Shown one piece after another: positions 1 through 64,000 of a DNA stretch of 64,000 nt. Location of the stretch: contig JAYWIR010000010.1 in the NCBI GenBank assembly GCA_036172245.1, forward strand, positions 62,001 through 126,000, in the 5' to 3' direction. Each line of letters starts with the position of its first letter. Within the stretch, counting starts at the first letter, position 1. The notes beneath the pieces were generated by a model that made no database searches, was not told the origin of the DNA, and saw only the letters and a list, made by a program, of their open reading frames with translations. The translations under genes and the position numbers were made by a program. Source of the stretch: Raillietiella orientalis. Taxonomy: Eukaryota.

Positions 1-3000
1 AATATATACTAATCCATCAGGACACACAAGATATAAATAATCGTAACAAAAGACCAATTAATATTTCTAATCAATACAACTCCAAAATAAAAGCTCTTAC
101 AACAAACCTAAGATTTCTAATTTGAAATTAAGACTTTTTTCGGAGATTTTAAAAAACCTTCTACTATTTTCTTTTTTTTGCAAACTGATAAGTTCCAATG
201 CAGTGGAGAATTTTAAACTTAAGAAACCAACACAAATACATTTGAAGTTCCCCTCCCTCTCTCCCAAAGGTCACATGATTTCACACATACTCACAGATTA
301 AGAAACACATTTGATCAAAATGCCCAACACATGAAACAATACCAGAGCACACTGGTTTTATTTCAAATATTCATATGAATTCATTCTGGAAAAACAATTT
401 AATAATCACTCTGAAAACTGCTTTTAAAAAATGTAGAAAACTCAAAATATTTGAAGAACTTTCTAATATACATTCATATTTTGTAGCTTTCAACAACACA
501 CTGAATTACTAGTAAAGACTGAATATTTGTCCAATGGTATGGTGCAAGCCACTTGTGCATGTATGTACTGCACAAACATGATTGAATCACATACCTTAAA
601 TGAAGTGATAACCGGAAAAAAATTCACAATAGAAACCCATTTCATTACTTTTAAATAACATTACAAAACAAGTTTCAACATTTCCACAAAAATATACACT
701 CAAAACCCGGCAAATTCTTACTAGAACACTGTGAAAAAGAAGGATCAAGTGAATTCAATACTAACTACTAATAGCAACAAGTTACTCTTTTTACAACAAG
801 CATACATGTGATTCAAATTAATGATCAAGAAAAAAGTTTCACTAATAAAGTATTTCTTTGATGTTTTGCACAAAAATTTTATAAAATAATAGGCCAAAAG
901 TTTTATAAAATTATGTGTTCACCAAGTTTAAAATGATTTCTACATGAGTACTGTTTGCAAAGCAGCCAGTATGATCTGTTATGACTTGTACTTCAAGATT
1001 TCACAAAAACTATTTCAAATTGGCTAATTTTTTTTTCATCCACAAACTAAGTTTAGAAACTTATATGATCAATCAGATATCAAATGCCCTTAAAAACTTA
1101 ACATGTTAAATAAATCAGTATCTTCAAATTACATCCAGTGTGACTTTTCAAATGAACAACACTGAATTCACAACTTTGGAAATACAGTGTACATTGGAAA
1201 TTTGTTGTCCTTTAATTTTTAGCTTTATCCAAATCATGTAAAACAATGAATCAATTGTGATTAAAAAAAAACAGCACAAAATGACTTTAAGTTATCCACG
1301 CTTAGTGAAAATTAAAGTATTAAGCTGATGAAGATGACTGCTTCTTATCCAGAAAAATCAGCATCTTACTTAGAAATTACCCAATTTGTTATTAAATTCA
1401 TAAATTCAAATCGATTATTTCTCCTATTTGAGAAATTCTTTTGTTAATAAAACAAATCTAATTTCTGTAATGGCTCTGTTGAATAGGAAATAAGCATACA
1501 CAACTTAGCAATAAAACTACAAATTAGGAAGAGCCTCTTTTGAAAATTCAAGGATTACATAATAATTTATTGGACAACAAAAAGATATAAAACTTCTGAC
1601 ACAATGCACAAATTAGAGCATACAATAAGAAACCAAAATTTTAATAACTTGCTACTACTTGGAATATCATCAGGAAAACCTTTTGGGGAAATGTTAAAAT
1701 AACAAAGGGATGAATAATATTTGGAAAGCAACACAGCAGAATGCACTATGCATTTCAAGTACACTGGATTACTAAACAATTAACCACATTCTTTAATGAC
1801 CAGCAATTATGGGTACTATTTACTATACAGACACAATTGCATCAAGCAAAAAGATATGCTACTTCCATCAACACCCCCAAAACACAGATGGATCTTAATA
1901 ACAGAATTCCATACAACATTAAACTGAGTTGTATGTAAATGGCTTAATTAAAATCATAAGATACAAGATTCTGCAAGTTAAAATGATGAGAAAAGAATCA
2001 GTTTTTTTTTAAAGCAAGTACTAATTGGAAAGTGAAAGGCACATACCATGAATGCACTTATGCCCTTACATAAAAACAATGTTGAAGACATCTAACTAGC
2101 TGCTCCATACAAACTGTTGTTGTTTTTACAATAATAACTTCAGCTTGCTTACATGAATTATAACTTCATATCAAAAATTATTTTGATGTAAATGATTCAA
2201 AAAAGCAAACAATTCTACTCTCAACCAAAAAAAGATGCAAATATGTAATCCACCAAATACAAAATGCATTATGGATAAAATGAATGAAAAACAATTATTA
2301 AACAAAATGCATTACACAGAGTATAAAAACACATAATGAAATAGTAAAACTTTTGATCTATTTTCATCCTAAAAATATTCACAGATGCAACTGTACATTC
2401 ACTGATATAACTGATTTCTGCTGCAACAGAAAAAATTAAAATAAGTTTTCATCAGTTTCCATATTGAATCAGTTGTCACATTCGACTCTTGACTATACTT
2501 GGAAATACCAAACGTTTAAAAGGAAAATGACAGTGAAATCATAAAAAATACCTAAGATATATATCACTCACAAAATAATTTGGGTGAGAAAGGTACCGAT
2601 CCATTTAAACATTATGAGAAAAACCGAAACACTGCTACTGGTCTCAAAATAGTGGTTCTCTTAAGTAGGAAGGATGGGTGCAAATGATACAAAAAAAGTA
2701 TACATATGTACTAAATATAATGTCCGCATCGAACAATGTTTATATTTTATATTCCATCAAAATTTCTGCTTTACTGTTGAGTGTAGCTACACACAGTTAA
2801 ATAGTTTGTCATGCAAACCATAATAAATTTCACAAATATTAAATGCAATCACACAATCACTTACACAATTAATCGAGATTATCTGATATTGTAGTACTTA
2901 TTCAAAGTTTTTATTAAAAGGTTCTCAACACCTGCAAGCAAATATATCCCTGGATCATAGAGTGACTGAATCATAAAACTTCATTCTCTATAGAACACTT

Positions 3001-6000
3001 ATCAATTAATTTAAATAAATACAGACTAAGTTTCATATTCACATATATGAAAACATTCATGTTTTTCGCCTTTTTTTTTTTTTCTTCCTATATTCCTGTT
3101 ACTTCATATTTCATACACAATCTTACTAAACCATAAAATTGGAATTCGGACTGTTCATAACTTGACTGAAATAGATTTTTTCATGTTTTTTTCAATATTA
3201 AAACCAATCTAAAATGATGATCAAGAATTGGGTGCATAATTCGATACTCTAATAATCATCATAATACTTCCTTTCCCAAAAACATACCAAAGAAGCATTG
3301 ATAACTAACAGAAAAATCAAATCAAATTGCATCTATTGTATCTTATTCTGATTTTTCTAAGCAACTGATAGAGTTTTAGATGATGCAAGATAAAAACCAA
3401 AGCTCAGGAAAAGCTTTATGAAAAAGAAACAGTTGACCAAGATTTAAAAACAGGCACAGATACAGAGAAAATATTTTTTATAAGAAAAAATATCGTATGA
3501 ACAGATGATAAATATCAGTAAACAGTACAAATTTAAAATGATCAAAAGCATCCAGATTTGATCAAACAGGAAAAAATCACGGTGAAGAAATCAACAATAC
3601 CGAACAGAAATGATGCTTTGAAGATATTTTGCTGTACATGCACAATTATATAAAAAATGTAAATGAATGCAATCCTTATGGTACTATTTCAAACAAACTG
3701 ACACACATTGTCAAGAAGATAATTTCCACATTCATCAAAGAATGATTAACATAACCAACATACTTGAATTTACCTACAGATCATAAGAATGTTAACCATT
3801 TTGTGCATGCTTTAGCTATTTCTTTGTAATTTTTGCATATATTTCACAGGATTGCTTATTCAAGAACATCAAGAAATGTTTAAAAATAAGATCCTTCTTA
3901 CACTTTAAATGCAATTTGACTACATTAGAAGTCATTTATTTACTTCAAATGCTCAAACCATATAGATCACTTGCATATTTCTTTATCGGTAGTTGAACTT
4001 GAACATTTTATCTTAAATCTAAATTTCAGTTCTAATATAAATCTCTAACAGGCATGCTAAGTCAATAAACGCACACTCCAAAGTTTGCATATTTCATTCC
4101 TTTGTGTTTTTGTAAAACTGAAATTCACTGCTTTCAAGTAAAAGTTTTGTTTCAAAATCCAAAATGTTTCATTTTTCTAAATAGATTATCAAATTTCAAT
4201 GCATAGCGTGAAATTGGTATGACTTAAACTTAATGCTATACACATATTTCTTAATAAATTGAAATTATGACTTTCAAGTAAAAAAACTTTACAAGCAAGT
4301 AATTACATAACTTTTAACTTTTGAGTAAACATTACTTTACAATTTGACTGGCAAACACTCAGCAAACAGGCAACATACTGTGCACATGGCATACCACATA
4401 CAAGTAATAGAAGCTGAAAAAAATACATGAGTAAATAAATCCCCATTTGTCAACCTATATGTTGTTTGTATAGGCAGATATAACCATAACAAGGGCATGA
4501 CAAAAATCATTTACCTTACAAAAACAATGGTTTGAAATAATCACAAACTGTTTATTTCAAATTCAACAATTTTAAGAACAGTCCAGAACAAATGGATTAA
4601 TAGTAGCGAAATAAACAAAAAATTAAATATTGTTAAAAAAAGAAAATAGACTGGCTTCTACATTCGTTACTTGAACGAACTTCAAATGGAAACATTTAAA
4701 AAATCACTTTTTTGGGGAGATCGAAAACAATTAAATGGTCATCTCGGCTGACTATAGTTTTAACTCTAGCTTAAAACAGAATGTAGCCTTTTTCGACTCC
4801 CATTCGAATTAATTTTCAGCCATTAGTACATAGCGCCTAAAAAACAAAGAAAGCAAGTCTGAAAAGTTTATAACTTATTTATAAAACTGCTGTCAATGTC
4901 AATTACACTGAATGTAATCATACATAGCCAAAGTTTTTCTCAGATAATATGTATACTTTGATCAATTTATTACTGTATCTTAGTACAAATAGAGCAAAAA
5001 TAGATGATATTTTTTCCCTATTTGTACTGAGGCACACGATTAACAGGATTAATCTCATGTTGGCATCCTTATAAGATTATCCTTAATATAAGATTTAATA
5101 TATCACGAATTCAACTTCCGAAATAATGTTATAATGCGAACTGTAACTTTTGATGCAGTAACACATTAGGAAAAACTTTTATAAATGTTTTAGACTTTTA
5201 GTGCCTAATGTGTATAGCTACAGAGAAACATAACCGAATACACTGAAACAACCTTCTTGCGAGAATACATAATTATACCTGGATTTTCAATAAAAAGGGT
5301 TGCTTTAAGTTTTTAGACAATTTAATGTTCTATCCTAGGAGTATTCATGTGCATCTTCTGGTTAAATAAGCAAATAGCGAAGGCATTATTTCACACATCA
5401 ATGAAATGAATGTTACAATTACATTGTTTTTTCAAGAAAAACTGCAACCTTTAACTAAAACTAGATTAACTTCACATGCGAATCATGCGTTTGATTGAAG
5501 CATGAGGAAGTAACTGCAGGAATGCCAGATCAAATATAGAACAATAAAATGTGATAAGTAGGTCTCAATATATAATTGATTTTTGAGTATACAAAGATAC
5601 AAACATGAAGAATGGATTCGGACCAAACTAATGAATAAATTTTTTCTTACCATGAAAATGTGATTGATTTTTAAATCAGATCCCAAGAGACGTTTTCAAA
5701 AACCAAATGACTTTTTCTCTCGAGGAAGGTGCAATAATTATTTCAAGAAACTCATGTTTTAACTTTCATTCCAAAGGTTTGGAAATAGATGGAACATCAC
5801 TTCTTTTGTGGCATATCTTTTACAAGAGTATGCATTTTCAATATAGGCTTTTCTTTTGCATAATGAATTCAATATTAGCGAAATAAAATAGTCTATTTCG
5901 TAATAATCGTCTATTAATCATCCTTTTCCAGTAATTAAATAAAAATTAGATAGAATAAATTAATTAGTAGTAACACTTTTGGACATTGATAATTTTTTCT

Positions 6001-7699
6001 GTTTACATAAAGATCTAATACAACCGGAATTTAGCACGATTTTTACTTTAAGACACAAAACCAAAGTAAGTCTACATTATTGACATAACCAATTTCACGA
6101 AACAGCTAATTCTTTGATAGCACATTAACTAATTTAACATGAAAATCAAGGAGAAACTATTGTTTTGCCTATTCCTTATTTTATTTTAATATTGAGATGA
6201 ATTAATGGACATGGTCATTGAACATGATGATATCAATCAAGTGAGGTCTTTTAGAATTTTCAAACGTGAAATAGTTTCTGAATTGAAAATAAGAATTCCG
6301 TATATGCCTTTGATCTTTTTAAAAGAAATTCAAAGAGATATATGGCAAAAGTGGAAAGGCAAAAAGTATAATACTAACAGATACAGTAGTTATGCATTGA
6401 TTATGTTAACAGTACATCTCAAAAATTAGCACTGTTTGCAATTGAATAGAAAACTACCTTTTCTCTAATTGTGCGAAAATTTCATGAGATAAAAAAATAA
6501 GCTGAAATTATATCAACAAGAGGCTTATTCTATGTCAAAGTAAAGACTGAAAAATTAATAGACATCAATCATAAGTGCATAAGTACAAAAACGTATGGTA
6601 AGTATATATATTTTTTTAGAAAAACTTGTTTTTTTAGATTAAGAAAATCATTTTAGCAGAAAAAACATAGACAGAGACCATTCAAACCACGGAAATGCTA
6701 GTACATCCTCTGCAGTGAAGTCGAATTACAAGTGTTGGCAGATCATGCAAAAAAAAATCGGAAGCACATAATGGAAATTTATTAATGTGGTTAATATGTC
6801 AGCTGTTTTTCAGACACTGAAGCTTTCAGGTATTTCACAGTAATTAATGGGAAAACGCTTTCAAATTGTGTTCAACTCTGAAGAAAGTTCACAAAAGAAT
6901 CTCTAATGTAAAACACAAGATTTCTAGGCTACACCTGTTTTCATAATTTTCCGAAGGAATTTTTGGTATCCTGACAAGTGTTTAATGATGTTTATCTATT
7001 TCTCTTGATGTTCACACATCACAGTTCTTTTATTCTCCTTATTTGCGAATTTTACAATGGCATTTAAGAAATAATCACAATATTATTTACAATATACTGT
7101 TCTAAGCACGATGCTCACTTCGTACGTATATTTTCTTCTCCAACTACTTCTATCTTAACGGGGATCTCGTGTCCTCGCATCCCCATTTCTCCGTAGCATA
7201 TGTTGGAACGTTGCTATGGGGATGTATTCATATCTGTTGACAGCTGCCTCTTTCTTTATTAGGTGTTCTGCCACGTTCTTTTCTGCTGTCCATTTTCCTT
7301 TTATGATGATTGTCCTCCTGATCCGTACTGTTGCGATGAAGAAGGCTAAGTACATTAGCAAAAGTGAATTGTACCTTGGAACAGCCTTGGACTTCAAACT
7401 ACTACTTTTAGGATGTTTTTTGGGCCCTTCCTATTAAAGTTGCTGTATTTCTTACAGATATCACCTTGCAAGCTTGAGCAGTTGAAGTGTAACTCCCTTT
7501 CTACTTCATTCGAAGTCGTAACAACATTCTTCTCTCGGATTTTGCACCCAGCTTCTCAATGTCACTTTGCATTGCAAAGTTGAGCAAGTAATTTTCCCAT
7601 TTCATCATCAGAATTTCTAGATATTTCACTATTTCTTCTAGTTCAGAACCTTGAACCTCAAGTTTTGCTTTTTCGACTTTCATTTCCATTAAACTAGAT

Positions 7700-8480
7700 T
7701 TGCACGCATTAATCTTTAGTCCATGCTCTCATGGTTCTCTCAATTTGTTTTTTTTTTTTGTCCATACAAGTATTTGCTGATCTTCCTGATCCCACAACAT
7801 GAATAAGAGGTCATCACCGTAGGCATCATGGTCATCATCATCATCTTTGAATTGATGATCATCTGTTTTGATTCCTTTTGGCTTCGTTATCTTTTTCACT
7901 ACAATGCTTAGTGCTTTCATACAGATTAAAAATGACAGTGGACTCTGTTCATCTCCTGGACCCATGCTCCCCTTTCTGTGAGCGTTTTCGAAGCAACTTC
8001 CGTTAATTTGTACTCTGAACTTCAAATGAGTCACGAATTCTATTATGAATCTTTATTTTTGTAGTATTCTACTGAGCATCTCACGATATCTTTCCCATAC
8101 TCGAGTGAACTCTAGCAGCAGCTTCTTCTTCAGCTTATGGCTTGTTATGATCTCTATGCCTCTCAAGGTACCTGGCATCACAGTGTCGGCTAGTAAGTTT
8201 CATCCTGTGTTCACTCTTTCAGGTTTTTTGCCTGGAATATTTTCTCATATTGCTGTTGGAAGATTTGCATGATGTCTTCCGTTTGATTCCGCATCAAACC
8301 TCCGTACCTATTTAAAAAAGACCTTAACACATTCTTCATTACCATCTTTTACTCTTCGGTTCACGCCTCTTCTTTTCCATCACAGCTAGAATTTGTCCGG
8401 TGTATTGTGAACGACTGCCATTTCTTTTCAAGTCTCTCATCTGAGCCATTTTGATCAGTACTGTGAATACGTGTATCGTG
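7700..8480 (-). pseudogene. Highly degenerate non-LTR retrotransposon RT fragment
   Basis: ORF 7729-8034 has GPGDEQSPLSF (cf. G.RQGD.LSPLLF) and AYGDDLL (cf. YADD). Confidence 0.55.
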
Positions 8481-8699
8481 CTTCAGGGAGTGTCCCAGTC
8501 TTCAAGATCCTGTGTCCCTGTACCTGCTCATATTACGTCATAGTAGACCGGGTATGTGGTGGTACCAGACTGTGCGCTCTGCAACTTTTCGTGGATTTTT
8601 TTTTTCTTCTATTGCTGATTGATTGTTCCTGCAAGTTCATGATGCATCTAATGTCCCTTCCACTTATTTCTTTCATTTTCTCTTATAATCATACTGAGG

Positions 8700-9860
8700 T
8701 CGTCAGTGATTAATTATCCCGTACTTCACAACAGGGAAACCCAGAGGTGGATATTTCAGAGACCAGCAACGACCATTGGCGATTGCGAACAGTCTGCAGC
8801 TAGTAGTAACGTTCACAGAATGCGACTGTTTCGCTACACGCAAATGATGAAAGGAAAATTTACACGTAAGACGCGAGAGCTTTGGAAGCATCAGGCATCC
8901 AATGCATGAGTCCTGACAACCAAGGATAATATCCGCGAAACACTAAGAGAAAGTTATAGGGAGGGCGACGTCCTTGCCATGGCTGTCAGCCTCTATGAGA
9001 ATAGGACAGTGAATCTGCAAGTAGTCGGATCTACACTTCACAAGAGTGATCTACCACTGGACACTCAAGAAGACCTCCTTCTGTTCCGCCACGGAGGAAT
9101 CCTGAGTGGAAGTAGAACAAAGCACTGAACCGGAAACAGCATGGATGAACTTTGCAAAGCATGTGGCGACAAGGAAACTCAGCTTCATGTACTCTCATCC
9201 CCGATTGTGCGATTGGCGCACGCCGAAAGCAGTGATTGGATTGCAGAGGACTCCAAAGATGAAAATACTGCAGGAAATGTTTGATGGGATCGGAAACGTT
9301 CCCAAATACAATCGTATGGTCCGAACAACCATCACCTCATTTATCACGATTGTCATGATAAGTATGAAAAACAGAAAAATGCGGGATGACAGCATACTGC
9401 AAGGAGTAATTAAAGGGGAAATAGGAATTAGGATATGAGGCAGGATGACTGCTTGGACGTATCGCTACATTTTGAAGATAGCGGAGGTGGTCCAAGTGAT
9501 TGAGCTGCCCTCTAGCTCCTATAACCCTAACGAAATTGTGGACTATCAATCTTACGTGTGGGCGTCATGTCTTTGTCCTCGGTGGTGAACCCGAAATGGA
9601 AGTACCTGTCCAAGAAAAGGGACCGGCGAACTTGTGGTAGATGCCGAAAGGCCTGCAGAGGGATCAGAAGGTATCGGAGACACTTTTCAGGTTCCTTCGA
9701 TGCTCCGCCAAAGCAGAGCTTGACTTGAGTGCTGTTAGAAAGTTCATCGTTCGGTACCTCCTTAACATGCTTCAGCCCACATTCGGAGGTGTCGTCAACA
9801 GCAATGCAGTTCTTTATACTCGGTCACTCATGAAAGTTTGTTGCAGTTGCTAGCAGTAAA
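8700..9860 (+). pseudogene. Possible degenerate non-LTR RT remnant
   Basis: Frameshifted GIRI..QDDC-like and KYL-like segments near 9420-9610; weak. Confidence 0.3.
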
Positions 9861-9899
9861 ACATTCAAAAAGAAATTTTCTTTTTCTAATGCAAGTTAG

Positions 9900-10700
9900 G
9901 ACTCTAGGTTCTAACAAAGTCTTAATAATTCTGGAGGAACTGCCGAAAAGCCGGCTAGAGCTATAGTGAGATCTGTTATGGGGGGCGAGAGAGAAACAAC
10001 AAATAAAGCGAAAAAATCTTTATTTGAGGAGGGGTAGGAGAGAGGTTCACAGGTAGTCTTTTGGTGACCCCTGCATCCTTTGAAGGATTCTGGAAAGTTC
10101 CCCCTTTAATTCCGTCAGATGGGGTCAGCTTGTACACCTCAAGGAGGTCGTCATAAGGTTAGCGTCGCTACCAGTGCTGTCCTCTTTCAGAGGCGCTTCA
10201 TACCGCTCTATGCCACGGGGTTCTCAAAGAGCAGAGGCAGGAGACCTTGCACTCAGCATAAAGATATGCTTCAAAACACTCCATAATGTTCCCTTGGGAG
10301 AAAGAAGGCCGTCTCAAAACACTCTTATACGTACCGCCGCGCAACACAATCTGCTATCAGGTAGGAGAAGGATGCCACATCTCTTAGCCTGGCACAGTTC
10401 GGGCCACATTCCCAGGGGAACAGAGAGAGCTGCATGGGCGACTCCAGTGCAGAAGCAGCATCTCTGATCCCTGCCACCTCAGAGAAAGTATGAATTTCTC
10501 CATTAGCATCGTGGAGGTCTCCAGGTGTTCAAGGGGAACTCCCAGGAGCTCCTCCCAGAGGAGTGATCCGTTAGGACGCGCACTTGAGTTCGCTGCCTTC
10601 GGCAAGTTGATGCGCTGGCCAGACATCCAGGAATGTCTTGTTGCTGAGATTTCGCAGGTCACCTCTCACCCTGGAGGTGGGAAAGTGTAGGGGGTTCTTA
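9900..10700 (-). mobile_element. Tx1-like element, 3' fragment (ORF2 C-terminus and 3' UTR)
   Basis: NLPKAANSSARPNGSLLWEELLGVPLEHL matches LADAATPSVPPNGIRRWGELLG of the intact ORF2s in this window. Confidence 0.7.
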
Positions 10701-11984
10701 GACTTTTGGCTAAGATCAAAGTATTGGTGCTGAGCAAAATCCGGAACGCCGGAATTTCGAACCATCAAAATCCCGAAAGATCATAAAAAATAAACACATA
10801 TGCGTATTCTACATAGATTAATAGGCAAATTTATTTTAATATGCATGGCTATTCATATTTATTAACATACATATCATTAACAGTAATATTATTGGAACAG
10901 ATATATTAACATTTATTAAATTTTAAGATTAAGCTATTAAAATTTTTAAATTATCATTTTATTGATATAGTTAATTAGTTGTTTATATTGTTCACATATA
11001 TATATAAGACCTTAGAAAATCAACATATACACTTATCATGTAAATAAATATTTATAGTTAATATAAATATATATATATAATATCAGGACGTGCATAAATA
11101 TAGATATTCATTCATAGAATAACTATACACATGTATTTTTCATTATCTTTGTAATATATATTAATCTATATTGAAATGTACATGTACATATAATAAACAT
11201 GCATATTTTAATATTCTTCCATATGCATATCAAAATATAATCAAGAACTTATTAATTTTATTAATAAAACATATGTCACGGAATCTTAATGAATATTCCA
11301 GCAATATTCCTGCTAACAATTTGTGTGTTGATAAATATACCGCCCCGAGAATCGCCACGTGACGGTGCCGGAGGACGGTCATCCCGTCTACGACGAGGCG
11401 GATGGGCAGAAAGACGACCTCGCCTCCGTCCCGAAACCAAGGGAGGAGCCTCCCGGATTTCGGGACGGCTATGAGGACGACGCAGCACAGAAGCCCGGTG
11501 GTCCTCCCTCCCTTATTCCCCGAGGCGATGGACGTCTGCGCTCGGAATTTCGCCACACTGCGTATATACATTTATTTATTTTCATCCCCATCTCTCTCTT
11601 AACCCCTTCCTATTGATCGCGTTTTTCTCTTGGCCACCAATCCGCGTGTGTACGTTCCCCGGCTCGTGCCCCTAAGGCACGTGAATGTATGTTTGCCGAA
11701 GTTGATGACCTCTTTGGCATCTGCAGAGGTCTAAGACGCACGAACTAAACCTTTTCATCCTCCAAGACGCATGGAGGGATGCACTAGACCACTGGATCTC
11801 ATTAGAGAACGCGTTCTTCGCTGTTTGAAAAATCTCAAGTGGAAATGGTTGCCGTGGCGATACGGGCAACGTTGCTTCTGGTCAGCAACTGATGTCGGAA
11901 AACTCCTGTTGACTCGCAGACCATGCTCATCTGCGAAACCATGTGAAAAAGGACCTGCCTATTTTGAATGAATGTCTCGGAGGT

Positions 11985-13000
11985 GACATTTTCATCAAGG
12001 ATAGCCGGGACATTTATTTTAAAGAATGAAGCAAACCCACATGGCCATAGATCGAACCAAAACGGACTGCCCACGTAGGGGAGAGGACTAGGGAGGATTG
12101 GAGAGAGAAAAGGTGGGAGCAATGAATCAATAAATAAATCAGGAATGGTATGAGCTGGTCTCACGGCAGTCTGCTTGATTCCCGAAGATCTGCGTCAGGA
12201 CAAGGAAGGGACGGAGAAGAAAGGGTGGGAGCACCCTCACTTGTTTCGGGTCAGCTTGCCCACAAGCGCCGACCTCACCTCCCAGACTGGACCATTCTAC
12301 CGTTTCTCGCATGCACGCGGTGTCGGTCGCCAAAGGACCTCCGGGATATCATTTTCATTCCTCCTTCCACATTTTGGCGGTCAACGCTGCTCGTCCGTGA
12401 CGGAGTGTCGTCAGCGAAGAGGCGACTTGCAGGCCAAGAGAAGTGGGCATCTCTCAAAAGACAGCTTCTGAAACGGCACCGTGGAGCCGAAGTCCCTTCC
12501 ATCCCTGACGCAGCGTCCTGCGTCCTAATAACACGCGCGGGAGCGTTCCCAACGTCGCTCAGTGAGCATCTCTTGGACACTCTCCCCACTGAGGTGTGGT
12601 GGCGTCCCTCGCTTAGGAAGAATGTCCAGAGGACCAGCACGATGTCATCTGCCAGTGCCTAAGAGGAAGGACCGAATCGTCGACCAGGAGTCACAAGATC
12701 TCGAAGTTCTCCCAAGGGATTTTTAGAGACATCATTGGGGACACTAAGCTGGAACCTTAGGATTGGCCTCGACCTCAAGACGAAAAGATTTCGGCAAATC
12801 AGAACGGTTGATGAACCAAAGAAATACAGCAAGTAACCTCTCAGGCTGCAGGAACAACGTCTTCTCCCCCATACCAACGATGAAATGGCGGACGAACGGC
12901 ATCATTCGTGCTCCCACGCCGAGATCTGGGTAAAAGACTAACATTATCCACCATCCTTGTAAAGGGTTCTCTCCCGACAACGGAGGCACTACTGTTGCAC
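11985..13000 (-). mobile_element. Tx1-like element, degenerate 3' portion
   Basis: LVLWTFFLSEGRHHTSVGRVSKRC resembles VLWGLPFKARLHHTTRGAVDPNC; 3' motif AATAAATGTCCCGG on the minus strand near 11990-12020. Confidence 0.65.
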
Positions 13001-13177
13001 AGGGTTGCACTTTACAATTGCAAACACGTTCCCAGTTTTAAACACGGAGCGGCAGGGTTTAAATCTCTTCTGCTGGCCATTTGACCATAGTCTGTGTATA
13101 TTCCTTCACCAGCGAAGGACTCCCATAAGAACATTACTAGGCGAGGCAGCTTCTGCAAGCTCGCTCGTACTCCAGTC

Positions 13178-14220
13178 GCCCATGGGACGAGTTGATACTG
13201 CGATCGGGAGGGCGCCCTCACATCCCACCGGAAGGCAACTGTCGTCTCTGCCCACGAAAGCAGAAAGTCTATTCTGTCATTCGCGATAAGCGCAATGAGC
13301 GTGTGCTACGCTACGGAATGCGTGCACTGATCGGTATGGTGATGGAGCACAGGAAGGATCCGCGCACAAGTACGAGGTACTTGCGGATATTTCCGGAAAC
13401 GGAACACGCGCGCCTTGGATGGTCACAACGTGCAAGCTACGAAAGACTACCGCCAGACGGAACGGGAAAAGAGGAAACCAACGAACGGGGTGAATTGTTC
13501 GCGAGAATCGGAAAAAGGGAAAATCAAGCCAAAGTGGGAGTGCGGGCGTGCGAGAAACGCTCCCGTTCGCACTTTTCCGCGCATGAGCGTGCACCGAACC
13601 AGGATGAAGTGGCACTCGCCAAACGCATTGCTCGAGAGTCTGCGCACTCGATTGTGTGACGTCGGCATGGTCACCTCTCAGTTCGGCAACGATTCCCGTT
13701 GCTTAGCAAAGGAGATTTTTCCTGACGGAAGAACTTGCTGTGTGCTGCTTGCGAATTCGGTTGTTGTCGGATCGACTCGCGCATTTCGTGGAAGAGATCG
13801 CAACTCGGAGTATCGTACTGCTGCTGAATCCAGAGCTTATCTACTTGTGCATCGCTTGTGAATTCGGAAGTTCGTAGCGGAAAGCGAATCTCAACAGGAA
13901 GTAATTCGCATCCCTACGAATCCGGAACTTGGGATTCGGTTCCGAAACCAATCAAAAAGCGAGTCTTATCGCATGTAGTCTTCCTGTTACCCCCAAAAAA
14001 CACATCTCGCCTATCATGTCACCGAGTTATTACCGTTCTGTCAACCCAGAAAACCCAGTGGCTGCAAGGTAGCAGGAAAGCAGATCCAGAAACACAGCTG
14101 AGCACCGGTAAGAGGAATGCAAGGCCCATGTGAATGTCTAAAATCCTGTGACGCACGTGTGACGCAGCTAGTGATTCGTAGCATGCTCACGACTTCCAGG
14201 TCGAGTCCCTCGCTAATGGG
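13178..14220. repeat. Direct segmental duplication of about 22875-24500 (this copy has an internal deletion)
   Basis: Long near-identical stretches; translated DSRCLAKEIFPDGRTCCVLLANSVVVGSTRAFRGRDRNSEYRTAAES occurs in both copies. Confidence 0.9.
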
Positions 14221-14249
14221 AAATGTATACAGCCTGTATTGGGATCTCG

Positions 14250-16140
14250 TCTAGAATCATGTCCCTGCGTTTCGGGAAAGAGTAGCTCGATTACCCGAAG
14301 CAAAAAGCTTCCATTCGGACCGGAGAAACTGAGAATCTGTTCGGAAAGCCATCCTCTGGTACCCCGCTTTCTCAGAGAATCCAGAAGGGAATGAAGAGGA
14401 GTGGCCACCGGAGAGCAGCAGTGAGTATTCTCGGACGGAACCCAAGCCGAAAAGATGGCTGTGGTTCAGTTCGAAGAAAAGTAAGAGCAAGCTGAACGGA
14501 GTGAAGGAAGCGGGGAGCAGGCCAAACGAGCCAGAACCTGTTGCTCACGGTTTCCTGACTACCGAGATAAGCTCCAAGAAGCTCGAGGAAGCAACCTCGT
14601 TCTTCAAAAAAAAAGCTCACTCCCGAAGAGAAGTAGAGTAAGGAATGCAAAAATTGGGGGAAAAAAGGCAGCAAGGAAGCACGGAAGCGAGATAAGAAAC
14701 TGGAAGATGAACAGAACAAAAAGAGAAACAAGGAGCAAAGACAGAAAGCAAAAGGGCAACAGGAGGAAAATCGGGGATTCAAGAAGAAATCCGGAAGCAA
14801 ACGGAATCGGTTGGTGTTGAAGAAGCCAAAAGTTCAGGAGCAACAGGAGACGAAGGAACACGTGCCTGAGAATTGCAAAAGGCAAATGGTTCCGGGTGAC
14901 GACAAGGAGGCGGCCGAAACGATTGCTTCCAAGCAGGAGCATGGAAACGGCGAACGAACGAAGACCACGAACGAAAAGGCGAAGAAAGGAAAAACGCTAG
15001 CTTGCTTCCGGTTCTCCAGGCACAGGGGAAGGAGAACCGGAGAAGATGCGACCCTGGCAACGTCCTTGCCAGGGAACGAACCTACGAAACGCGAAGTCTC
15101 GAGCAAACTGCGAGGCAAAGACGGAGGCGGCGACGTAGCCAGGGAGCAGGAAGAGCATTCCCTGCAGATGCTGCTCACGGAGCCGAAGCGGAACGAAGGA
15201 AACGACTGCCGCCATTCCCGAGTCTGGGGAGCCGATGGCGCCGAACTGCCCTCGGCAGCTGTGGATGGGTGCGCAGGCACACATAGCCTCGAACTGCGAA
15301 GAAGAAAGCAGACCTCTCCAGATGGGTGGCTGGTCAGCCGCAGCGTTCAGTGCGACTATGGAGATTATTGCCGAGAAGGTTGGTGGAACGGGTTCTGCAT
15401 TCCGGCCACTGCACACGCGTCTGCTCCCGTTCGGTGCCCCGGGTGGAGTTTGCGGATGCGCGTCGCTCGTTCTGCACGTTCGCGCACGAACGTACGCGTA
15501 CGTGTGCGTGGCTCGTGTGGAGCTCGCAACGCGTTTGCATGCGTTTGGTCGAGAAACTTGCTTTTTGTTCGCTTGTGCGCGAAACAAGGAAGGACGGAAA
15601 AGAAGAAGAGCCGTTGCACGTGTTCTTGACCGGAAGCCGGTAGAAGGGGTGCGCATTTCGGAAAAGTGCAGGCTTGTCTGGAAAGAGCGCCGCTGCGTTG
15701 CCTTCGGGAATTTCACAGGCGCGCTTTGTTCTTCAAACTCTTTCCGGAACCAGGTGGCCATTTATCCGAGTGCAAGCTGCTGCGAGAGCATTTTGTCGAG
15801 CCGAACGTTCCGCAAGCAAGGCAATTGCACTTGGGATGCGAAGAAAAGCAATGATAATTTCCCTTCGCATGAACGTTTCGTGTGCTTCTCTCATGGCAGC
15901 GTTGCGACGTGATGGCGGTGGCGGGAGCGGTGCGCTGACGGCTTGCGAGGCACGCGTGTTGCCACTCGCGTTGTCCGATCGGTTGAATGCATGAAAAATG
16001 CTAATGAGACGCTTCTTGTTTTTCCCAAAGGGCAAATCGAGTCCGTGGTCCCGGCACTGGAATCCATCTTAATACTATTGGAGAAAGTAGCCACGAAGCT
16101 GGAAGCTACAGCAACAGAGGCCGAACAAAGGGCATCCTCT
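14250..16140 (+). pseudogene. Degenerate Lys/Glu-rich segment followed by a CAP/Srv2-like N-terminal coiled-coil exon; 15700-16130 is an inverted copy of 25480-25830
   Basis: ESILILLEKVATKLE resembles the CAP RLE-motif helix; nucleotide inversion match to 25480-25830. Confidence 0.45.
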
Positions 16141-16350
16141 CATTTTTGCCTCACATTTGAATCTAACGCTTTTTAACTGCTTCCAATGTCAATATGCACC
16201 CTGCGCGGTGAAGTGAGAGCCAACTTTCGTGAAACCACTGCTCTCCAAAGTCATAAAGATGTAGTTTTAGCCACAGCGGTTTCCATCCAGAGGTGACCAA
16301 GGCACCAACAGTCAGAAGATTGAACGGCGTTGCGCTCCACGTACATATTG

Positions 16351-16442
16351 GAACCCTCCTCCCCATCTTCTGTTCCCCTTGTTTGGGAACACAGTTCCTA
16401 GATGATATTATTAATTAACGTCCCGGCGCAACCGGGTAATAA
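16351..16442 (+). mobile_element. 5'-truncated (92 bp) Tx1 family E insertion
   Basis: Matches the 3' UTR at about 47370-47454; perfect 12-bp TSD ACGTACATATTG at 16339-16350 and 16443-16454. Confidence 0.9.
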
Positions 16443-17213
16443 ACGTACATATTGAGAATCCAAACCGGCATGCCTTCCAAACATTCCGTACCAGGCGAAC
16501 ACATTTTCCACTTTTCTCCCACTCATGCACATTAGTGGCGCAGCCTTGTGCAGCCTCAATATTCTTTCGAACCGTAGTGGGAAGACTTTCAGACTATGTG
16601 CACTGATAGTGAGACTATTCGAATGACTCGAAATAGGAGATTGGGACTGATCTCGTGGTTTCTGCCTGAATGCCCTGTTCCCTGTTGCACGCAGCATCAA
16701 CTTGCTAACTGAATTCCCTTCAGTAGCCATGATGTCGGTAGACTGGAGCCGTGATCCAAATACCCACGGAAAAAAAAACTTATTTGGCTCTCGGATTCGT
16801 GCGCGCTACCGACACTCATTGAACCCCTTGTAAACCCCGAGTACGACTGTGTCTGAATTACCATGCGCTCTTCTCTGACCGATGCTCACTCTGTAGTATA
16901 CTTCAGATTGCTTAACCCTTCACTTCTCGCCCCGTTCCGAGAGTGTGTCCAAGGTTGCACCCCCTATCCTGACGCAGGCACGGCAGGGGTAAGGGGCCAT
17001 TTAGAACCAGCAGCCATATGGACAAAAGGGCTACCAGACGACAAACTTTATATTCATCCAAAGTGATTTCATTTCCATTGCCAATGCCACGAGCAGTAGA
17101 CTTTCCTCTTGAAATTCAAGGCCAGTGGTTCGGAACTTGAGGAAACTACAAGAATAAGAAATTCGAGAAATTCTAATCTGGAAAACTAACACCTTACTCC
17201 ATCACCATTTCGG

Positions 17214-17275
17214 GATGCGCATACATGCTAGGCCACATGTCTGAAACGCAATGTGGCCTAGCATGTATGTGCATC
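17214..17275. repeat. 25-bp inverted repeat with 12-nt loop (hairpin)
   Basis: GATGCGCATACATGCTAGGCCACAT and ATGTGGCCTAGCATGTATGTGCATC pair with a single G-U. Confidence 0.9.
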
Positions 17276-17536
17276 TACAGATCCCTACAGAAGCCCATTT
17301 TCAGCATGAACTATCAACCACTACCCACCAGCACCCTCTTCTTGGTGTGTTCAGCAAAGTGAAGGTTTTCGAACACAGTACACGAGAATGCTACCCACAC
17401 TCGGCTTTCGAACCGAGCGTCCATCTTGATTCCGTAGAATGCCTTTAATCTCCACATATGCGTGTGCCCTCATCAGTAGAGACAATTGGTTACTGGTTAT
17501 CTGCCAGTAAGCTTCAATTCAACGGAATGACGATGC

Positions 17537-17620
17537 AACTCTACGCTCTACCAAAGTCACAAATGATACCCCAAATAACACCATCAACATTCTAAATCTT
17601 CCCTGAACAGCTATTAACAC
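17537..17620 (-). pseudogene. nad1: NUMT: 5' end of mitochondrial nad1
   Basis: Invertebrate mitochondrial code gives MLMVLFGVSFVTLVERSV (cf. ND1 ..AFLTLVERKV); lies downstream of rrnL. Confidence 0.6.
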
Positions 17621-17849
17621 ACTTAGCTTTTTCACTAAAGCATTCCAAATTTCCAATCACTTCTTACTAAGAAACTCTACTCTTCAAATTAAATATTCTA
17701 TTAAACCCCATTTTAAACAGATTTAAAATCCATCCATGAAACATTAATTTTTCAACCAAATTACATACCAAACACTGACACCACCATACTCCATAAAACT
17801 TTACAGAAAAATCATCCACGTATATTTAGATCTTTCGTTAATCAAAAGG

Positions 17850-19620
17850 TATTTCGGCTTTCCAACCCTTTCGTACTAAGAAACCATATTCGAATTCAAG
17901 GATGGAAACCAATCTGGCTTACATCGATCGTGGCAGGAGACGGCGTTGCTATTTCTGCACTGGGGACTGTTAAGCAGAGCACGCCTGTCTCACTGGACAC
18001 TGGAGAACGTGGATGCCCGAGGCGTCGCGTGAGGTGAAAGAGAAACCTTCCCGCATCTTGCCCTCGAGTGTGTCGCCCTGGTTGGACTCTGGAGTCGAAT
18101 CGCCCCAATCCTCCATCTTCCAGTAGGCGACCCAAAGGAAATTTACCGTCGCCTCTTTCTGCGTGCAGCGTCTCTAGCAGTCCTCTGCTGTGTGCGCGGC
18201 ATCGCGCAAAGGTGGCACGCCAGAAGAAGAGGCCTAAGATGCAGGGACGCCATCCACTGGACGACGATCTCTTTGGAGACGGCGACAAGGTGGCGTCTGA
18301 CTCTCATGGTAAATGCAGAACTTGTGTGCATCCTGAATAGGATACAGAGGACTGACCCAGGCGCCCAGTGATCCCTTCCCTGCCCCCCACTCCCTCGTGT
18401 AACTGTTTCCCTCCCTGTTATTTCTCTTTTTGTTTCTTTTTGTTACAGTTTCCCCTCCCCCTGAGCCTCGGGAAAGGACCTAGCCGGTCTCGGCACCGAC
18501 TCCCGACACGTCTGCCAGCAAAAAAACAAAAAACTATTAACAGATTTTATTAACTAATTTTGTAGGAATCAGATTAATAAATGCCCCAGCATATCCGGGT
18601 GACAAACATCGATTCAAACTCAAATCAAGTCGGTTTTTCAGTTCAACAGACTGTTGCAATAAACCTTATTCACCTTATGGATATCTTATGGAAACATCAT
18701 TCAACATCGAGGTCACGAAATTTCACATCAATTAGAACTTTCCATGAAAGTTACGCTGTTATCCCTTAGGTGACTGTTTCTTTATTTGAAAATCACTATC
18801 ATTCATATAAGATTACCAAACCATGAAGATAAATTCTTCACCATCCGCCCCACATAACATTCCATCAAAATCTCTTCTTACTGCCACTCTTTCAATTTCT
18901 CAAAGACACTTGTTCTCACGGGTCTTCTCGTCCCTTGAATTCATAATAGATTTTTCACTAAAACATGCAATTCGAAAACACAAAACAAGACAGCTTTGCT
19001 TAATTCAATCCTTCATTCAGGCTACCAATTAAATAGCTAATTATTAGGCTACCTCAGCACTGTCAATATACCGCAGCCGTTTATTACACACCGAGCAGAT
19101 TATACCTTATATCATTCATAAGAAAATGTCTTTAAGAAACAGTTTAAACAAATTTTCGCCGAGTTCCTTGTAATATTCTTACATTACAGCTTAACTTTAC
19201 TTACCATTTCACTAATTGAAACATTATTTCACATAAATTATAATTAATCATATTCCATTTCTATAATACTTTAAAAATTAACATCAACTTAGTATAAAAA
19301 CCTTAGAATAGCTGCCTTAAAGCCCATGACCTATAATTACTATTACCTTTACAAAAAAAACAAGGTTATCCCTGATTTATTATTTATTAATAATTAGAAA
19401 CATCAATTTGTCAGCATATCACTTCACAATAAAATTTTACCATATTTTGTTATATTTAGCAATCATTTGATTTAACTCATCAATATTCGATTATCAAATA
19501 TAAATTTTTAATTAATTTTACTCTGATGCAAAAGATAATTAATTTTAATACTTTATGATTAATTACCTGAATCCTTTTCATTACATTTCGTTATCTCTAT
19601 AGAATGAAATTTATTACTAA
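17850..19620 (-). rRNA. rrnL: NUMT: mitochondrial large-subunit rRNA copy, split by a Tx1 insertion at 17929-18605
   Basis: Minus-strand landmarks: GACGAGAAGACCC, GGGATAACAGCGT, GACCTCGATGTTGAAT, TGATTTGAGTTTGAATCG, sarcin-ricin loop TAGTACGAAAGG. Confidence 0.9.
17929..18605 (+). mobile_element. Insertion ending in a Tx1 3' end, inside the NUMT rrnL
   Basis: TGATCCCTTCCC 3' UTR start (about 18369), terminal AATAAATGCCCCAGCATATCCGGGTG; flanked by ACATCGAT at 17921-17928 and 18606-18613. Confidence 0.85.
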
Positions 19621-19699
19621 TAATTTCATATTTAAACTGAACAAAACTTCAAATAATCATCATCAAATTTCCCTTTACCTTAATTAGTAATTAGCCCCC

Positions 19700-20220
19700 C
19701 CGCCTAGATACGCCTTCCGGCACATCCACTATGTTACGACTTATCTGACTTTATATCAGAGCGACGGGCGAGTTGCATTCAACGATTATCATATTCAATT
19801 TACCTTTCTCAAATAAATTTACAGTTAAATCCTATTTCAATATAAAATTACATGCATAGATCCAAATGTGAAATATTGTAGTTCATTCAAATTATTCTTT
19901 TTCATGCTGCATCTTCGTTGAAACTTTTAATTACCTTTCCTTAGGAAAATGAATTACTCTTAAATAATCGAATCAACGAAATCGAACTTACTTATTCAAT
20001 GTTTCTATTATAGAAACATTGAAAAAGTAAGTTCGTCGCGGATTATCATTAGCCTCCACGAAATAGTTCTTATCAACACTAATTCAGACAAGTCTTCCTC
20101 TTTATTCTTCAATATCCACTATTTATATTAGAGTACATGATTCTATTTCATCAATAATAGCTTATTAAAATTTAATATTTCAATATGAAACCAAAAATTT
20201 TTATTTTAAATTAATAAAAG
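19700..20220 (-). rRNA. rrnS: NUMT: mitochondrial small-subunit rRNA copy (3' part)
   Basis: Minus strand has AAGTCGTAACATAG..GGAAGG terminal hairpin, CTCGCCCGTCGCTC and GATAATCCGCG. Confidence 0.9.
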
Positions 20221-20269
20221 ATCCAGGTCGAGCACTTCCTGTTTGGAAAGCATGGTGCTCAGCTTGCAT

Positions 20270-21705
20270 TCTCATGTCCTCTAGGATAACGTCCCTGTGG
20301 TTGAGGAAGGCGGAAGTCCATTGCCCGGGGCACAAAGCTTGCAAGGGGACGGAAGACAGCCAGGTACCTTTGGGAAAGCCGTCTGCTGTTACCGTTTCTT
20401 CTCAGAAACACCCCAAGCAAACGGAAGAGGAGTGTTCGCCGGCAGTCGGCAAGCCTTTCAGCATGGAAGCCAACTCGAAAAGGTGGCCCCCTATTCAGTT
20501 CGGGGATGGGCAGCCGCAATTTTCATGGAGTGCAGCCGAGGGGGAGCAGCGAAAGCGAGGACACTCTGCCTTTGGAGGAAACTCCTCCGAAGCCGCGCGA
20601 AAGCACGTGGCTGTTGAAGAGAAAGTTCACTGCAGCAGAGAAAGAGAGCCTAAAATTCAAAAAGAGAGATTAAGAAGCCATACGATGTGCAAAGAGGGAT
20701 CAAAAGAAGATGAATGCTAAGCAGAAGAAGCAGAAAAACAAGGGAGAAAAGCAGATTGCGAAAGGCCAAATGGAGGAGAATGCGGAGGGTCAGAAGGAAC
20801 GCAAGCAGCGTGGCGTGAAAAAGCCAAAAAGCTCAGGTCGAGAGGAACATGGAAGAAGAGGGAGCTGCAAAGAGCGAAATTGTACCGAGGGAACAGGAAG
20901 GAGCTGCAGGAACCACCAGTGCTTTGAGGAAAGGCTATCAAGATGTTGCACACAGCAAGGCCCTGAACAAGAAAGTCCCATCACGTAGAAACACGGCTTG
21001 CTTTCTATTGTGCAAGCACAAGAAAGGGTTGGAAGAGGGGGCATTGCCCTCCTTGGGAAGGAACCAACAAACGAACCCGGAACGCAAAATGGGAACACAA
21101 GCAGCAGGACTCTTGCACGGGGGAAGAAATTTTGAAGTATTTTTTTTTATTTCTCAGGTCAGGAAGGAATTTTTAATTCCTTCCTCAGGTCTACGGGTCG
21201 GGATTCCAGGAATGTGCGCAGAAAGACCACGATATTTGGAATGTAACAGTCGATTCACCGGAAATCACACCTCCCGAGGAAACGGAGATATCGGCCGAGG
21301 ACGCGTCCTCGAAACCCGAAGAGAAGGACCGTCTGCAGGTGCGTTCTTCATCAGTCGGGGCGTGCAGTGCGACGGTGCGGTATCGTGACATCTGTTCGCA
21401 CAAGGTTGGTCAAATAGGTTAGGGATTTCCTTTCCCCGGGGCATTTTTCTCCGATGCGGAGATTCTGTTTCCCTCGTGTCGCTCCTTTGGACCCGCTGAC
21501 CCATGAAGGATGTTGCTTCCTTCCATTGCAGAGAAAACCTGGGAAACAATTTTCACGGCATTGGAATCCATCGTGGGACGATTGGAGAATGCAGCTGTCA
21601 GGCTGGGGGCTGCCTCAACAACGCTGGACCAGACTGGAGAGGAAGGGCACGGGTTGGCTTCCAAATGCCCAACTCCAGAAACCCAGAGTGTCGGAATTCC
21701 GTAAG
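20270..21705 (+). pseudogene. Second degenerate Lys/Glu-rich + CAP N-terminal unit (paralog of 14250-16140)
   Basis: ESIVGRLENAAVRL at about 21560-21605; K/E-rich broken ORFs upstream. Confidence 0.4.
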
Positions 21706-22869
21706 AATATGAGAAATAAACAGATGTTCTATCCAAACAGATAAATGCATTATATACACAAGTGTATTATATCTTATTATTATTATATACGGATATAATT
21801 TATTCTAATATGTTTCTAGATAGATATGCATGTGAATGTTAGTTGTAATGTACAATAATGTATGCGTGTTATGCAGATTATCAAAGATTACCAATTGTAC
21901 TTTGGATCCCTCTTATGTAGCCTGGGGATTGTGGTGAAGTCGCACTTGGATGTACACGATCTCCACAGGACAGAGTTCAAAAGTCGTTTTGCATCCGGTT
22001 GACTATCAGAGCGTTGCTGCTGTGCATCCTAGCAAAAACGAGAAACTTTGAATTTCAATGACAACAATTTCTGTCCAGGTCATAGTTCTCTTGGACATGA
22101 GAAACATAGATTACATTCTGTTTCGTGAGATTTCTTCTAACATATTGCTCTTCACTTTTACCTTGGAACTCGAGCACTTTCTGAAATTCCAGTCTGACCT
22201 ACGGTTCTTGGAAGAGTTGCATAGAGAAAAGGAAAAATGGAATCTTATGAAGATGTGTGCACATGTCCAATTTTCAGTTACTCATGAAATCTCATGTATA
22301 ATGCTTTTCTGCACAAATTTGTTTTCTATCCCTTTCGTGCATGATGGTTTCAGGATATAAGAATGCCCTTGTTTGGCCCTCGTTTTCAAGAGACGCCCGT
22401 TGCGACCTGTCCCGGCGAGGTGCTAACTGATAAGTCGGTAAGGAAAAAAGCTTACTTGTATGGACATTTTCTTTTCAAAGAACAACTCGTAAGAAAACTA
22501 ATGTGAGAATGGAATCTTTCATTTTCTGTTTCGATAACTAAAGAAGTGATACTTCACGAAATAAGCGCCATCATTTGATGATGATTTTTGGTTGCGTGCA
22601 TGCGTGTGTGTTTTTTGACACGTTCCGCATGCAGTGCAAGAGAGGAATGTAATTTCCATGGAGTTGCTTTACGCAGCTGCAACACAGACAGCTGAACAGT
22701 CACCATTTCGTGAAGTTTGTCCAGCTGGAATGAAGAAACGTGAGTGGTGTGCTAGACAAGTTGATTTCGATGCACCAAGTCACGTCCGAATAACACAGGT
22801 TTGCCACAGCCATTAAAGATTCAAACAGAGAGTGCATGAAAAGTGAGATGTCCATGCGAAGGATGAGGT

Positions 22870-23235
22870 TGGACGCCCATGCGACGAGTTGATCCTGCGA
22901 TCGGGAGGGCGCCCTCACATCCCACCGGAAGGCAACTGTCGTCTCTGGCCACGAAAGCGGAAAGCTCTACCGCAAGGGGCGTGCCGTCTAGGACAGTCCA
23001 CTTGCGATGGTCTTCCAACACTTCCTCCACCGGACACAATGGCGAAAGGTGCACGCAACAAAGTTTCACAAGGATCTCTTGACGACGCGTTACCCCTGAC
23101 GATACCGCCACGTGTTCCAGTTCGTCGGGCGGCACGGGATCCAAGAATGGACAGCCAGGAGAGACAACGAGCTGTCTCAATGGAAGGTGCAGCCTCCTTT
23201 GGCGCGCTGGGCATACGGAAGCAACGAAAGTAGCA
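22870..23235 (-). mobile_element. Tx1 family E-like ORF2 internal fragment
   Basis: LCCVHLSPLCPVEEVLEDHRKWT..TPLA matches LRCVNLSPYCPVGEVLEDQDHWT in ORF 45014-47248. Confidence 0.85.
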
Positions 23236-24479
23236 ACTGGGGATGACCGATAGCTTGAAGAAAACTCTTCAAGTCGAACACCGAGTAGATTTGGTATACT
23301 CGTAGACGCCGTGTATCAATGATGATTTATTGGAACAGGTACACTCATCCGTCTGAGAATGCAGAATGAGGGGCCATTAAAGTGGAGTGTTGTTTTCTTC
23401 ACGGATCCGTTTTGCGAAACTCCAATCGGAGTACCGTGGACCGCGCACGTGCCACCATCCCGCTCACCAGCCTGCTTGCTGTTGTCGCACGCAACAAGCA
23501 TAGCATGCGCCAACGAACCGTGTCTTTGAGGCAAGCGCGCGTTCCACGCACTGCTGCTGCGCTGAACAAAAAATCCCACGCCTCTTCCGTCCTTCCGCGA
23601 TTCGCCCTACGGGCGTGTGCTGCGCTGATCCCGACGCTCGTACGGGATGTACGGGAAGGGCCGGTGCACAAGCGCGAGGATATTCCAGGGAACGGGACGC
23701 GCACGCCTTGGATGGTCACAACGTACAAACGACGAAAGACGGGACGAGAAAAGAGGAAAGCGACGAACGGGCCGAATTGTTCCCGAGAATGGGGAACAGC
23801 GAAGATCGAGCCAAAGTGCGAGAAACGCTCCCGTTTCCCTTCCTTCGCACTTTTCTGCGCATGAGCGTGCACCGAACCAGGATGAAGTGGCACTCGCCAA
23901 AGGCATTGCTCGAGCGTCGGTTGTGTGACGTCAGCACGGCCACCTCTCACTTCGGCAACGATTCCCGTTGCTTAGCAAAGGAGATTTTTCCTGACGGAAG
24001 AACTTGCTGTGTGCTGCTTGCGAATTCGGTTGTTGTCGGATCGACTCGCGCTTTTCGTGGAAGAGATCGCAACTCAGAGTATCGTACTGCTGCTGAATCC
24101 AGCGCTTATCTACTTGTGCATCTACTTGTGAATTCGGAAGTTCGTAGCGGATAGCGAATCTCAACAGGAAGTAATTTGCATTCCTGAGAATTCAGAACTT
24201 CGGATTCGCTTACAAAACCAATCGGATAGCGAGTCTTGTCGCTTGTAGCGTTTTAGCTTATACCCCCAAAAAACACATCTTGCCTATCCTGCTACCGAGG
24301 TATTCCCAAAGGATTACCGTACTGCCAACTTAGAAAACCCAGTGGTTGTAAGGCAGCGGAGAAGCAGATCCAGAAACACAGCTGAGCACCGGTAAGATGA
24401 ATGCAAGGTCCATGTGAATGTCTGAAATCCTGTGGTGCACGTGTGACGCAACTAGTGATTCTTGGCCTGTGCACGACTT

Positions 24480-25560
24480 CCAGGTCGAGTCCCTCGCAAT
24501 TGGGAAATGTGCTCCACCTGGATTGGCAAACTGTGCAATTCGACAATAAGATCATTCTCGGCTTTGCCCAACACACATGATCATCTCTGGAAGAAACGAG
24601 CAAGCACAATTCTGGATCATCCCTTCAGCCTGAAAACTCACTTTTCTTTCCATTCTTGGAGGATGCACTTCACAGGGAGTCGGCATAAAAACATCATGTC
24701 TTTCACACCATCCGCGGAATAATGGCTCTACGAAAAGGAAAGAAACTTTCCAAATGCATGCCATAGAACCTACCATGGTGACCCAAAGGATGGCTGCCAC
24801 ACTCTGGCTGATCACGCACAGGTGAACATGCGTCTCGGTGTCGCGCTGACTTTGCTCGAATGCCTCGATCTGCACGATGCACTCGGAAAGCGGTTGAAGG
24901 AGGTCGAGCACTTTCGAGTCGTCGGGTTCCGGCGAGCAGCATATGAGTTGCATCAAACGCCCCTGGATCCTGCAACAGGAAAGGAAGATGGTTAGCAACT
25001 GGGAAACCGAGGAGAGGGAACCTTCCATCGTGGCCTTGTGAACACCAAGCGCTTACTTGAATGCTTTCAGCACCATGTCCGAGTGCTTGCGAACCGCTTT
25101 CGAGATTTTGGCCGACAGATTGCGGTAGACGACCAAAGATCCCTTCCCAATTTTGGCGTAATCTTCGAGCTACGCATTGCTGATTTCTGGAAACAGCGGC
25201 AGACATGGAATCGATATTCTGGACAATGTAGCAAACTGTTTCTCAATAGCCAACTATTAGCAACCTGTTTGTGAGTTGATGAGCCAAGCCGTGTTAGGTG
25301 GAACGAAACCGAGAATGGATGTTGGAGCTCATCTTCGCTGCAACCGTCGCACTGGCAATTTCGGCTATTTTAGGTTGAGCGGATGTGCACATTGGACTTG
25401 CGGGCAAGCAGGAAGCAATTGCAAGCGATTAGTCGCAATTACTAAAGCCATCCAACTGTTCTACGCCAAGTTTGGCCTCCGTTGCTGTAGCATTTAGCTT
25501 CGTAGCTACTATCTTCAATCGTGTTAACAAGGATTCCAGTACCGGGGCCACGGACATGGT
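24480..25560 (-). pseudogene. CAP: Adenylyl cyclase-associated protein (CAP/Srv2) N-terminal domain, intron-containing and degenerate
   Basis: Exons give ..AVRKHSDMVLKAF / ..KVLDLLQPLSECIVQIEAF..HLCVISQSVAAILWVTM / ..ILQEWKE / DDHVCWAK; GT-AG introns at 24970-25056 and 24728-24773. Confidence 0.75.
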
Positions 25561-25834
25561 TTGCCCTTTGGGAAAAACAAGAAGAGTCTTTTCAGCATTT
25601 TTCATGCATTCAACCTATCGGACAACGCGACGGCAACATACGTGCCTCCCAACCCGTCTGCTGACCGCTCCCGCCACCGGCATCTCGTCGGAACGGTGCA
25701 ACGCGAGAAGCACACGAAACGTTCATACGACTTGCTGGAATTGCCTTTCTTCCGCAACTGTGGCGTTCGGCTCGACCAAATGCTCACGCAGCCGTTTGCA
25801 CTCGGAGAAATGCCCACTTTGTTCTGGAAAGAGT

Positions 25835-25944
25835 TTGCTGGCTTCCATCTGCAGTCGCTCGCGGACTGGGACGACTTGAAGAGCTCAGTCCGCGAGTTCT
25901 GCAACCAGTTTCCCCTGAACCGTCTCCCTCCAGGTTTCGGCGTT
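25835..25944 (+). mobile_element. Tx1 ORF2 linker fragment
   Basis: LQSLADWDDLKSSVREFCNQFPLNRLPPGFG. Confidence 0.85.
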
Positions 25945-28069
25945 GCCACCCGGGTACGCCCGAGGCGTTTATTCAGAAAAAAAAAACTCTTTATAATTCG
26001 TGGTATAAGGCCCCACTGCGGCCTTAGACACGGGACCTGTCGGGACACCGGGACGCAGCCCGGCGTGGCACTCTTCGACAGCGAAAGGGGATGAAGGAAG
26101 AACAAAAAGAAAAATAAAAGAGATGAACAAACATAAAGAGTTTGGAGGGAAGGGAAGGGATCACTGGACGCTGTGAGGAGGGCCCATCCGTCGAAGGAAG
26201 CCCTCGAGGTCCGTCCGCATACTTCCCAGATAAGACCATCGGGCAGCTCTCCGCAAGAAGCGTACTGCGTGCTGGATGACGTCCCTCTCGTTCCAATCTT
26301 CATCTTCGCTGCTGGCATCGCTCCAAGCCGCCACGATGCCTCGAACGCAGCACAGGGCTGTGAGGGCTGCAGCTGGCTGCAGGGCGTCCCGCACGAAGAG
26401 GAGGCGGAAAATGTCTCTGGGTGCACTGCCCATAGGGAGCCCGAGGGTGGTCCCGAACCGTTCCCAAAGGGGTCGGAGGGCATCACAATCCAATATAAGG
26501 TGGGGAAGCGATTCCCGCTCCCCGCACCTAACACACGCAGGATCAACAGTTCCCCTCGTTCAGTGGAAGCGGCGCGCGTTGCAGGGTAGACCCCAATGCA
26601 ACAGGAGTAACGCCGACTCTTGCCACTTGAGGGGCAGGATCCTGGGTTCCTTCTTCATCACTGGGGGCCACTTCAGCTCATCCAACGGGATGGCGAGCAG
26701 CTCGCCCCATCTCAAGATTCCACGCGGCTGGACGCTCGGGGTGGTGGTGTTTGCCAGTTGACCCATGATCCAGCCGCTCATCTTCTTCTCCCGTCCCTCG
26801 ATGCAGCAAGACACTTGCCACCTTGGCGTCCGGCTGCTGTGAAGCGCCCTCCTTAGGAAGGGCATCGCCGTAGCAAGGCAGGTTGTCTCGGCCCACGTGC
26901 TTGTAGCGGGACTCTCCAAGAGATCCCGCAGCGTGCAGCGAGCGTAGGGGCCGCATCGGAGACGATTCCACGTTTCGTGACTTCTCCGGTTTATCACAGC
27001 CCAGGTGCCGATGTTCTCCTCCATCCAGGCGGAGGAGTTGGCAGAGCTGCAAACCATCCAGCGGTTCTCCATGGCCAGGGTTGCCATGCGCCCAAGCAGT
27101 AGGCCGCATCTTCGGATCTTCCGGCCGGAGCACAGAAGAAAAGACGCGAGTCCCTCGCACCGGGAAACACGGCTGGCGAGGAGGCGGGCCGGAATGCACC
27201 AAGGGGTGCTCCATAGCTTCACTGCGATGGCGAGGGTGCGCCATCGCAGCTGTTTCTCCACGCGCCCTAGCGTCAGGAGGCTGAGACCGCCGTCTCGACG
27301 CAGAGCGCACAAATCCTTCAAAGGGGCTCGGGGCCTCCCCTTGCCCCAAAGGGCGATGCGGAGGAGGTCCTTCGTCCTCTTCTTCACTTCCACGGGGGCG
27401 GGGCAAACAAAAAGCAAGGGGCGGAGGATGGGAACCGCAAACGCGTTATAAACCTCAGCCCGTTCCGGCAAGTGAATCTTGCCTTCCAAAAAGGGGCCGA
27501 TCATTTTGGAGGCAGCTAAACCACGCTTCCGCAGGGGAGTAATCCCCAAACGGCACACCAAGGTACTTGAAACACCTCGCCGTGGGGATCCCAGCCCTGC
27601 TTACGCCGCACCTACTGGCACAACCGACGATTTCGCCCTGTTGACCTGTAGTCCGGACCGGACTACAGGTCAACAGATCTGCTTAGCCGCGGGTCCCGCG
27701 GCTAAGCAGATCGAAGAAATCTCCGACCGCCTTTGCCGTGGTGGACATCGGCAACAAGAGCAGAAGATCGTCGGCATACGCTGCTACGGTGGGCGTGCCG
27801 GGGCACGAGCTCGGCAAGGGGGCCAAAGTCACCCTATATGCTCTCAGCATCAACTCACAGTAGGTGCTGAAGAGCAGGGCACTGAGACTATCAGCTTGCC
27901 TTATGCCCCGCCGCACCGGCACGCCATACACCTTCTGAGTGCTGAAACCGATTGAGATAATCGCGTTCCGCCAGCAAGAGCGCAGCTAGGAAATCAAGGA
28001 GGGTGGAAAGCCCATGCGACCCAGGAGCACCAACAGGAGATTCTGGTCCACGCAGTCGAACGCCTTGTG
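25945..28069 (-). mobile_element. Tx1 element C, 3' half (RT from KAFD onward, zinc finger, 3' UTR); continues at 39259-40140
   Basis: GIRQADSLS, AYADDLL and LPLKWQESALL motifs; 3' terminal motif at 25945-25973. Confidence 0.92.
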
Positions 28070-28163
28070 CGCTCTAGGGTGGACGTGTTTTCTCGGTGCT
28101 CCTCGTGCCAGGAAGTCTCCCCCAGTGCAAGCGTCGTGTGGTTCGGTGGTCGATCAGGCAGCG

Positions 28164-29470
28164 ATGCCTGACGCGACCACCAGGGATGGCCAGGGGGCAG
28201 CGGCAACGCCGCCCTCAGAGGCGATGGAGAGCCAGGGGGCGGCGGCAACGTCGCCCCCAGAGGCGATGGAGGTGGGGGCATCCGCCCCCACAGAATCGGT
28301 CCCCGCTGCAGCGCGGGCGTGGAGCGCAGTTGTGTCGGCGCCATCGCCTGCAGCCACGGCGGAATTGTCGGCCTATGTAGAGGAGGGGTACAACCCCTCA
28401 TTGTTCTACAAGGTAGGCAATTTATATTCTTTAGAGAGCGCGCGCGCCTTCTCGAAGGGCATGCGCGCTCTCGATGTGAAAGAGGAGGAGCTCAGCGCGA
28501 TGACCATCCGCAGCGGGGGTCAGTACGTTGAGGTCATCTGCAAACATGCAGAGCTGGCCCAACGACTGCTTAAAACCCCCGTTGTGATGGGGACGCGCAG
28601 GCTTCTCCCCACTACGGCGGACCGCAGCATGGTGGTCCACCTGTTAGGCGTGACCGCGCGAATGCGCAAAGAACAGGTTCGCGCCGCTTTGGAACAGTTC
28701 GGAACGGTCCACGCGCAGTGGACGAAAGTTAGTCCTTTCGAGGACTACACGGGGCTGCAACACGGCCTCACTGCTGCGCGCGTGACCGTTCGGGAGGGCT
28801 GCACTCTTCCCCACAAACTAGTGGTCGAAGGCGAAACCGTCGACCTCTGGTATGTGGGGAAGCCGAAATACTGTGGCTTCTGCAATACGTCGGGCCACCT
28901 CAAAAAGAGGTGTCCCAATGTGCAGTGCCAAGTATGCGGCACAATGGGCCACACGAGGGAGGTGTGCCCAAAAGCAGCAGTGCGGGTGGTTTCCAAGAGA
29001 AACCTTAAAAAACGCGCCCGGCTTCTGCAGAAAAGACTGGCGGCGAAAGCTGCCGCGAAGGCTGTGCCACCCGCGCCCAAGACCCAGGTTGCACCCGAGA
29101 CCCCGGCGACCAACGCCGAAAAAGTTGAGGGAGCCGACCAGGAGACTGAGTGGCAAGTGGCAACAGCCAAAAAATCAAAGAAGGAGAGGAGGATGGAAAA
29201 GAAAATCGCCTACCAACAGAAGAAGAAAGAGCAGGGAAGCGCGATAATTAAAGAGTGCAGCGTCGTTGTCGAACGCGTTCTCGATGTTGCCGAACGCTGC
29301 CGGAAAGAACTCGCCGCTACCGACGACCTCCCCTCTGTTGACACAGTCAACAGCGAGGGGAGCGAGCCGGCGGCGGCGTCCGTCATCGACACCACCATCG
29401 ATGACGTAGCCTTCGCGCGAGCCGCGGAGGAGCTGGCAGCCTCGTTGCAGCCAGAACCCTCCAAGGCCAG
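28164..29470 (+). CDS. Element A ORF1 (gag-like: RRM-like region, two CCHC knuckles), 5' part; resumes at 35124-35506
   Basis: CGFCNTSGHLKKRC and CQVCGTMGHTREVC. Confidence 0.9.
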
Positions 29471-29561
29471 TTGGAGGACGTGTTTTTCCTTCACTCCCCA
29501 AAGAGTAGTAGGAAAGCGCTTTTTCTTCTGTGTGGTGTTTTGTGTACATCGTCGGTGTCCA

Positions 29562-31312
29562 ATGGCCACGACGCCAGAGGACACCGCGATGGAGGTGGGA
29601 GTGGGGGAGGCTAGTTCGCCCCCACAGCCTACTGGAGCAGGGGCAGCCGCCCCGGAATCATCCCCGGCCACGCCGAGGACATGGAGCGCCATGGTGGCCG
29701 CGCCCAGCGCAGAAGCCATGGCGGAGATGGCCGCATACAAGGCCTCCGGGTACAAGCCATCGCTTGTCTACCAGGTAGGCAACTTGTTCGACGGCCGGAC
29801 AGCGCGCGCCTTCCGCAAAGCGTTGAAGGACGCGAACGTTACTGAGAAGGATCTGGACGGCCTCTCCGTCCTCAGCGGCGGGCAGCGGGTCGAGGTGGTC
29901 TGCAAAGATGTCACCTTGGCTCACCGCCTAATCCATGCGCCGCTGAACGTAGACGGCCGAAAGATCCTGCCAGTATCAATGGACCGCTCCGTGGTGGTCC
30001 ACATGACTGGCATCACCAGCCGCATGACGCGGTCAGCGGTTGGTGAGGAATTAAGAAAGTACGGTGAGGTGCACGCACTGTGGCCGAAACCCTCCATTTT
30101 CGACGGCTTCGATAGCCTTTTTGGTGGGCAGGCTGCAGCGCGGGTGACCGTACGGGAGACTTGTGGGCTTCCCCACAAACTACAGGTGGCGCAAGAAAAC
30201 CTCGACCTGTGGTATGTAGGGAAGCCCCGGTATTGCGGGCATTGTGATACCGTGGGACACCTACGTAAAAGGTGTCCCAATATACAATGCCATTTGTGCG
30301 GGGAGCGGGGCCACGTTCGGCGCGTGTGCCCAAAACGTCCCACCCCGGTTCCCCCTGCCGCGAAAAAAGCGCAGGGGAAACGCGCTTCAAAGGTCTCTAG
30401 ACCTAAAGTGGAAAAGGGCCAGCACAAGCTGCCAACACCTCAACCTCCGGCGCGTAAGCCGGAGGATAAACCTTCTGAAACGGTGGAAGGCGAAGAGGGA
30501 TGGCAGCTTGTAGAGGCCAGAACACCAAGGAAACTCCCACCCGCGGAGAGCAAAGAGCGCAAGACGGCCGGAAAGCCAAAAAAACCCGGTCCGCGCTCGA
30601 AAACTCTGCGCGAGTGCACGGTGGCACTCGAACGAATCGTCGTTCCCGAGATTGCCACCCGGAGCGTCGATCCTCCCCTTGCCGTTTCCGCTGCGCCCGA
30701 GGCTCGCGACGGCGAACCCTCTGTTTACACAGAGGGTGAGCCGCGCGACATAGCGGCGGTCGAAGCCGCGGACGCCGCGTTCGCGCAGGCGGCGGAGGAG
30801 CTCGCGGTCACGCTGGCCGAGCGTGAGAATCCCTCGCGCAAGGCCGTGCGAAGGCCGGCTCCGGCGAGGAAGGCCCCCACAGGTGAGTTAGACCTGGGGG
30901 CCGGAAGCACATCCTCCTCCTCGGAGGCACCCCCCAGGAAGTCGGGACGCAAGTCCCAGAAGCCCAGGAGGCGCCTCCCTCCACCAGCGAGGAGGAGAAG
31001 ACGGAAGCCGTCGCCAGCGTGGGAAATTCGGAGGAGGAATTCCCACGCTCGGAAGCCGTCGATGCGGCCACCCCCATGGAGGAGGGTGAACAGGGGGGTG
31101 AAGTCCCCCCTGCAGGTACCGACCCTGAACAGCCCGCCCCCATGGAGGAGGGCGAACAGGTAGGCGCGACTCCACCTGCGGGTGATCCGGCCGACGCGCC
31201 GGCACCGATGGAGGAGGGGGACCAGGTGCCTTCAGCACCTGACCCCCCTGCTCCACCTAGCGTCTCGCCCCAGCAGGTGGCGGACGCCGCACTGCCATCT
31301 TCCCAGGAGTAA
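29562..31312 (+). CDS. Element B ORF1 (frameshift near 30990)
   Basis: CGHCDTVGHLRKRC and CHLCGERGHVRRVC; PMEEG repeats at the C-terminus. Confidence 0.88.
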
Positions 31313-34300
31313 CACCTGGGCTCGCCAGTCGCCGTCGGATTCGCGCGGCCTGTTGGAATATCAACGGGCTGCGCGACGACGGTAACAGGCGAGATACAGC
31401 TGACACCCTGCGGGAGTTCGACCTGGCCCTGTTGCAGGAGATCCACGTGATCACCGCGGCAGACGTCCAGGAGATCGAGACGATCGCGGGGGGTCGGCTG
31501 TACTGGCAATGCGGCATTCGCAACACCTGCGGGGTCGCGTTCTTCGTGAAGCCGGCCATCGACGCTGCCGTGAAGGGCGTGCGCTTCGATGACGACGGTC
31601 GGGTCGGTCAGCTGACTCTCGGCTGGTCGGACTCGATCGATCTGATCGTCACGAATGTGTACGCCCCCACCGGTCAAAAGGGATACAGCAACCGTACCAG
31701 GCTGCTTGAATCCTTGAAGCGCGACTGGCTGGCGAACACGAGCGTGCGGAAGGCTCACCTGATAGCGGGAGATTTCAATCTCCGCCTGCTAACAGGTGAG
31801 CCGGAAACACAGGTGAACGCGATGAACGAGTTGTGCGCCGCCATGCGTGCGCGCAACTTGTTCGCGGGTGAGGGGAATTGTCCGCAGCATCGACCACGTC
31901 TTCCTCGACGCTGACCTGTGTTCACGGGTCGGCAAACGGGGGAGGGTTGCGTCAACGTTGTCGGACCATTCCCGGTTAATTTTCGAGATGCGGCCTCGCG
32001 ACAAAGGACCGCCATCCAGAGACTGGCGTCTGCCGGGGGACTGGACGCGACTCTCAGGTGCGAAGGAACACCTTCGCGAATACCTGAGAGGCGTCACGCT
32101 CCGGAATCTCCAAGACTGGGACCTTTTCAAGGAATCGGTCCGGGAGTTCTGCGAGCAGTTCCCCCTGGACCGCCTGCCCTCCGGATTCGGCGAGGGTCCT
32201 CGCAACCATCGGGCCTATTTACAGGCCCGAAGGTACGAGCGAACCCCTAATGTCCGTCGCCTGGCCGAGTACCGCGCCGGGGCCGAACGCCAAGTCTGGC
32301 AATCCGGGTCGGCCAGCTTGCTGGACGACCAGGGCCGGGAATGTTCGTCCCCGGCGTCGGTACGGCATCTCGTGCGGAGTTATTATTCCTCCCTTTACGC
32401 CAGGGCGCCCCCGGATCAAGATGCCTCTCGGCTCTTGCTTCCGGATGGTGCTGCGGCAATAGGGGAGGAGGAGTCGTTAAGCCTCGATGAGCCTTTTACC
32501 ACCGGCGAAATTCTCGCCGGTATCAAAAGGCTCAAGAGGCGGAAAGCTCCAGGGGAAGACGGCTTGCCCGCGGAGTTCTATCAGAGCTTCGCGGAAGAGC
32601 TGGCACCCCTGCTGCTTCAGCTGACAAGGCTGATCCGAGACGAAGGCAATGTTCCCGCCTCGTTTCGGTCAGCCAGAGTGAGGCTCCTTCCGAAAGGGGG
32701 AGACCTTAGGAATTTGAACAACTGGCGTCCGATCACGATTGTGAATACGGACGCCAAGTTGGTTGCCGGGCTATGGGCTTCGCGTCTGGGGCAGGTGGCA
32801 GAATCCATTATTAGCCCGGAGCAGACATATGCTGTTCCCGGGCGAAGTATGGATGCCAACCTCTTCTTCGCGAGCACGTGGATGCACGCGCAGAGGTGTC
32901 AAAAGGAAGGAAAAGGAAAAATCGGCAACCCCACTTTGGGGCCGCCAGCAGGGCAGGGAATGGACTCCCGGGCGGGGAAGGGGGCCTTAGCGCTCGCAGT
33001 CGATCTCCATAAGGCGTTCGACTGTGTTGACCAGGGGCTTTTGTTGGAGCTCCTGGGTCGCATGGGCTTCCCACCCTCCTTGATCAACTACCTGCGCTCC
33101 TGCTGGCGCCATGCGATAATTTCCGTCTCTTTCAGCGGTCAGAAGGTGCATGGCGTGCCGGTGCGGCGGGGCATCAGGCAGGGAGATAGCCTGAGTCCCC
33201 TGCTCTTCAGCACCTACTTTGAGTTGGTGCTGAGAGCCTACAGGGTGACTTTGGCCTCCTTGCCTAGCTCGTGTCCTGGCACGCCCGCCGTAGCAGCCTA
33301 TGCCGACGACCTTCTGCTCCTGTTACCTATGTCCACCCCGGCGAAGGCGGTCGGAGACTTCTTCGATCTGCTCAGCCGTGGAACCGGACTGCAGGTCAAC
33401 AGGGCGAAGTCGTCGGTGGTGCCAGTAGGTGCGGCGTGGGCAGGGCAGCAGGACTGGGTCCGTCTGGGGATCCCCACGGCGAGGTGCATCAAGTACCTTG
33501 GTGTGCCGTTGGGTGACTACTCCCCTGCGGAAGCGTGGTCCAGCTGTCTTCAAAAAGTCGAGACGGCGATCGGCCCGTTCCTGGAAGGCAAGTTTCACTT
33601 GCCGGAACGGGCCGCGGTTTGGAACGCCTTCGCGGCCCCCATCCTCCGCCCCTTGCTTTTTGTTTGCCCCGCCACCAGAGAATGCAAAAAGAGGACGAAG
33701 GACCTCCTCCGCATCGCCCTTTGGGGCAAGGGGAGGCCCCGAGTCCCTCTGCAGGACTTGTGCGCTCCGCGTCGGGACGGCGGCCTTGGCCTCCTGACGC
33801 TGGAGCGCGTGGAAATGCAGCTGCGGTGGCGAACCCTCGCCATCGCAGCGAAGATGTGGAGCACCCCTTGGTGCGTTCCGGCCCGCCACCTCGCCAGGCG
33901 TGTGTCCCGATGCGAAGGACTCGCGTCGTTTCTTCTGTGCCCTGGCCGGAAGATCCGAAGATGCGGCCTTATGCTCGGACGCATAGCAACCTTGGCGAAG
34001 ACGAACGGTTGGATGGTTTGTGGCCCCGCCAACTCCTCCGCCTGGTTGGAGGAGTCTGCTGGCACATGGGCTAAGCTGAACCGGAGGAGCGAAAACCACA
34101 TGAACTGCCTGCGAATCGGCCCATACGCCAACCGCACCCTGCGGGAAATACTGGAATTTCCTCGGAGTCGCAGCTGGGCGTTGACGACCCCCCTTGCTAC
34201 GGCGATGCCCTACCTCCTGAGGGCGCTTCAGGATTGCCAGAAGCCGAGGTGGCAAGTCACCTGCCAGATCGCAGGCAGGGAGAAGATGTTACGCGGCTGG

Positions 34301-34906
34301 ACCACAGGAGAACTGGCGGACGCCACGACCCCGAGCGTCCAGCCGCGTGGACTAATGAGATGGGGCGAGCTGCTCGCCATCCCTACGGATGTGCTGAAGT
34401 GGCCCCCGGTACTGAAGGAATCCAGGATCCTGCCCCTTAAGTGGCAAGAGTCGGCGTTGCTTTTGTTGCACTGGGGTCTACCCTGCAACGCGCGCCGCTT
34501 CCACTGGACGAGGGGAGCTGTGGATCCTTTGTGTGCCAGGTGCGGGGAGCGGGAGTCGCTTCCCCACCTTATTGTGGATTGTGCTGCCATCCGACCCCTC
34601 TGGGAACGGTTCGGGGCGACCCTAGGGCTCCCTACGGGCAGCACCCCCAGAGACGTTCTTCGGCCCCTCTTCGGGAAGGACGCACTGCAGCCAGCCGCAG
34701 CCATCGCAGCCTTGTGCTGTGTCCGTGGCATCGTGGCGGCATGGAGCGACGCCAATAACGAAGGAGTGGGTCCACACGCGAGGGATGTCGTCCCATACGC
34801 CCAACGCTTCATGCGGAGAGCTGCCGGATGGCCCCAACTGGGGAATATACGGACGGACCTCGAGGGTTTCCTTCAACGGATGGGCCCTCCTCACAGCGTT
34901 CAGTGA
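31312..34906 (+). CDS. Element B ORF2: APE, RT, zinc finger (one frameshift near 31870)
   Basis: WNING, LQE, NVYAP, AGDFN, IDH, SDH; KAPGEDG, WRPIT, DLHKAFD, GIRQGDSLSP, YADD, KYLG; CARCGERESLPHLIVDC. Confidence 0.95.
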
Positions 34907-35505
34907 TCCCTTCCCTGCCCTCCAACTTCTTTTTGTCTGTTTATGTTTTTTATTTTTCTTTTTGTTTTATCCCCATCCCCCTTCGCTGCTGAGGAACGCT
35001 ACGCTGGGCTGCGTCCCGGCGTCCCGGCAGGTCCAGTGCATATGGCCGTGAGCGGGGCCTTGTACCGCGGATGTAGAGATGTTTTTTTAAAAAATAAACG
35101 CCCCGGGCGTACCCGGGTGTAAACCTCCAAGGCTGGCAAGAAGGCCGTAAGGCGTCCGGCCTCCCCTCAGGAGTCCCCCACTTCCGACCCCGAGGTGGAG
35201 GCCGGAAGCGCAGCCTCCGTTTCTACGGCACCGCGCAAGAAGGCTGGACGTAAGTCCACAAAGCCAAGGAAGCTCGTCTCCCCCGTCGAAGGGGAAGAGA
35301 TGGCTTCCGCAAGCGAGGGTGCCATGAGCGTGGGAAACTCTCGGGACCCGTCGCCCGAGAGACTCCCACGCACGGACACGGAGGGGATGGAGGGGGTGGA
35401 GGCCGAACAGGTGCCTCAGGTGCCTGAGAAGGCCGAAACCCCCATGGACATCCCGCCCGCCTCGAAAGAGGAGGGCTCCCCCACACCTTAATCTTCCCAG
35501 CAGTA

Positions 35506-38500
35506 ATGCCGGGAATCTCCTCCCGCCGTCGTCTGCGCATCGCCGTTTGGAACGTGAACGGCATGACAGACGCCGGCAGGAGACGAGACATGGCCGCCCT
35601 TCTGGAGTCCTACGACCTTGCGCTGCTGCAGGAGATCCACGTGATCTCTGCAGAACAAGCGCAAGAGATCGAACGGATCTCCGGAGGGCGGCTATGGTAC
35701 AGGTGTGGGAGAGCGAAAAGTTGCGGTGTCGCCTACCTGCTTCGGCCAGCCGTCGACGCCGCGGCTCGGGGCGTGCGGTTCGACGATCACGGTCGTGTCG
35801 GCCAGCTGACTCTCAGGTGGTCCGACTCGATCGATCTGATCGTCACGAACGTGTACGCACCGAGCGGCAAGGACCTGATGAACAGGAGGGCGAGGAAAGA
35901 GTTTTTCCTTGCCCTCCGGCGAGACTGGCTGACCGAAGCAGGCGTGTGGAATGCCCATCTGGTTGCAGGCGATTTCAACGTTCGCCTGAAACCAGATGAG
36001 CAGAATCCCGAGCGTGACCTGGTCAACGAGGTGTGCATGGCGGTGCACACCTGTAATCTGTTGGCCAGTGCACCGGGGATGGAAGACAGCATTGACCACG
36101 TGTTTCTTGACGAGCACCTGTGCCCTCGCGTGGGCAGGCGCGGCAAGTTACCGTGCGAGCTGTCCGACCATCGCCCGCTAGTCCTCGAGATCCATCCGCG
36201 CGACAGGGCCCCCCCCTCGTCAGCGTGGCGTCTCCCAGGGGACTGGCTGAAGCTCCCGGACGCGGCGGAACATCTCCGCACGTTCATACGGAGCTTCAGT
36301 CTGCGGACACTCCAGGATTGGGACCGCTTCAAGCGGTCGGTCCAGGAGTTCTGCGACCAGTTTCCTCTGCACCGCCTACCTACGGGTTTTGGGACCGGGG
36401 TCCGTAACGAACGAGCCTACCTGCAGGCCCGTCGTTACGCCAGGACCCCCGACATCCGCAGGCTGGCGGAATACAAAGCGGGAGCCGAGAGGCAAGCCTG
36501 GCAGTCCGGATCGGCCAGCTTACTGGACGATCAGGGCCACGTGCACTCGGCACCTGCCCAAATCCGCGGCCTGCTGCGGAGTTACTACTCCTCCCTGTAT
36601 GCCAGGGCACCTCCGGAGAGGAACGTCTCACGACTCCTGCTTCCGGAAGGCACTCCAGCGATCGGGGAGGAGCAGAGAAAGACCCTCGACGAGCCTTTCA
36701 CGATGGACGAGATCATCTCGGCCATCGGAAAGCTCAAGAGGCGAAAGGCTCCAGGGGAGGACGGCCTGCCCGCGGAGTTTTATCAAACTTTCGCGGCTGA
36801 GCTTACCCCCCTGGTACAGCAACTCACCTTGCTGATACGCGAAACAGGTGACGTTCCCGCCTCGTTTCGTTCGGCAAAGGTGCGGCTCCTCCCTAAGGGA
36901 GGAGATCTGAGGAGCATGACCAAGTTGCTAGCAAAGGTTTGGGCAGAGCGTCTGGGACGGGTTGCCAACATCTTCATCAGCCCGGAACAGACATATGCTG
37001 TTCCCGGGCGAAGCATGGAGGCGAACCTGTTCCACGCTTCCACCTGGCTAGAGCTCCAACATGAAAGGAGCTTGGTGCGCAGACGGAATTCCGGTGCGTG
37101 CGCCGGCAAGAAGTTGGATGGTCGGGTGGGGGAGGGAGCCCTTGCGGTCGCAATCGACTTGCGGAAAGCATTCGATTGCGTCGACCAGAATCTCCTTCTG
37201 GAGCTTCTGGAACGCTTGGGCTTCCCGGCCTCATTAGTGGCCTATCTGCGCTCCTGCTGGCGCGACGCGCTCATCAATGTTACTTTCAGCGGGCAGACGG
37301 TGCACGGCGTGCCGGTGCGGCGTGGGATCCGGCAGGGAGACAGCCTGAGCCCCTTGCTCTTCAGTACCTACTTTGAGTTGGTACTGAGAGCGTACAGGGG
37401 AACTCTGGCGCACCCTGCCGCACGACTGTGCCGGTACGCCGGCCGTTTCAGCATACGCGGACGACCTTCTGCTGCTGCTCCCTATGTCCACCCCGGCTGC
37501 GGCGGTCGAGGAGTTCTTCGACCTGCTGCATCGGGGAACCGGACTTACGGTGAACAGGGCGAAGTCGTCCGTGATGCCAGTTTGTGCGGCGTGGGCAGGG
37601 CAGCAGGACTGGGTCCGTTTGGGGATCCCCACGGTGAGGTACTTCAAGTACCTTGGTGTGCCGTTGGGGGACTACTCCCCTGCGGAAGCGTGGTCCGGCT
37701 GCCTTCAAAAAGTAGAGACGGCGATCGGCCCGTTCCGAGGCGGCAGGTTTTTCCTGCCTGAACGGGCCGCGGTTTGGAACACGTTCGCGGCTCCTCTCCT
37801 CCGCCCCCTGCTTTTTGTTTGCTCCCCCACAGAGAGGATTAAAAAGCGGACAAAGGACCTCCTCCGTATCGCCCTTTGGGGCAACGGGAGGGCCCGAGTC
37901 CGCTTAAAGGACTTGTGCGCTCCTCGTCGGGATGGTGGTCTGGGCCTCCTGACACTGGAGCGGCTGGAGCTTCAGCTCCAGTTCCGCTTGTCGGCACTCG
38001 TTCCAGAGTTGTGGTGCACCTGTTGGTGCGTCCCTGCACGTCTCCTTCTCCAGCAAGCCACCGGCAAGACGGGACTGACGTCGTTTCTTGCACTCCGTCG
38101 CCGTGTCAACCGATGCGGACTCCAGCTACGGAGGGTGGCTGCGCTGTATCGGAAAAACCCAGGATTGCTCACCTGTCGCCCGTTTAACGGTAGTGCCTGG
38201 TTGCAGGAAACCGTTCGAACGTGGGGACGGTTCGGCATGCAACGCTCCCAACAGGAACGAAGGTTCCTGTTTGGGGGTTACAGAAGTTGCACGCTCCGCG
38301 AGATCCTGGAGGATCCAAAGAAGAGAGCGTGGGCAGGAAGAACCCCCCTCGCTGCTGCGCTGCCCTCCCTGATGGAAGATCTGGACAGCGATGTTGCGGC
38401 GAAGTGGGTGGTTACAGTAACAATCTCCGGAAAGGAGAAGAAGATAGGAGAGTGGAAGACAAGCCAGTTAACAGACGCTGCGACCCCGAGTACGCCTCCC

Positions 38501-39052
38501 AATGGACTTCTGCGCTGGGGCGCGCTGCTCGATGTTCCCATTGAACATCTGAAGTGGCCCCCGGTGCTCATGAACACTTCCGCCCTCCCCTTAAAATGGC
38601 AGGAGTCGGCTCTCCTGTTGCAGCACTGGGGACTCCCCTGCAACGCCCGCCGACACCACTGGACCTGGGGAGCGGTGGACCCCAATTGCGTCAGGTGCGG
38701 GGAATGGGAGTCCCTCCCCCACCTGCTAGTGGATTGTGTTGCCCTTCGGCCCCTTTGGTTTCGCTTTGCCGCGGCCATCGGAATCCCCTGCGGCAACCCC
38801 AGGGACGCACTGAAAGCCCTCTTCGTTGCCGACGCCCTTCGGCCAGCGGCCTCTTTAGCAGCTTTGTGCTGCCTACGCGGGATCGTCACCGCTTGGAGCA
38901 AGGCTACGGGAGGACAACGCGACCAGGGTGCCATCCAGCCAGCTTCCCAGTTCCTGAGGAGGGCGTCCCGATGGCCCCACCTGGATCCAGGAATACAGAA
39001 GGAGCTTGCCGGCATCCTGCAAAGGATGCAACGGCCCCACCAGCAACTGTGA
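35506..39052 (+). CDS. Element A ORF2: APE, RT, zinc finger (short deletion near 36918, frameshift near 37415)
   Basis: Same APE/RT/zinc-finger motif series across ORFs 35506-37761 and 37484-39052. Confidence 0.93.
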
Positions 39053-39258
39053 TCCCTTCCCTTACCCTCCCAACTTTTCTTTTCTTTTTTGTTTTTCCCC
39101 CTTCCCCCTGCTGCCGTGGTGGACCGTACCGGTCTGCGAACCGGTGACCCGGCAGGCTCTGTGTTTCTTCGTGCGTGGCTGGAGCAATGGTCCAGCCACC
39201 GCACGTCTTTGTAAAAGTTTATTTTACAATAAACGCCCCGGCGAAATCCAGGTGAAAA

Positions 39259-40140
39259 TCGAACGCCTTATGGAGATCGACTGCGAGCGCTAGGGCCCCG
39301 TTATCCGCCCGGGGGTCCTTTTCCAGATCGGCTGGCGGCCCTGAAGTGGTGCTGCCGATTTTCCCTTTCTCTTTCTTCTGTCTCCTCTGCAGGTGCATCC
39401 ATGTGCTTGCGAAGAAGAGGTTGGCATCCATACTTCGCCCGGGAACAGCATAAGTCTACTTCGGGCTAATTATGGATTCTGCCACCTGCCCCAGACGCGA
39501 AGCCCAAAGCCCTACTAGCAACTTGGCGTTCACGATCGTGATCGGACGCCAGTTCTTTAAATCTCTGAGGTCTCCCCCTTTCGGAAGGAGCCTCACTCTG
39601 GCTGACCGAAACGAGGCGGGAACATCGCCTTCGTTTCGGATCAGCCTTATCAACTGAAGCAGCAGGGGTGCCAGCTCTTCCGTGGAGCTCTGAAAGAACT
39701 CCGCGGGCAAGCCGTCTTCCCCTGTAGCTTTCCGCCTCTTGAGCCTTTTGATACCAGCGAGAATTTCGCCGGTGGTAAAAAGCTCGTCGAGGCTTAACAT
39801 CTCCTCCTCCCCTATTGCCGGGATACCATCCGGAAGCAAACGCCGAGAGGCATCTTGATCCGGGGCGCCCTGGCGTAAAGGGAGGAATAAAAACTCCGCA
39901 CGAGATGCCGTACCGACGCATGAAACGAACATTCGCGGCCCTGGTCGTCCAGCAAGCTGGCCGACCCGGATTGCCAGGCTTGGCGTACGGCCCCGGCGCG
40001 GTACTCGGCCAGGCGGCATACGTTAGGGATTCTCTCGTAACGACGGGCCTGTAAATAGGCCCGATGGTTGCGAGGACCCTCTCCAAATCAAGGGGGCAGG
40101 CGGTCCAGGGGGAGCTGCTTGCAGAAATCCCGGACCGAAG
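39259..40140 (-). mobile_element. Tx1 element C, 5' part of RT (5'-truncated)
   Basis: KATGEDGLPAEF, WRPITIVN and LAVDLHKAFD ending at the 3' end of element A. Confidence 0.9.
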
Positions 40141-40610
40141 CCGACACCAATGGAGGAGAAGAATCAGGTGCTCGACACACCGACACGTCCGCCTCCTAGC
40201 GTCCCGCCTTAACAGGTGGCGGACGCTAGGAGGGGACGGCTCCTGGAAACCCAGGAATGGATCTCCTGCAGCCCAACGAACTTTGAAGCCTGGCGGCAGG
40301 AACTGTTGCATGTCTGGGCAAAGCACCAGGATGTTTCCTTCCTGGAACTCCGTTGCGCTCACCTCTCCCCGTACTGCACGGTGGATGAGGTGTGCAACAG
40401 CCAGGAGGTGTGGACCCGCCTGGCCGTCACCCCCCTCGCCGACGCACTGTCAGCCCTCAGGGAAAGATATGACATCTGCGAACCGGCGAGATGGGAGGTC
40501 GCCTGCACTATCGCAGGAACAACACGACCTATTGGCGGCTGGAGGACTTGCGAGCTGGCGGACGCCGCCATGCCTCGCCACGTTCCGAAGGGACTCCTTC
40601 GGTGGAGTGA
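40141..40610 (+). mobile_element. Tx1 family E-like ORF2 fragment
   Basis: WISCSPTNFEAWRQE..LRCAHLSPYC. Confidence 0.85.
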
Positions 40611-41236
40611 ACATCTCCGTTGCTTGGTCTTCGGAGATTACGTGGATCTCCTGGAGTAGCACCAGGTCGAACGATGCCAGGGTGGAGGCCACGTCTCGTC
40701 TCTTGCCGTCGTCGCTTAGACCGTTGACGTTCCAACAGGCAATTCGCAGACGGCGGCAAGAGGCGATTCCCGGCATTAAGGCTGGGAACGTGGCGTTGCA
40801 GCACCTGTCAAGGGACAGGTGGAAGTAACGAGTAAGGGGACCGCGGCCATCTCAGGCACTTGAATCACCTGGGGCACAGACTCTACCCTTTCCCTCCCCC
40901 CAGGGTCGCAGCGTGGGGTCACCTCTGGAGGAGAGTCCCCGGAGTTCCCCACTTTCTTCGCACGCTCGCTTCACTCGATTATCTCTCCCTTTTCCACGGA
41001 AGGGATAATTTTGCGGGTAGCCTTCTTCGTGCGACTGGCCTTCGGGCGGGAGACCGCGATGCCGCAGGCTGTTTTCCGCCTCTGCGTCAGAGTTCGGAAT
41101 CTCCGACTTCTTGATCGAGGTCGGACGCCTTAAGGTGTTTTTCGCGGATTTGGGGGGACGCTGCAAGGAAGCAGCGAGCTCCTCCGCTGCTCGCTCAAAA
41201 GGGACGTCATCGAGCATGCGTTCGACGACGACGCTG
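40611..41236 (-). mobile_element. Element A' (A-like): ORF1 3' end and APE start; upstream part lies at 47455-48642
   Basis: SVVVERMLDDVPFERAAEELAASLQ, then MPGIASCRRLRIACWNVNG. Confidence 0.85.
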
Positions 41237-44200
41237 GACGGATGTGTTCTGTGTTGCTCCTCGAGCGTGATTTCTTTCCGTCTTCTTGTGTGAGGTGTGC
41301 CCGAGTGCGTCCACTGGGATGTCCACGGAGGCCCTGCAGCAAAAGATGGATGTGGAGGCTGCTACTGGCAGTGGACACTCTACTCCAGATGCCCGGTCCG
41401 CCTCTGATTCTTGTGTCTCGCCACCGGCGAGAAGCTTCGCCGCCGTCGTCAAGGCGGCGGCAACCAACGGAGCACCGCCCGACGAAGCGGAGCTGCAGGC
41501 ATATGCAGCCCATGGCTACAAGCCTGCTCTCTGCTATCCGGTGAGTGCTGCAATCTCCGACGGGGTCGGAGAAAATTTATGGGACGAGCTTTTGCGCGTC
41601 GGGGTCCGACAGGACGACCTCCTGGCCGTCATGCCGGTTAACGCGCTCGGACACTGGGAGGTGCATTGCAAAGAGGCATCCCTAGTCCAGCGCCTCCTAC
41701 GCACCCCGCTAAACATACGCGGGAAGGAGGTCGTCCCGTCGGCCATGGACCAGTCGTTCGTGGTCCGATTGTCCGCCGTCCAGGTGGACACGGCCGATCG
41801 CGTGCTCGTCGGTGCACTTAGTGCATTCGCCACAGTGCATGCGCTGTGGAGAGCAGACAATCCGATCAAAAGGATTGCATCCCTCCACAGCGGATTAGCC
41901 ATGGCGCTTGTCACTATGGCGAATAGGAGACAAATGCCTCCGCACTTGCAGGTGGGCGATGCGATCGTCCACCTTAAATTTGCCGGTCAGCGACCGGCTT
42001 GCGGCATTTGCGGTGCAGAGAGCGACCGTCCGTGGACGTGCCCTTCACGCAACTGCCGCTATTGTAAACAGCTCTGACACTCCATCAAAGAGTGTGCCGA
42101 GCTGAAGAGAAAGCGGCAGGCGAAAAGCCGCCAACAATCTACCCCGTCCGCGCCGAAAAGATTCCCCGTTGTGCCACGGGAGAAATCGAACGCAAAGGGC
42201 GGGGCATCATCGAGTGGCGGTCCCGCGAAAAAGGGCGCGGTTGCTCTACGGACGCCACCATTTCACACAGCCACGCCGACGGGAAAGATGCCACGTCGCC
42301 CTGGGGCAAATCGCCTCCTTCGAAGCAGCCCAACAGTGCGGGCACGCACTCAATGAAGGCTGCTGAACCGTCCGCGTCCCTTTCCGCGTCCAGCGGAACA
42401 CACGGGAAACCGTGCGCGAGCTCCCTTGGAACTGCCTCTGAACGGCAGTCTCCTCCTACGGCGGCGAAGATCACGTCTTCCACGCCGAAGGCACGAGCAG
42501 CGAGGGCTGCAATAGCGCCTCGCGCGACGGCGACAATGACCGCCGTTTCGCCCGCACCGGCTAAGGAGCAGGTGCAGCGCGTAACGGGGACGGAGCCGTC
42601 TCCCGTCGCGAGCGCGAAACGTGAGCCGGCATCTCCGGCCAAACAATTGAGGGAGGCGTCGGACTCCCAGGAGGGCGTCCCCGACGCGGGCTGGACTTGC
42701 GTCTACAGGACGCCCACAAAGGGGAAGAAGAAGGTTGACCCTTCGATATTCCCCATCCTTAAGGTGGGTGGGAGGCAGAAGAGAAGCACGCCGAAGAAGG
42801 TGCGTACCCAGGTACGCACTACGGCTGCGTGCTCTTCTCTGTCGCTTCGCGCGAGAGGGCGGCTGCGGAAGCCAAAGCACCGGAAGCTGCGTTGGCGACT
42901 GCGACGACCCCCGCGCGGGCAGGGCAAGCCTCCACCTGCCGAAACAAAAGAGACAGGCAAATCGCCAGTCTCGCGCCAGGCACTCGGACTCCGAGGTGGA
43001 GTCCGAGTGCAAACAAATGGAGCGCGCATCCCGGGGTAAGCCGGTAGCGCGCCATGCTGAAGTGCGAAAGCACGAGCCTGTTGCCGGAGGCGGTTCCGGC
43101 TCCTGCACGGAGACCGAGGCGATGATCCTCGGCTCCCAGGACTCAGCTGGGCGCGATGTGGCGGCGAACGGGAGCGATTCCGCTTCCCAATCCGCTCTCC
43201 TACCAGCTGACTTCTCGCCGGACGGGGCGAGGAGCACGCCGTCATGTCCGCAGCAGTGATGCGTGCACTCGCGTCCGCTCGTCGCTTCAGCGTGGCCTGT
43301 TGGCATATGAACGGGCTACGTGATGCTGACAAAAGGCGGACGGTAGCCAACGCTTTGCGCGCTTTCGATCTGGTGCTGCTGCAGGAGATACATAGCATCT
43401 CCGAACGGCAGGCATCGGATCTGGAAGAGCGCGCGAGCGGGACGCTACACTGGCGGCAAGGCTCCGCGCACACGTGCGGAGTCGCGTTCCTCGTCCGAGG
43501 CAGGGTGGCGGAGGCGGTGCGGTACGTTTGTTTCGAGGAGGAAGGTCGTGTGGGCCAACTTGTCCTCAAGTGGTCCGAATCGATCGACCTGGTCGTTACG
43601 AACATCTACGCGCCGAGCGGCGGCCGGCATTACGCCCAGCGACTCGCATTCCTGGGTGGCCTGCGCAGCCGCTGGCTCGCTGACTCCGGCCCTAATGTGG
43701 CGCACCTCCTTGCAGGAGACTTCAACTTCCACCTGCTAACAGAAGAGAGATGCCGCTTGAGGGAGAAGCAACTGATGAGCAAGGTATGCGCGTCCGTGCG
43801 CGTGCAAAACTTGCTTGCTGGTGAGCCCGGGATGGAGAGATCGCCGGACCATGCGTTCCTCGGTGAACACCTGCTCTCACGAGTAGGTCGGAGAGGGCGC
43901 CTGCTGTCCGCGATTTCGGATCATACGAGACTGGAGTTTGAGCTCCTCCCGCCTGGCAAAGGGCCTCCGATGAATGTCTGGAGGTAGCCGGCCGACTGGC
44001 TTAGCAATTCGGAGGCGGCGGAGCATCTTCGCCAGCATCTCGAGGGCTTCGCCATCCGTGAACTCGAGGATTGGGACGATCTGAAAAGATCGGTCCGCGA
44101 GTTCTGCTGCCGGTTCCCCTTGCACCTGCTTCCCCGCGGCTTCGGGGAGGGTGTCGTGAACATCAGATCCTATCTGCAGGCGCGTACCTTCTCCCGATGC

Positions 44201-47200
44201 CCGGACGTCCGGCGTCTGGCGGGGTACAAGGCCAGGGACGAGCGCCAGGTTTGGCAGTCTGGAGCGGCTTGTCTGCTCGATGACGCTGGCCAGGAATGCT
44301 CGGCTGCAGCCGAAGTACACCGCGTAGTCAAGGGCTACTACTCCTCGTTGTACGCGGAGGAGCCCACGGAACGCAGTCTCTCCGAGCTGCTTCTTCCGAC
44401 GGGTAACCCTGCTATCGACGAGGAGGAACGCGCCGGATTGGAATGGTCCTTCACGGCGGAAGAAGTAACTTCCGCCATAGCGGGCCTGAAGAGGCGTTAG
44501 GCGCCTGGGGAGGATGGCCTGCCCGCGGAGTTCTTTCAGTGCTTCGCGGCGGAGCTCGTCCCCCTGGTGCTAAGCCTTTCCTCGCTGATGCGTTTTGAAC
44601 CCGGTTGCTCCGGGACGTTTATTTGTAAAAACGAACCACAATCTTCAAAGCAAATTCATCCTTTCAAGACACAAGAAACGCCCATACAGAAAGTTCAGTT
44701 CAGAAAGATCACCGGCACGCAGGTTGCCTTCCAAAAGAAAGGAACGGAGGGAGAGGGATACAAAATAAACAAAACATAGGAGAACAAACAAAAAAACAGT
44801 GGAGGGTGGGGTCAGGGATCTTTGGTAGTAAACGTTCCTAATCTTTCTAGAAGCGCTGTTTGACAATGGCGACTTCCCTGGAGACTTTTCTGGGCAGATG
44901 AGGCCACCTGACAGCTGCTTTCATAAGGTTCGCAGCGATTCTGGCGGCGTCCGTTCGCTGCGAGTTTCCTTCTAGTTTACGGCGGGCGATCACGATGGCG
45001 CGGATCCTCGCTGATGCATGAGACGGGAGATGTTCCCGCTTCTGTCCGCTCAGCAAAGGTGCGGCTCCTGCCGAAAGGCGGGGATTTGCGACACCTCAGC
45101 AAGTGGCGTCCGATCACCTTGGTGAATTCGGACGTCAAGTTGTTCTCGAAGCTATGGGTCGCGCGCACGGGGAGAATCGCGGAGTCCTTGGTAAGTCCGG
45201 AGCAGACGTATGCTGTTCCGGGGCGGTCTATGGACGCGAATCTCTTCTTCGCGCGAACATGGTTCGAGTTGCAGCAGCGCGTGGCGCAGCAGAGCCAGGT
45301 AGCCGAAATCGCCGCTGCCAAAGGTAAGCGGCGGTGTTCAAGGCACGATGGAAGGCCGGGAGCCTTAGCAGTCGGCGTTGATCTCTGCAAAGCGTTCGAC
45401 AGCGTAAACCAGGACCTCCTTCTGGAGCTTCTAGGACGCCTAGGCCTCCCGACGCACCTCATCGCCTATTTGCGCTCCTGCTCACGCCACGCGTTATGCT
45501 GTATCTCTTTCAGCGGGCGCCACGTGTACGGCATTCCCATACGGCGAAGTATCAGGCAGGGAGACAGCTTAAGCCCCCTGCTCTTCAGCATCTTCTTTGA
45601 GTTGGTGCTGAGGGCGTACAGGCTGACGCTGGCCAACCTGCCGAGCTCCTGCCCGGGAACACCGGCCGTGGCCGCCTATGCTGACGACGTTCTCCTGCTG
45701 CTGCCCATGTCCACCCCGGCGTCCAGGCTCGAGGGCTTCTTCGAGCTCATTCGTCGAGGAGCAGGCCTGAGCGTCGACAGGACGAAATCAACCGTTACAC
45801 CGGTTGGCTCTACGTGGGAGGGGCAGTCCGACTGGATCCACCTGGGGATCCCCATGGGCAGGTGCTTGAAGTACCTCGGCGTTCCCTTGGGCGCCTTTTG
45901 TCCAGCAGAAGCGTGGTCGGACTGCCTTCACAAGGCCGAGACTGCTCTGGGCCCGTTCCATGGAGGCAGGTTTCTCCTGTCGGAACGGGCCTTCGTGTGG
46001 AACATTTTTGTTGCCCCCCTCCTCCGTCCCCTCTTTTTTGTTTGTCCCCCTCCCTACTCGGCTAAGCGCCGGGCGCAACACCTTTTGCGGAACGCCCTGT
46101 GGGGACCAGCGAAGTCCAGGATACGCCTCAAGGACCTGGCGGCTCCTCGGCGGGATGCAGGACTGGGCATCCTCACGCTGGAGCGGATCGGACTGCTAGT
46201 GCAGTTCCGCATGCTGGCACTTTGTGCGCAGCTCTGGACTACTCCCTGGTGTGCTCTAGCGCGGCTGCTGCTGCGGCGCTGCACGGGTGGCGACGGACTA
46301 CGTTCGTTGCATCTGCGCACGGAGCGCGCCCAGAGAGGATTCGGCTTCCCTTTGAAGCAGCTCGCCACGCTTCTGGGAAAGCATGAGTGGATCTCCTGCC
46401 GGCCGACGAACTTCAACGCCTGGAGGCAGGAAGCCTTATCGTCCTGGGCAGCGCAACAGGATGTGTCCCGTTTTGAACTCCGTTGCGTGAACCTTTCCCC
46501 ATACTGTCCAGTGGGGGAGGTGCTGGAAGACCAGGACCACTGGACACGCCTATCCGCTACGCCACTCGCCGAAGCACTGTGTGCACTGATGGTGCGAGAC
46601 GACAGTGACCTGCCGGCGAGGTGGGAGATCGCTTGCGAAATCGCAGGCGAAACCCGACTGCTGGGCGGCTGGCGGACTTGCGAAGTGGCAGACGCTGCCA
46701 CACCTCGCCTCCGTGCCAAGGGACTTCTCCGGTGGAGTAAGCTCCTCGGGGTGCCCACTGATGAACTTGTGGTCTCTTCTGCGTGTTTGGACGCGACTCT
46801 CTTGCCCCTTCGGTGGAAACAGGACGCTTTTCTGCAGGTGCATTGGGGTTTGTACTGCAACCAGCGGGCGCACCTGATTTCCGGGGGAGTTGCTTCCCCG
46901 AACTGTGACCAATGCGGAGCGGTGGAATCGCTTCCGCATTTGCTGTTTGAGTGCGGTGTCCTCCAGGAGCTGTGGCGGAGGCTGTCTTCAGCGCTCCTGC
47001 ACCCTGGACACACCGCACTGAATTGGATGCGCCGCTTCTACACGCGTGGAGGTCTTTCTCTTGGAGCGGTCGTCGCAATCAACTGCTGCGACCGCGCCAT
47101 TGTCAGGGCCCGCCACGTATTGCAGAAGCGAGCAGTCCCAACATCGGTCCCCGACACCGCAGCCTACAACCTTCAAATGGCTGCCGGGTGGCCACACCTG

Positions 47201-47454
47201 GGAGCAGAAGTGAGGACGGAGATCGGCGGCATTCTCCGCCGGTTCTGAGAATAAAAACGGTTAGACGGCATACCCCTGTCCCCGCACTCCCACCCAATTT
47301 ATTTATTTATTGTCCCACTCCATCCCGTTCCGAAGTCTCAGTGTGCCCGGCCTGGATTCCGGGAAATCTACTCCCCATTTTCTGTTCCCCTTGCCTGGGA
47401 ACACAGTTCCCGGTTGATATTATAAATAAACGTCCCGGCGCAACCAAGTAATAA
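41237..47454 (+). mobile_element. Tx1 element E, full length with stop codons, inserted antisense into ORF1 of A'
   Basis: 5' motif GGATGTGTTCT; ORF1 knuckles; APE from about 43259; RT and zinc finger to 47248; 3' motif at 47425-47454; TSD ACGA(CG/TA)ACGCTG at 41225-41236 and 47455-47466. Confidence 0.9.
44592..45004 (-). mobile_element. 5'-truncated Tx1 inserted antisense in the RT of element E
   Basis: Perfect 13-bp TSD TCCTCGCTGATGC at 44579-44591 and 45005-45017; 3' motif on the minus strand at 44593-44623. Confidence 0.92.
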
Positions 47455-48642
47455 ACGATAACGCTGCATTCTTTAATCTGCTCGCTTGCCTACTGTTTTT
47501 TCTTGCGGTACGCGAGCTTTTTCTCCAATCTCCTCTCCTTTTTTGTCATTTTGGCCGTTGCCACCTGCCACCCAGGCTCCTGGCTAGTTCCCTCGACTTG
47601 TTCGGCGTTGTTCGCCTTGGTCTCGGGTGCGGCCTGGGCCTTGGGCGCGGGTGGCACAGCTTTCGCGGCAGCTTTCGCCGCCAGCTTCTTCTGCAGCAGC
47701 CGGGCGCGTTTTTTAAGGTTTCTCTTGGAAACCACCCGCACTGCTGCTTTAGGGCACACCTCCCTCGTGTGACCCATTGTTCCTCATACTTGGCACTGCA
47801 CATTAGGACACATCTTTTTGAGGTGGCCCGACGTATTGCAGAAGCCGCAGTATTTCGGCTTCCCCACATACCAGAGGTCTACGGTTTCGCCTTCGACCAC
47901 CAGTTTGTGGGGAAGGGTGCAGCCCTCCCGAACGGTCACGCGCGCAGCCGTGAGGCCGTGCTGCATCCCCGTGTAGTCCTCAAAAGGACTAACCTTCGGA
48001 CACTGCGCGTGGACCGTACCGTATTGCTCCAGCGCGGCGCGAACCAGTTCTTTGCCCATCCGCGCGGTGACGCCTAACAGGTGGACCACCATGCTGCGGT
48101 CCCCCGTAATGGGGAGGAGCCTGCGCGTCCCCATCACAACGGGGATTTTAAGTAGTCGTTGGGCCAACTCTGCTTGTTTGCAGATGACCTCAACGTACTG
48201 CCCCCCGCTACGGATGGTCATAGCGCTGAGCTCCTCCTCTTTCACATCGAGAGCACGCATGTCCTTCGAGAAGGCGCGCGCGCTCTCTAAAGAATAGAGA
48301 TTGCCTACCTTGTAGAACAATGAGGGGTTATACCCCTCCTCACATAGGCCGACAATTCCGCCGCGGCTGCCGGCGATGGCGCCGACACAACGGCGCTCCA
48401 CGCCCGCGCTGCAGCGGGGACCGATTCTGTGGGGGCGCATGCCCCCACCTCCATCGCCTCTGGGGGCGACGTTGCCGCAGGCCCCTGGCTCTCCATCGCC
48501 ACTGGGGGCGGCGTTGCCGCTGCCCCCTGGCCATCCCTGGTGCTCGCGTCAGGCATCGCTGCCTGATCGACCACCGAACCACACGACTAGGGGAGACTTC
48601 TTGGCACGAGGAGCACCGAGAAAACACGTCCGCCCTCGAGCG
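47455..48642 (-). mobile_element. Element A' 5' end and ORF1
   Basis: Closely similar to 28070-29270; same 5' motif. Confidence 0.92.
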
Positions 48643-49015
48643 CATAGGGCGTTCGACTGCGTGGACCAGAATCTCCTGTTGGTGCTCCTGGGTCGCATGG
48701 GCTTCCCTCCCTCCCTACTGACCTACCTGTGCTCTTGCTGGCGCAGCGCGCTGATTAATATCTCTTTCAGAGGTCAAATGCCGTACGGCGTGCCGGTACG
48801 GCGGGGCATACTGCAGGGAGACAGCCTTAGTCCCCTGCTCTTTAGCACCTACTTTGAGTTGGTGCTGAGAGCGTACAGGGTGACTTTAGCCCCCTTGCCG
48901 AGCTCATGCTCCGGCACGCCAGCCGTAGCAGCTTATGCCGACGATCTTCTGCTCTTGTTGCCGATGTCCACCCCGGCGAAGGCGGTCGGAGGTTTCCTCG
49001 ATCTGCTCAACCGTA
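48643..49015 (+). mobile_element. RT fragment that is the target of A'
   Basis: AFDCVDQNLL..QGDSLSP..YADD. Confidence 0.88.
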
Positions 49016-51036
49016 GGACAACGCGTCAATCAATATTGGTTTGAGCGGCCGGCACGTGTACGGCCTGCCCGTACGCCGCGGCATCCGGCAGGGTGACAGC
49101 CTGAGCGCCTTGCTCTTCAGCATCTACTTTGAGTTGGTGCTGAGGGCATACAGGGTAACTCTGGCAGCCCTGCCGAGCTCGTGTGCCGGCACGCCTGCCG
49201 TGTCGGCCTATGCAGACGATCTTCTGCTGCTGCTTCCCGGGTCCACCCCGGCGAGTGCACTCGAGGACTTCTTCGAGTTGCTGCGCCGCGGGACGGGCCT
49301 GGAGGTGAACAGGGCGAAGTCGTCCATGGTCTTCGTCGGTTCGGCGTGGGCTGGACGGTCGGACTGGATCCGCTTGGGGATCCCCACGGGCAGGTGCTTC
49401 AAGTACCTCGGCGTACCGTTGGGGGACTTCTGCGCAGCAGAAGCCTGGTCCGACCGTCTCCAAAAGGCAGCGTTGGCGATCGGTCCGTTCCAAGAAGGCA
49501 AGTTCTACTTGCAGGAACGGGCCGCGGTGTGGAACGCGTTTGCGGCTCCCCTCCTTCGCCCCCTACTTTTTGTTTGCCCCGCCCCTTATTTTATTCGAAA
49601 ACGAGCAGCGGGCCTCCTGAGGACAGTCCTTTGGGGCAAAGGGAGGTCCCGTGTGAGGCTCAAAGACTTGTGCGCTCCACGTAAGGACGGTGGACTTGGC
49701 GTACTTACGCTGGAGCGCATGGAACTGCAACTTCGATTCAGGACTCTCGCCTTTGCGGCAGAATTGTGGGACACGCCTTGGTGCGTTCCAGCACGCCTTC
49801 TGGCCCAACGAGCCTGCGGAATCGGCGGACTCTTGTCGTTTCTGTCTGCGCGCGTCTGCAGAAGACCATACTGTGGCTCTATGCTGCGACGCATCTTGGT
49901 TGCGGTTCGGGAGAACGCCTGGATCTCCTGCCTCCCAGGGAACTACTCCGCCTGGTTGCACGAGTCAGTTTCCACCTGGGAAAAGATCCACGTTCCGGCG
50001 GGCACAAGGAACACTTGTATGAAAAGGCACGCCCGCTGGACGCTGCAGGAGATCGTGCAGTCCCACGACAAGCTTCTGTGGGCCTTGATAACCCCCCTCG
50101 CCCCAGTGCTGCCCTTCCTTGTGAATGCCAGGGACAGTAGCGAGCAGGGGAAATGGACCGTGTCCTGCACTATAGGCGGCAGGACACAATCGATAAAGGC
50201 GTGGACATCTTGGCAGCTAGCTCACGCTGCGACGCCGAGTGTCCCGCCCAACGGAATTCAACGCTGGGGCGAGCTACTCGGACTATCTCCGGAGGAGATG
50301 AAGTGGCCCCCAGCGTCCTGGAACAGTGCATCCCTCCCCCTGAAATGGCAGGATGTGGCGTTGCTTGTGGTACTCTGGGGATTACCATTCAAAGCACGCC
50401 TGCACCACACCACCCGGGGGGCTGTGGATCCCAATTGTGACCGGTGTGGGGAAAAAGAAACATTCCCCCACCTTCTCCTTGGATGTAGCGCCCTCCGCCC
50501 TTTGTGGGATCGTCTCGCGGCGATCCTGGACTTGCGCGGATGCGGCCCAAAGGACGTTTTCAGGCGCCTCTTCTGTAGTGACGCCTTGTCCCCGCCCGCT
50601 AGTGTAGCAGTACTCTGCTGCACCAGAGGAATAGTGGCGGCTTGGAACGCCACCAGAAGAAGGCGCCAGCCAACCGGCAACGCCTTACACTGGACTCGCC
50701 TTTTCGCGCGCAGTGTCAGCAAGTGGCGCCACTTGGGCGCTGAAAGGACTCAGCTTGTGCGGATCCTGAATAGGATCTAGAGGACCTTTCCACGCGCACC
50801 GTGATCCCTTCCCGGCCCTCCCACCCCTACAACATTTGTTCCCTCCCCCACATTTGAACTTTTTGTTTCTTTTTGTTTTCCTTTATTTCCCATCCTCGCG
50901 CATCGGAAGGACCTCTCCGGCATGGAGTCGGTAACCAGCAAGCTGTTTTGGAGTGGTGAACCTTCGAGTTCGCCACGCGATATTTCATGTATTTTTATTT
51001 CCAACAAATAAATGCCCCGGCACATCCGGGTGTGAA
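49016..51036 (+). mobile_element. Tx1 family F, 3' half (element D)
   Basis: ORF 49041-50780 covers RT to zinc finger; near-identical to 58375-60380; 3' motif at 51007-51036. Confidence 0.93.
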
Positions 51037-51048
51037 TTGCGACGGCGC

Positions 51049-52277
51049 TCCTGAGAGGGTGGACGTGCTTTTGTGGTGCTCCGCGTTTTTCTCGCGAGTG
51101 TTTTCGGAGTTTTCAGGTTTGAGCGGTTGTTCCTGGGCAGGGATGCCCGAGGACGCCGCAAAGACGGCGGAGGGGGGCGAGCGAGCCTCGTCCCCCCAGC
51201 CCATGGATGTGGGGGCCATCTCCCCCACGGAATCGTCCCCCGCCCCGGCGAGGGCTTGGAGCGCGGTGGTGGCGGCGCCTGCGCCGCCCCCCGCAGAGGA
51301 ACAGCGGGCTTACATGGCCGACGGGTATAACCCGGCCTTGTTATACAAGGTAGGTGGCCTGTACTCCCCCGCGGTATTACGGTCTTTCGCGGCCGAGTTC
51401 AAAAAATTAAAAGTCCCGGAGGACGAAGTCCTCGGACTTTCGGTTAGGAGTGGCGGGCAGCTGGTTGAGCTGAACTGCAAGTCTGCAGGGATGGCTCAGC
51501 AGCTGCTCCGCCTGCCGGTGACCGTGAACGGTCGAAGAATCTTCCCGTTCACGGCGGACAACTCCATCGTTGTCCACCTCACCGGTATTACGATGAGAAT
51601 GGCTAAGACCGCCGTTCGCGAAAGTTTGGAGAAGTTCGGGACGGTCCACGCGTTGTGGGCAAAACCCAATGTCCTGGGTTACACCAGGGCATTCAGTGGT
51701 TACGCCGCTGCGCGCGTGACGGTACGTGCCGAGGGTGGGCTACCCCACAGACTGCAGGTCGGGGAGGAGGAGATCGACCTGTGGTATGCGGGGAAACCCG
51801 TATACTGAGGCTTTTGCCAGGTGTCGGGGCACCTGAAGAAGAAATGCCCCAACATCGTGTGCTTGGGCTGCGGCGGAAAGGGGCACATCAGGCGGATGTG
51901 CCCCAACAGAAAAAGGTCAGTTCCTACAGGCGCGAGGAAAGCAGACACGCCGAAGGAACAGGACCGGAGCCACGAAATGGCAGAAACCCACCCTGCCGAC
52001 CAACCCGCTGCTCAGCCATCCTCCAGCGAACAACCAGCTGGAGAAAGCGCCGAGAATGAGGAAGGTTGGCAGAAGGTGGAGAAGAAGAAAAAGGCGCCGA
52101 AGAAGGAGGTCAAACGGATCAACAAGGCGGCACCGCTGAAGAAGAAGCAGGTGATCCGCGCTTGTTCGGTGAAAATCGAACGCGTATCGGTCATAAAAAC
52201 CGCGGAAAAAATAGCGGTAAAACCGATCGATACCGTCGAATCCGCGCCGATCGCGCCCGCCGTGACGTCACCGCGGT
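51049..52277 (+). mobile_element. Tx1 family F, 5' part with partial ORF1
   Basis: 5' motif at 51061; ATG at 51143; stop codon in the first knuckle. Confidence 0.88.
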
Positions 52278-52365
52278 GAGTGGACGTGTTTTTTCGGTGC
52301 TCCGGAAAACCGTCTGTTTTTGCTGGTGTTTGTGGGTTTTTCAGCGCGGTTGTTCCTGGGCAGAA

Positions 52366-54111
52366 ATGCCTGAGGACGCCGCTAAGGCGGTGGAGGGGGG
52401 CGAGCGAGCCTCGTCCCCCCAACCCATGGATGTGGGGGCCAGCTCCCCCACGGATTCGTCCCCCGCCCCGGCGAGGGCTTGGAGTGCGGTGGTGGCGGCG
52501 CCCGCGCCGCTTCCCACAGAGGAACAGCGGGCCTACGAGGCCCACGGATACAACCCGTCCCTACTCTATAAGGTAGGTGGGTTGTACTCGCCGGTAATGC
52601 TCCGCACGTTCGCCGCGGAATTTAAAAAGTTGAGAGTGCCCGAAGAAGAAGTTCTCGGCCTCTCCGTGCGCAGTGGCGGTCAGCTCGTCGAGCTGAACTG
52701 CAGAACTGCAGGAATGGCACAGCAATTGCTGAGATGCCCGGTGACTGTGAACGGGAGAAGGATTTTCCTGTTCACAGCCGACAAATCCATCGTCGTCCAC
52801 CTCACGGGCATAACGATGAGGATGGCAAAGAACGCCGTACGAGCAGAACTCGAGAAATACGGCACCGTCCACGCTCTGTGGGCTACGCCCAACACCCTGG
52901 GTTATACCAGGGCGTTCAGTGGCTATGCCGCCGCGCGTGTGACGGTCCGAGAGGGAAGTGGTTTACCCCACCGACTGCAGGTGGATGATGAATACATCGA
53001 CCTGTGGTACATAGGGAAACCAAAATTTTGTGGAAATTGCGAGGCCATCGGGCACCTCAAACGGAGGTGCCCTAACATCGTGTGCCTCCGATGTGGTACC
53101 AAGGGACACGTACGAAAGGTGTGCCCTTCTCGTTTTGCGTCCACTCCTGCTGGCAACAAGAAAACCGAGTCGCCACAGGTGCAGGACAAACAGCATCCCC
53201 CATCGGGTGAAAGCTCGCAAGCAGGCGAGAAACCGACGCCGGAGGAAGAAAAGGCGGAGAATGGCGAAGCTGTCGCCGAAAACAGCTGGAAGTTGGTGAA
53301 GAAAAAGGAGAGCAAGGGGAAAGGTACAGCCCCCAAGAAAACGGTAAAAACGGTGGCGAAAAGCGTCCGTCGTTCCACCGTAAACATCGATCGCTTTACC
53401 GCGAAGGCTTCCTCCAGCAAGCCGTCGATCGATACCGCAGCTGCAACATCGATCGATAGAGCGGTTCCGGCCCCGTCCACCGAAATCGCTACGGTAGCGA
53501 TCGATATCGCGGCACCTGTTGCCAAGATCGATACTATTGTTCCAGTTCCGTCCGCTGGAAGTGTTGTAGTGGCGAGTGAAAGCTCAGCCGCTGCTGTTCC
53601 GATCGATAGCCCGCCGGTTGCGGCTATCGATTCGGCAGTGACGTCACCGGACTCGCCAACAGGCGGCGAAGTCTGCGATGACGCGGAACGCATCTCCAAT
53701 GCAACGTTCGCGCAAGCCGCGGAAGAGTTGGCTGCCTTGTTAAGGCAGCCCGTCAAGGCCGAGAAGAAAGCCGTTCGACGCCCGGCTACGGCGAAGGACC
53801 CAGAAAACAGCGAGTCCGACGCCGAAACCAAGAACTCGTCGACCGTAGGGTTGCCGAAAAGAAAAAATAAAAGTTCAACGGGAGCTCGTAGGCGTGCTGT
53901 CCCCACTCAGGTAGAGGTGGAAATGGCATCCGACAGCGAGGAGGAGTCAATGTGCGTTCCAGCGTGCGACTCTGCGCCTGAGAGCATCCTATTCCAACTG
54001 TTGACACAGTCCTCGGCCGACGGAGCACACCAAACTCCTTCCGAATCCGTCGGCGTGGACGCGGAACACCCGTTTCCTGAAAGGGAGACGGTTTCCTCCA
54101 CACCACCATAA
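52366..54111 (+). CDS. Element F' ORF1 (uninterrupted)
   Basis: CGNCEAIGHLKRRC and CLRCGTKGHVRKVC. Confidence 0.9.
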   Translation: MPEDAAKAVEGGERASSPQPMDVGASSPTDSSPAPARAWSAVVAAPAPLPTEEQRAYEAHGYNPSLLYKVGGLYSPVMLRTFAAEFKKLRVPEEEVLGLSVRSGGQLVELNCRTAGMAQQLLRCPVTVNGRRIFLFTADKSIVVHLTGITMRMAKNAVRAELEKYGTVHALWATPNTLGYTRAFSGYAAARVTVREGSGLPHRLQVDDEYIDLWYIGKPKFCGNCEAIGHLKRRCPNIVCLRCGTKGHVRKVCPSRFASTPAGNKKTESPQVQDKQHPPSGESSQAGEKPTPEEEKAENGEAVAENSWKLVKKKESKGKGTAPKKTVKTVAKSVRRSTVNIDRFTAKASSSKPSIDTAAATSIDRAVPAPSTEIATVAIDIAAPVAKIDTIVPVPSAGSVVVASESSAAAVPIDSPPVAAIDSAVTSPDSPTGGEVCDDAERISNATFAQAAEELAALLRQPVKAEKKAVRRPATAKDPENSESDAETKNSSTVGLPKRKNKSSTGARRRAVPTQVEVEMASDSEEESMCVPACDSAPESILFQLLTQSSADGAHQTPSESVGVDAEHPFPERETVSSTPP

Positions 54112-55825
54112 ATAAACCTATGGGTGGGCTCGCCTGCTGCCGTCGCTTGCGAATTACTTGTTGGAACGTCAACGGGTTGAGCAACGACGGCGAGAGGCGA
54201 GACGTAGCCGCCATACTGCGAGACTTCGACCTGGCTCTACTGCAAGAGACCCACGTGCTCACAGCAGAGGCAGGCCAGGATTTCGAGAGGATCGCAGGGG
54301 GCAGGCTACTGTGGAGGAACGGAACAGATCACTCCTGCGGAGTGGCCTTTTTGCTGAAGCCGTCCGTCGAAAACTCACTGCGTAGTGCACGGTTCGACGG
54401 GGACGGTCGAGTTGGGCAGCTTGTTCTCAAGTGGTCCGACTCGATCGACCTCGTGGTCATGAACCTGTACGCTCCGGTGGGCAGCCACAGGGCCGAGGAA
54501 CGCACTGCGTTCTTCGAATCCCTGCGGCGAGACTGGTTGGCCGAAGCAGGCGTGCGAAGGGCGCACCTCATTGCGGGCGATTTCAATCTCCGCCTGCTGG
54601 CAGGTGCGCCCAACCGACGAGCACAGCTGGTCAACGAGTTGTGCGCAGCAATGAATGCGCGCAACTTGTTGGCCGGTGATGCCGGGAGAGATCGGAACAT
54701 CGACCACATGTTCCTCGACAACCACCTGTGCACGCGGGTGGGAACTCGAGGAACGCTCCCGGCAGAGCTGTCCGACCATCCACGGCTCGTGCTCGAGTTA
54801 CATCCGCGCAATAAGGGCCCTCCCCTGAAAACATGGCGCCTGCCAGGGGATTGGTTGCGCCTCGAAGGAGCGGCGGAACATCTACGCTCCTTCCTGCGAG
54901 GATTCCAGCTTCAGACGCTCGCGGACTGGGACGAAATGAAGTGCTCAGTCCGCGAGTTTTGCGACCAGTTTCCCCTGGAACGTCTTCCGCCGGGCTTCGG
55001 CGATGGGGTCAGGAACGAGCGGGCCTACCTTCAGGCCCGCCGGTATTCCAGGCGTCCCGACGTCCGTCGCTTGGCGGAATTCGAAGCTGAGGCGGAGAGG
55101 CAGGCCTGGCAGTCAGGCTCGGCCTGCTTGCTGGACCATCAGGGCCAAGAACACTCCAGCCCAGCTCAGGTAAGCCGCATCGTGCGGGAGTTTTATTCCT
55201 CCTTCTACGCGCCGTTAACACCGGAGCGCCATTTAGCGCAGCGCCTGCTGCCGGATGGCCTCCCCGCGCTCAAGGAGGAGGATCGTTTCAGGTTGGCAGA
55301 ACCGTTCACGATGGTGGAGGTCGTCTCCGCCATCAGCAGGCTGAAGAATAGGAAGGCACCAGGGGAGGACGGCCTGCCCGCGGAGTTTTACCATCGCTTC
55401 GCGCCAGAGCTGGCCCCCCTGGTGCTCAGGTTAAGTACGCTGATCCGCGAACACGGCGAAGTTCCCGCCTCGTTCCGGTCAGCAAAAGTATGTCTCCTGC
55501 CGAAGTCAGGAGACTTACGCAACATTGGCAACTGGCGTCCCATCACAGTGGTGAATGCGGACGCAAAGTGCATGCCAAGTTGTGGGCTGAGCGTTTGGGG
55601 CGGGTGGCCGCTTCCGTGATCAGTCGGGAGCAGACCTACGCTGTTCCCGGACGAAGCATGGAGTCAAACCTGCTCCTCGCCAGCACATGGTGGCAGTTGC
55701 GACAACGCGTTGCCCAGGAAGGTCAAGGGAGTCTTGCGCTCCCCTCTGACCAGGAACATCGGATAGAGGGTGGGAGGGACTCGGCGGAACCTTTGCAGTC
55801 GCGGTCGACTTGCACAAAGCATTCA

Positions 55826-56479
55826 AATCCAATGGCAAACCTACAACTCAGAAATTGGCAAATGGACATACTTAAGATCATCAGAACCACACCAGACGAA
55901 AGGAAAATATACTGGTTCTATGACCCAGTAGGAGGAATCGGCAAAACCACTTTCGCCAAATTCCTGTACCTTAAAAAATCAGCAATCTACATGCGCAGCT
56001 GCAAGAAAGCTGATGCAGCACACATTTATCATGGCGAAAGGATCATAGTTGTAGACCTGACAAGAGACAACCAAGAAATAATTCAATATGGATTCATAGA
56101 GACATTGAAAAACGGAATCATCTTCGATTCCAAGTATCAAGGTTCCATCAAATACTTCGAGCCTCCACACATACTAGTCTTCAGTAACTGGGAACCTGAC
56201 TACTCCAAGATGTCCAGTGATAGATGGATTGTCAAGAACATAAGCAAATCCGAACCAACCAAATTGTGTCCATGGATGATTGATGACACAGGACTCGTGC
56301 TCCCTTGGGCCTGCCCTTCAGGCCCTAGTACAGGGCAGTCCCGAGACTCACCCGACTCCTCATGCTCCACTTTGTCACCCCCTCGCCAGAACTTGATAAA
56401 TAAAAATACATCCCATTGCAAGTTTTGCATTTTTCAAGTATACAGGGGAGGGTCTCTTAGATGTTTGAATTCCACATAA
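55826..56479 (+). CDS. rep: Rep C-terminal SF3 helicase half
   Basis: Walker A DPVGGIGKT, Walker B IVVDLTR, motif C VFSN, Arg finger SSDRW; motif style resembles nanovirus/alphasatellite-like Reps. Confidence 0.93.
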   Translation, partial: NPMANLQLRNWQMDILKIIRTTPDERKIYWFYDPVGGIGKTTFAKFLYLKKSAIYMRSCKKADAAHIYHGERIIVVDLTRDNQEIIQYGFIETLKNGIIFDSKYQGSIKYFEPPHILVFSNWEPDYSKMSSDRWIVKNISKSEPTKLCPWMIDDTGLVLPWACPSGPSTGQSRDSPDSSCSTLSPPRQNLINKNTSHCKFCIFQVYRGGSLRCLNST

Positions 56480-57459
56480 AACGTTCGAGTCAGTCTATAA
56501 ATAGGCCAACCCTGAGTTAGCCTTCCGTTTTTAGGACATACACCAGACTGACATCCTTCCCTTATCGAATCTGGAATATCCACACCTGACATATGCTTCA
56601 TTACATGCATACGATTCATAAACATTTCCACCAGCAACTCTTGATCCAAACGAGAACCAAAACCACAATCAACCCAAGGACAACGCACATAGCGCTCCAA
56701 ATTCCCTCCATAACAATGCATATCCTTCCTTATATACGCCCTGGAATACAGCCGTATTCCACGAACACCAAAATAACGAACTAAACATCCGCTCGTCTCC
56801 TTATGACCACTTATCACATCTTCCACCTTGTGATAAGGCATTCCTGCAAGCGATCCAAAAAATTCACCCTGATTGTGCGACTGATACAATAAAAGATTCC
56901 GATAAGACACTTTCATTCCAAACTCTTCCGCCATATTTCCTATCGTTAAACCCAAAGACAGCGGTTCGATCTTCATAGACATTCCACGCAACCGCACATA
57001 TCGGTAATAACGACCAAACTCTTGCAAATTCAACTCAGTCAGTATACTTTGCAGATTTCCAGCACTCTCACAATACGTAAACATCCAAGAGCAATTTACA
57101 TAATCCCCGTCAGCGGACCTCAAAGACGCATAATGCTGCGCATTTAACATTATATCACGCGATACCACGCGCCTCGCACGAGACAAACGACCACGCGGAC
57201 TCCGATACAATCGCAAACGCCGACGACGATTATACGGACGTCTACGCTTCTTGAAAGTCGAATAGCCAGTGCGAGCTACACGCCTACGCTTCCCAGTTAC
57301 ACTCGACGACTTCACGCGAAATCGCTTACGACCGCGACTGAGCAGCACGTGCAGCCATCTCACCGGTCGACCTTCAACTGACGTCACCCATCCCCTTCCC
57401 CCGTATACTCCTACTCTGGCGGGTGCGCGCGCACCCGTCCGACTTACTAAGCCTTCCAC
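56434..57459 (-). CDS. cap: Putative capsid protein (start codon uncertain)
   Basis: Open frame of 341 codons; Arg-rich N-terminus (KKRRRPYNRRRRLR); C-terminal FYVEFK; opposite strand to rep. Confidence 0.85.
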   Translation of the reverse strand: MEGLVSRTGARAPARVGVYGGRGWVTSVEGRPVRWLHVLLSRGRKRFRVKSSSVTGKRRRVARTGYSTFKKRRRPYNRRRRLRLYRSPRGRLSRARRVVSRDIMLNAQHYASLRSADGDYVNCSWMFTYCESAGNLQSILTELNLQEFGRYYRYVRLRGMSMKIEPLSLGLTIGNMAEEFGMKVSYRNLLLYQSHNQGEFFGSLAGMPYHKVEDVISGHKETSGCLVRYFGVRGIRLYSRAYIRKDMHCYGGNLERYVRCPWVDCGFGSRLDQELLVEMFMNRMHVMKHMSGVDIPDSIREGCQSGVCPKNGRLTQGWPIYRLTRTFYVEFKHLRDPPLYT

Positions 57460-57600
57460 GAGGTCGGATCATGCCACGACCTGCACACGTGGACAAGTAC
57501 ATCTTGTTCCGCATTCCTAAGTCTTCCACGACTGCGGACGAAGACCAGACACCCTCATAAAAAACTTGCAACATCGACACAATTTCCAAGGTTGTGCCCT

Positions 57601-57632
57601 ATGCAATCTGGGTAATACTAACCAGATTGCAT
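57601..57632 (-). promoter_or_regulatory. Rolling-circle origin stem-loop
   Basis: 11-bp stem ATGCAATCTGG/CCAGATTGCAT; loop reads TAGTATTAC on the minus strand (57612-57620). Confidence 0.95.
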
Positions 57633-57716
57633 CTATTGCGCAGTTGGTGAGTATTTATACCGCCACACATTGAGGCACAAACCAGTCTCACCTCGACAGA
57701 ATTACCTGCAGTAACC

Positions 57717-58270
57717 ATGCCTTACGGACACTTTCTCTACTGGTGTTTTACATTGTGCAACTACCTCGAAGAACTGCAACAGATCAAGGATTGGTGCAGA
57801 CGACAATGCACATACGCCGTCATCGGAAAGGAAACAGCCACAACGGGTACACCACACCTCCAAGGCTATTTCCAATTACGCGATCCACGCACCTTGCCAA
57901 GCCTTAAACGACCTCCGTTCGAGAAAGCCCATCTCGAACGAGCAAAAGGATCTCCGCAGAGCAACTTACGGTACTGCACGAAAGAGGACCACCAAGCATG
58001 GACATACGGTCTAATTCAAGACCACAAAGAAACCACAGACTACCAGGACATGGTAATTATTTTATTCACAATAAAAAAAACTAATAATTTACTATATTCC
58101 AGATACTCCAACTCATAAAAAACGGAGCCACTGAGCTCGACATACTCGAACAACACACAAAATTTTATTCAAAAAATATCAACTTTGTCAAGGAGTGCTT
58201 CCGTTTAACAAGGAGCAGAACACATCCTAATCCCATGTACGATTTACAACTCCAGAACTGGCAAATGGAC
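57717..58270 (+). CDS. rep: Rep N-terminal HUH endonuclease half with a 50-nt intron (58053-58102)
   Basis: Motifs CFTLCN, PHLQG, YCTK; removing GTAATT..CTAAT..TTCCAG restores the frame to ILQLIKNG..NWQMD. Confidence 0.9.
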
Positions 58271-60380
58271 TGGCGTCGATGTCAGACTGCGTCGACCAGG
58301 AACTCCTTTTGGAGCTCCTGGAACGCATGGGTTTCCCGGCAGTGCTCCAGTCCTACCTGCGCTCCTGCTGGCGCAACGCGTCAATAAATATTGGTTTCAG
58401 CGGCCGGCACGTGTACGGCGTGCCAGTGCGCCGCGGTATCCGGCAGGGTGACAGCCTGAGCCCCTTGCTCTTCAGCATCTACTTCGAGTTGGTGCTGAGG
58501 GCATACAGGGTAACTCTGGCAACCCTGCCGAGCTCGTGTGCCGGAACGCCTGCCGTGTCGGCCTATGCAGACGATCTTCTGCTGCTGCTTCCCGGATCCA
58601 CCCCGGCGAGTGCGCTCGAGGACTTCTTCGAGTTGCTGCGCCGCGGGACGGGCCTGGAGGTGAACAGGGCGAAGTCGTCCATGGTCTCTGTCGGTTCGGC
58701 GTGGGCTGGACGGTCGGACTGGATCCGCTTGGGGATCCCCACGGGCAGGTGCTTCAAGTACCTCGGCGTACCGTTGGGGGACTTCTGCGCAGCAGAAGCC
58801 TGGTCCGACCGTCTCCAAAAGGCAGCGTTGGCGATCGGTCCGTTCCAAGAAGGCAAGTTCTACTTGCAGGAACGGGCCGCGGTGTGGAACGCGTTTGCGG
58901 TTCCCCTCCTTCGCCCCCTACTTTTTGTTTGCCCCGCCCCTTATTTTATCCGAAAACGAGCAGCGGGCCTCCTGAGGACAGTCCTTTGGGGCAAAGGGAG
59001 GTCCCGTGTGAGGCTCAAAGACTTGTGCGCTCCACGTAAGGACGGTGGACTTGGCGTTCTTACGCTGGAGCGCATGGAACTACAACTTGGATTCAGAACT
59101 CTTGCCCTTGTGGCGGAATTGTGGGACACGCCTTGGTGCGTTCCAGCACGCCTCCTGGCCCAACGAGCCTGCGGAATCGGCGGACTTTTGTCGTTTCTGT
59201 CTGCGCGCGTCTGCAGAAGACCATACTGTGGCTCTATGCTGCGACGCATCTTCGTTGCGGTCCGGGAGAACGCCTGGATCTCCTCCCTACCAGGGAACTA
59301 CTCTGCCTGGTTGCACGACTCAGTGTCCACCTGGGAAAAGATCCACGTTCCGGCGGGCACAAGGAACACTTGCCTGAAAAGGCACGCACGCTGGACGCTG
59401 CAGGAGATCGTGCAGTCCCACGACAAGCTTCCGTGGGCCTTGATAACCCCCTTCGCCCCAGTGCTGCCCTTCCTTGTGAATGCCAGGGACAGTAGCGAGC
59501 AGGGGAAATGGACCGTGTCCTGCACCATAGGCGGCAGGACACAATCGATAAAGGCGTGGACATCTCGGCAGCTAGCTGACGCTGCGACGCCGAGTGTCCC
59601 GCCCAACGGAATTCGACGCTGGGGAGAGCTACTCGGACTATCCCCGGAGGAGATGAAGTGGCCCCCAGCGTCCTGAAACAGTGCATCCCTCCCCCTGAAA
59701 TGGCAGGATGTGGCGTTGCTTGTGGTACTCTGGGGATTATCATTCAAAGCACGCCTGCATCACACCACCCGGAGGGCTGTGGATCCTAATTGTGACCGGT
59801 GTGGGGAAAAAGAAACATTCCCCCACCTTCTCCTTGAGTGTAGCGCCCTCCGCCCTTTGTGGGATCGTCTCGCGGCGATCCTGGACTTGCGCGGATGCGG
59901 CCCAAAGGACGTTTTCAGCCGCCTCTTCTGTAGTGACGCCTTGTCCCCGCCCGCTAGTGTAGCAGTCCTCTGCTGCATCAGAGGAATAGTGGCGGCTTGG
60001 AACGCCACCAGAAGAAGGCGTCAGCCAACCGGCAACGCCTTACACTGGATTCGCCTTTTCGCGCGCAGTGTCTGCAAGTGGCGTTACTTAGGCGCTGAAA
60101 GGACTCAGCTTGTCCGGGTCCTGAATAGGATCTAGAGGACCTGCCCACGCGCACCGTGATCCCTTCCCTGTCCTCCCACCCCTAAAACATTCGTTCCCCC
60201 CACAACTTTTTGTTTCTTTTTGTTTGTTATTTCCCATCCCCGCGCATCGGAAGGACCTCTCCGGCATGCAGCCGGTAACCAGCAAGCTGTTTTGGAGTGG
60301 TGAACCGTGGGGTTTGCCACGCGACATTTCCTGTATTTTTATTTCACTGAAATGAATGCCCCGGCACATCCGGGTGTGAA

Positions 60381-61665
60381 TCGCCACGGCGCGCTTCACC
60401 ATGGACGACCGGAGGCTCATGCCTTCGCAGATCCTCCTCGGTGACGTCGTCGTCTATCTGCGGTTTGCCGGACAAACCCCAGCTTGCCGCAACTGCGGGA
60501 AGGAGGGCCACCGTCCGCGGAAGTGCCCAACACGCAGTTGCCGATACTGTAAGCTGCTCGGCCACTCGATTAACGAGTGCGCCTAGGTAAAACGAAAGAG
60601 GGCGAGAAACCCGCGAAAGGCAAGCCGGCCACGGCGAGCCGAACGGCGGCAAAGGCTGAAAAGCCTCGCGCGATCTCAAAGGATCCCGCCACTCTGCTTG
60701 CACCTTCCGGTAAAAAGGTGCAAAAGGCAGCAGTGGCGACGGACGCACTGGCCGCCATCGCCGCATCGGAGGCCTTGGAAAGGATGCGGAGGACCCTGGA
60801 AGCCCTCGCGCCCAACCGAGGCAAACCGGAAGGCGGCGAGGATGGATTCGTCGGGGGAAGGAAGAAGGAGCGCAAACCGCGCGATCCTTCCCACTTCCCC
60901 ATTATAAAGGTAGGCGGGGTCAAGAGGCAGCCTCGCGCGCCAAAGAAGGCGCAAGAAAAAGCCTCCGCTGCCGTCGCGCGCGCCGTCGCAAACACCCGCG
61001 GCGAGAGGGCAGCTGCCGACGCCGCGACTCCGAAAGGGGGAACGGCGACGAAGGCACCCTCCGAGAATGCTGGACCAGCTCCGAATTGCCAGCAGAAGAA
61101 GAGGCAGGCGAAACGCCCGCCGCACGCGCGGAATTCGGACTTCGAGGTGGAGTCCGAAGGCAGCGCTCGCCAAGCCCCGGTCAAGGCCAGGGCTGCGCGC
61201 AAGCGGAAACTTGCCAGGCAAGAGCCTGATGCCGGGAACGGTTCCCGATGCTCCTCGGAGCCCGAGGCAATGGTCCTCGACTCCACCGAACCAGCCGCGA
61301 GCGGCGCGGAGGAGACAGGAAGCGCTTGCGTTCCCCCATCCGCCGTGCTCCCGGCTGATGCCTCGCCGGACGGGGCGAGGAACGCGCCTCCATGTCCGTA
61401 GCAGCAATGCGCGGTCTCGCTTCTTGTCGTGGCGTCCGAGTGGCCTGTTGGAACGTCAACGGGCTGCAGTACAATGAGAAGAGGCGATTGGTTGCCAACG
61501 TCTTGCGCGACTTCGATCTGGCCCTGCTGCAGGACATTCACGCACTCTCCGAACAGCAAGCGGCCGATCTGGCAGTTCGTGCAGGCGGGACGCTCCATTG
61601 GAGGTCAGACTCCTAGAATACCAGCGGAGTAGAATTCCTAGTCCGGGACAGGTTGGCGGGGGAAT
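60381..61665 (+). mobile_element. Family E-like element: 3' part of ORF1 and APE start (target of family F)
   Basis: CRNCGKEGHRPRKC, CRYCKLLGHSINEC, WNVNG. Confidence 0.88.
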
Positions 61666-64000
61666 TGGAATGTCAACGGGCGACGTGCCGACGGCAGCAG
61701 ACGTGATGCAGCCACAACCCGCGAGAGTGCGACCTGGCCCTACTGTAGGAGATCCACGAGATCACCGCGGCAGACATCCAGAAGATCGAAACGATCGCGG
61801 GGATTCGCCTGTACTGCCAATGCGACGCCCGCAACACTTGTGGGGTCGCGTTATTTGTTAGGCCAGCAGTCGACGCTGCCGTGAAGGGCGTGTGGTTTGA
61901 TGACGGTCGGGTCGGCCTGCTGATTCTCAGGTGGTCCGACTCGATCGACTTAATCGTCACAAACGTGTATACCCCAGGGTCAAACAGGGGTACCGCGACC
62001 GTACCAGGTTGCTGGAAAGCCTGAAGAGCGACTTGCAGGCGGACACGAATGTGCGAAAGGCTCACCTGATGGCGGGCAGGTACGCTGGTCAGCCACTGCA
62101 AGAGATCGTTTCCAACCCACGGAAACTTCTGTTCGCTTTTTTCAGTCCCCTTGCCCCGTGCTGCCCTTCCTTACAGAAGCTAGGGACAGCCAAGAGGAGG
62201 CTTGTTACGAAGTGTCCTGCCTCATCGTAGGCAGGAAAAAACCAATGAAGGCGTGGACGTCCCGGGAACTAGCGGACGCTACAACCCCAAGTGTCCCGCC
62301 AAGTTGTGCGCTGGGGCGAGCTGCTCGGCATGCCTCCGGAGGAGGTGAAGTGGCTCCCGGCGTATTGGGACAGTGGCACCCTACCTTTGGATTGGCAGGA
62401 GACGGCGCTGCTTGTGCTCCCTTGGAGTCTTTTGAGCAGAGCGCGCTTGACTCACTGGACATTGGGGAGACTGGATGCCCATTGTACAGTGTGAGAAAAG
62501 GGAGACCTTCCCCCACTTACTCATCGAATGTGTTGCCCTCCGCCGAACGTGGGATCGACTCTCGTCGGCCATAAACGTAGCGGTGGGCGACCCTAAAAAC
62601 ATTTTTCGTTGCCTCTTGATGCGGAACTCCCTGCCAGGTGCCGCGTGTGTTGCAGTTCTCTGCTGCATACGAGGACTTCTGGACAAGTGGAACGCGTCGA
62701 TAAGAGGCCACAGCAGTCGGAATGCCATTCACTGGGCAGTGATCTCCTTGGAGAAGGTTTGCCATTGGCGTCGACTCAAGAAACATTTGCCAGTACTTGT
62801 TCGCATCCGGAACCGGATGCAGAGGCCTCCTCACGGCGTACCGTGATCCCCTCCCTTCCCCCCCCCCCCGCCCAAAGAACATTGCTCCCCCCAGCCGTTT
62901 TTCTTTGTTTTATTTTTGTTTTTTCCCGCCCCTGCGCCAGTGTGGAGGACCTTATCGGCCTGAGAGTAAGGACAAGTGCCCCAATACAGGCAAAAACTTC
63001 TTAAGTGACGTAAAAAAGAAAAACATTCTTAACAAAAAAAAGACTTCATTATCGAATTTTTTCTCAATGTAAAAAATTATAATAATAAAAGCTCCGGCTC
63101 ACCCGGGTGAAAAACCTGATAGCGGGAGATTTGAATCTCCGCCTGCTAACAGGTGAGCCCGAAACACAAGAGAACGTGAAAGTAGGTATGGAGGCCAACC
63201 TTTTCTTCGCGAGCACACGGTGTCAGGTGCAGAGTTGTGAACATAAATGAGAGCGTGTGGAAGGCTACCCCACTTTGGGGGCGCCGGCCGGGCAGGAAAG
63301 GGAAACTAGGGCGGGGAATGGGGCCCTAGCGATCGCGGTCGAACTCCACAAGGCGTTCGACTGCGTGGACCAGGAACTTCTCTTGGAGATCCTGGGTCGC
63401 ATGGGCTTCCCTCCCTCCCTACTAGCCTACCTGCGCTCCTGCTGGCGCAGCGCCATAATCAACGCCTCTTTCAGCACTCCACAGGTGTAGGCCGTGCCGG
63501 TGCGGCGGAGCATGCGGTAGGGCGATAGCCTGAGTCCCCTGCTCTTTAGCACCTACTTTGAGTTCGTGCTCAGAGCGTACAGGGTGACTTTGGCTGCCTT
63601 GCCTAGCTCGTGCCCCGGCACGCCCGCTGTAGCTGCATACGCAGACGATCTTCTGCTGATGTTGCCCATGTCCGCCCCGGCAGCCGCAGTCGAGGATTTC
63701 TTCGATCTGCTAAGCCGTGGGACTGGACTGCAGGTAAGCAAGGCGAAGTCGTCGGTGGTAGCGGTGGGTGCGATGTGGGTTGGACGGCCTGACTGGATCC
63801 GCTTGGGGATCCCCACGGCCAGGTACCTGAAGTACCTGGGTGTCCCGTTGGGGGACTTCTGCCTCGCAGAAGCCTGGTCAGGTCGTCTCCAAAAAGTGGA
63901 GTTGGCATTCGGGCCGTTCCTGGAAGGCAAGTTCCTTCTGCCGGAACGGGCCGCGGTGTGGAACGCGTTCGCGGCTCCCATCCTACGCCCCCTGCTTTTT
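61666..64000 (+). mobile_element. Degenerate B-like ORF2 (APE and RT, internally deleted), interrupted by element G
   Basis: APE segment similar to 31350-31820; LAIAVELHKAFDCVDQ, YADD and KYLG after 63300. Confidence 0.85.
62077..63113 (+). mobile_element. 5'-truncated Tx1 element G inserted at the APE 'HLIAGDFN' motif
   Basis: TSD ACCTGAT(G/A)GCGGG at 62064-62076 and 63114-63126; 3' motif at 63084-63113. Confidence 0.9.

Follow-up and report, generated by a model that had tools for sequence, protein, structure and literature searches.

Nested LINE insertions and a recurrent break point in the reverse-transcriptase gene of sibling elements of Raillietiella orientalis

The window analysed here is a stretch of 64,000 nucleotides of the Raillietiella orientalis genome (contig JAYWIR010000010.1), of which the part from 25.8 to 64 kb is an island composed almost wholly of LINEs, with at least 14 copies or fragments (Table 1). 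The island elements have a GC content of about 60%, are 80-95% identical to each other and include four sibling families: (i) A, (ii) B, C and I, (iii) E, and (iv) H and J. Nesting is up to four deep, with B in A, A in C, and C in D. The D fragment forms the left edge of the island and is the host of the 3' end of C, which abuts it, while E2 is the host of both H0+H and I. Element B carries one frameshift, between APE and RT, and I has an internal deletion that corresponds to B coordinates 2355 to 3380. The two halves of C differ in their likeness to B (80.3% identity over 2158 bp for the 3' half and 89.6% for the 5' half). No clean junction is readable in the patch at 40139-40622, at the C 5' end, at the A' 3' end or at the C'/J joint. 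LINE fragments also occur in the non-LINE DNA at 9-23 kb, left of the island, where an E-like 3' end is found at 16350-16442.

Table 1. Features of the LINE island, with positions in the window.
Feature	Position	Strand	Basis
D: H-like RT fragment (about aa 89-126)	25840..25946	+	tblastn; 84.9% identical to H
C 3' half: B-like RT aa 395-1026 and 3' UTR, stops at KAFD codons	25947..28069	-	
A 5' part: 5' UTR and N-terminal two thirds of ORF1	28070..29467	+	
B: full-length (5' UTR, ORF1 with two CCHC knuckles, APE, RT, 3' UTR)	29468..35123	+	
A 3' part: ORF1 C-terminus, APE, RT, zf-RVT-like region	35124..39258	+	
C 5' half: B-like RT aa 100-399, opens with right TSD copy	39259..40138	-	
Patch with palindromic joint near 40190-40232, plus K	40139..40622	.	
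K: E-like RT fragment, aa 718-850, without both ends	40225..40617	+	
A' downstream part: ORF1 C-terminus and APE start, 70% identical to A	40606..41236	-	
E: full-length, interrupted by M	41237..47454	+	
M: 5'-truncated 3'-UTR piece inside the RT of E	44592..45004	-	
A' 5' module: 5' UTR and ORF1 N-terminus	47455..48642	-	
C': B-like RT aa 395-523, begins at KAFD codons	48643..49019	+	
J: 5'-truncated H-type copy, RT aa 429 to 3' end	49020..51036	+	
S, left copy: TTGCGACGGCGC, E-like ORF1 sequence	51037..51048	+	
H0: 5' UTR and part of ORF1, 77% identical to the 5' part of H	51049..52262	+	
H 5' part: 5' UTR, ORF1, APE, RT as far as codons KAF	52263..55825	+	
CRESS-DNA (circovirus-like) viral insert	55826..58270	.	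Viral_Rep match, GC dip
14-nt filler between virus and RT	58271..58284	+	read directly
H 3' part: RT restarts at GACTGCG (codon D of KAFD), to 3' end	58285..60380	+	
E2: E-like ORF1/APE fragment, opens with right S copy (60381-60392)	60381..61662	+	
I part 1: B-like APE, 5'-truncated	61665..62076	+	
G: 5'-truncated distant H-like copy (67% identical) in the AGDFN codons of I	62077..63114	+	
I part 2: APE end, internal deletion, then RT; leaves the window	63115..64000	+	

The island elements are GC-rich non-LTR retrotransposons of the APE+RT type and belong to the L1/Tx1 superfamily. ORF2 has an N-terminal apurinic-endonuclease-like domain followed by the reverse transcriptase; RVT_1 is found in five of the 15 long ORFs scanned (best 81.5 bits, cut-off 29.6) and Exo_endo_phos in two of them (45.6 and 53.1 bits, cut-off 24.5). 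The region after the RT scores 26.2 and 20.8 bits for zf-RVT, both under the cut-off of 27.5, and ORF1 scores 19.9 and 19.7 bits for zf-CCHC vs a cut-off of 20.8; two CX2CX4HX4C motifs are visible in each ORF1 translation. A database search found no relatives of the ORF1 protein, a metagenome scan returned one match of unrelated appearance, and the window contains no match to any Rfam family, ribozymes included. Of the named proteins, one labelled 'transposon TX1 149 kDa protein' from Alligator matches element B best (155 bits, 30% identity), and human L1 ORF2p, the best solved relative, scores the same (154 bits), so that the scores do not separate the Tx1 clade from L1. Element A carries the motif GGACGTGTTTT near its 5' end (at 28081) and reads ...GGTGAAAA at its 3' end, and the 3' ends of the island elements are all alike (AATAAAYGYCCCGG...GGTG..AA(A)). 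Five copies (M, J, G, I and C) are 5'-truncated. Thus, target-site duplications (TSDs), 5' truncation and a conserved 3' end with a short A-rich tail, the hallmarks of target-primed reverse transcription, are all present.

The nesting reported in a preliminary description of this DNA is real, as direct repeats are found at both ends of all six insertions listed there, at the places given, although their measured lengths of 10-14 bp depart from the uniform 12-14 bp claimed. Element A (28070-39258) lies in the RT of C between copies at 28056-28069 and 39259-39272 (14 bp with one mismatch, 11 bp exact), B in the ORF1 of A between copies at 29458-29467 and 35124-35133 (10 bp exact), and E, antisense, in the ORF1 of A' between copies at 41225-41236 and 47455-47466 (12 bp, two mismatches). 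The antisense piece M in the RT of E has precisely the coordinates claimed and a 13-bp exact TSD, and among the contigs listed for run X1 (independent DNA) one joins 44592 to 45019 and represents an E-like copy that lacks M. G interrupts the B-like copy I between the LIAG and DFN codons (TSD of 12 bp, one mismatch). The sixth insertion, H0+H (51049-60380), was described as lying in an E-like ORF1; its 12-bp repeat, with two mismatches, does match E-like ORF1, but the left copy is bordered by the J 3' end and the H0 5' end, where there is no E-like ORF1 context. Host reading frames resume exactly across the inserts. The TSDs exceed chance, and the six insertions are demonstrably ordinary events of target-primed reverse transcription with staggered nicks of 10-14 bp.

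All six insertions are indeed placed in the coding sequence of a sibling element, as had been claimed, but this placement carries no signal under random insertion (P=0.64). The coding part of B is 5248 of 5656 nucleotides (92.8%), and 0.928^6 is 0.64; as the stretch is almost wholly LINE and LINE sequence is about 93% coding, the pattern provides no support for mutual targeting. The six TSD target sequences have no motif in common. For B, E, G and M no target sequence is shared within a family and the flanks differ; the B-type copies, for instance, landed in the ORF1 of A (B), in the RT of D at aa 126 (C) and in the APE of E2 (I).

The KAFD codons of the RT, just past the motif-A aspartate, are a site at which insertion is demonstrably non-random. 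Of the seven RT copies that span these codons, three are broken within 2 nt of one position (by A, A' and a viral insert) and four are intact (B, A, E and I, the last at 63350). On the RT-sense strand the break falls directly after ...AAGGCGTTCGA and before a C, and the junctions of C, C' and H all stop at ...TTCGA or ...TTC(A). Both A-type 5' modules in the window are inserted antisense at this site, at an identical nucleotide, in two unrelated B-like host RTs, a small sample of two A-type copies of which one keeps its 3' junction. When 12 random events were simulated on 5.6 kb (2-nt tolerance), a triple coincidence had P=1.4e-4 and two separate coincidences had P=0.0011. Non-recurrent insertion positions had been named as the finding that would count against mutual targeting; recurrence is found within this window, at KAFD and apparently at a nick in E-like ORF1, and thus the re-use of sites by at least one lineage is likely, while a whole community of mutually targeting families is not shown.

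The sequences on either side of the A-type junctions differ sharply in their conservation. The first 1 kb of A and A' is identical at 931 of 991 positions (94%), and each module is preceded by the same piece of antisense RT of about 58 nt, in which the flanks of C and C' next to the module match at 57 of 58 positions (a stretch of about 58-64 nt, to about 48706). Over the next 312 nt of flank the match falls to 257 of 312 (82.4%). In the same region C is 85.9% and C' 83.7% identical to B, such that C' is no nearer to C than to B. Fisher tests separate the flank from the element (p=4e-9) and the leader from the rest of the flank (p=6e-4). As identity between A' and A drops to 70% beyond about 1.1 kb, the shared block is a module of about 1.1 kb with its leader and not a duplicated locus. 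The two copies are about 30% different in the APE region (70% identical at the APE start), and thus show no obvious common endonuclease specificity. No 3' junction of A' can be recognised, as the element lacks its 3' end and C' lacks its other half, and homology of the leader alone could have set the 5' end of A'.

The H-type pair includes J and H, which are 95.3% identical and are followed at their 3' ends by the same 12 bp (10/12), the S repeat. The intact 5' end of H0 begins directly after the left S copy, and H0 is joined to H with no TSD of its own; one TSD surrounds H0+H and none surrounds H alone. The arrangement looks like a second case of single-nick re-use, in which J and then H0+H, exactly one 12-bp repeat apart, entered at one nick in E-like ORF1, and H0+H itself looks like a chimaera, formed by template switching or read-through, that moved as a single unit. 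Among the contigs listed for run X1, one of 485 nt extends across J, S and H0 with 16 differences.

No class of mobile DNA other than the LINEs had been recognised in this stretch; however, the RT of H contains a 2.4-kb CRESS viral insert, at which GC falls to 0.47. The insert is slightly longer than one genome and circularly permuted. Its Rep matches Pfam Viral_Rep at 60 bits (cut-off 26) and RNA_helicase at 22.3 bits (cut-off 21.5), with the motifs of an HUH nuclease domain and an SF3 helicase P-loop visible in the translation, and is split into a helicase part (+ strand, from 55826) and a nuclease part (+ strand, from 57651 onward). Seven of 55 candidate Rep relatives have E<=0.001; the best is about 41% identical and one is named Cressdnaviricota sp. 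Opposite Rep, the - strand encodes Cap (57468-56434), a 344-codon ORF with an Arg-rich N-terminus and a weak match to Circo_capsid (18.2 bits vs a cut-off of 36.2), and the stem-loop nonamer TAGTATTAC of the origin lies at 57612-57620, also on the - strand, so that an ambisense Rep/Cap layout with an origin stem-loop is present. Terminal repeats of 42 nt (55826-55867 and 58229-58270) are about 74% identical, a value for which no simple capture model accounts. There is no TSD around the insert; the 14-nt filler is similar to the RT some 24 nt upstream of the break. The viral break lies 2 nt from the nick of A; for one insert to coincide in this way with a site named beforehand, the probability is about 1e-3. 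One of the contigs listed for run X1 joins 55754 to 58288 across the insert.

The best explanation, and one that has a slightly better than even chance of being correct, is that nested, random-like insertions by target-primed reverse transcription are combined with a non-random KAFD site to which A-type elements home. That the A-type lineage homes to this site is, from the comparison of the copies, about an even call. An A-type element would share a transcript with a short piece of host RT, its putative element-encoded endonuclease would nick the KAFD site, and homology of this leader to the new host RT would then close the 5' junction in register. The predicted layout is antisense RT in register upstream of the A-type copy and TCGAACGCC downstream, and homing of this kind would resemble that of rDNA- or Tx1D-specific LINEs. 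Viral DNA may have been captured at the same nick or break through end-joining, for which the lack of a TSD and the templated-looking filler argue. Among the observations that count against this account, the 5' junction of J with C' is unexplained by the scheme, and unoccupied KAFD sites are perfect in I and near-perfect in B and E. A bolder version, possible though doubtful, is that the A-type elements are a hyperparasitic LINE lineage that homes antisense into the RT of its siblings, that the same element-made nick admitted a circular single-stranded DNA virus to the germline, and that the island is self-extending and possibly centromeric in the manner of Zepp. On this version the viral strand joined at the nick, which is complementary to the TAGTATTAC strand, may stem from target-primed synthesis round the viral circle. 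The victims would be unable to change the KAFD target without loss of function, and homing, together with H-type re-use of regenerated TSD sites, would extend the island.

Passive accumulation in a low-recombination region, heterochromatic or centromere-like, in which shared junctions arise by duplication, ectopic gene conversion or chance, is rather unlikely as the full account. It is consistent with the motif-free TSD targets, the coding pattern expected of random insertion (P=0.64), the LINE fragments in the non-LINE DNA at 9-23 kb, the intact KAFD sites in four of seven copies and the signs that the region rearranges, namely the palindromic joint at 40190-40232 and the internal deletion in I. 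Block duplication, however, predicts equal divergence of element and flank, whereas the elements are 94% and the host RTs 82.4% identical (p=4e-9), which argues for repeated homing; C' is no nearer to C than it is to B, the change from 57/58 to 82% at about 60 nt is abrupt, a third and unrelated insert, the virus, lies within 2 nt, and the simulated probability of the triple is 1.4e-4. Gene conversion on both sides after a block duplication is conceivable, though unparsimonious.

Joining may instead have been guided by homology with no site-specific nick, such that a chance founder at KAFD (A in C, or an ancestor) acquired an upstream transcription start and with it the antisense-RT leader, later copies nicked anywhere while the leader annealed to a nearby RT and fixed the 5' junction alone, and the virus arrived by coincidence. 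The leader of about 58 nt is inherited along with the A-type module, the APE regions of A and A' are strongly divergent, A' lacks a recognisable 3' junction and H0+H shows that composite or chimaeric units move here, all of which agree with this improbable alternative. By contrast, the TSD of A at KAFD is clean and 14 bp long, and C continues on both sides of A, which places the first nick, and not merely the 5' end, at the site; a founder A also predicts that A' is alike throughout, whereas the likeness extends over only about 1.1 kb, and a viral insert at this place by coincidence has a probability of about 1e-3. That related LINE copies were mis-joined in the assembly to give a false nesting is hardly credible, even in a highly repetitive region of copies 80-95% identical and with the odd palindromic joint in the 40139-40622 patch, as six inserts have matching TSDs and exactly continuous host frames and the independent contigs of run X1 back both the M empty site and the J/S/H0 joint.

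If the homing proposal is true, a LINE with a fixed target in the coding sequence of other LINEs' catalytic motif would be a clean parasite of parasites, with an evolutionary logic as in rDNA-homing elements. It would also represent an endonuclease/RNA pair of natural origin, directed to a defined 14-bp target rich in GC, and self-growing, perhaps centromere-forming, islands of transposable elements would gain a directly testable mechanism. With the virus at that nick one would have a rare case, resolved to the base, of germline entry by a non-retroviral DNA virus.

The rDNA LINEs R1 and R2 are co-transcribed with their target, and upstream target sequence in the RNA helps to form the 5' junction; R2 uses a restriction-like endonuclease and a ribozyme. 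The A-type proposal has a similar logic (an unmutatable target, target-derived 5' sequence and 5' joints in register), but the target of R1 and R2 is a host gene and that of the A-type elements would be another parasite. L1 elements generate chimaeric retrocopies through template switching and carry out 5' transduction, with which H0+H and the A-type leader fit; the partners in L1 chimaeras are snRNAs or unique flanks, whereas here they would be RNAs of sibling LINEs or host-LINE sequence in antisense.

Piles of nested LINEs are commonplace, and self-targeting nested clusters are already known from Zepp, so the nesting that headed the preliminary description adds little. Zepp and ZeppL, L1-clade LINEs of green algae (Coccomyxa, Chlamydomonas), are described as forming nested clusters of 1.5-42 kb built by the targeting of existing copies; their GC content (61%) is high for the genome, and 5' truncation affects many of the copies (PMC8226300, PMC3446292). 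The island is likewise a nested cluster of GC-rich LINEs with 5'-truncated copies. Zepp arrays, as described there, are mostly 3' ends of one family, whereas the island includes four sibling families, several full-length copies, both orientations and mostly unrelated target sequences. Among site-specific LINEs such as R1, the Tx1L element of Xenopus inserts specifically into the Tx1D transposon and its endonuclease is reported to recognise about 10 bp around the nick (PMC1919474). The A-type elements would similarly be APE-type LINEs with a defined target sequence within another mobile element; however, the Tx1L target is a DNA transposon and the A-type target is the RT gene of a sibling LINE, with a specificity read from two copies. 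Endogenous circoviral elements are reported embedded in LINE-1 in carnivores, where the LINE association is given as an explanation of later amplification, and as tandem full-length genomes in cyprinid fish, and integrations longer than one genome are known (PMC6372831). Unlike the cases described in that account, the insert in Raillietiella is a near-complete ambisense viral genome that lies exactly at a LINE nick hotspot.

Direct reading of the window places breaks at one point of the RT, the KAFD codons (which lie directly after the motif-A aspartate), in three of the seven RT copies that span them. (i) C, a B-type LINE copy, stops at ...AAGGCGTTCGA, and the same 11-14 nt restart it beyond the 11.2-kb insert of element A (with B inside). 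(ii) C', a B-like RT, starts at the nucleotide where C is broken and adjoins the 5' end of A', the second A-type copy, in the same relative (antisense) orientation. (iii) H stops at ...AAAGCATTC(A) and restarts exactly at GACTGCG beyond a virus and a 14-nt filler; this break shows neither a TSD nor lost sequence, and the first-strand nick of the A type is 2 nt away. When 12 random events are simulated on a 5.6-kb element with a 2-nt tolerance, any coincident pair arises with P=0.057, two separate coincidences with P=0.0011 and a triple with P=1.4e-4. The KAFD codons of A itself (37165-37185) read AAAGCATTCGATTGCG, and those of the occupied B-like targets AAGGCGTTCGACTGCG; they differ at three positions, each synonymous, which might conceivably protect A from its own lineage.

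The A/C and A'/C' junctions might record one event that was then duplicated. A and A' are 94% identical over the first 1 kb (931/991), and the host RT beside the junction is identical at 57/58 nt between C and C'. Over the next 312 nt C and C' are 82.4% identical (257/312), compared to 85.9% for C-B and 83.7% for C'-B in the same columns; thus, C' is no closer to C than to B, an unrelated member of the family. On the other side, A' is only 70% identical to A beyond about 1.1 kb. Fisher tests separate the flank from the element (p=4e-9) and the leader from the rest of the flank (p=6e-4). With the likeness falling on both sides, the shared block is limited to module and leader, and the comparison speaks against a duplicated block, which would require gene conversion on both sides. 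Common descent of the two loci is instead best read, from these alignments, as that of a 5' module of ~1.1 kb plus an antisense-RT leader of ~58 nt, lying in register in two different host RTs. A further candidate, in which C is the ORF2 of A' in one mosaic element (48642 to 25947), is rejected: the APE start by A' is 70% identical to B and C itself 80-90%, and D, the H-like RT fragment at the 3' end of C, is not a KAFD flank.

Homing of the A-type lineage to the KAFD site is given about even odds. The transcript of an A-type element would include some 60 nt of host sequence, the leader; a nick would be made in the KAFD site at GTTCGA|C of the RT-sense strand; and the leader would anneal to the new host RT, sealing the 5' junction in register. 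In rDNA-specific LINEs, annealing of a leader to the target seals the 5' junction. Under homing, A 3' ends are expected to be followed by TCGAACGCCTT, and most 5' ends to have the ~58-nt leader in front of them, continuing in register into RT copies of diverse sub-lineages. The weak points are that only two A-type copies occur in the window, that A' is without a 3' junction, that perfect or near-perfect KAFD sites stand empty in I, B and E, and that A and A' are about 30% different in APE. Given this last difference, targeting may be due to homology of the leader and not to the specificity of the endonuclease. At E<=1e-5, no match came from a protein search for other 5' flanks with A ORF1 and its upstream read-through. 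The metagenome match to the shared 5'-end motif, one 1326-nt contig with unrelated ORFs and (by eye) no adjoining RT, is attributed to chance.

The insert in the H RT is a near-complete, circularly permuted, circovirus-like CRESS-DNA virus, slightly over one genome long. Its Rep includes a nuclease domain (Viral_Rep, 60 bits, cut-off 26) and a P-loop helicase (22.3 bits, cut-off 21.5), its Cap is a 344-codon opposite-strand ORF with an Arg-rich N-terminus and a weak Circo_capsid match (18.2 bits), and an origin stem-loop with TAGTATTAC lies on the - strand (57612-57620). On direct reading, the rep frame shifts over a short AT-rich GT..AG stretch, which looks like a putative intron. The nearest Reps are 41% identical, one being named Cressdnaviricota sp. 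(7 matches among 55 candidates), and IMG/VR scans with both Rep parts found no relatives. A 5'-end-like motif at 58217 (- strand), considered as a sign of a LINE inside H, is a chance match within the viral insert.

Rep-mediated integration is rejected for this virus, the junctions being inside rep and not at the nonamer. Capture by end-joining at the same nick or break is probable; in the RT, a sequence similar to that of the 14-nt filler occurs some 24 nt upstream of the break. Entry by priming on the viral circle would also fit, since the viral strand joined to the nicked 3' end is complementary to the one that carries the nonamer. The identity of the two 42-nt terminal repeats, both of which preserve the reading frame, is only about 74%, and this inequality is accounted for by neither end-joining capture nor circle priming.

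A second nick appears to be re-used by the H type. J and H are 95.3% identical, and beyond the 3' end of each comes the same 12-bp stretch (10/12) of E-like ORF1 sequence, TYGCSACGGCGC, while the intact 5' end of H0 begins directly after the left 12-bp copy. The order J, 12 bp, H0+H, 12 bp, E2 is the pattern that two successive insertions at one regenerated TSD would give. H0, a partial 5' UTR and ORF1 with 77% identity to H, is joined to full-length H (51049-60380), with one 12-bp TSD around both. As H alone has no TSD inside H0, the two probably retrotransposed as a single unit, a template-switch or read-through chimaera. A common ORF1 site for B in A and H in H0 was considered and rejected: the positions are near (within about 250 bp), but the sequences differ and H alone is without a TSD. 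The junctions of E in A' (41225-41236/47455-47466), B in A (29263-29467) and H after H0 (about 52262) fall within about 250 bp in the homologous C-terminal third of ORF1; this clustering is mild, at different sequences, and was seen post hoc.

The preliminary description listed six insertions of LINEs into the coding regions of other LINEs, and all six are real, each with a TSD. Serial TPRT insertions with a 10-14-bp stagger and without general sequence preference are thereby shown; a common nick motif was sought, and the six target sequences share none. Coding sequence is hit in all six cases, but this is uninformative: B is 92.8% coding (5248/5656), so that random insertion into LINE DNA would give this result with P=0.64. 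Non-LINE DNA at 9-23 kb holds at least five LINE fragments. The observation is therefore upheld for the insertions and not for the coding-landing signal, and its statement that no other TE class is present is wrong in view of the 2.4-kb CRESS-DNA virus. The proposal that the families target each other is partly supported, on grounds other than those offered, namely re-use of the KAFD site rather than coding landings.

Features of the LINE island, with type and insertion site
Feature	Coordinates (strand)	Type	Insertion site and TSD
D	25840-25946	H type (RT fragment)	
C	25947-28069 and 39259-40138 (-)	B type	
A	28070-39258 (+)	A type	RT of C; 14 bp, 1 mismatch
B	29468-35123 (+)	B type	ORF1 of A; 10 bp, exact
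K	40225-40617	E type (RT fragment)	
A'	47455-48642 (5' module) and 40606-41236 (-)	A type	
E	41237-47454 (+)	E type	ORF1 of A', antisense; 12 bp, 2 mismatches
M	44592-45004	probably E type	RT of E, antisense; 13 bp, exact
C'	48643-49019 (+)	B type	
J	49020-51036	H type	
12-bp repeat	51037-51048		
H0	51049-52262	5' end common to H type	H0+H (F of the preliminary description); 12 bp, 2 mismatches; repeat matches E-like ORF1 sequence
H	52263-60380	H type	as H0
CRESS-DNA virus	55826-58270		RT of H
E2	60381-61662	E type	
I	61665-64000	B type	
G	62077-63114	H type (distant)	AGDFN codons of I; 12 bp, 1 mismatch

The island was mapped by self-BLAST, tblastn against element B and direct junction reading, and is composed of four sibling LINE families (the A, B, E and H types), nested to a depth of up to four (D contains C, C contains A, and A contains B). 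Full-length copies are about 5.6 kb, start with ...GGACGTGTTTT... and finish with AATAAAYGYCCCGG...GGTG..AA(A). The GC content of the window rises from 29% at 1-6 kb to about 60% from 26 kb on, falling to 47% at 56-58 kb. In a Pfam profile scan of 15 long stop-to-stop ORFs, RVT_1 was found in five and Exo_endo_phos in two, with zf-RVT and zf-CCHC slightly under their cut-offs; Rfam and tRNA scans gave 0 matches. The B RT has a single 68%-identical relative, in a JGI metagenome, where the KAFD codons are intact; all remaining relatives in the protein search are <=35% identical. Its best named relative is labelled 'transposon TX1 149 kDa protein' (155 bits), and human L1 ORF2p scores alike (154 bits); hence the elements are classed, by sequence likeness, as L1/Tx1-superfamily LINEs, and the narrower 'Tx1' label is withheld.

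Copy I has an internal deletion of ~1 kb at 63179-63186 (B coordinates 2355 to 3380), by which the N-terminal third of the RT is gone. A 1057-codon stop-free frame (27990-31163, +) running from antisense C RT through the A 5' UTR and ORF1 into the B 5' UTR and entire B ORF1 is an accident of nesting. Between the truncated 5' end of C and the E-like K, a palindromic joint (CCGCCTCCTAGCGTCC..GGCGGACGCTAGGAGG, 40190-40232) looks like a fold-back or rearrangement scar.

Left of the island, LINE fragments (9051-9194, 10295-10665, 16350-16442, 17928-18600 and 22914-23233) are older and more AT-rich, and lie in non-LINE DNA. Together with the related contigs listed from an independent sequencing run, X1, in which C>T and G>A differences are in excess, they suggest that elements rich in GC decay toward the AT-rich composition of their surroundings. 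A direct repeat pair (13385-14242 and 23678-24526, 83%) and an inverted pair (15734-16126 and 25837-25470, 79%), the latter adjoining the left edge of the island, have no Pfam match. The ORF at 24555-25052 (-) matches CAP_N, the N-terminal domain of cyclase-associated protein (36.7 bits, cut-off 27), the sole non-TE domain above threshold in a scan of 75 ORFs from 1-26 kb. This ORF may be an exon of a host gene that neighbours the island.

Run X1, the sole run found (0.11 of sampled words), gives some independent support to part of the island's insertions. On 39000-58999, 522 of its contigs were placed at >=80% likeness. Among the contigs listed, one joins 44592 to 45019, and is E without M; one links 55754 with 58288 over the viral insert, with sequence for its two sides only; and one of 485 nt crosses from J over the 12-bp repeat into H0 with 16 differences.

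What merits genome-wide follow-up is the hotspot at the KAFD codons, together with the leader inherited alongside the module and the probable viral capture. A keyword search of open-access text found no LINE that aims at the RT-motif codons of a sibling, which is not proof of absence. For Zepp/ZeppL, LINEs of the L1 clade in green algae, nested clusters of 1.5-42 kb are described that grow by targeting existing copies; the elements have 61% GC, and the clusters, one per chromosome, are putative centromeres (PMC3446292, PMC8226300); thus, the idea of LINE islands growing on their own copies is already known. In vertebrates, circoviral elements lying within LINE-1 and full-length integrations in tandem are known (PMC6372831). 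Tx1L is described as targeting a sequence inside another transposon, Tx1D (PMC1919474); its target and the one proposed for the A type both lie inside another mobile element.

Follow-up and report, generated by a model that had tools for sequence, protein, structure and literature searches.

Antisense LINE insertions at one site in the reverse transcriptase codons of related LINEs in a retrotransposon nest of Raillietiella orientalis

The LINE nest and its interrupted reverse transcriptases

The window analysed here is a stretch of 64,000 nucleotides from Raillietiella orientalis (GCA_036172245.1 JAYWIR010000010.1:62001-126000), in which GC-rich APE-type LINEs belonging to the L1/Tx1 group fill positions 20-64 kb as a nest. 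The GC content is 58-63% across most of the nest compared with 28-29% at 1-6 kb. Three different LINE reverse transcriptase (RT) genes are interrupted at one spot, two of them by copies of one type of LINE, P, and the third by a circovirus-like genome. Seven RT copies within the 64-kb window hold the KAFD-coding region, which we take to be the RT motif A region, and three of the seven are broken at that bond. The nest elements have the defined 3′ end and the target-site duplications expected of target-primed reverse transcription. The conserved LINE 3′ end AATAAACGCCCCGGCG... has 11 matches in the window against 0.59 expected, and the flanking duplications measure 14 bp for P, 10 bp for Q, 12-15 bp for D and 13 bp for a 413-bp fragment.

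ORF2 of P matches PF03372 (APE, E 9e-12) and PF00078 (RT, E 7e-11), with a weak zf-RVT match, and element E matches PF03372 at E 4.6e-14. The matches to zf-CCHC (E 8e-4) and zf-RVT (E 6e-4 to 1e-5) are all under the Pfam cut-offs, and CX2CX4HX4C strings are present in the ORF1 translation. The closest solved protein to the LINE ORF2 is human LINE-1 ORF2p (E 6e-40). Judged from these predicted products, the nest elements are classified as APE-type non-LTR retrotransposons (LINEs) of the L1 group. The best named hit of Q ORF2 is a "transposon TX1 ... protein" (30% identity, E 9e-40), and the provisional assignment to the Tx1 clade rests on that one best named hit at about 30% identity.

P lies antisense inside the RT of a host LINE, H1, with a 14-bp duplication on both sides and the RT otherwise continuous. 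H1, a LINE with an internal deletion, is carried on the minus strand. Its 5′ part (39259..40201) comprises a 5′ motif and ORF2 from about residue 100 to the HKAFD codons, and its 3′ part (25943..28069) runs from the HKAFD codons through the RT to its own 3′ end. Read across the junction on the plus strand, the left copy of the duplication, TCGAACGCCTTGTG at 28056..28069, is the antisense of the H1 HKAFD codons and adjoins the 5′ end of P, CGCTCTAGGGTGGACGTG, which starts at 28070. The right copy, TCGAACGCCTTATG (39259..39272, plus strand), directly follows the LINE 3′ end ...AATAAACGCCCCGGCGAAATCCAGGTGAAAA. The consensus of the duplication is TCGAACGCCTT[G/A]TG, and the reverse complement of the 14-mer, CA[C/T]A[A/G]GGCGTTCGA plus C, reads H-K/R-A-F-D in frame with the RT. 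Both P-type junctions, the 14-bp duplication and the antisense H-K-A-F-D reading, which had been put forward in a sequence-only reading of this DNA, were confirmed in the sequence.

That reading had also treated 28070-39258 as a single element, "A". These limits had to be rejected: the interval is P with a full-length LINE, Q (29468..35123, plus strand), nested in sense orientation in P ORF1, and the host-like RT inside "A" is that of Q and not that of P. The 5′ part of P (28070..29467, plus strand) holds the 5′ end, the 5′UTR and ORF1 from an ATG at 28164, and the 3′ part (35134..39258, plus strand) the ORF1 tail, ORF2 with APE, RT and zf-RVT, and the 3′ end. Q is flanked by the 10-bp duplication CCTCCAAGGC (29458-67 and 35124-33, plus strand); once Q and one copy of this duplication are removed, P ORF1 is open for 553 codons. 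A contig joint from 29452 to 35127 represents a related copy without Q. The RT of P itself is 74-76% identical to the host RTs. P in H1 is the only complete P-type insertion, with 3′ junction and duplication, and its ORF2 carries a frameshift near 37410, which counts against the explanation favoured below.

The second P-type copy, P′, adjoins a second host, H2, at a nucleotide and in an orientation identical to those of P in H1. H2 (48643..49018, plus strand) is a short fragment without its 5′ half, consisting of 376 bp of RT that begin exactly at the H-R-A-F-D codons and are open for 125 codons. On the minus strand TCGAACGCCCTATG at 48656-48643 adjoins the 5′ end of P′, CGCTCGAGGGCGGACGTG, which starts at 48642. 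The 5′ part of P′ (47456..48642, minus strand), comprising this end, the 5′UTR and ORF1, is 91.7% identical to P. Its ORF1 is split by the antisense LINE D (41238..47455, plus strand), which lies between the duplications CGACGACGACGCTGG (41223-37) and CGATAACGCTGC (47456-67); P′ continues past D with the tail of ORF1 and the beginning of ORF2 (40622..41237, minus strand) and is without a 3′ part and a 3′ junction. What had been described as element "A′" covers no more than 1.2 kb at the start of this copy, which resumes at 41237-40622. The 18-mer of the P-type 5′ end, CGCTC(T/G)AGGG(T/C)GGACGTG, occurs twice at ≤3 mismatches against 0.06 expected, and both P-type 5′ ends within the window (2/2) are at the RT site.

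The third broken RT belongs to element E. Its 5′ part (51046..55826, plus strand) contains ORF1, APE and the RT up to CACAAAGCATTCAA, and its 3′ part (58285..60380, plus strand) takes up the RT at GACTGCGTCGACC and extends as far as the 3′ end. The break lies between TTC(AA) and GACTGCG, at most 2 nt from the P nick bond TTCGA^C, and is filled by a circovirus-like genome (55827..58284, no strand assigned). This insert holds a Rep with an intron (PF02407, E 2.9e-16), a helicase part (PF00910, E 1.9e-4), an oppositely oriented capsid-like ORF, for which the Circo_capsid match reaches only E 3.3e-3 and is under the cut-off, and a stem-loop with the stem GCAATCTGG/CCAGATTGC and a loop that carries TAGTATTAC on the opposite strand. 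By its predicted gene content the insert is classed as an endogenous circovirus-like (CRESS-DNA virus) element.

The target site and the proposed mode of insertion

As judged from its presence in seven RT copies across 64 kb, the target is conserved and multicopy. For the 9-mer GTCGAACGC there are 7 occurrences where 0.64 would be expected, three of them at LINE junctions. Unbroken sites are found in the RT copy G63 (CACAAGGCGTTCGA, 63347..63360, plus strand), in the RTs of Q (33008-33021) and D (45386-99), and in P's own RT (37162-75, CGGAAAGCATTCGA); those of Q and G63 are perfect targets that have been left empty. Insertions bounded by duplications are present elsewhere as well, Q at CCTCCAAGGC, the 413-bp fragment at CCTCGCTGATGC and D in ORF1, and among the 11 matches to the 3′-end motif the RT site follows at P only, the site of D being that in ORF1. 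As other sequences have been used by related LINEs in the window, site specificity is not a property of the entire LINE group. The proposal of a fixed insertion site stands in part: it is backed by the same nucleotide and orientation used twice and by the third break at the bond, and has to be narrowed in view of the related LINEs that insert elsewhere.

The explanation that we favour, and regard as on balance probable, is that P uses target-primed reverse transcription to insert into the H-K-A-F-D-coding RT DNA of a sister LINE family. The RT-sense strand would be nicked by the endonuclease at CACAAGGCGTTCGA^C, with CTGCGTGGACC on the downstream side of the site, and the freed 3′ OH would prime cDNA synthesis. 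Because the cDNA would be primed from the RT-sense strand, the new copy would come to lie antisense to the host RT, and a cut of the opposite strand 14 bp upstream would account for the 14-bp duplication and the split host RT. Two or more separate insertions of this sort would have taken place at the RT site (P in H1 and P′ in H2), and in the third RT, that of element E, circovirus-like DNA would have been captured, as one would expect where an endonuclease breaks the DNA repeatedly. The virus insertion could, on the other hand, have nothing to do with any LINE endonuclease.

A P-type APE endonuclease most likely nicks the KAFD-coding site, as suggested by two P copies with one complete insertion between them, and the cut was presumably made by the APE domain of P itself. 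The site preference, read from the two P-type copies of the window, may be valid genome-wide, and P may benefit from the killing of the host RT. A stronger version, which we put forward tentatively, holds that the P-type endonuclease is dedicated to the KAFD-coding DNA of rival LINE RTs. P would then be a retrotransposon that parasitises others and disables them at the catalytic core, the host flank may be co-converted at each event, and the recurrent break would serve as an entry port for foreign DNA, of which the circovirus-like genome would be an instance.

It is conceivable, but unlikely, that the site is a hotspot with no dedicated specificity, the LINE group nicking GC-rich DNA with a loose preference for positions after CG or CGA and the KAFD-coding site being the strongest of many and used by several families. 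By our reading CG or CGA forms the end of the nicked strand at six of eight junctions (P TTCGA^, D GTCG^, element E GGCGA^, the 413-bp fragment TGCG^, H1 GGCG^ and a copy at 16413 TACG^), with C (CGCAA^) and Q (GAGG^) as the exceptions. C and E stand in tandem with 9-nt flanks that are alike, and D, of another family than P, has its first nick in ORF1 inside the second copy of the 9-mer GCGTTCGAC (41218-26), in an orientation opposite to this motif. The GC contrast between the nest and 1-6 kb points the same way, as such GC-rich DNA would in an AT-rich genome be found mainly inside LINE nests, where insertions would pile up. A loose CG preference, however, predicts no 14-bp-precise repeat of the event, both P-type copies have identical orientation and second-strand position, and one bond, out of thousands of CG dinucleotides, is the place of all three breaks (to within 2 nt).

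Divergence of hosts and inserts at the two junctions

The sequence-only reading had proposed to compare the divergence of A and A′ with that of their host RTs; the hosts proved to be the more diverged, with an overall identity of 84.6% (319/377) versus 91.7% (1083/1181) for the inserts (Fisher p = 1.6e-4). In the RT frame H1 and H2 differ with dS 0.36, dN 0.116 and dN/dS 0.32 (changes at about 27/95 synonymous and 30/277 non-synonymous sites, Fisher p 1e-4), a ratio of 0.18 being obtained after removal of the most variable 100-nt block. ORF1 of P and P′ gave dS 0.22, dN 0.053 and dN/dS 0.24 (p 5e-11), with 0.16-0.28 in every third of the ORF, and two shifted coding-strand frames, used as control, gave ratios of 1.2-2.4. 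RT identity is 84.6% between H1 and H2, 85.7% between H1 and Q and 84.1% between H2 and Q, and H1 and H2 are no more closely related to each other than to the unbroken RT of Q. Since the two hosts, and likewise the two inserts, have diverged under coding selection, they are independent copies and not one duplicated junction. By these comparisons P in H1 and P′ in H2 are independent insertion events, at least two, which bears out the preference expressed earlier for separate insertions.

It is rather improbable that P entered an H-type RT only once and that this ancestral junction was copied afterwards, with the virus at the bond as a coincidence. Such copying might have involved a segmental duplication, an inverted one, gene conversion among the H copies, or retrotransposition, either of the whole composite or of P carrying a 5′-transduced flank. 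The junctions are identical, and beside them 58/60 host nucleotides match compared with 261/317 (82.3%) beyond; in the first 50 nt the hosts share 48/50 with each other versus 41-44/50 with the unbroken RTs. Similarity falls off with distance on both sides, dS between P and P′ climbing from 0.11 to 0.24 and 0.34 away from the junction, and the shortness of H2, without its 5′ half, and the missing 3′ junction of P′ agree with a copied fragment. Yet a broken RT and its passenger should drift neutrally, contrary to the dN/dS ratios of both pairs, H1 and H2 are not one another's nearest relatives, and in the alignment of their tails, from the end of ORF1 into the start of ORF2, P and P′ are identical at only 392 of 598 nucleotides. 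The third break at the bond would moreover need a chance of about 7e-4, which by our own arithmetic is that of a random break so near within the 6.9-kb element E (about 5/6877). Some sequence may have been exchanged across the junction, as similarity peaks there and decays outward.

A mis-joining of repeats at a conserved k-mer during assembly is hardly credible: although the region is highly repetitive and one contig of run X1 stops 3 nt beyond the site of Q, the joins are of RT to LINE 5′ end, LINE 3′ end or virus and never of RT to RT, the duplication flanks P with both host halves in register, the halves of E stand in order on either side of the virus, and the copies are 85-92% identical rather than identical.

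Comparison with other site-directed elements

Stringent APE endonucleases are known to direct LINEs to one sequence, which may be another transposon, as for Tx1L into Tx1D (PMC1950540; PMC4640811). Tx1L of Xenopus laevis is, like P, an APE-type LINE of the L1 group directed by its endonuclease into a multicopy transposable element (PMC1950540; PMC6719617). In contrast to Tx1L, whose target Tx1D is a DNA transposon, the target of P is coding DNA of a conserved RT motif in a related LINE; the specificity of P is read from two copies and one virus-filled break, and identity to Tx1-annotated proteins is about 30%.

P also resembles R1 and R2 of the 28S rDNA and further target-specific LINEs of the Tx1 and R1 clades in its nucleotide-precise insertion, its conserved multicopy target and its duplication of fixed length; the site in target-specific LINEs is set by the endonuclease, and the targets are rRNA, snRNA and tRNA genes, microsatellites and telomeres (PMC4640811; PMC1919474). 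R1, R2 and similar elements hit host genes or simple repeats, whereas P hits the catalytic-domain gene of other retrotransposons. Since its target is such an RT gene, each insertion of P disables a mobile element and not a host gene copy. The duplication made by R1 is 14 bp. The target-specific LINEs described so far use the genes, microsatellites and telomeres just named and one DNA transposon; the conserved RT-coding DNA of competing LINEs would, as a safe haven, be an addition to these. The earlier reading is partly supported: the kind of element is known and its class of target new.

Self-nesting elements include DIRS-1 in Dictyostelium and Zepp in Chlorella. Others, such as Tourist in Tourist and the nested families of maize, favour other transposable elements and form nests, as P does; in the account of targeting preferences cited here their preferences are regional or loosely sequence-based, and none is described at a single bond of a conserved coding motif (PMC6719617). 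If the reading favoured here is true, it would constitute a clear antagonism between transposable elements, every insertion killing the polymerase of a rival, and would help to explain the growth of GC-rich LINE nests within an AT-rich genome. It would also provide a natural nickase for a sequence of about 14-25 bp, and would connect the breaks made by LINE endonucleases with the origin of endogenous viral elements from captured viral DNA.

Homing endonuclease genes and group II introns in retrohoming are mobile elements that recognise coding DNA conserved across a gene family and insert into it, and donor flank and element can be co-converted. The likeness is one of working and not of membership, P being an APE-type LINE with a 14-bp duplication and no intron splicing. 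By analogy, co-conversion of this kind would fit the near-identical 46-60 nt beside both P-type junctions.

Two junctions within reverse transcriptase codons

Two P-type LINE copies in the window start at the same point within the reverse transcriptase (RT) genes of other LINEs. On the + strand ...GCAGTCGAACGCCTTGTG is followed by CGCTCTAGGGTGGACGTG from 28070, the 5′ junction of element P in host RT H1, and on the − strand ...GCAGTCGAACGCCCTATG is followed by CGCTCGAGGGCGGACGTG from 48642, the 5′ junction of the second copy, P′, against host RT H2 (48643–49018). The 5′-side flank of both reads ...GTCGAACGCC(T/C)T(G/A)TG, antisense to the HKAFD codons, and a 14-mer from this flank recurs at 39259–39272 immediately 3′ of the LINE 3′ end, as the right copy in the 3′-side flank of P, TCGAACGCC... 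Reverse-complemented and extended by the next base, the 14-mer encodes H-K-A-F-D in H1 and H-R-A-F-D in H2, in the RT frame. The putative target reads CACAAGGCGTTCGACTGCGTGGACC, and the copy of this site in P's own RT is CGGAAAGCATTCGATTGCGTCGACC. Both the junctions (28069/28070 and 48642/48643) and the antisense relation of the 14-mer to the H-K-A-F-D codons are thereby confirmed as the sequence-only reading had described them. The 18-nt P-type 5′ end has two matches in the window against 0.06 expected (up to three mismatches), corresponding to two P-type copies, only one of which is a complete insertion; all copies are decayed.

The nest extends from about 20 kb to the window end and is GC-rich, with 58–63% GC in most of it. 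The contrast in composition is sharp, with 28–29% GC at 1–6 kb and 34% by 6–8 kb versus 58–63% at 26000–56000, and the flank at 1–8000 is without any ORF of at least 110 codons. In elements of the nest, CCHC-like knuckles are present in ORF1, and ORF2 combines an APE endonuclease, an RT and a weak zf-RVT match. The closest solved protein to ORF2 is human LINE-1 ORF2p (E 6e-40), and the best named database match is a Tx1-annotated protein of only 30% identity; the clade may be Tx1 or another L1-group lineage. Rfam gave no matches across the window.

What had been read as a single element A is in fact two, with a complete LINE, Q (29468–35123), inside P. The 10-mer CCTCCAAGGC stands at 29458–67 and 35124–33, its second copy directly 3′ of a canonical LINE 3′ end, and between the copies Q has its own 5′ end, ORF1 and ORF2. 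When Q and one copy of CCTCCAAGGC are left out, ORF1 of P is open over 553 codons, and one contig of the public DNA sequencing run X1 joins 29452 to 35127, representing a related copy without Q; an X1 contig that stops 3 nt beyond the site of Q carries no evidential weight. A template-jump chimera of A and B with a 'double ORF1' was dropped on these same three observations. P (28070–29467 and 35134–39258) is thus an element of about 5.5 kb occupying H1. Over a 376-nt RT segment P is 73.7–76.3% and Q 84–86% identical to the hosts.

The first 1.2 kb of P′, formerly named A′, continues at 41237–40622, the copy being split by another LINE, D (41238–47455), with its own 12–15-bp duplication. H1 is internally deleted, passing from a 5′ motif to ORF2 from about residue 100, and H2 comprises only 376 bp, with the 5′-truncated LINE C directly after. 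The possibility of H1 being the 3′ part that P′ lacks was set aside since H1 has its own 5′ motif and P′ stops at a rearrangement at 40617/40622. P and P′ have in common a 42-bp tandem duplication (two copies) in the N-terminal part of ORF1, at 28189–28271 and 48449–48531, respectively. A further copy, F (60392–63115), looks internally deleted, its ORF1 knuckle region and APE part running straight into the ORF2 C-terminal part and 3′ end; the APE part (61665–62076) is 81% identical to Q.

Independent insertions or one duplicated junction

A single insertion whose junction was later copied, as DNA or as a dead composite, would leave host and insert alike to drift neutrally, and this is contradicted by the substitution patterns of both. 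In the RT frame H1 and H2 differ by a dS of 0.36 and a dN of 0.116 (dN/dS 0.32), and with the most variable 100 nt left out by 0.32 and 0.056 (0.18), while ORF1 of P and P′ gives a dS of 0.22 and a dN of 0.053 (0.24). The two shifted frames of the coding strand give dN/dS values of 1.2–2.4; the antisense frame with the same wobble positions is also low (0.28) because these positions are shared. The H2 reading frame is open over 125 codons. Furthermore, the unbroken RT of Q is 85.7% identical to H1 and 84.1% to H2, and H1 and H2 are no closer to each other (319/377, 84.6%). The inserts are more similar, at 1083/1181 (91.7%), as the sequence-only reading had noted. Across the tail of ORF1 and the first part of ORF2, P and P′ have only 392 of 598 aligned nt in common. 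These comparisons argue for two host and two insert lineages that would have diverged while functional and then been joined independently.

Similarity is nevertheless highest at the junction, where the hosts are identical at 58 of 60 nt compared to 261 of 317 farther out; in the first 50 nt they share 48 positions versus 41–44 with unbroken copies. On the insert side dS climbs with distance from the junction (0.11, 0.24, 0.34). A long recognition sequence could account for the peak, as could co-conversion of the flank at integration or recombination among active lineages.

A circovirus-like genome in a third reverse transcriptase

The RT of E (51046–55826 and 58285–60380), a LINE of another family that is 73–74% identical to H1 and H2, is broken by a near-complete circovirus-like genome of 2.46 kb (55827–58284), reading ...CACAAAGCATTCAA / insert / GACTGCGTCGACC... 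The insert carries a Rep ORF with an intron (PF02407, E 2.9e-16), a helicase part (PF00910, E 1.9e-4), an opposite-strand capsid-like ORF open over 344 codons with a weak match (E 3.3e-3), and TAGTATTAC in a stem-loop. Its permutation point lies within Rep, and its two ends repeat each other imperfectly over about 45 nt (55827–55868 and 58228–58270), differing at several positions. The C-terminal part of Rep forms an in-frame fusion with the RT ORF of E (55352–56479).

The duplication at P places the first nick at TTCGA^C on the RT-sense strand. The break in E is within 2 nt of this bond, lacks a clear duplication and has 11–14 nt of filler; by our own arithmetic a random break in E would fall that close with a chance of about 5/6877. 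H1, H2 and E, three of the seven RT copies in the window that span this region, are broken at one bond; the other four are Q, G63, D and P. Full-text keyword searches of open-access literature on circovirus integration and LINEs yielded nothing relevant.

Target specificity and a possible route of integration

The conserved 3′ end (AATAAACGCCCCGGCG...CCGGGTGnAAA) has 11 matches in the window against 0.59 expected, at 12003, 16413, 18576, 25958, 35093, 39228, 44608, 47425, 51007, 60351 and 63084. It is common to all LINE families here, with AATAAA, a short hairpin (CCCGGC...CCGGG) and a TG(n)AAA terminus without poly(A), and is probably an element recognised by the RT. The sequences that follow these matches are varied, and the LINE group as a whole is not generally specific. 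Q is a duplication-bounded insertion at CCTCCAAGGC, away from the RT site; a 413-bp 3′ fragment lies in D at CCTCGCTGATGC(G), where an X1 contig joining 44592 to 45019 provides the empty site; and D is a duplication-bounded insertion in ORF1 of P′. The earlier interpretation is accordingly narrowed: independent insertions at the same bond are upheld by dN/dS and the comparison with Q, but specificity of the whole group is not, given these three insertions elsewhere.

At six of eight junctions we read CG or CGA as the last bases of the nicked strand. The D nick lies inside a second, oppositely oriented copy of the 9-mer GCGTTCGAC, which occurs seven times in the window (0.64 expected), three of these at LINE junctions. 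Taken together, these observations would best fit a loose group-wide preference for CG(A) that P-type elements have narrowed to the KAFD-coding site.

Copies elsewhere were sought in several collections. The viral contigs database had no matches to the 3′-end or P 5′-end pattern, and six matches in the genome-contig scan, all in bacterial records, show no similarity to the window and are thus chance matches. A metagenome scan with the RT alignment found at least 16 loci at 25–40% identity, none of those listed being nucleotide-similar to the window. Only three close relatives were found in the protein database: P0001 and P0109 cross the site without interruption, and P0111 begins inside ORF1, its flank unreadable. 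X1, a single DNA run, contains 0.23 of the sampled words, and no RNA run containing them is listed. Of its contigs, 570 aligned to the window at 85% likeness or more; among the matches listed (15 of 28 joints, 6 of 286 loose ends) none falls at 28069/70, 39258/9 or 48642/3, which bears neither way on P's other flanks or on empty sites.

On balance we lean, by a modest margin, towards site-specific integration of P-type elements. On the RT-sense strand the APE endonuclease, presumably P's own, would nick CACAAGGCGTTCGA^C, at the position given by the duplication, and the 3′ OH would prime reverse transcription of P RNA; priming on this strand would leave P antisense, the orientation observed. 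The second strand was cut 14 bp upstream, as the duplication and the identical 5′ junction of P′ show, and the host RT is thereby split in the KAFD stretch, which we take to be part of RT motif A. The break in E may have been made at the same bond by such an endonuclease and repaired with viral DNA.

Stringent APE-type LINEs are known, passages of PMC1950540 naming R1Bm, with 28S rDNA as its target, and Tx1L, which enters the DNA transposon Tx1D. Target-specific elements of the Tx1 and R1 clades use multicopy genes, transposons, microsatellites and telomeres, according to parts of PMC4640811, and transposable elements are likewise described, in a portion of PMC6719617, as favouring other transposable elements. 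Keyword searches of open-access full text found no LINE aimed at the RT-coding motif of another LINE, which is not proof of absence. If our reading holds, the element is of a known kind but its target class would be new.

For the C/E family, no conserved target in ORF1 could be established. C (49019–51048), which matches the 3′ part of E (58374–60392) at 95% identity, adjoins E head-to-tail, directly upstream; 9–12-nt strings, TTGCGACGGCGC and TCGCCACGGCGC, are alike after both 3′ ends. This arrangement could stem from re-use of one target, or from RNA read-through with a template jump. At 40184–40240 two LINE 5′ motifs stand head to head, CGCTAGGAGGCGGACG (−) versus CGCTAGGAGGGGACGG (+), as an inverted repeat with a spacer of 18–22 nt, and the bodies behind both are mostly deleted, leaving the shortened H1 on one side and J, an ORF2 C-terminal fragment, on the other.

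Follow-up and report, generated by a model that had tools for sequence, protein, structure and literature searches.

A whole CRESS-DNA virus genome, circularly permuted and with rep, a capsid-like ORF and the origin present, interrupts, in the assembled sequence, the reverse transcriptase (RT) of a decayed LINE, F', in the window, that is, the complete 64,000-nt stretch of Raillietiella orientalis DNA analysed here. There is good support for capture of the viral sequence as DNA and not as a retroposed mRNA. The repair junctions sit at a sequence repeatedly cut by the endonuclease of a second LINE family, family A, and from this single coincidence we infer, tentatively, that the virus was captured by end joining at a break made by that endonuclease. 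The locus is composed of:

52060-55824, plus strand: 5' part of LINE copy F', with the ORF1 frame (52060-54111), the APE-type endonuclease, and the RT through its K-A-F codons.
55825-58270, plus strand: virus-derived DNA, made of one 2,403-nt CRESS-DNA unit and a 42-nt overlap, with the circle opened within rep.
58271-58284, plus strand: filler; taken with 58268-58270, it nearly repeats the 11 nt that open the right flank, and then reads TGTCA.
58285-60392, plus strand: 3' part of F', which takes up the RT at the D codon of KAFD and runs to the 3' end.

On reading the sequence, the insert (55825-58284, 2,460 nt) stands out as AT-richer than the F' sequence around it, GC falling from 0.60 to 0.30-0.48 precisely at both borders. 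It splits the RT motif KAFD exactly where the F codon meets the D codon, and every host base is kept once and once only: the RT of F' reads ...GCAGTCGCGGTCGACTTGCACAAAGCATTC up to 55824, and continues with GACTGCGTCGACCAGG from 58285. In four unbroken RT copies elsewhere in the window, ...AAGGCGTTC is followed directly by GACTG, continuously through the KAFD site. Because these copies are uninterrupted there, the host is contiguous across the insert, with neither deletion nor flanking duplication, as an earlier sequence-only reading of this DNA had stated. No TSD, poly(A), LINE tail or LINE-derived bases were found at either junction. A self-comparison and a tblastn map of the window turned up no non-LINE DNA other than the virus in a LINE nest of about 38 kb. 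Viral DNA (55825-58270) matches only itself within the window, and a GC-rich stretch at 56290-56400 is without a match to host sequence there.

The viral features, in the order of the host strand, are:

55826-55867, plus strand: left overlap copy, codons N-P-M-A-N-L-Q-L-R-N-W-Q-M-D.
55826-56479, plus strand: C-terminal half of Rep, SF3 helicase, Walker A GGIGKT (PF00910).
56434-57468, minus strand: capsid-like ORF, 344 open codons, arginine-rich in its N-terminal part.
57438-57538, no strand assigned: pair of hairpin-forming direct repeats (31 nt each, 70 nt apart) in the intergenic stretch that leads from the start of cap to the origin.
57601-57632, minus strand: origin stem-loop, 11-bp stem and 10-nt loop, nonanucleotide TAGTATTAC at 57612-57620.
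57717-58052, plus strand: N-terminal part of Rep, HUH endonuclease, motifs CFTLCNY, PHLQG and YCTK (PF02407).
58053-58102, plus strand: AT-rich segment (20% GC) of 50 nt with GT..AG ends, shifting the rep frame.
58103-58270, plus strand: linker part of Rep, terminating in the right overlap copy (58229-58270).

The HUH part matches Viral_Rep PF02407 with an E value of 2.1e-16 (60.4 bits for a cutoff of 26), and its three motifs align with those of Rep homologues. The helicase half passes the RNA_helicase profile PF00910 by a small margin (22.6 bits, cutoff 21.5) and is 34-41% identical to seven Rep proteins of CRESS contigs of about 2 kb (E 4e-29 to 2e-20); its frame remains open for some 77 codons past the end of all seven. 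Used as a single-protein query against viral contigs, this half found no relative. A scan with a small alignment yielded 53 related viral loci, mostly of 2.0-2.8 kb, a range into which the 2,403-nt unit falls. The nonanucleotide in the origin loop, TAGTATTAC, fits the NANTATTAC pattern of Cressdnaviricota and is on the strand opposite to rep, a placement shared by 40 of the 53 loci. Folding of the stem-loop gave a z score of -3.1, with 1 of 200 shuffles as good. Judged by these comparisons, the virus represents a new lineage.

The arginine-rich content and expected place of the capsid-like ORF weakly suggest a putative capsid gene. Its frame contains no ATG upstream of the arginine-rich part. 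The score with Circo_capsid was 18.2 bits (E 0.0033), under the cutoff of 36.2, and comparison with Cressdnaviricota clusters gave an Atlas feature score of 0.96 (216 of 256 features). A word-indexed search scored none of 4,379 candidates, phmmer against 1.84 billion representatives returned no hits, no match under E 1 emerged from the 53 related loci with tblastn, and the AlphaFold single-sequence model (pLDDT 30.4) was too poor for use. Of the claim that a whole CRESS-DNA virus is present, the Rep HUH domain, the SF3 helicase, the origin and the unit length thus hold, and the capsid gene keeps the status of a candidate.

Fusion of the helicase to the endonuclease requires that the 50-nt segment be spliced or read through. 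This change of frame could reflect either an intron or decay. Both Rep halves are in one frame, with no intron, in all 40 relatives in which they could be paired. A retained rep intron had been put forward as evidence for capture of DNA; a frame-changing segment with GT..AG ends is indeed seen, but the argument is weak with 40 of 40 relatives unspliced.

The rep gene is split across the ends of the insert with a 42-nt overlap, which implies circular permutation. The two overlap copies, 55826-55867 and 58229-58270, are spaced by 2,403 nt, the unit length, and both align to the single L..WQ column block that homologues have in Rep. As both end copies map to the same Rep columns at this distance, the insert comprises more than one circular unit. 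The copies are identical at 31 of 42 nt. As the overlapping ends differ at the remaining 11 positions, they derive from two different viral templates; the sequence-only reading had mentioned neither the overlap nor the differences. Three of the 11 differences are single synonymous changes, while 344 cap codons have stayed open. Among the eight longest of the 53 related loci, six (on five contigs) are tandem arrays, with units 68-92.5% identical to each other. Mixed multimers therefore exist in this viral clade, because its tandem arrays carry diverged units.

The length exceeding one unit, the genes on both strands, the intergenic origin, and the lack of poly(A), LINE tail and TSD together give good support to capture at the DNA level, in agreement with the sequence-only reading. 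Retroposition of an mRNA is rejected on the same features, namely genes on both strands, an origin, more than a unit of length and no poly(A).

At the right junction, the 14-nt filler TGGCGTCGATGTCA (58271-58284) contains GCGTCGA, which recurs at 58289-58295 in the right flank, as had been noticed earlier. The 12 nt at 58268-58279, made of GAC and the start of the filler, are the same as the 11 nt with which the right flank opens, save for one added G. When GAC plus filler was compared with either flank, 49 of 20,000 random 17-mers scored equally well. No longer match to the filler is found elsewhere in the window, and the 8 nt that it shares with the viral minus strand are no more than chance would give. 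The filler was thus copied from the adjacent flank, and there is no long homology at the junctions; both features fit capture by end joining.

F' and family A have the same ORF2 order, an APE-type endonuclease followed by the RT (in F', Exo_endo_phos PF03372, E 4.6e-14, and RVT_1 PF00078, E 3.6e-13). The best named matches of LINE proteins from the window are vertebrate Tx1-type proteins, at 25-30% identity, and one metagenome protein reaches 68%. By these best matches, both LINEs look Tx1-like (L1 superfamily). Decay of F' is visible in its last 280 nt or so before the junction, which need more than one frame in three-frame translations. Its 3' part is 95.3% identical to a copy at 49019-51048, and its 3' end consists of a hairpin and GGGTGTGAAT. 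No tandem repeats were found in positions 1-26000 of the window.

Family A has inserted twice in the window:

28056-28069, minus strand: upstream copy of the family-A TSD, 14 nt, at the KAFD site of another RT; the 5' end of A begins at 28070.
39259-39272, minus strand: the matching TSD copy on the downstream side; the 3' end of the LINE, ...GGTGAAAA, reaches 39258.
48643-48656, plus strand: TSD copy of the second family-A insertion, at the same RT site; A is in minus orientation, with its 5' end at 48642.

The family-A TSD is 14 nt long, and its two copies are identical at 13 of the 14 positions. The two A elements are 91.6% identical (1094/1194), compared with just 84.7% (309/365) for the RT flanks; because divergence has gone further in the flanks than in the elements themselves, the two insertions are separate events. 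Seven RT copies in the window have the site or its right half, of which four are intact, two abut family-A 5' ends, and one holds the virus. These two events support the view that family A targets, in antisense, the KAFD-coding RT site of related LINEs. A metagenome scan with the window RT alignment recovered seven loci, all distant (23-30% identity) and of no use for a census of KAFD sites. In a keyword search of open-access text, no report was found of a LINE targeting the RT of other LINEs, and none in which a CRESS insert occupies the target site of a LINE.

The family-A boundary places a nick on the RT-sense strand after TTCGA, and the distance of 2 nt from there to the viral junction, already pointed out in the earlier reading, was confirmed. 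Over 27 positions around the site, F' has 4 mismatches to the two targets that family A used. An insert falling at random inside the 5,633-nt F' LINE would come within 2 nt of the nick with a probability of 0.0009. The junction is 2 nt off the nick and not at it, an observation that counts against the endonuclease link; so do the 4 mismatches and the abundance of LINE RT sequence, which offers a large target for random insertion.

We tentatively propose that the break or nick admitting the virus was made by the family-A endonuclease in a Tx1-like LINE that was already decaying. The donor would have been a piece, slightly longer than one unit, of a multimeric and mixed viral replicative form, and it would have been joined by end joining of the microhomology and template-switch type, involving neither the viral Rep nor reverse transcription of an mRNA. 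The 14-nt footprint expected from staggered cutting by family A is absent at the viral insert, as are the TSD and LINE tail of target-primed insertion. In the sequence-only reading, LINE-on-LINE targeting had been suggested as an entry point for viruses. Two insertions show that the KAFD site is a family-A target; the causal step to the virus is drawn from one coincidence.

Alternatively, the integration could be real and at the DNA level, the break having been spontaneous and its proximity to the family-A nick fortuitous. We consider this explanation possible, if somewhat doubtful. It agrees with the lack of TSD and of LINE-derived bases at either junction, and with the 2-nt offset. The region is nearly all LINE, so that any insert lands in a LINE, and the coincidence was spotted post hoc, among several recurrent LINE junctions in the window. 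Nevertheless, the chance of about 0.0009 still stays below about 0.01 when several notable sites are allowed for.

It is improbable that the virus was copied directly from the nick. Here the 3' end at the LINE nick, trimmed by 2 nt, would prime more than one round of synthesis on circular single-stranded virion DNA, carried out by a repair polymerase or by the LINE RT, and the new strand would then rejoin the unbroken host strand at GAC. In rolling-circle replication, the strand bearing the nonanucleotide (TAGTATTAC) is the packaged strand. The RT-sense strand of the host is continuous with the rep-sense strand, which makes the TAGTATTAC strand the template, although a matching orientation alone has even odds. 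Return to an unbroken template would explain why the host has neither lost nor gained a base. The copying of more than one unit also agrees with this scheme, and the filler resembles an initial attempt to copy the host template that was broken off. However, a single circle predicts identical ends, and with 11 of 42 positions differing a second template is needed; a LINE tail is also missing. If this copying did occur, LINE machinery would provide ssDNA viruses with a direct route to endogenisation, akin to target-primed reverse transcription.

That the assembly or library joined a free virus or contaminant read to LINE reads is very unlikely. The one public sequencing run that was found, which may be from the assembly's own sample, contains 0.14 of the sampled words and gives only short contigs over the window. 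Two of them, 57204-57395 and 57635-57861, lie inside the virus with 0 differences. These short contigs cover the virus in part, and none crosses either viral junction; an artefact would agree with this lack of an independent spanning read or contig, and with the repeated nature of the flanks. Where contigs of the run have loose ends, at 55824 and 58285, they represent paralogous LINE copies that are uninterrupted, and not empty alleles. Against an artefact, both junctions meet at the same host dinucleotide with perfect continuity, the right one through a repair-type templated filler, whereas a chimeric read would fail to resume the host sequence beyond the insert. Moreover, the depth of exact viral pieces is 3-5, far under that of the LINE flanks (10-50) and unlike that of an abundant free virus. 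The run search listed no RNA run containing the sequence. Finally, integration through nicking and joining at the origin by Rep, which is a nicking-joining enzyme and whose motifs are intact in the alignment, is hardly credible. It is contradicted by viral ends that lie inside rep, about 1.75 kb in one direction and about 0.65 kb in the other from the nonanucleotide at 57612-57620, and the host site shows no resemblance to that motif.

Circular ssDNA viruses enter eukaryotic chromosomes without having an integrase. The present insert, a nearly undecayed whole genome with both junctions readable to the base, gives a view of break repair, templated filler and a mixed-template donor at 2 nt from a recurrent LINE nick. 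A genome-wide excess of foreign DNA at the RT site would make nicking by site-specific LINEs a concrete entry point for viral DNA; short of such a count, the locus is a well-documented single endogenous virus of a new lineage.

AAV vectors and hepadnaviral DNA are captured at I-SceI breaks through end joining, and the joints show microhomology and small fillers. Those breaks are experimental and made in cultured cells, whereas here we infer, from an assembled genome, a natural break by a site-specific LINE endonuclease. Site-specific LINEs of the Tx1 clade include Tx1L, which inserts in Tx1D, and Keno, Kibi, Koshi, Dewa and Mutsu. Family A is like them in its APE-type endonuclease, its single defined sequence within a multicopy target and its fixed TSD, and differs in that its target, in two events, is the KAFD-coding RT of related LINEs, in antisense.

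In the accessible part of Liu et al. 2011 (PMC3198968), CRESS-type Rep sequences are described in eukaryotic chromosomes, mostly as Rep fragments; no integrase activity is said to be known for circular ssDNA viruses, and that part of the text gives neither an insertion mechanism nor a site preference for the elements. Whole-genome CRESS endogenous viral elements (EVEs) are already known. Among krikovirus/Draupnirviridae EVEs of saurian and insect genomes, 17 of 36 Cap-like EVEs are paired with Rep, according to the available portion of that report (PMC10193959). As in those elements, Rep and a putative Cap are found here in one host locus and a whole circular genome was integrated as DNA. Unlike what that portion describes, the present Rep is just 34-41% identical to any protein found, the Cap is without a sequence homologue, and the frames are nearly stop-free, contrary to those of the old elements. 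Also unlike the EVEs as described there, the present insert can be followed base by base at its point of insertion and across both junctions, and its ends overlap at 26% divergence.

In F', a decayed Tx1-like LINE copy, the RT can be read as A-V-D-L-H-K-A-F as far as 55824 and resumes with D-C-V-D-Q-E-L-L at 58285, so that the viral insert sits between the F and D codons of the RT motif KAFD. The same codons are uninterrupted in four other RT copies of the window. Because these copies read straight through, host bases were neither lost nor doubled around the 2,460-nt insert, as the sequence-only reading had stated (RT broken at KAF/D, no host deletion, no TSD). GC content changes from 0.60 to 0.30-0.48 exactly at both borders, and the insert has no match elsewhere in the window. 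F' was already decaying before the insertion, since no single frame covers its final 280 nt ahead of the junction. The features are:

about 52.1 kb to 60,392, + strand: F' LINE copy
55826-56250: Rep SF3 helicase half (PF00910, just over its cutoff)
57468-56437, strand opposite rep: capsid-like ORF, open over 344 codons and arginine-rich at its start
between the two gene starts, strand opposite rep: origin stem-loop, 11-bp stem and 10-nt loop with TAGTATTAC
57717-58052: Rep N-terminal part, HUH endonuclease (PF02407, E 2.1e-16; motifs align with homologues)

The insert is a circularly permuted CRESS-DNA virus genome, whose linearisation splits the rep gene. The helicase half is 34-41% identical to seven Rep proteins from contigs of about 2 kb, one of them named Cressdnaviricota sp. 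The 344-codon ORF is called capsid-like on its position, its composition, a sub-threshold Circo_capsid match and a language-model match (0.96) to Cressdnaviricota clusters; two sequence searches found no homologue, and its frame has no ATG ahead of the arginine-rich part. The rep frame stays open for about 77 codons past the end of all seven homologues (56250-56479); the extension includes GC-rich sequence, at 63% in one 60-nt window, without a match elsewhere in the window. The intergenic region from the cap start to the origin holds two 31-nt direct repeats (57438-57468 and 57508-57538, 70 nt apart), each forming its own hairpin (TCCGAC...GTCGGA type), with a possible role in Rep binding or regulation.

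Among viral contigs, 53 loci were found to be related, most of them 2.0-2.8 kb long. The origin stem-loop lies just upstream of rep on the opposite strand in 40/53, as in the insert, and on the rep strand in 2/53; a simple scan picked up none in the other 11. The two rep frames of the insert are joined by a 50-nt segment with 20% GC and GT..AG ends, read earlier as a retained rep intron. It is somewhat likelier than not an intron; the frame change could equally have come through decay. Such an intron is not a feature of the clade, because both Rep halves, pairable in 40/53 relatives, share a single frame in 40/40 (open throughout in 37).

The viral sequence begins (55826-55867) and ends (58229-58270) with 42 nt for the same 14 Rep residues, immediately ahead of Walker A; the homologues have only one block, L..WQ, to which the two copies align. 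The insert is thus 42 nt longer than one unit. In architecture and in its unit length of 2,403 nt it fits a complete genome of the clade. The two end copies are identical at only 31/42 positions; six codons differ, three of them by a single synonymous change. Decay after insertion is ruled out as the cause, the cap frame being open over 344 codons and both rep halves being open, and the two ends must have had two different, though related, viral templates. Eight of the 53 loci, the longest, were checked: six (on five contigs) are tandem arrays with units 68-92.5% identical, and in the other two the termini overlap with 100% identity, as is ordinary when a circle is assembled. Mixed multimers are found in this Rep clade; the arrays could represent replicative forms or integrated arrays, or have arisen in assembly. 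In the array contigs (L014, L028, L033/L057, L036 and L045; 2.0-2.6-kb units, same Rep clade), the termini do not overlap identically as those of circular genomes usually do.

Site-specific LINEs are known from the Tx1 clade, and the KAFD site is the target of one family in this window. The 3' end of a + strand LINE (...GGTGAAAA, 39258) adjoins TCGAACGCCTTATG (39259-39272), and these 14 nt recur with one difference at 28056-28069, immediately ahead of a LINE 5' end. Read in the RT sense, this is a 14-nt TSD, CA[T/C]AAGGCGTTCGA, encoding H-K-A-F-D(GA), and the priming nick of family A, the LINE family inserted there, falls after TTCGA. The enclosed 11-kb block (28070-39258) is complex: besides the 5' part of an A element it contains two LINEs, one full-length and one 5'-truncated. 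A second family-A 5' end, in opposite orientation, adjoins the same 14 nt of another RT (48643-48656). The two A copies are 91.6% identical (1094/1194 aligned positions) and the adjoining RT flanks 84.7% (309/365); because the flanks diverge more than the elements, the insertions are separate events, not one duplicated block. Family A thus entered the KAFD-coding stretch of related LINEs in antisense, twice independently in the window. Seven RT copies of the window keep the site or its right half: four intact, two with family A, one with the virus. Keyword searches of open-access text found no report of a LINE targeting the RT motif of other LINEs, nor of CRESS DNA inserted at the target of a LINE.

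At the right junction, a 14-nt filler (58271-58284) directly follows the last viral base. The GCGTCGA noticed in it earlier belongs to a longer similarity: GAC and the first nine filler bases repeat the right flank's first 11 bases with one extra G, followed by TGTCA. An equal match to either flank occurred in only 49 of 20,000 random 17-mers. The filler is a kind of locally templated insertion, which is typical of polymerase-theta-type end joining or of a template-switching polymerase. At the left junction, the host end resembles the viral sequence upstream of the entry point over 4-5 nt at most, and weakly; we gave this no weight.

Genes on both strands, an origin and more than one unit rule out a retroposed mRNA, and the earlier claim of DNA-level capture holds. 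Rep-mediated joining is ruled out by the distance of the viral ends from the origin, about 0.65 kb and 1.75 kb; an insertion of the canonical LINE type is not supported, with no TSD and no LINE tail. These three routes set aside, the remaining one is that a break or nick acquired viral DNA while it was repaired, with templated filler. The break or nick would have been made by the family-A endonuclease at the KAFD site, and viral DNA captured during repair by end joining, with filler templated from the flank. Viral DNA capture at nuclease-made breaks is known experimentally.

We propose this endonuclease link, in its end-joining form, tentatively and from position, as close to an even call. As the sequence-only reading had it, the viral junction (TTC/GAC) is 2 nt from the family-A nick (TTCGA/C). 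For a random hit in the 5,633-nt F' copy, the chance of falling within 2 nt of the nick is 9 in 10,000, and still under about 1 in 100 when several notable sites are allowed. The LINE-endonuclease break claimed there keeps this proximity; against it, the 14-nt stagger left no trace at the viral insert, the junction is offset by those 2 nt, and the F' site differs from the two used targets at 4/27 positions. Pure coincidence with the nick site is a serious if somewhat doubtful alternative. Direct extension of the nicked strand on single-stranded virion DNA, and then back to the unbroken host strand, would account for the base-perfect host continuity and fits the orientation (the host RT-sense strand runs into rep-sense, the template being the packaged strand, which bears TAGTATTAC); the diverged overlap, however, would call for a second template, and this reading is unlikely. 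A chimeric read or misassembly is strongly argued against by the base-perfect resumption of host sequence and the templated filler. The only public sequencing run found, possibly the assembly's own sample, contains two viral pieces that match exactly, covered at depth 3-5 where the LINE flanks have 10-50, and no contig across either junction. The insert looks real: it is apparently a nearly complete endogenous copy, and a young one, of a CRESS lineage that is new, with unusually legible junctions. Entry at LINE sites is an attractive and testable idea, from a single case.

PMC10193959 describes whole-genome cressdnavirus EVEs, with Cap-like EVEs paired with Rep in 17/36, and PMC3198968 describes CRESS Rep EVEs as widespread and an integrase as not known for CRESS viruses. 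An endogenous whole-genome CRESS element is thus of a known kind; the virus lineage is new.

From about 25.9 kb to the window end, related GC-rich (about 60%) LINEs with ORF1, APE-type endonuclease and RT are nested. Beside them, positions 1-7000 and 19001-20000 have 27-29% GC, and no tandem repeats were found in these stretches. Three LINE 3' ends (35124/35125, 51038-51050 and 60392/60393), all with a conserved short hairpin and then GGGTG..AA, run straight into another same-strand LINE, at its start or within its body. Such head-to-tail junctions may result from template jumping or from a second target preference. At 27990-31163, a single 1,057-codon open frame spans two successive, different ORF1 copies (an A-type 5' part, then a full-length LINE). 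The RT fragment that begins at the KAFD site at 48655 ends after 365 nt (49019), and is followed at 49020-51048 by a copy of 95% identity to F', truncated at its 5' end; because this copy restarts 89 nt past the site, about 275 nt of RT are doubled across 48655-51048.

What the first reader, a model, noticed from the sequence alone, without database searches (positions are those of the whole stretch)
55825..58270. Reconstructable, apparently intact endogenous CRESS virus with spliced Rep and origin on the cap strand
Seen: circularising the insert joins the Rep N-half (HUH motifs, 50-nt GT-AG intron) to the Rep C-half (SF3 motifs). Cap is open for 341 codons. The TAGTATTAC nonamer lies on the cap-coding strand. 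No internal stops are seen, although the surrounding LINE carries lesions. Inference: a recent integration that ties a probably unclassified CRESS lineage to this animal host.
Basis: partly seen in the sequence, partly recalled or inferred. Interest (0 to 1): 0.8.

Follow-up and report, generated by a model that had tools for sequence, protein, structure and literature searches.

The report
Integrated CRESS-DNA virus genome inside LINE
A slightly more than full-length copy of a small circular Rep-encoding DNA virus sits inside a host LINE retrotransposon with its reading frames still open, a fairly ordinary kind of viral fossil from a lineage with no close known relative.

Summary
A 2460-nt, 45% GC insert (55825-58284) splits a 60% GC LINE reverse-transcriptase frame between two adjacent bases. 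There is no target duplication or loss, and 14 nt of filler lie at the right junction. The insert holds:
- a Rep HUH-endonuclease exon, a 50-nt GT-AG intron and a linker exon at its right end;
- the Rep SF3-helicase half at its left end;
- a 344-codon arginine-rich ORF on the opposite strand;
- an 11-bp stem-loop with TAGTATTAC on that same strand.

A profile of 52 unspliced relatives tiles the three Rep pieces colinearly.

"Intact" and "reconstructable" are overstated. The 42-nt terminal overlap is only 31/42 identical. The cap frame has no in-frame ATG before its arginine-rich part. In the integrated order Rep is cut in two, and there is only one origin.

The origin lying on the cap strand is common among relatives. 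An intron is rare among them.

Rep is at most about 49% identical to anything in the searched collections. Cap has no sequence relative.

Best reading: an end-joined, probably young, endogenous CRESS element. It is a new member of a known kind. The host could not be named.

The parts
55825..58284 (.). Whole insert (2460 nt, 45% GC) inside a LINE RT frame
   Evidence: Paralog LINE copies near 33k, 37k and 45k align up to 55824 and resume at 58285 with no base lost or duplicated. GC falls from about 0.60 to 0.40-0.47.
55826..55867 (+). Left copy of the terminal overlap (encodes NPMANLQLRNWQMD)
   Evidence: Direct repeat with spacing 2403, which is the unit length. Both copies map to profile nodes 156-166.
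58229..58270 (+). Right copy of the terminal overlap (encodes NPMYDLQLQNWQMD), 31/42 nt identical to the left copy
   Evidence: The differences fall codon-wise: 3 codons differ synonymously, 3 differ by replacement, there is no indel, and the frame is kept (my reading).
58271..58284 (.). 14-nt filler at the right junction
   Evidence: It matches neither the left viral copy nor the LINE paralogs.
57717..58052 (+). Rep exon 1: HUH endonuclease domain (motifs CFTLCNY, PHLQGY, YCTKE)
   Evidence: PF02407 at E 1.3e-16. Profile nodes 11-114. Matches solved Rep endonuclease domains 7kii, 2hw0 and 2hwt.
58053..58102 (+). 50-nt AT-rich GT...AG intron, phase 0
   Evidence: Read-through hits a stop at 58118. 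With the intron removed, exon 1 (to node 114) and exon 2 (from node 118) are colinear with 52 unspliced relatives. There is no transcript evidence.
58103..58270 (+). Rep exon 2, linker part up to the integration break
   Evidence: Open 56 codons. Profile nodes 118-166, E 1.9e-6.
55826..56479 (+). Rep C-half: SF3 helicase (GGIGKT, IIVVDL, VFSN), conserved up to about 56254, then a 74-codon tail ending in a stop at 56477-56479
   Evidence: PF00910. Profile nodes 156-298, E 2e-63. Twenty columns are invariant across it and 7 relatives. Tail length is compared with relatives.
56434..57468 (-). Putative capsid ORF: 344 codons stop to stop, arginine-rich N part (20 R/K in 40 aa), first in-frame ATG at 57150
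   Evidence: Weak Circo_capsid match at E 0.0033, 18 bits, below the 36-bit cut-off. Language-model features are nearest to Cressdnaviricota capsid clusters at 0.96. No sequence homolog was found.
57601..57632 (-). Origin-like stem-loop: 11-bp stem and 10-nt loop; nonamer TAGTATTAC on the minus strand (57620-57612)
   Evidence: DNA fold -10.7 kcal/mol, z -3.0. Inverted repeat I7.
57652..57659 (.). TATA-like octamer (TATTTATA on +, TATAAATA on -), 58 nt upstream of the Rep ATG
   Evidence: Read directly. Function is inferred.
52060..55824 (+). Left part of the carrier LINE (ORF1 with zinc knuckle, APE endonuclease, start of RT), with frame lesions
   Evidence: Weak zf-CCHC match, 19.7 bits, just below the 20.8-bit cut-off. 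Exo_endo_phos at E 4.6e-14. Frame changes seen.
58285..59676 (+). Right part of the carrier LINE (rest of RT), open for 463 codons
   Evidence: RVT_1 at E 3.6e-13, starting at profile position 82. 58374-60392 is 95.3% identical over 2030 nt to 49019-51048.

Best explanation
This is an endogenous viral element. A slightly longer-than-unit-length (2403 + 42 nt) double-stranded copy of a circular Rep-encoding ssDNA (CRESS) virus was joined into a chromosomal LINE by non-homologous or microhomology-type end joining.

The source virus had an ambisense layout. A spliced Rep gene lay on one strand. A capsid gene and the TAGTATTAC origin hairpin lay on the other.

The break fell inside the Rep gene, so the integrated order is helicase half, cap (reverse strand), intergenic origin, endonuclease half. 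As integrated, the locus cannot encode full-length Rep. The endonuclease half reads out into LINE sequence, and the helicase half has no promoter of its own. The locus also has a single origin. I therefore read it as a replication-dead but little-decayed fossil, and probably a young one.

Shown: the anatomy, the exact insertion site, and the homology of the Rep pieces. Inferred: the end-joining mechanism, the young age, capsid identity, germline status, and use of the intron.
For: - Insertion site: three paralogous LINE copies are contiguous across the site, with no duplication or loss and 14 nt of filler.
- Composition: GC drops from about 0.60 to about 0.45 within the insert.
- Rep: PF02407 and PF00910 both score above their cut-offs. 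A 301-node profile of 52 relatives covers nodes 11-114, 118-166 and 156-298 in the three pieces, which together make a full Rep with an overlap at the break. All 20 columns that are invariant in the 8-sequence alignment are kept.
- Origin: the hairpin folds with z -3.0.
- Open frames: 344 codons against a maximum of 275 in 1000 shuffles.
- DNA-level capture: the intron, both strands and the origin are all retained, so the element was captured as DNA and not through an mRNA.
- Presence in reads: pieces of the insert (57204-57395 and 57635-57861) occur with 0 differences in contigs of run X1 at depth 3-5. That run may be the assembly's own sample.
- Precedent: integration of a complete cressdnavirus genome into a host chromosome is described in PMC10193959 (passages seen).
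Against: - No contig listed spans either junction, so the junctions rest on this assembly alone.
- No whole genome was available to look for other copies or for an orthologous empty site.
- The 42-nt terminal overlap is only 74% identical. A simple concatemer of one genome does not predict this.
- Capsid identity rests on weak evidence: a sub-threshold Pfam hit, language-model features and arginine richness.
- The single-sequence fold failed, with pLDDT 31.6.
- The cap frame lacks an upstream in-frame ATG.
- Rep has a 74-residue tail beyond the profile end. Only 5 of 51 relatives have a tail of 45 residues or more.
Confidence: 0.8

Rival explanations
1. The inserted DNA was a recombinant of two co-replicating variants of the virus, so that each end of the insert comes from a different parent. 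A circularised version would then be a chimera and not one natural genome.
For: The two overlap copies differ at 11 of 42 nt but keep the frame. Three codons differ synonymously, 3 differ by replacement, and there is no indel. Both copies align to the same profile nodes, 156-166. Neutral decay of that size would be expected to have broken the roughly 660 open codons elsewhere in the insert.
Against: Only 14 codons are compared. No second variant was seen: one search listed no variant letters inside the insert, although cover there was patchy. Error-prone repair at one junction, or gene conversion from another copy elsewhere in the genome, cannot be excluded.
Confidence: 0.45
2. It is an old element whose frames are kept open by host selection, for example a co-opted capsid or a truncated Rep endonuclease.
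For: Both frames are open while the carrier LINE has at least two frame changes within 300 nt. The cap unit and its upstream intergenic region are contiguous in the integrated order. The helicase half sits on a long terminal branch, 0.88 against a median of 0.20.
Against: Rep is split by the integration, yet both halves remain open and keep their motifs, which selection on the host side would not explain. No orthologs or paralogs were available for a dN/dS test. There are no RNA data.
Confidence: 0.08
3. It is an assembly or library artefact, in which free viral DNA in the sample was falsely joined to host DNA, or it is a somatic integration and not a germline one.
For: Only one copy lies in the window. 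No independent junction-spanning read was seen. The viral pieces in run X1 have low depth, 3-5.
Against: A false join would not resume the same LINE copy at the very next base, in frame, on the far side. The 14-nt filler and the lack of terminal identity are typical of real end joining. The depth of 3-5 may simply be the run's single-copy level: the run holds 1482 million letters and the flanks are multi-copy.
Confidence: 0.1

Closest known systems
Complete krikovirus (proposed Draupnirviridae) genome integrated in chromosome 2 of S. crocodilurus (PMC10193959, passages seen)
   Same: A whole cressdnavirus genome, with Rep and Cap regions, endogenised in a host chromosome and used to argue for the host range of an otherwise metagenomic lineage.
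   Different: That element is drawn with stop codons, whereas no in-frame stops occur here. I could not compare the sequences. The Rep lineage here is unnamed, and the host here is not known.
Type II CRESS genomes, including cycloviruses with TAGTATTAC (II) and intron-interrupted Rep (PMC6186406, passages and Table 3 legend seen)
   Same: Ambisense layout, the nonamer TAGTATTAC on the strand opposite Rep, and a Rep ORF interrupted by an intron.
   Different: - The unit length is 2403 nt, against the 1722-1769 nt of the cyclovirus-like genomes listed in that table.
- The helicase half has no match to the solved PCV2 Rep hexamer at E up to 0.1. It resembles a different helicase type (KIYWFYD...KYxS...SxDRW) shared with P0043-P0046.
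- The putative cap has 344 codons.
Uncultured CRESS contigs of IMG/VR (L001-L080) and proteins P0043-P0046
   Same: Same Rep architecture, colinear over 288 of 301 profile nodes. Contigs are 2.0-2.8 kb. The nonamer hairpin lies opposite Rep in 31 of 80.
   Different: - Helicase-half identity is only 33-46%.
- The element sits on a long terminal branch, with a sister clade of 7 at support 0.82.
- Rep is unspliced in 52 of 80. Only L063 shows an interruption, and I did not resolve its splice sites.
- No cap similarity was found.
Endogenous cyclovirus-like and other CRESS-like elements in mites, a nematode and other eukaryotes (cited in PMC6186406, passages seen)
   Same: Rep-bearing CRESS sequences fixed in invertebrate genomes and used as evidence of host range.
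   Different: The passages I saw treat those elements as Rep sequences. Here cap, origin and intron are all present in one locus.

Membership tests
Cressdnaviricota (CRESS-DNA virus genome) | Rep with an N-terminal HUH endonuclease domain (motifs I-III) | tested here: met
   PF02407 at E 1.3e-16, 61 bits against a 26-bit cut-off. The motifs are aligned. Solved Rep endonuclease domains match at E down to 1.9e-13.
Cressdnaviricota (CRESS-DNA virus genome) | Rep C-terminal SF3 helicase domain (Walker A, Walker B, motif C) | tested here: met
   PF00910 at 23.4 bits against a 21.5-bit cut-off. Profile nodes 156-298 at E 2e-63. Invariant G36, G39, K40, D63 and N121 are kept.
Cressdnaviricota (CRESS-DNA virus genome) | Origin hairpin with a NANTATTAC-type nonamer at its apex | tested here: met
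   11-bp stem, TAGTATTAC in a 10-nt loop, z -3.0. The motif definition is taken from PMC6186406.
Cressdnaviricota (CRESS-DNA virus genome) | Capsid gene (jelly-roll protein, usually with a basic N-terminus) | tested here: inconclusive
   Basic N part with 20 R/K in 40 aa. Circo_capsid match at 18 bits, below the 36-bit cut-off. Language-model features score 0.96 to Cressdnaviricota capsid clusters. There were 0 sequence hits. The fold model was unusable at pLDDT 31.6.
Cressdnaviricota (CRESS-DNA virus genome) | Circular ssDNA genome | not testable with these tools
   Only the circular permutation with a 42-nt overlap points to a circular or concatemeric source.
Circoviridae, genus Cyclovirus | Origin nonamer on the cap-encoding strand, ambisense genes | tested here: met
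Circoviridae, genus Cyclovirus | Circovirus-type Rep helicase and a small genome (about 1.7-2.1 kb; the range is recalled, and 1722-1769 nt examples appear) | tested here: not met
   The unit length is 2403 nt. The helicase half gives no match to PCV2 Rep 7lar at E up to 0.1, while the N half does match it. No named cyclovirus sequence was available for a direct identity test.
Endogenous viral element | Viral DNA flanked on both sides by host sequence in one molecule, with a definable empty site | tested here: met
   The LINE is interrupted between 55824 and 58285, and three paralogs are contiguous there. These are paralogous empty sites, not an orthologous one.
Endogenous viral element | Germline transmission or fixation, with junctions supported by independent reads | tested here: inconclusive
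   Run X1 holds identical pieces of the insert, but no listed contig crosses a junction. No genome is held.

The most novel reading that the evidence does not exclude
The diverged 42-nt overlap records that two variants of this virus were replicating together in the host's germline when the DNA was captured. On this reading the element is a very young snapshot of an infection by a deep-branching CRESS lineage that may still be circulating. It would give that lineage, and a foothold in a large host-less environmental clade (354 IMG/VR relatives), its first host.
Probability: 0.3. Interest if true: 0.55.

Novelty: new member of a known kind. Interest (0 to 1): 0.4.

Why it matters
Most CRESS-DNA viruses are known only from metagenomes and have no host. 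An integrated copy is one of the few kinds of sequence evidence that tie a lineage to an organism.

This copy is unusually complete. It carries Rep with its intron, a putative cap and the origin, so it documents the gene layout and a eukaryotic-type intron for a lineage that is less than 50% identical to anything in the searched collections.

The junctions also show a capture mechanism: end joining within the Rep gene, not at the origin and not through a LINE-copied mRNA.

The finding is incremental. Endogenous CRESS elements, including a whole-genome one, are already in print (PMC6186406, PMC10193959).

Tried and rejected
Searches and tools that led nowhere:
- Whole-genome search: no genome is held.
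- Close exogenous counterpart: a single-protein scan of viral contigs found none. The metagenome-contig scan gave 1 locus at 38% identity.
- Cap relatives: 0 hits among 4379 candidates. 0 hits among 1.84 billion representatives. 0 of 80 relatives' loci by tblastn. The best phmmer E-value was 0.071 among 281 non-Rep ORFs.
- Cap fold: single-sequence AlphaFold gave pLDDT 31.6, so no fold search was run.
- RNA evidence for the intron: no RNA holder was listed.
- Run X1: no contig across either junction and no circle-type joint was listed. Large parts of the insert had no cover.
- Rfam: 0 matches in the window. The bacterial promoter/terminator scan gave counts at shuffle level and is irrelevant for a eukaryotic virus.
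- Host identity: Pfam on other window ORFs gave only LINE domains.
- Iterons: only weak short repeats lie near the hairpin.
- L063 intron: GT and AG dinucleotides lie in the gap, but the simple pair I tried does not restore the frame (my reading).

Explanations considered and rejected:
- LINE-mediated capture of viral mRNA: the intron, both strands and the origin are present, and there is no poly-A or target duplication.
- Rep- or origin-mediated integration: the junctions lie 650 nt and 1786 nt from the nonamer, inside the Rep gene.
- Cyclovirus membership: see the membership test.
- Known contaminant virus: identity to every searched protein is 54% or less, and that only over half of the N-half.
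Full report
**What is there**

Between 55825 and 58284 the window's composition drops from about 60% to about 45% GC. The flanks are one LINE:
- an APE endonuclease at 54081-55619 (Exo_endo_phos, E 4.6e-14);
- the second part of the RT domain from 58285 (RVT_1, E 3.6e-13, starting at profile position 82);
- an upstream ORF1 with a weak zinc-knuckle match.

Three other copies of this LINE family in the window (near 33k, 37k and 45k) align up to 55824. They resume at 58285 with no base between (...AAAGCATTC|GACTGCGTCGACC...). The insert is therefore 2460 nt, placed between two adjacent bases of the RT frame. There is no target-site duplication and no deletion. Its last 14 nt (58271-58284) match neither the virus nor the LINE and look like junction filler.

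**Rep**

- Exon 1 (57717-58052, 112 codons from an ATG) is a Viral_Rep domain: PF02407, E 1.3e-16, 61 bits. It carries CFTLCNY, PHLQGY and YCTKE, and it matches solved Rep endonuclease domains (7kii E 1.9e-13, 2hw0, 2hwt).
- Reading on from 58052 hits a stop at 58118.
- Positions 58053-58102 are 50 nt, AT-rich, and run from GT to AG.
- The frame after that stretch (58103-58270) is open for 56 codons.
- At the left end of the insert, 55826-56290 scores above threshold for the SF3 helicase family PF00910.

To test colinearity without joining anything, I built a profile from the 52 relatives whose Rep is one uninterrupted frame. I then scored the three pieces separately:
- exon 1 covers nodes 11-114;
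- exon 2 covers nodes 118-166 (E 1.9e-6);
- the helicase piece covers nodes 156-298 of 301 (E 2e-63).

Removing exactly the 50 nt therefore restores colinearity with the unspliced relatives. The two ends of the insert overlap on nodes 156-166. All 20 columns that are invariant in an alignment with 7 relatives are kept, including Walker A G/G/K, Walker B D and motif C N.

**The terminal overlap**

The overlap is 55826-55867 against 58229-58270, with a spacing of 2403 nt, which is the unit length. It is only 31/42 identical. It encodes NPMANLQLRNWQMD at the left end and NPMYDLQLQNWQMD at the right.

Read codon by codon (my reading), 3 codons differ synonymously, 3 differ by replacement, and there is no indel. 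A concatemer copied from one genome would give identical ends. Neutral decay of 26% would be expected to have broken the roughly 660 open codons elsewhere in the insert.

My best guess, at about even odds, is that two variants contributed to the captured molecule. Either way the in-silico circle is ambiguous at its seam.

**Cap**

- The minus-strand frame 57468-56437 is open for 344 codons. In 1000 shuffles of the insert the longest open frame had a mean of 113 and a maximum of 275.
- Its N part is strongly basic, with 20 R/K in a 40-residue window.
- Pfam gives only a sub-threshold Circo_capsid hit (E 0.0033, 18 bits against 36).
- Language-model features are nearest to Cressdnaviricota capsid clusters (0.96, 210 of 256 features), but the query's recognition value of 1822 is below the 2300 guide.
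- No sequence relative was found: 0 of 4379 candidates, 0 of 1.84 billion representatives, 0 of 80 relatives' loci, and a best E-value of 0.071 among 281 non-Rep ORFs.
- A single-sequence fold was unusable at pLDDT 31.6.

The first in-frame ATG is codon 107 (57150), after the basic region. Upstream ATGs are in other frames. One, at 57473, is followed 27 nt later by a GTAAGT word. A short spliced leader is therefore possible, as are a non-AUG start or a lesion. I could not decide between these, so 'cap intact' is not established.

**Origin**

The stem-loop at 57601-57632 has an 11-bp stem and a 10-nt loop. TAGTATTAC reads on the minus strand, which is the cap strand. A TATA-like octamer at 57652-57659 lies 58 nt before the Rep ATG.

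**Relatives**

- The N half finds 38 proteins among 67 candidates. The best identities are 46-49% over at least 73% of the query, or up to 54% over half of it.
- The helicase half finds 4 proteins among 148 candidates, the best at 41%.
- A profile scan of IMG/VR gave 505 pattern matches, of which 354 were confirmed relatives. The best 80 were kept, at 33-46% identity, mostly on 2.0-2.8 kb contigs.
- Single-protein scans for close relatives found none in viral contigs and one at 38% in metagenome contigs.
- In a FastTree of 82 helicase halves the element has a terminal branch of 0.88, against a median of 0.20. It is sister to 7 contigs at support 0.82.

It is therefore a deep, so far solitary branch of a large uncultured clade. 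The only name any source gave was 'Cressdnaviricota sp.'. No named family references were available, so I could not place it in a family.

**How special is the layout?**

Among the 80 relatives (Rep on +), a NA[G/T]TATTAC nonamer with a stem of at least 7 bp lies opposite Rep in 31, on the Rep strand in 19, and was not found in 30. The origin on the cap strand is the 'type II' layout listed in PMC6186406. It is common here.

The intron is rare:
- 52 of 80 relatives have both Rep domains in one stop-free frame;
- most of the other 28 do as well, or their Rep wraps over a contig end;
- only L063 changes frame between the domains, and I could not resolve its splice sites.

Rep introns as such are known in CRESS genomes (PMC6186406, Table 3 legend).

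Rep here runs 74 residues past the end of the profile. It passes through a 63% GC stretch (56285-56392) and an AATAAA at 56399. In 51 relatives the tail is usually 0-15 residues, and 5 have 45 or more.

**Mechanism**

The intron, both coding strands and the origin are all present, and there is no poly-A or target duplication. The DNA was therefore not captured through a LINE-copied mRNA.

The junctions lie inside the Rep gene, 650 nt and 1786 nt from the nonamer, so Rep nicking at the origin did not make them. A precise insertion with filler and no homology fits end joining of a linear, slightly over-length double-stranded replicative form.

In the integrated order:
- the endonuclease half, with its promoter region and intron, reads into LINE sequence and stops at 58385-58387;
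- the helicase half follows LINE-derived sequence in an open frame (55352-56479) and has no promoter of its own;
- only one origin is present.

I therefore read the locus as unable to make full-length Rep.

**Age and reality**

The carrier LINE has at least two frame changes and an in-frame TGA within 55560-55750. Its right part is 95.3% identical over 2030 nt to the copy at 49019-51048. The insert has no in-frame stop, so it looks younger than its carrier, but I cannot put a number on this.

In coded run X1, contigs match 57204-57395 and 57635-57861 with 0 differences at depth 3-5. The LINE flanks are covered by many diverged copies. That run may be the sample the assembly came from. No listed contig crosses a junction, and no circle-type joint was listed.

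An assembly chimera is unlikely, because the same LINE copy resumes at the very next base.

**Comparison with what is known**

Endogenous CRESS elements are well documented (PMC6186406, passages; PMC7493932, passages). A complete krikovirus genome integrated in a lizard chromosome, with stop codons, is shown in PMC10193959 (figure legend passage).

This locus is a new member of that kind. It is notable for its completeness, its open frames, its intron and the odd diverged overlap. It is not a cyclovirus: the unit length is 2403 nt, and the helicase half has no match to PCV2 Rep.

I did not see the supplements of the cited papers. They may list comparable whole-genome elements.

Noticed in passing
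window 57438-57468 and 57508-57538: Two 31-nt imperfect direct repeats (77% identical, 70 nt apart) lie in the cap-side intergenic/leader region. Each is bounded by its own 6-nt inverted ends (TCCGAC...GTCGGA and TCCGCA...TGCGGA). The region folds better than shuffles (z -3.0). They may be regulatory or Rep-binding elements.
   Followed up: partly
window 56285-56392: A 108-nt stretch of 63% GC lies inside the otherwise roughly 41% GC 3' end of Rep, within the 74-codon tail that most relatives lack. It is followed by ...TGATAAATAAA, which has tandem stops in another frame next to an AATAAA at 56399. This could mark a lost original stop or a further small intron.
   Followed up: partly
window 26000-64000: A dense nest of GC-rich (about 60%) APE-type LINE copies with long open frames (1057 and 1026 codons at 27990-31163 and 31826-34906). 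One pair is 95% identical (49019-51048 and 58374-60392), which suggests a recently active family.
   Followed up: partly
window 1-8000: The first 8 kb are only 28-34% GC with CpG observed/expected of 0.44. The LINE nest is about 60% GC with CpG o/e of about 1.0. This is a sharp compositional contrast between the background and the repeats.
   Followed up: no
window 55352-56479: A 375-codon open frame runs from LINE-derived sequence (first ATG at 55490) straight into the Rep helicase half. A LINE-driven transcript could therefore encode a fusion protein. This is probably a coincidence of frames.
   Followed up: no
L013-L016, L021, L023, L025, L027, L028, L031-L034, L049, L057: A subset of the Rep relatives sits on contigs of 4.2-5.1 kb, about twice the usual CRESS size, with further large ORFs of 480-617 codons. 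Their nature was not examined.
   Followed up: no
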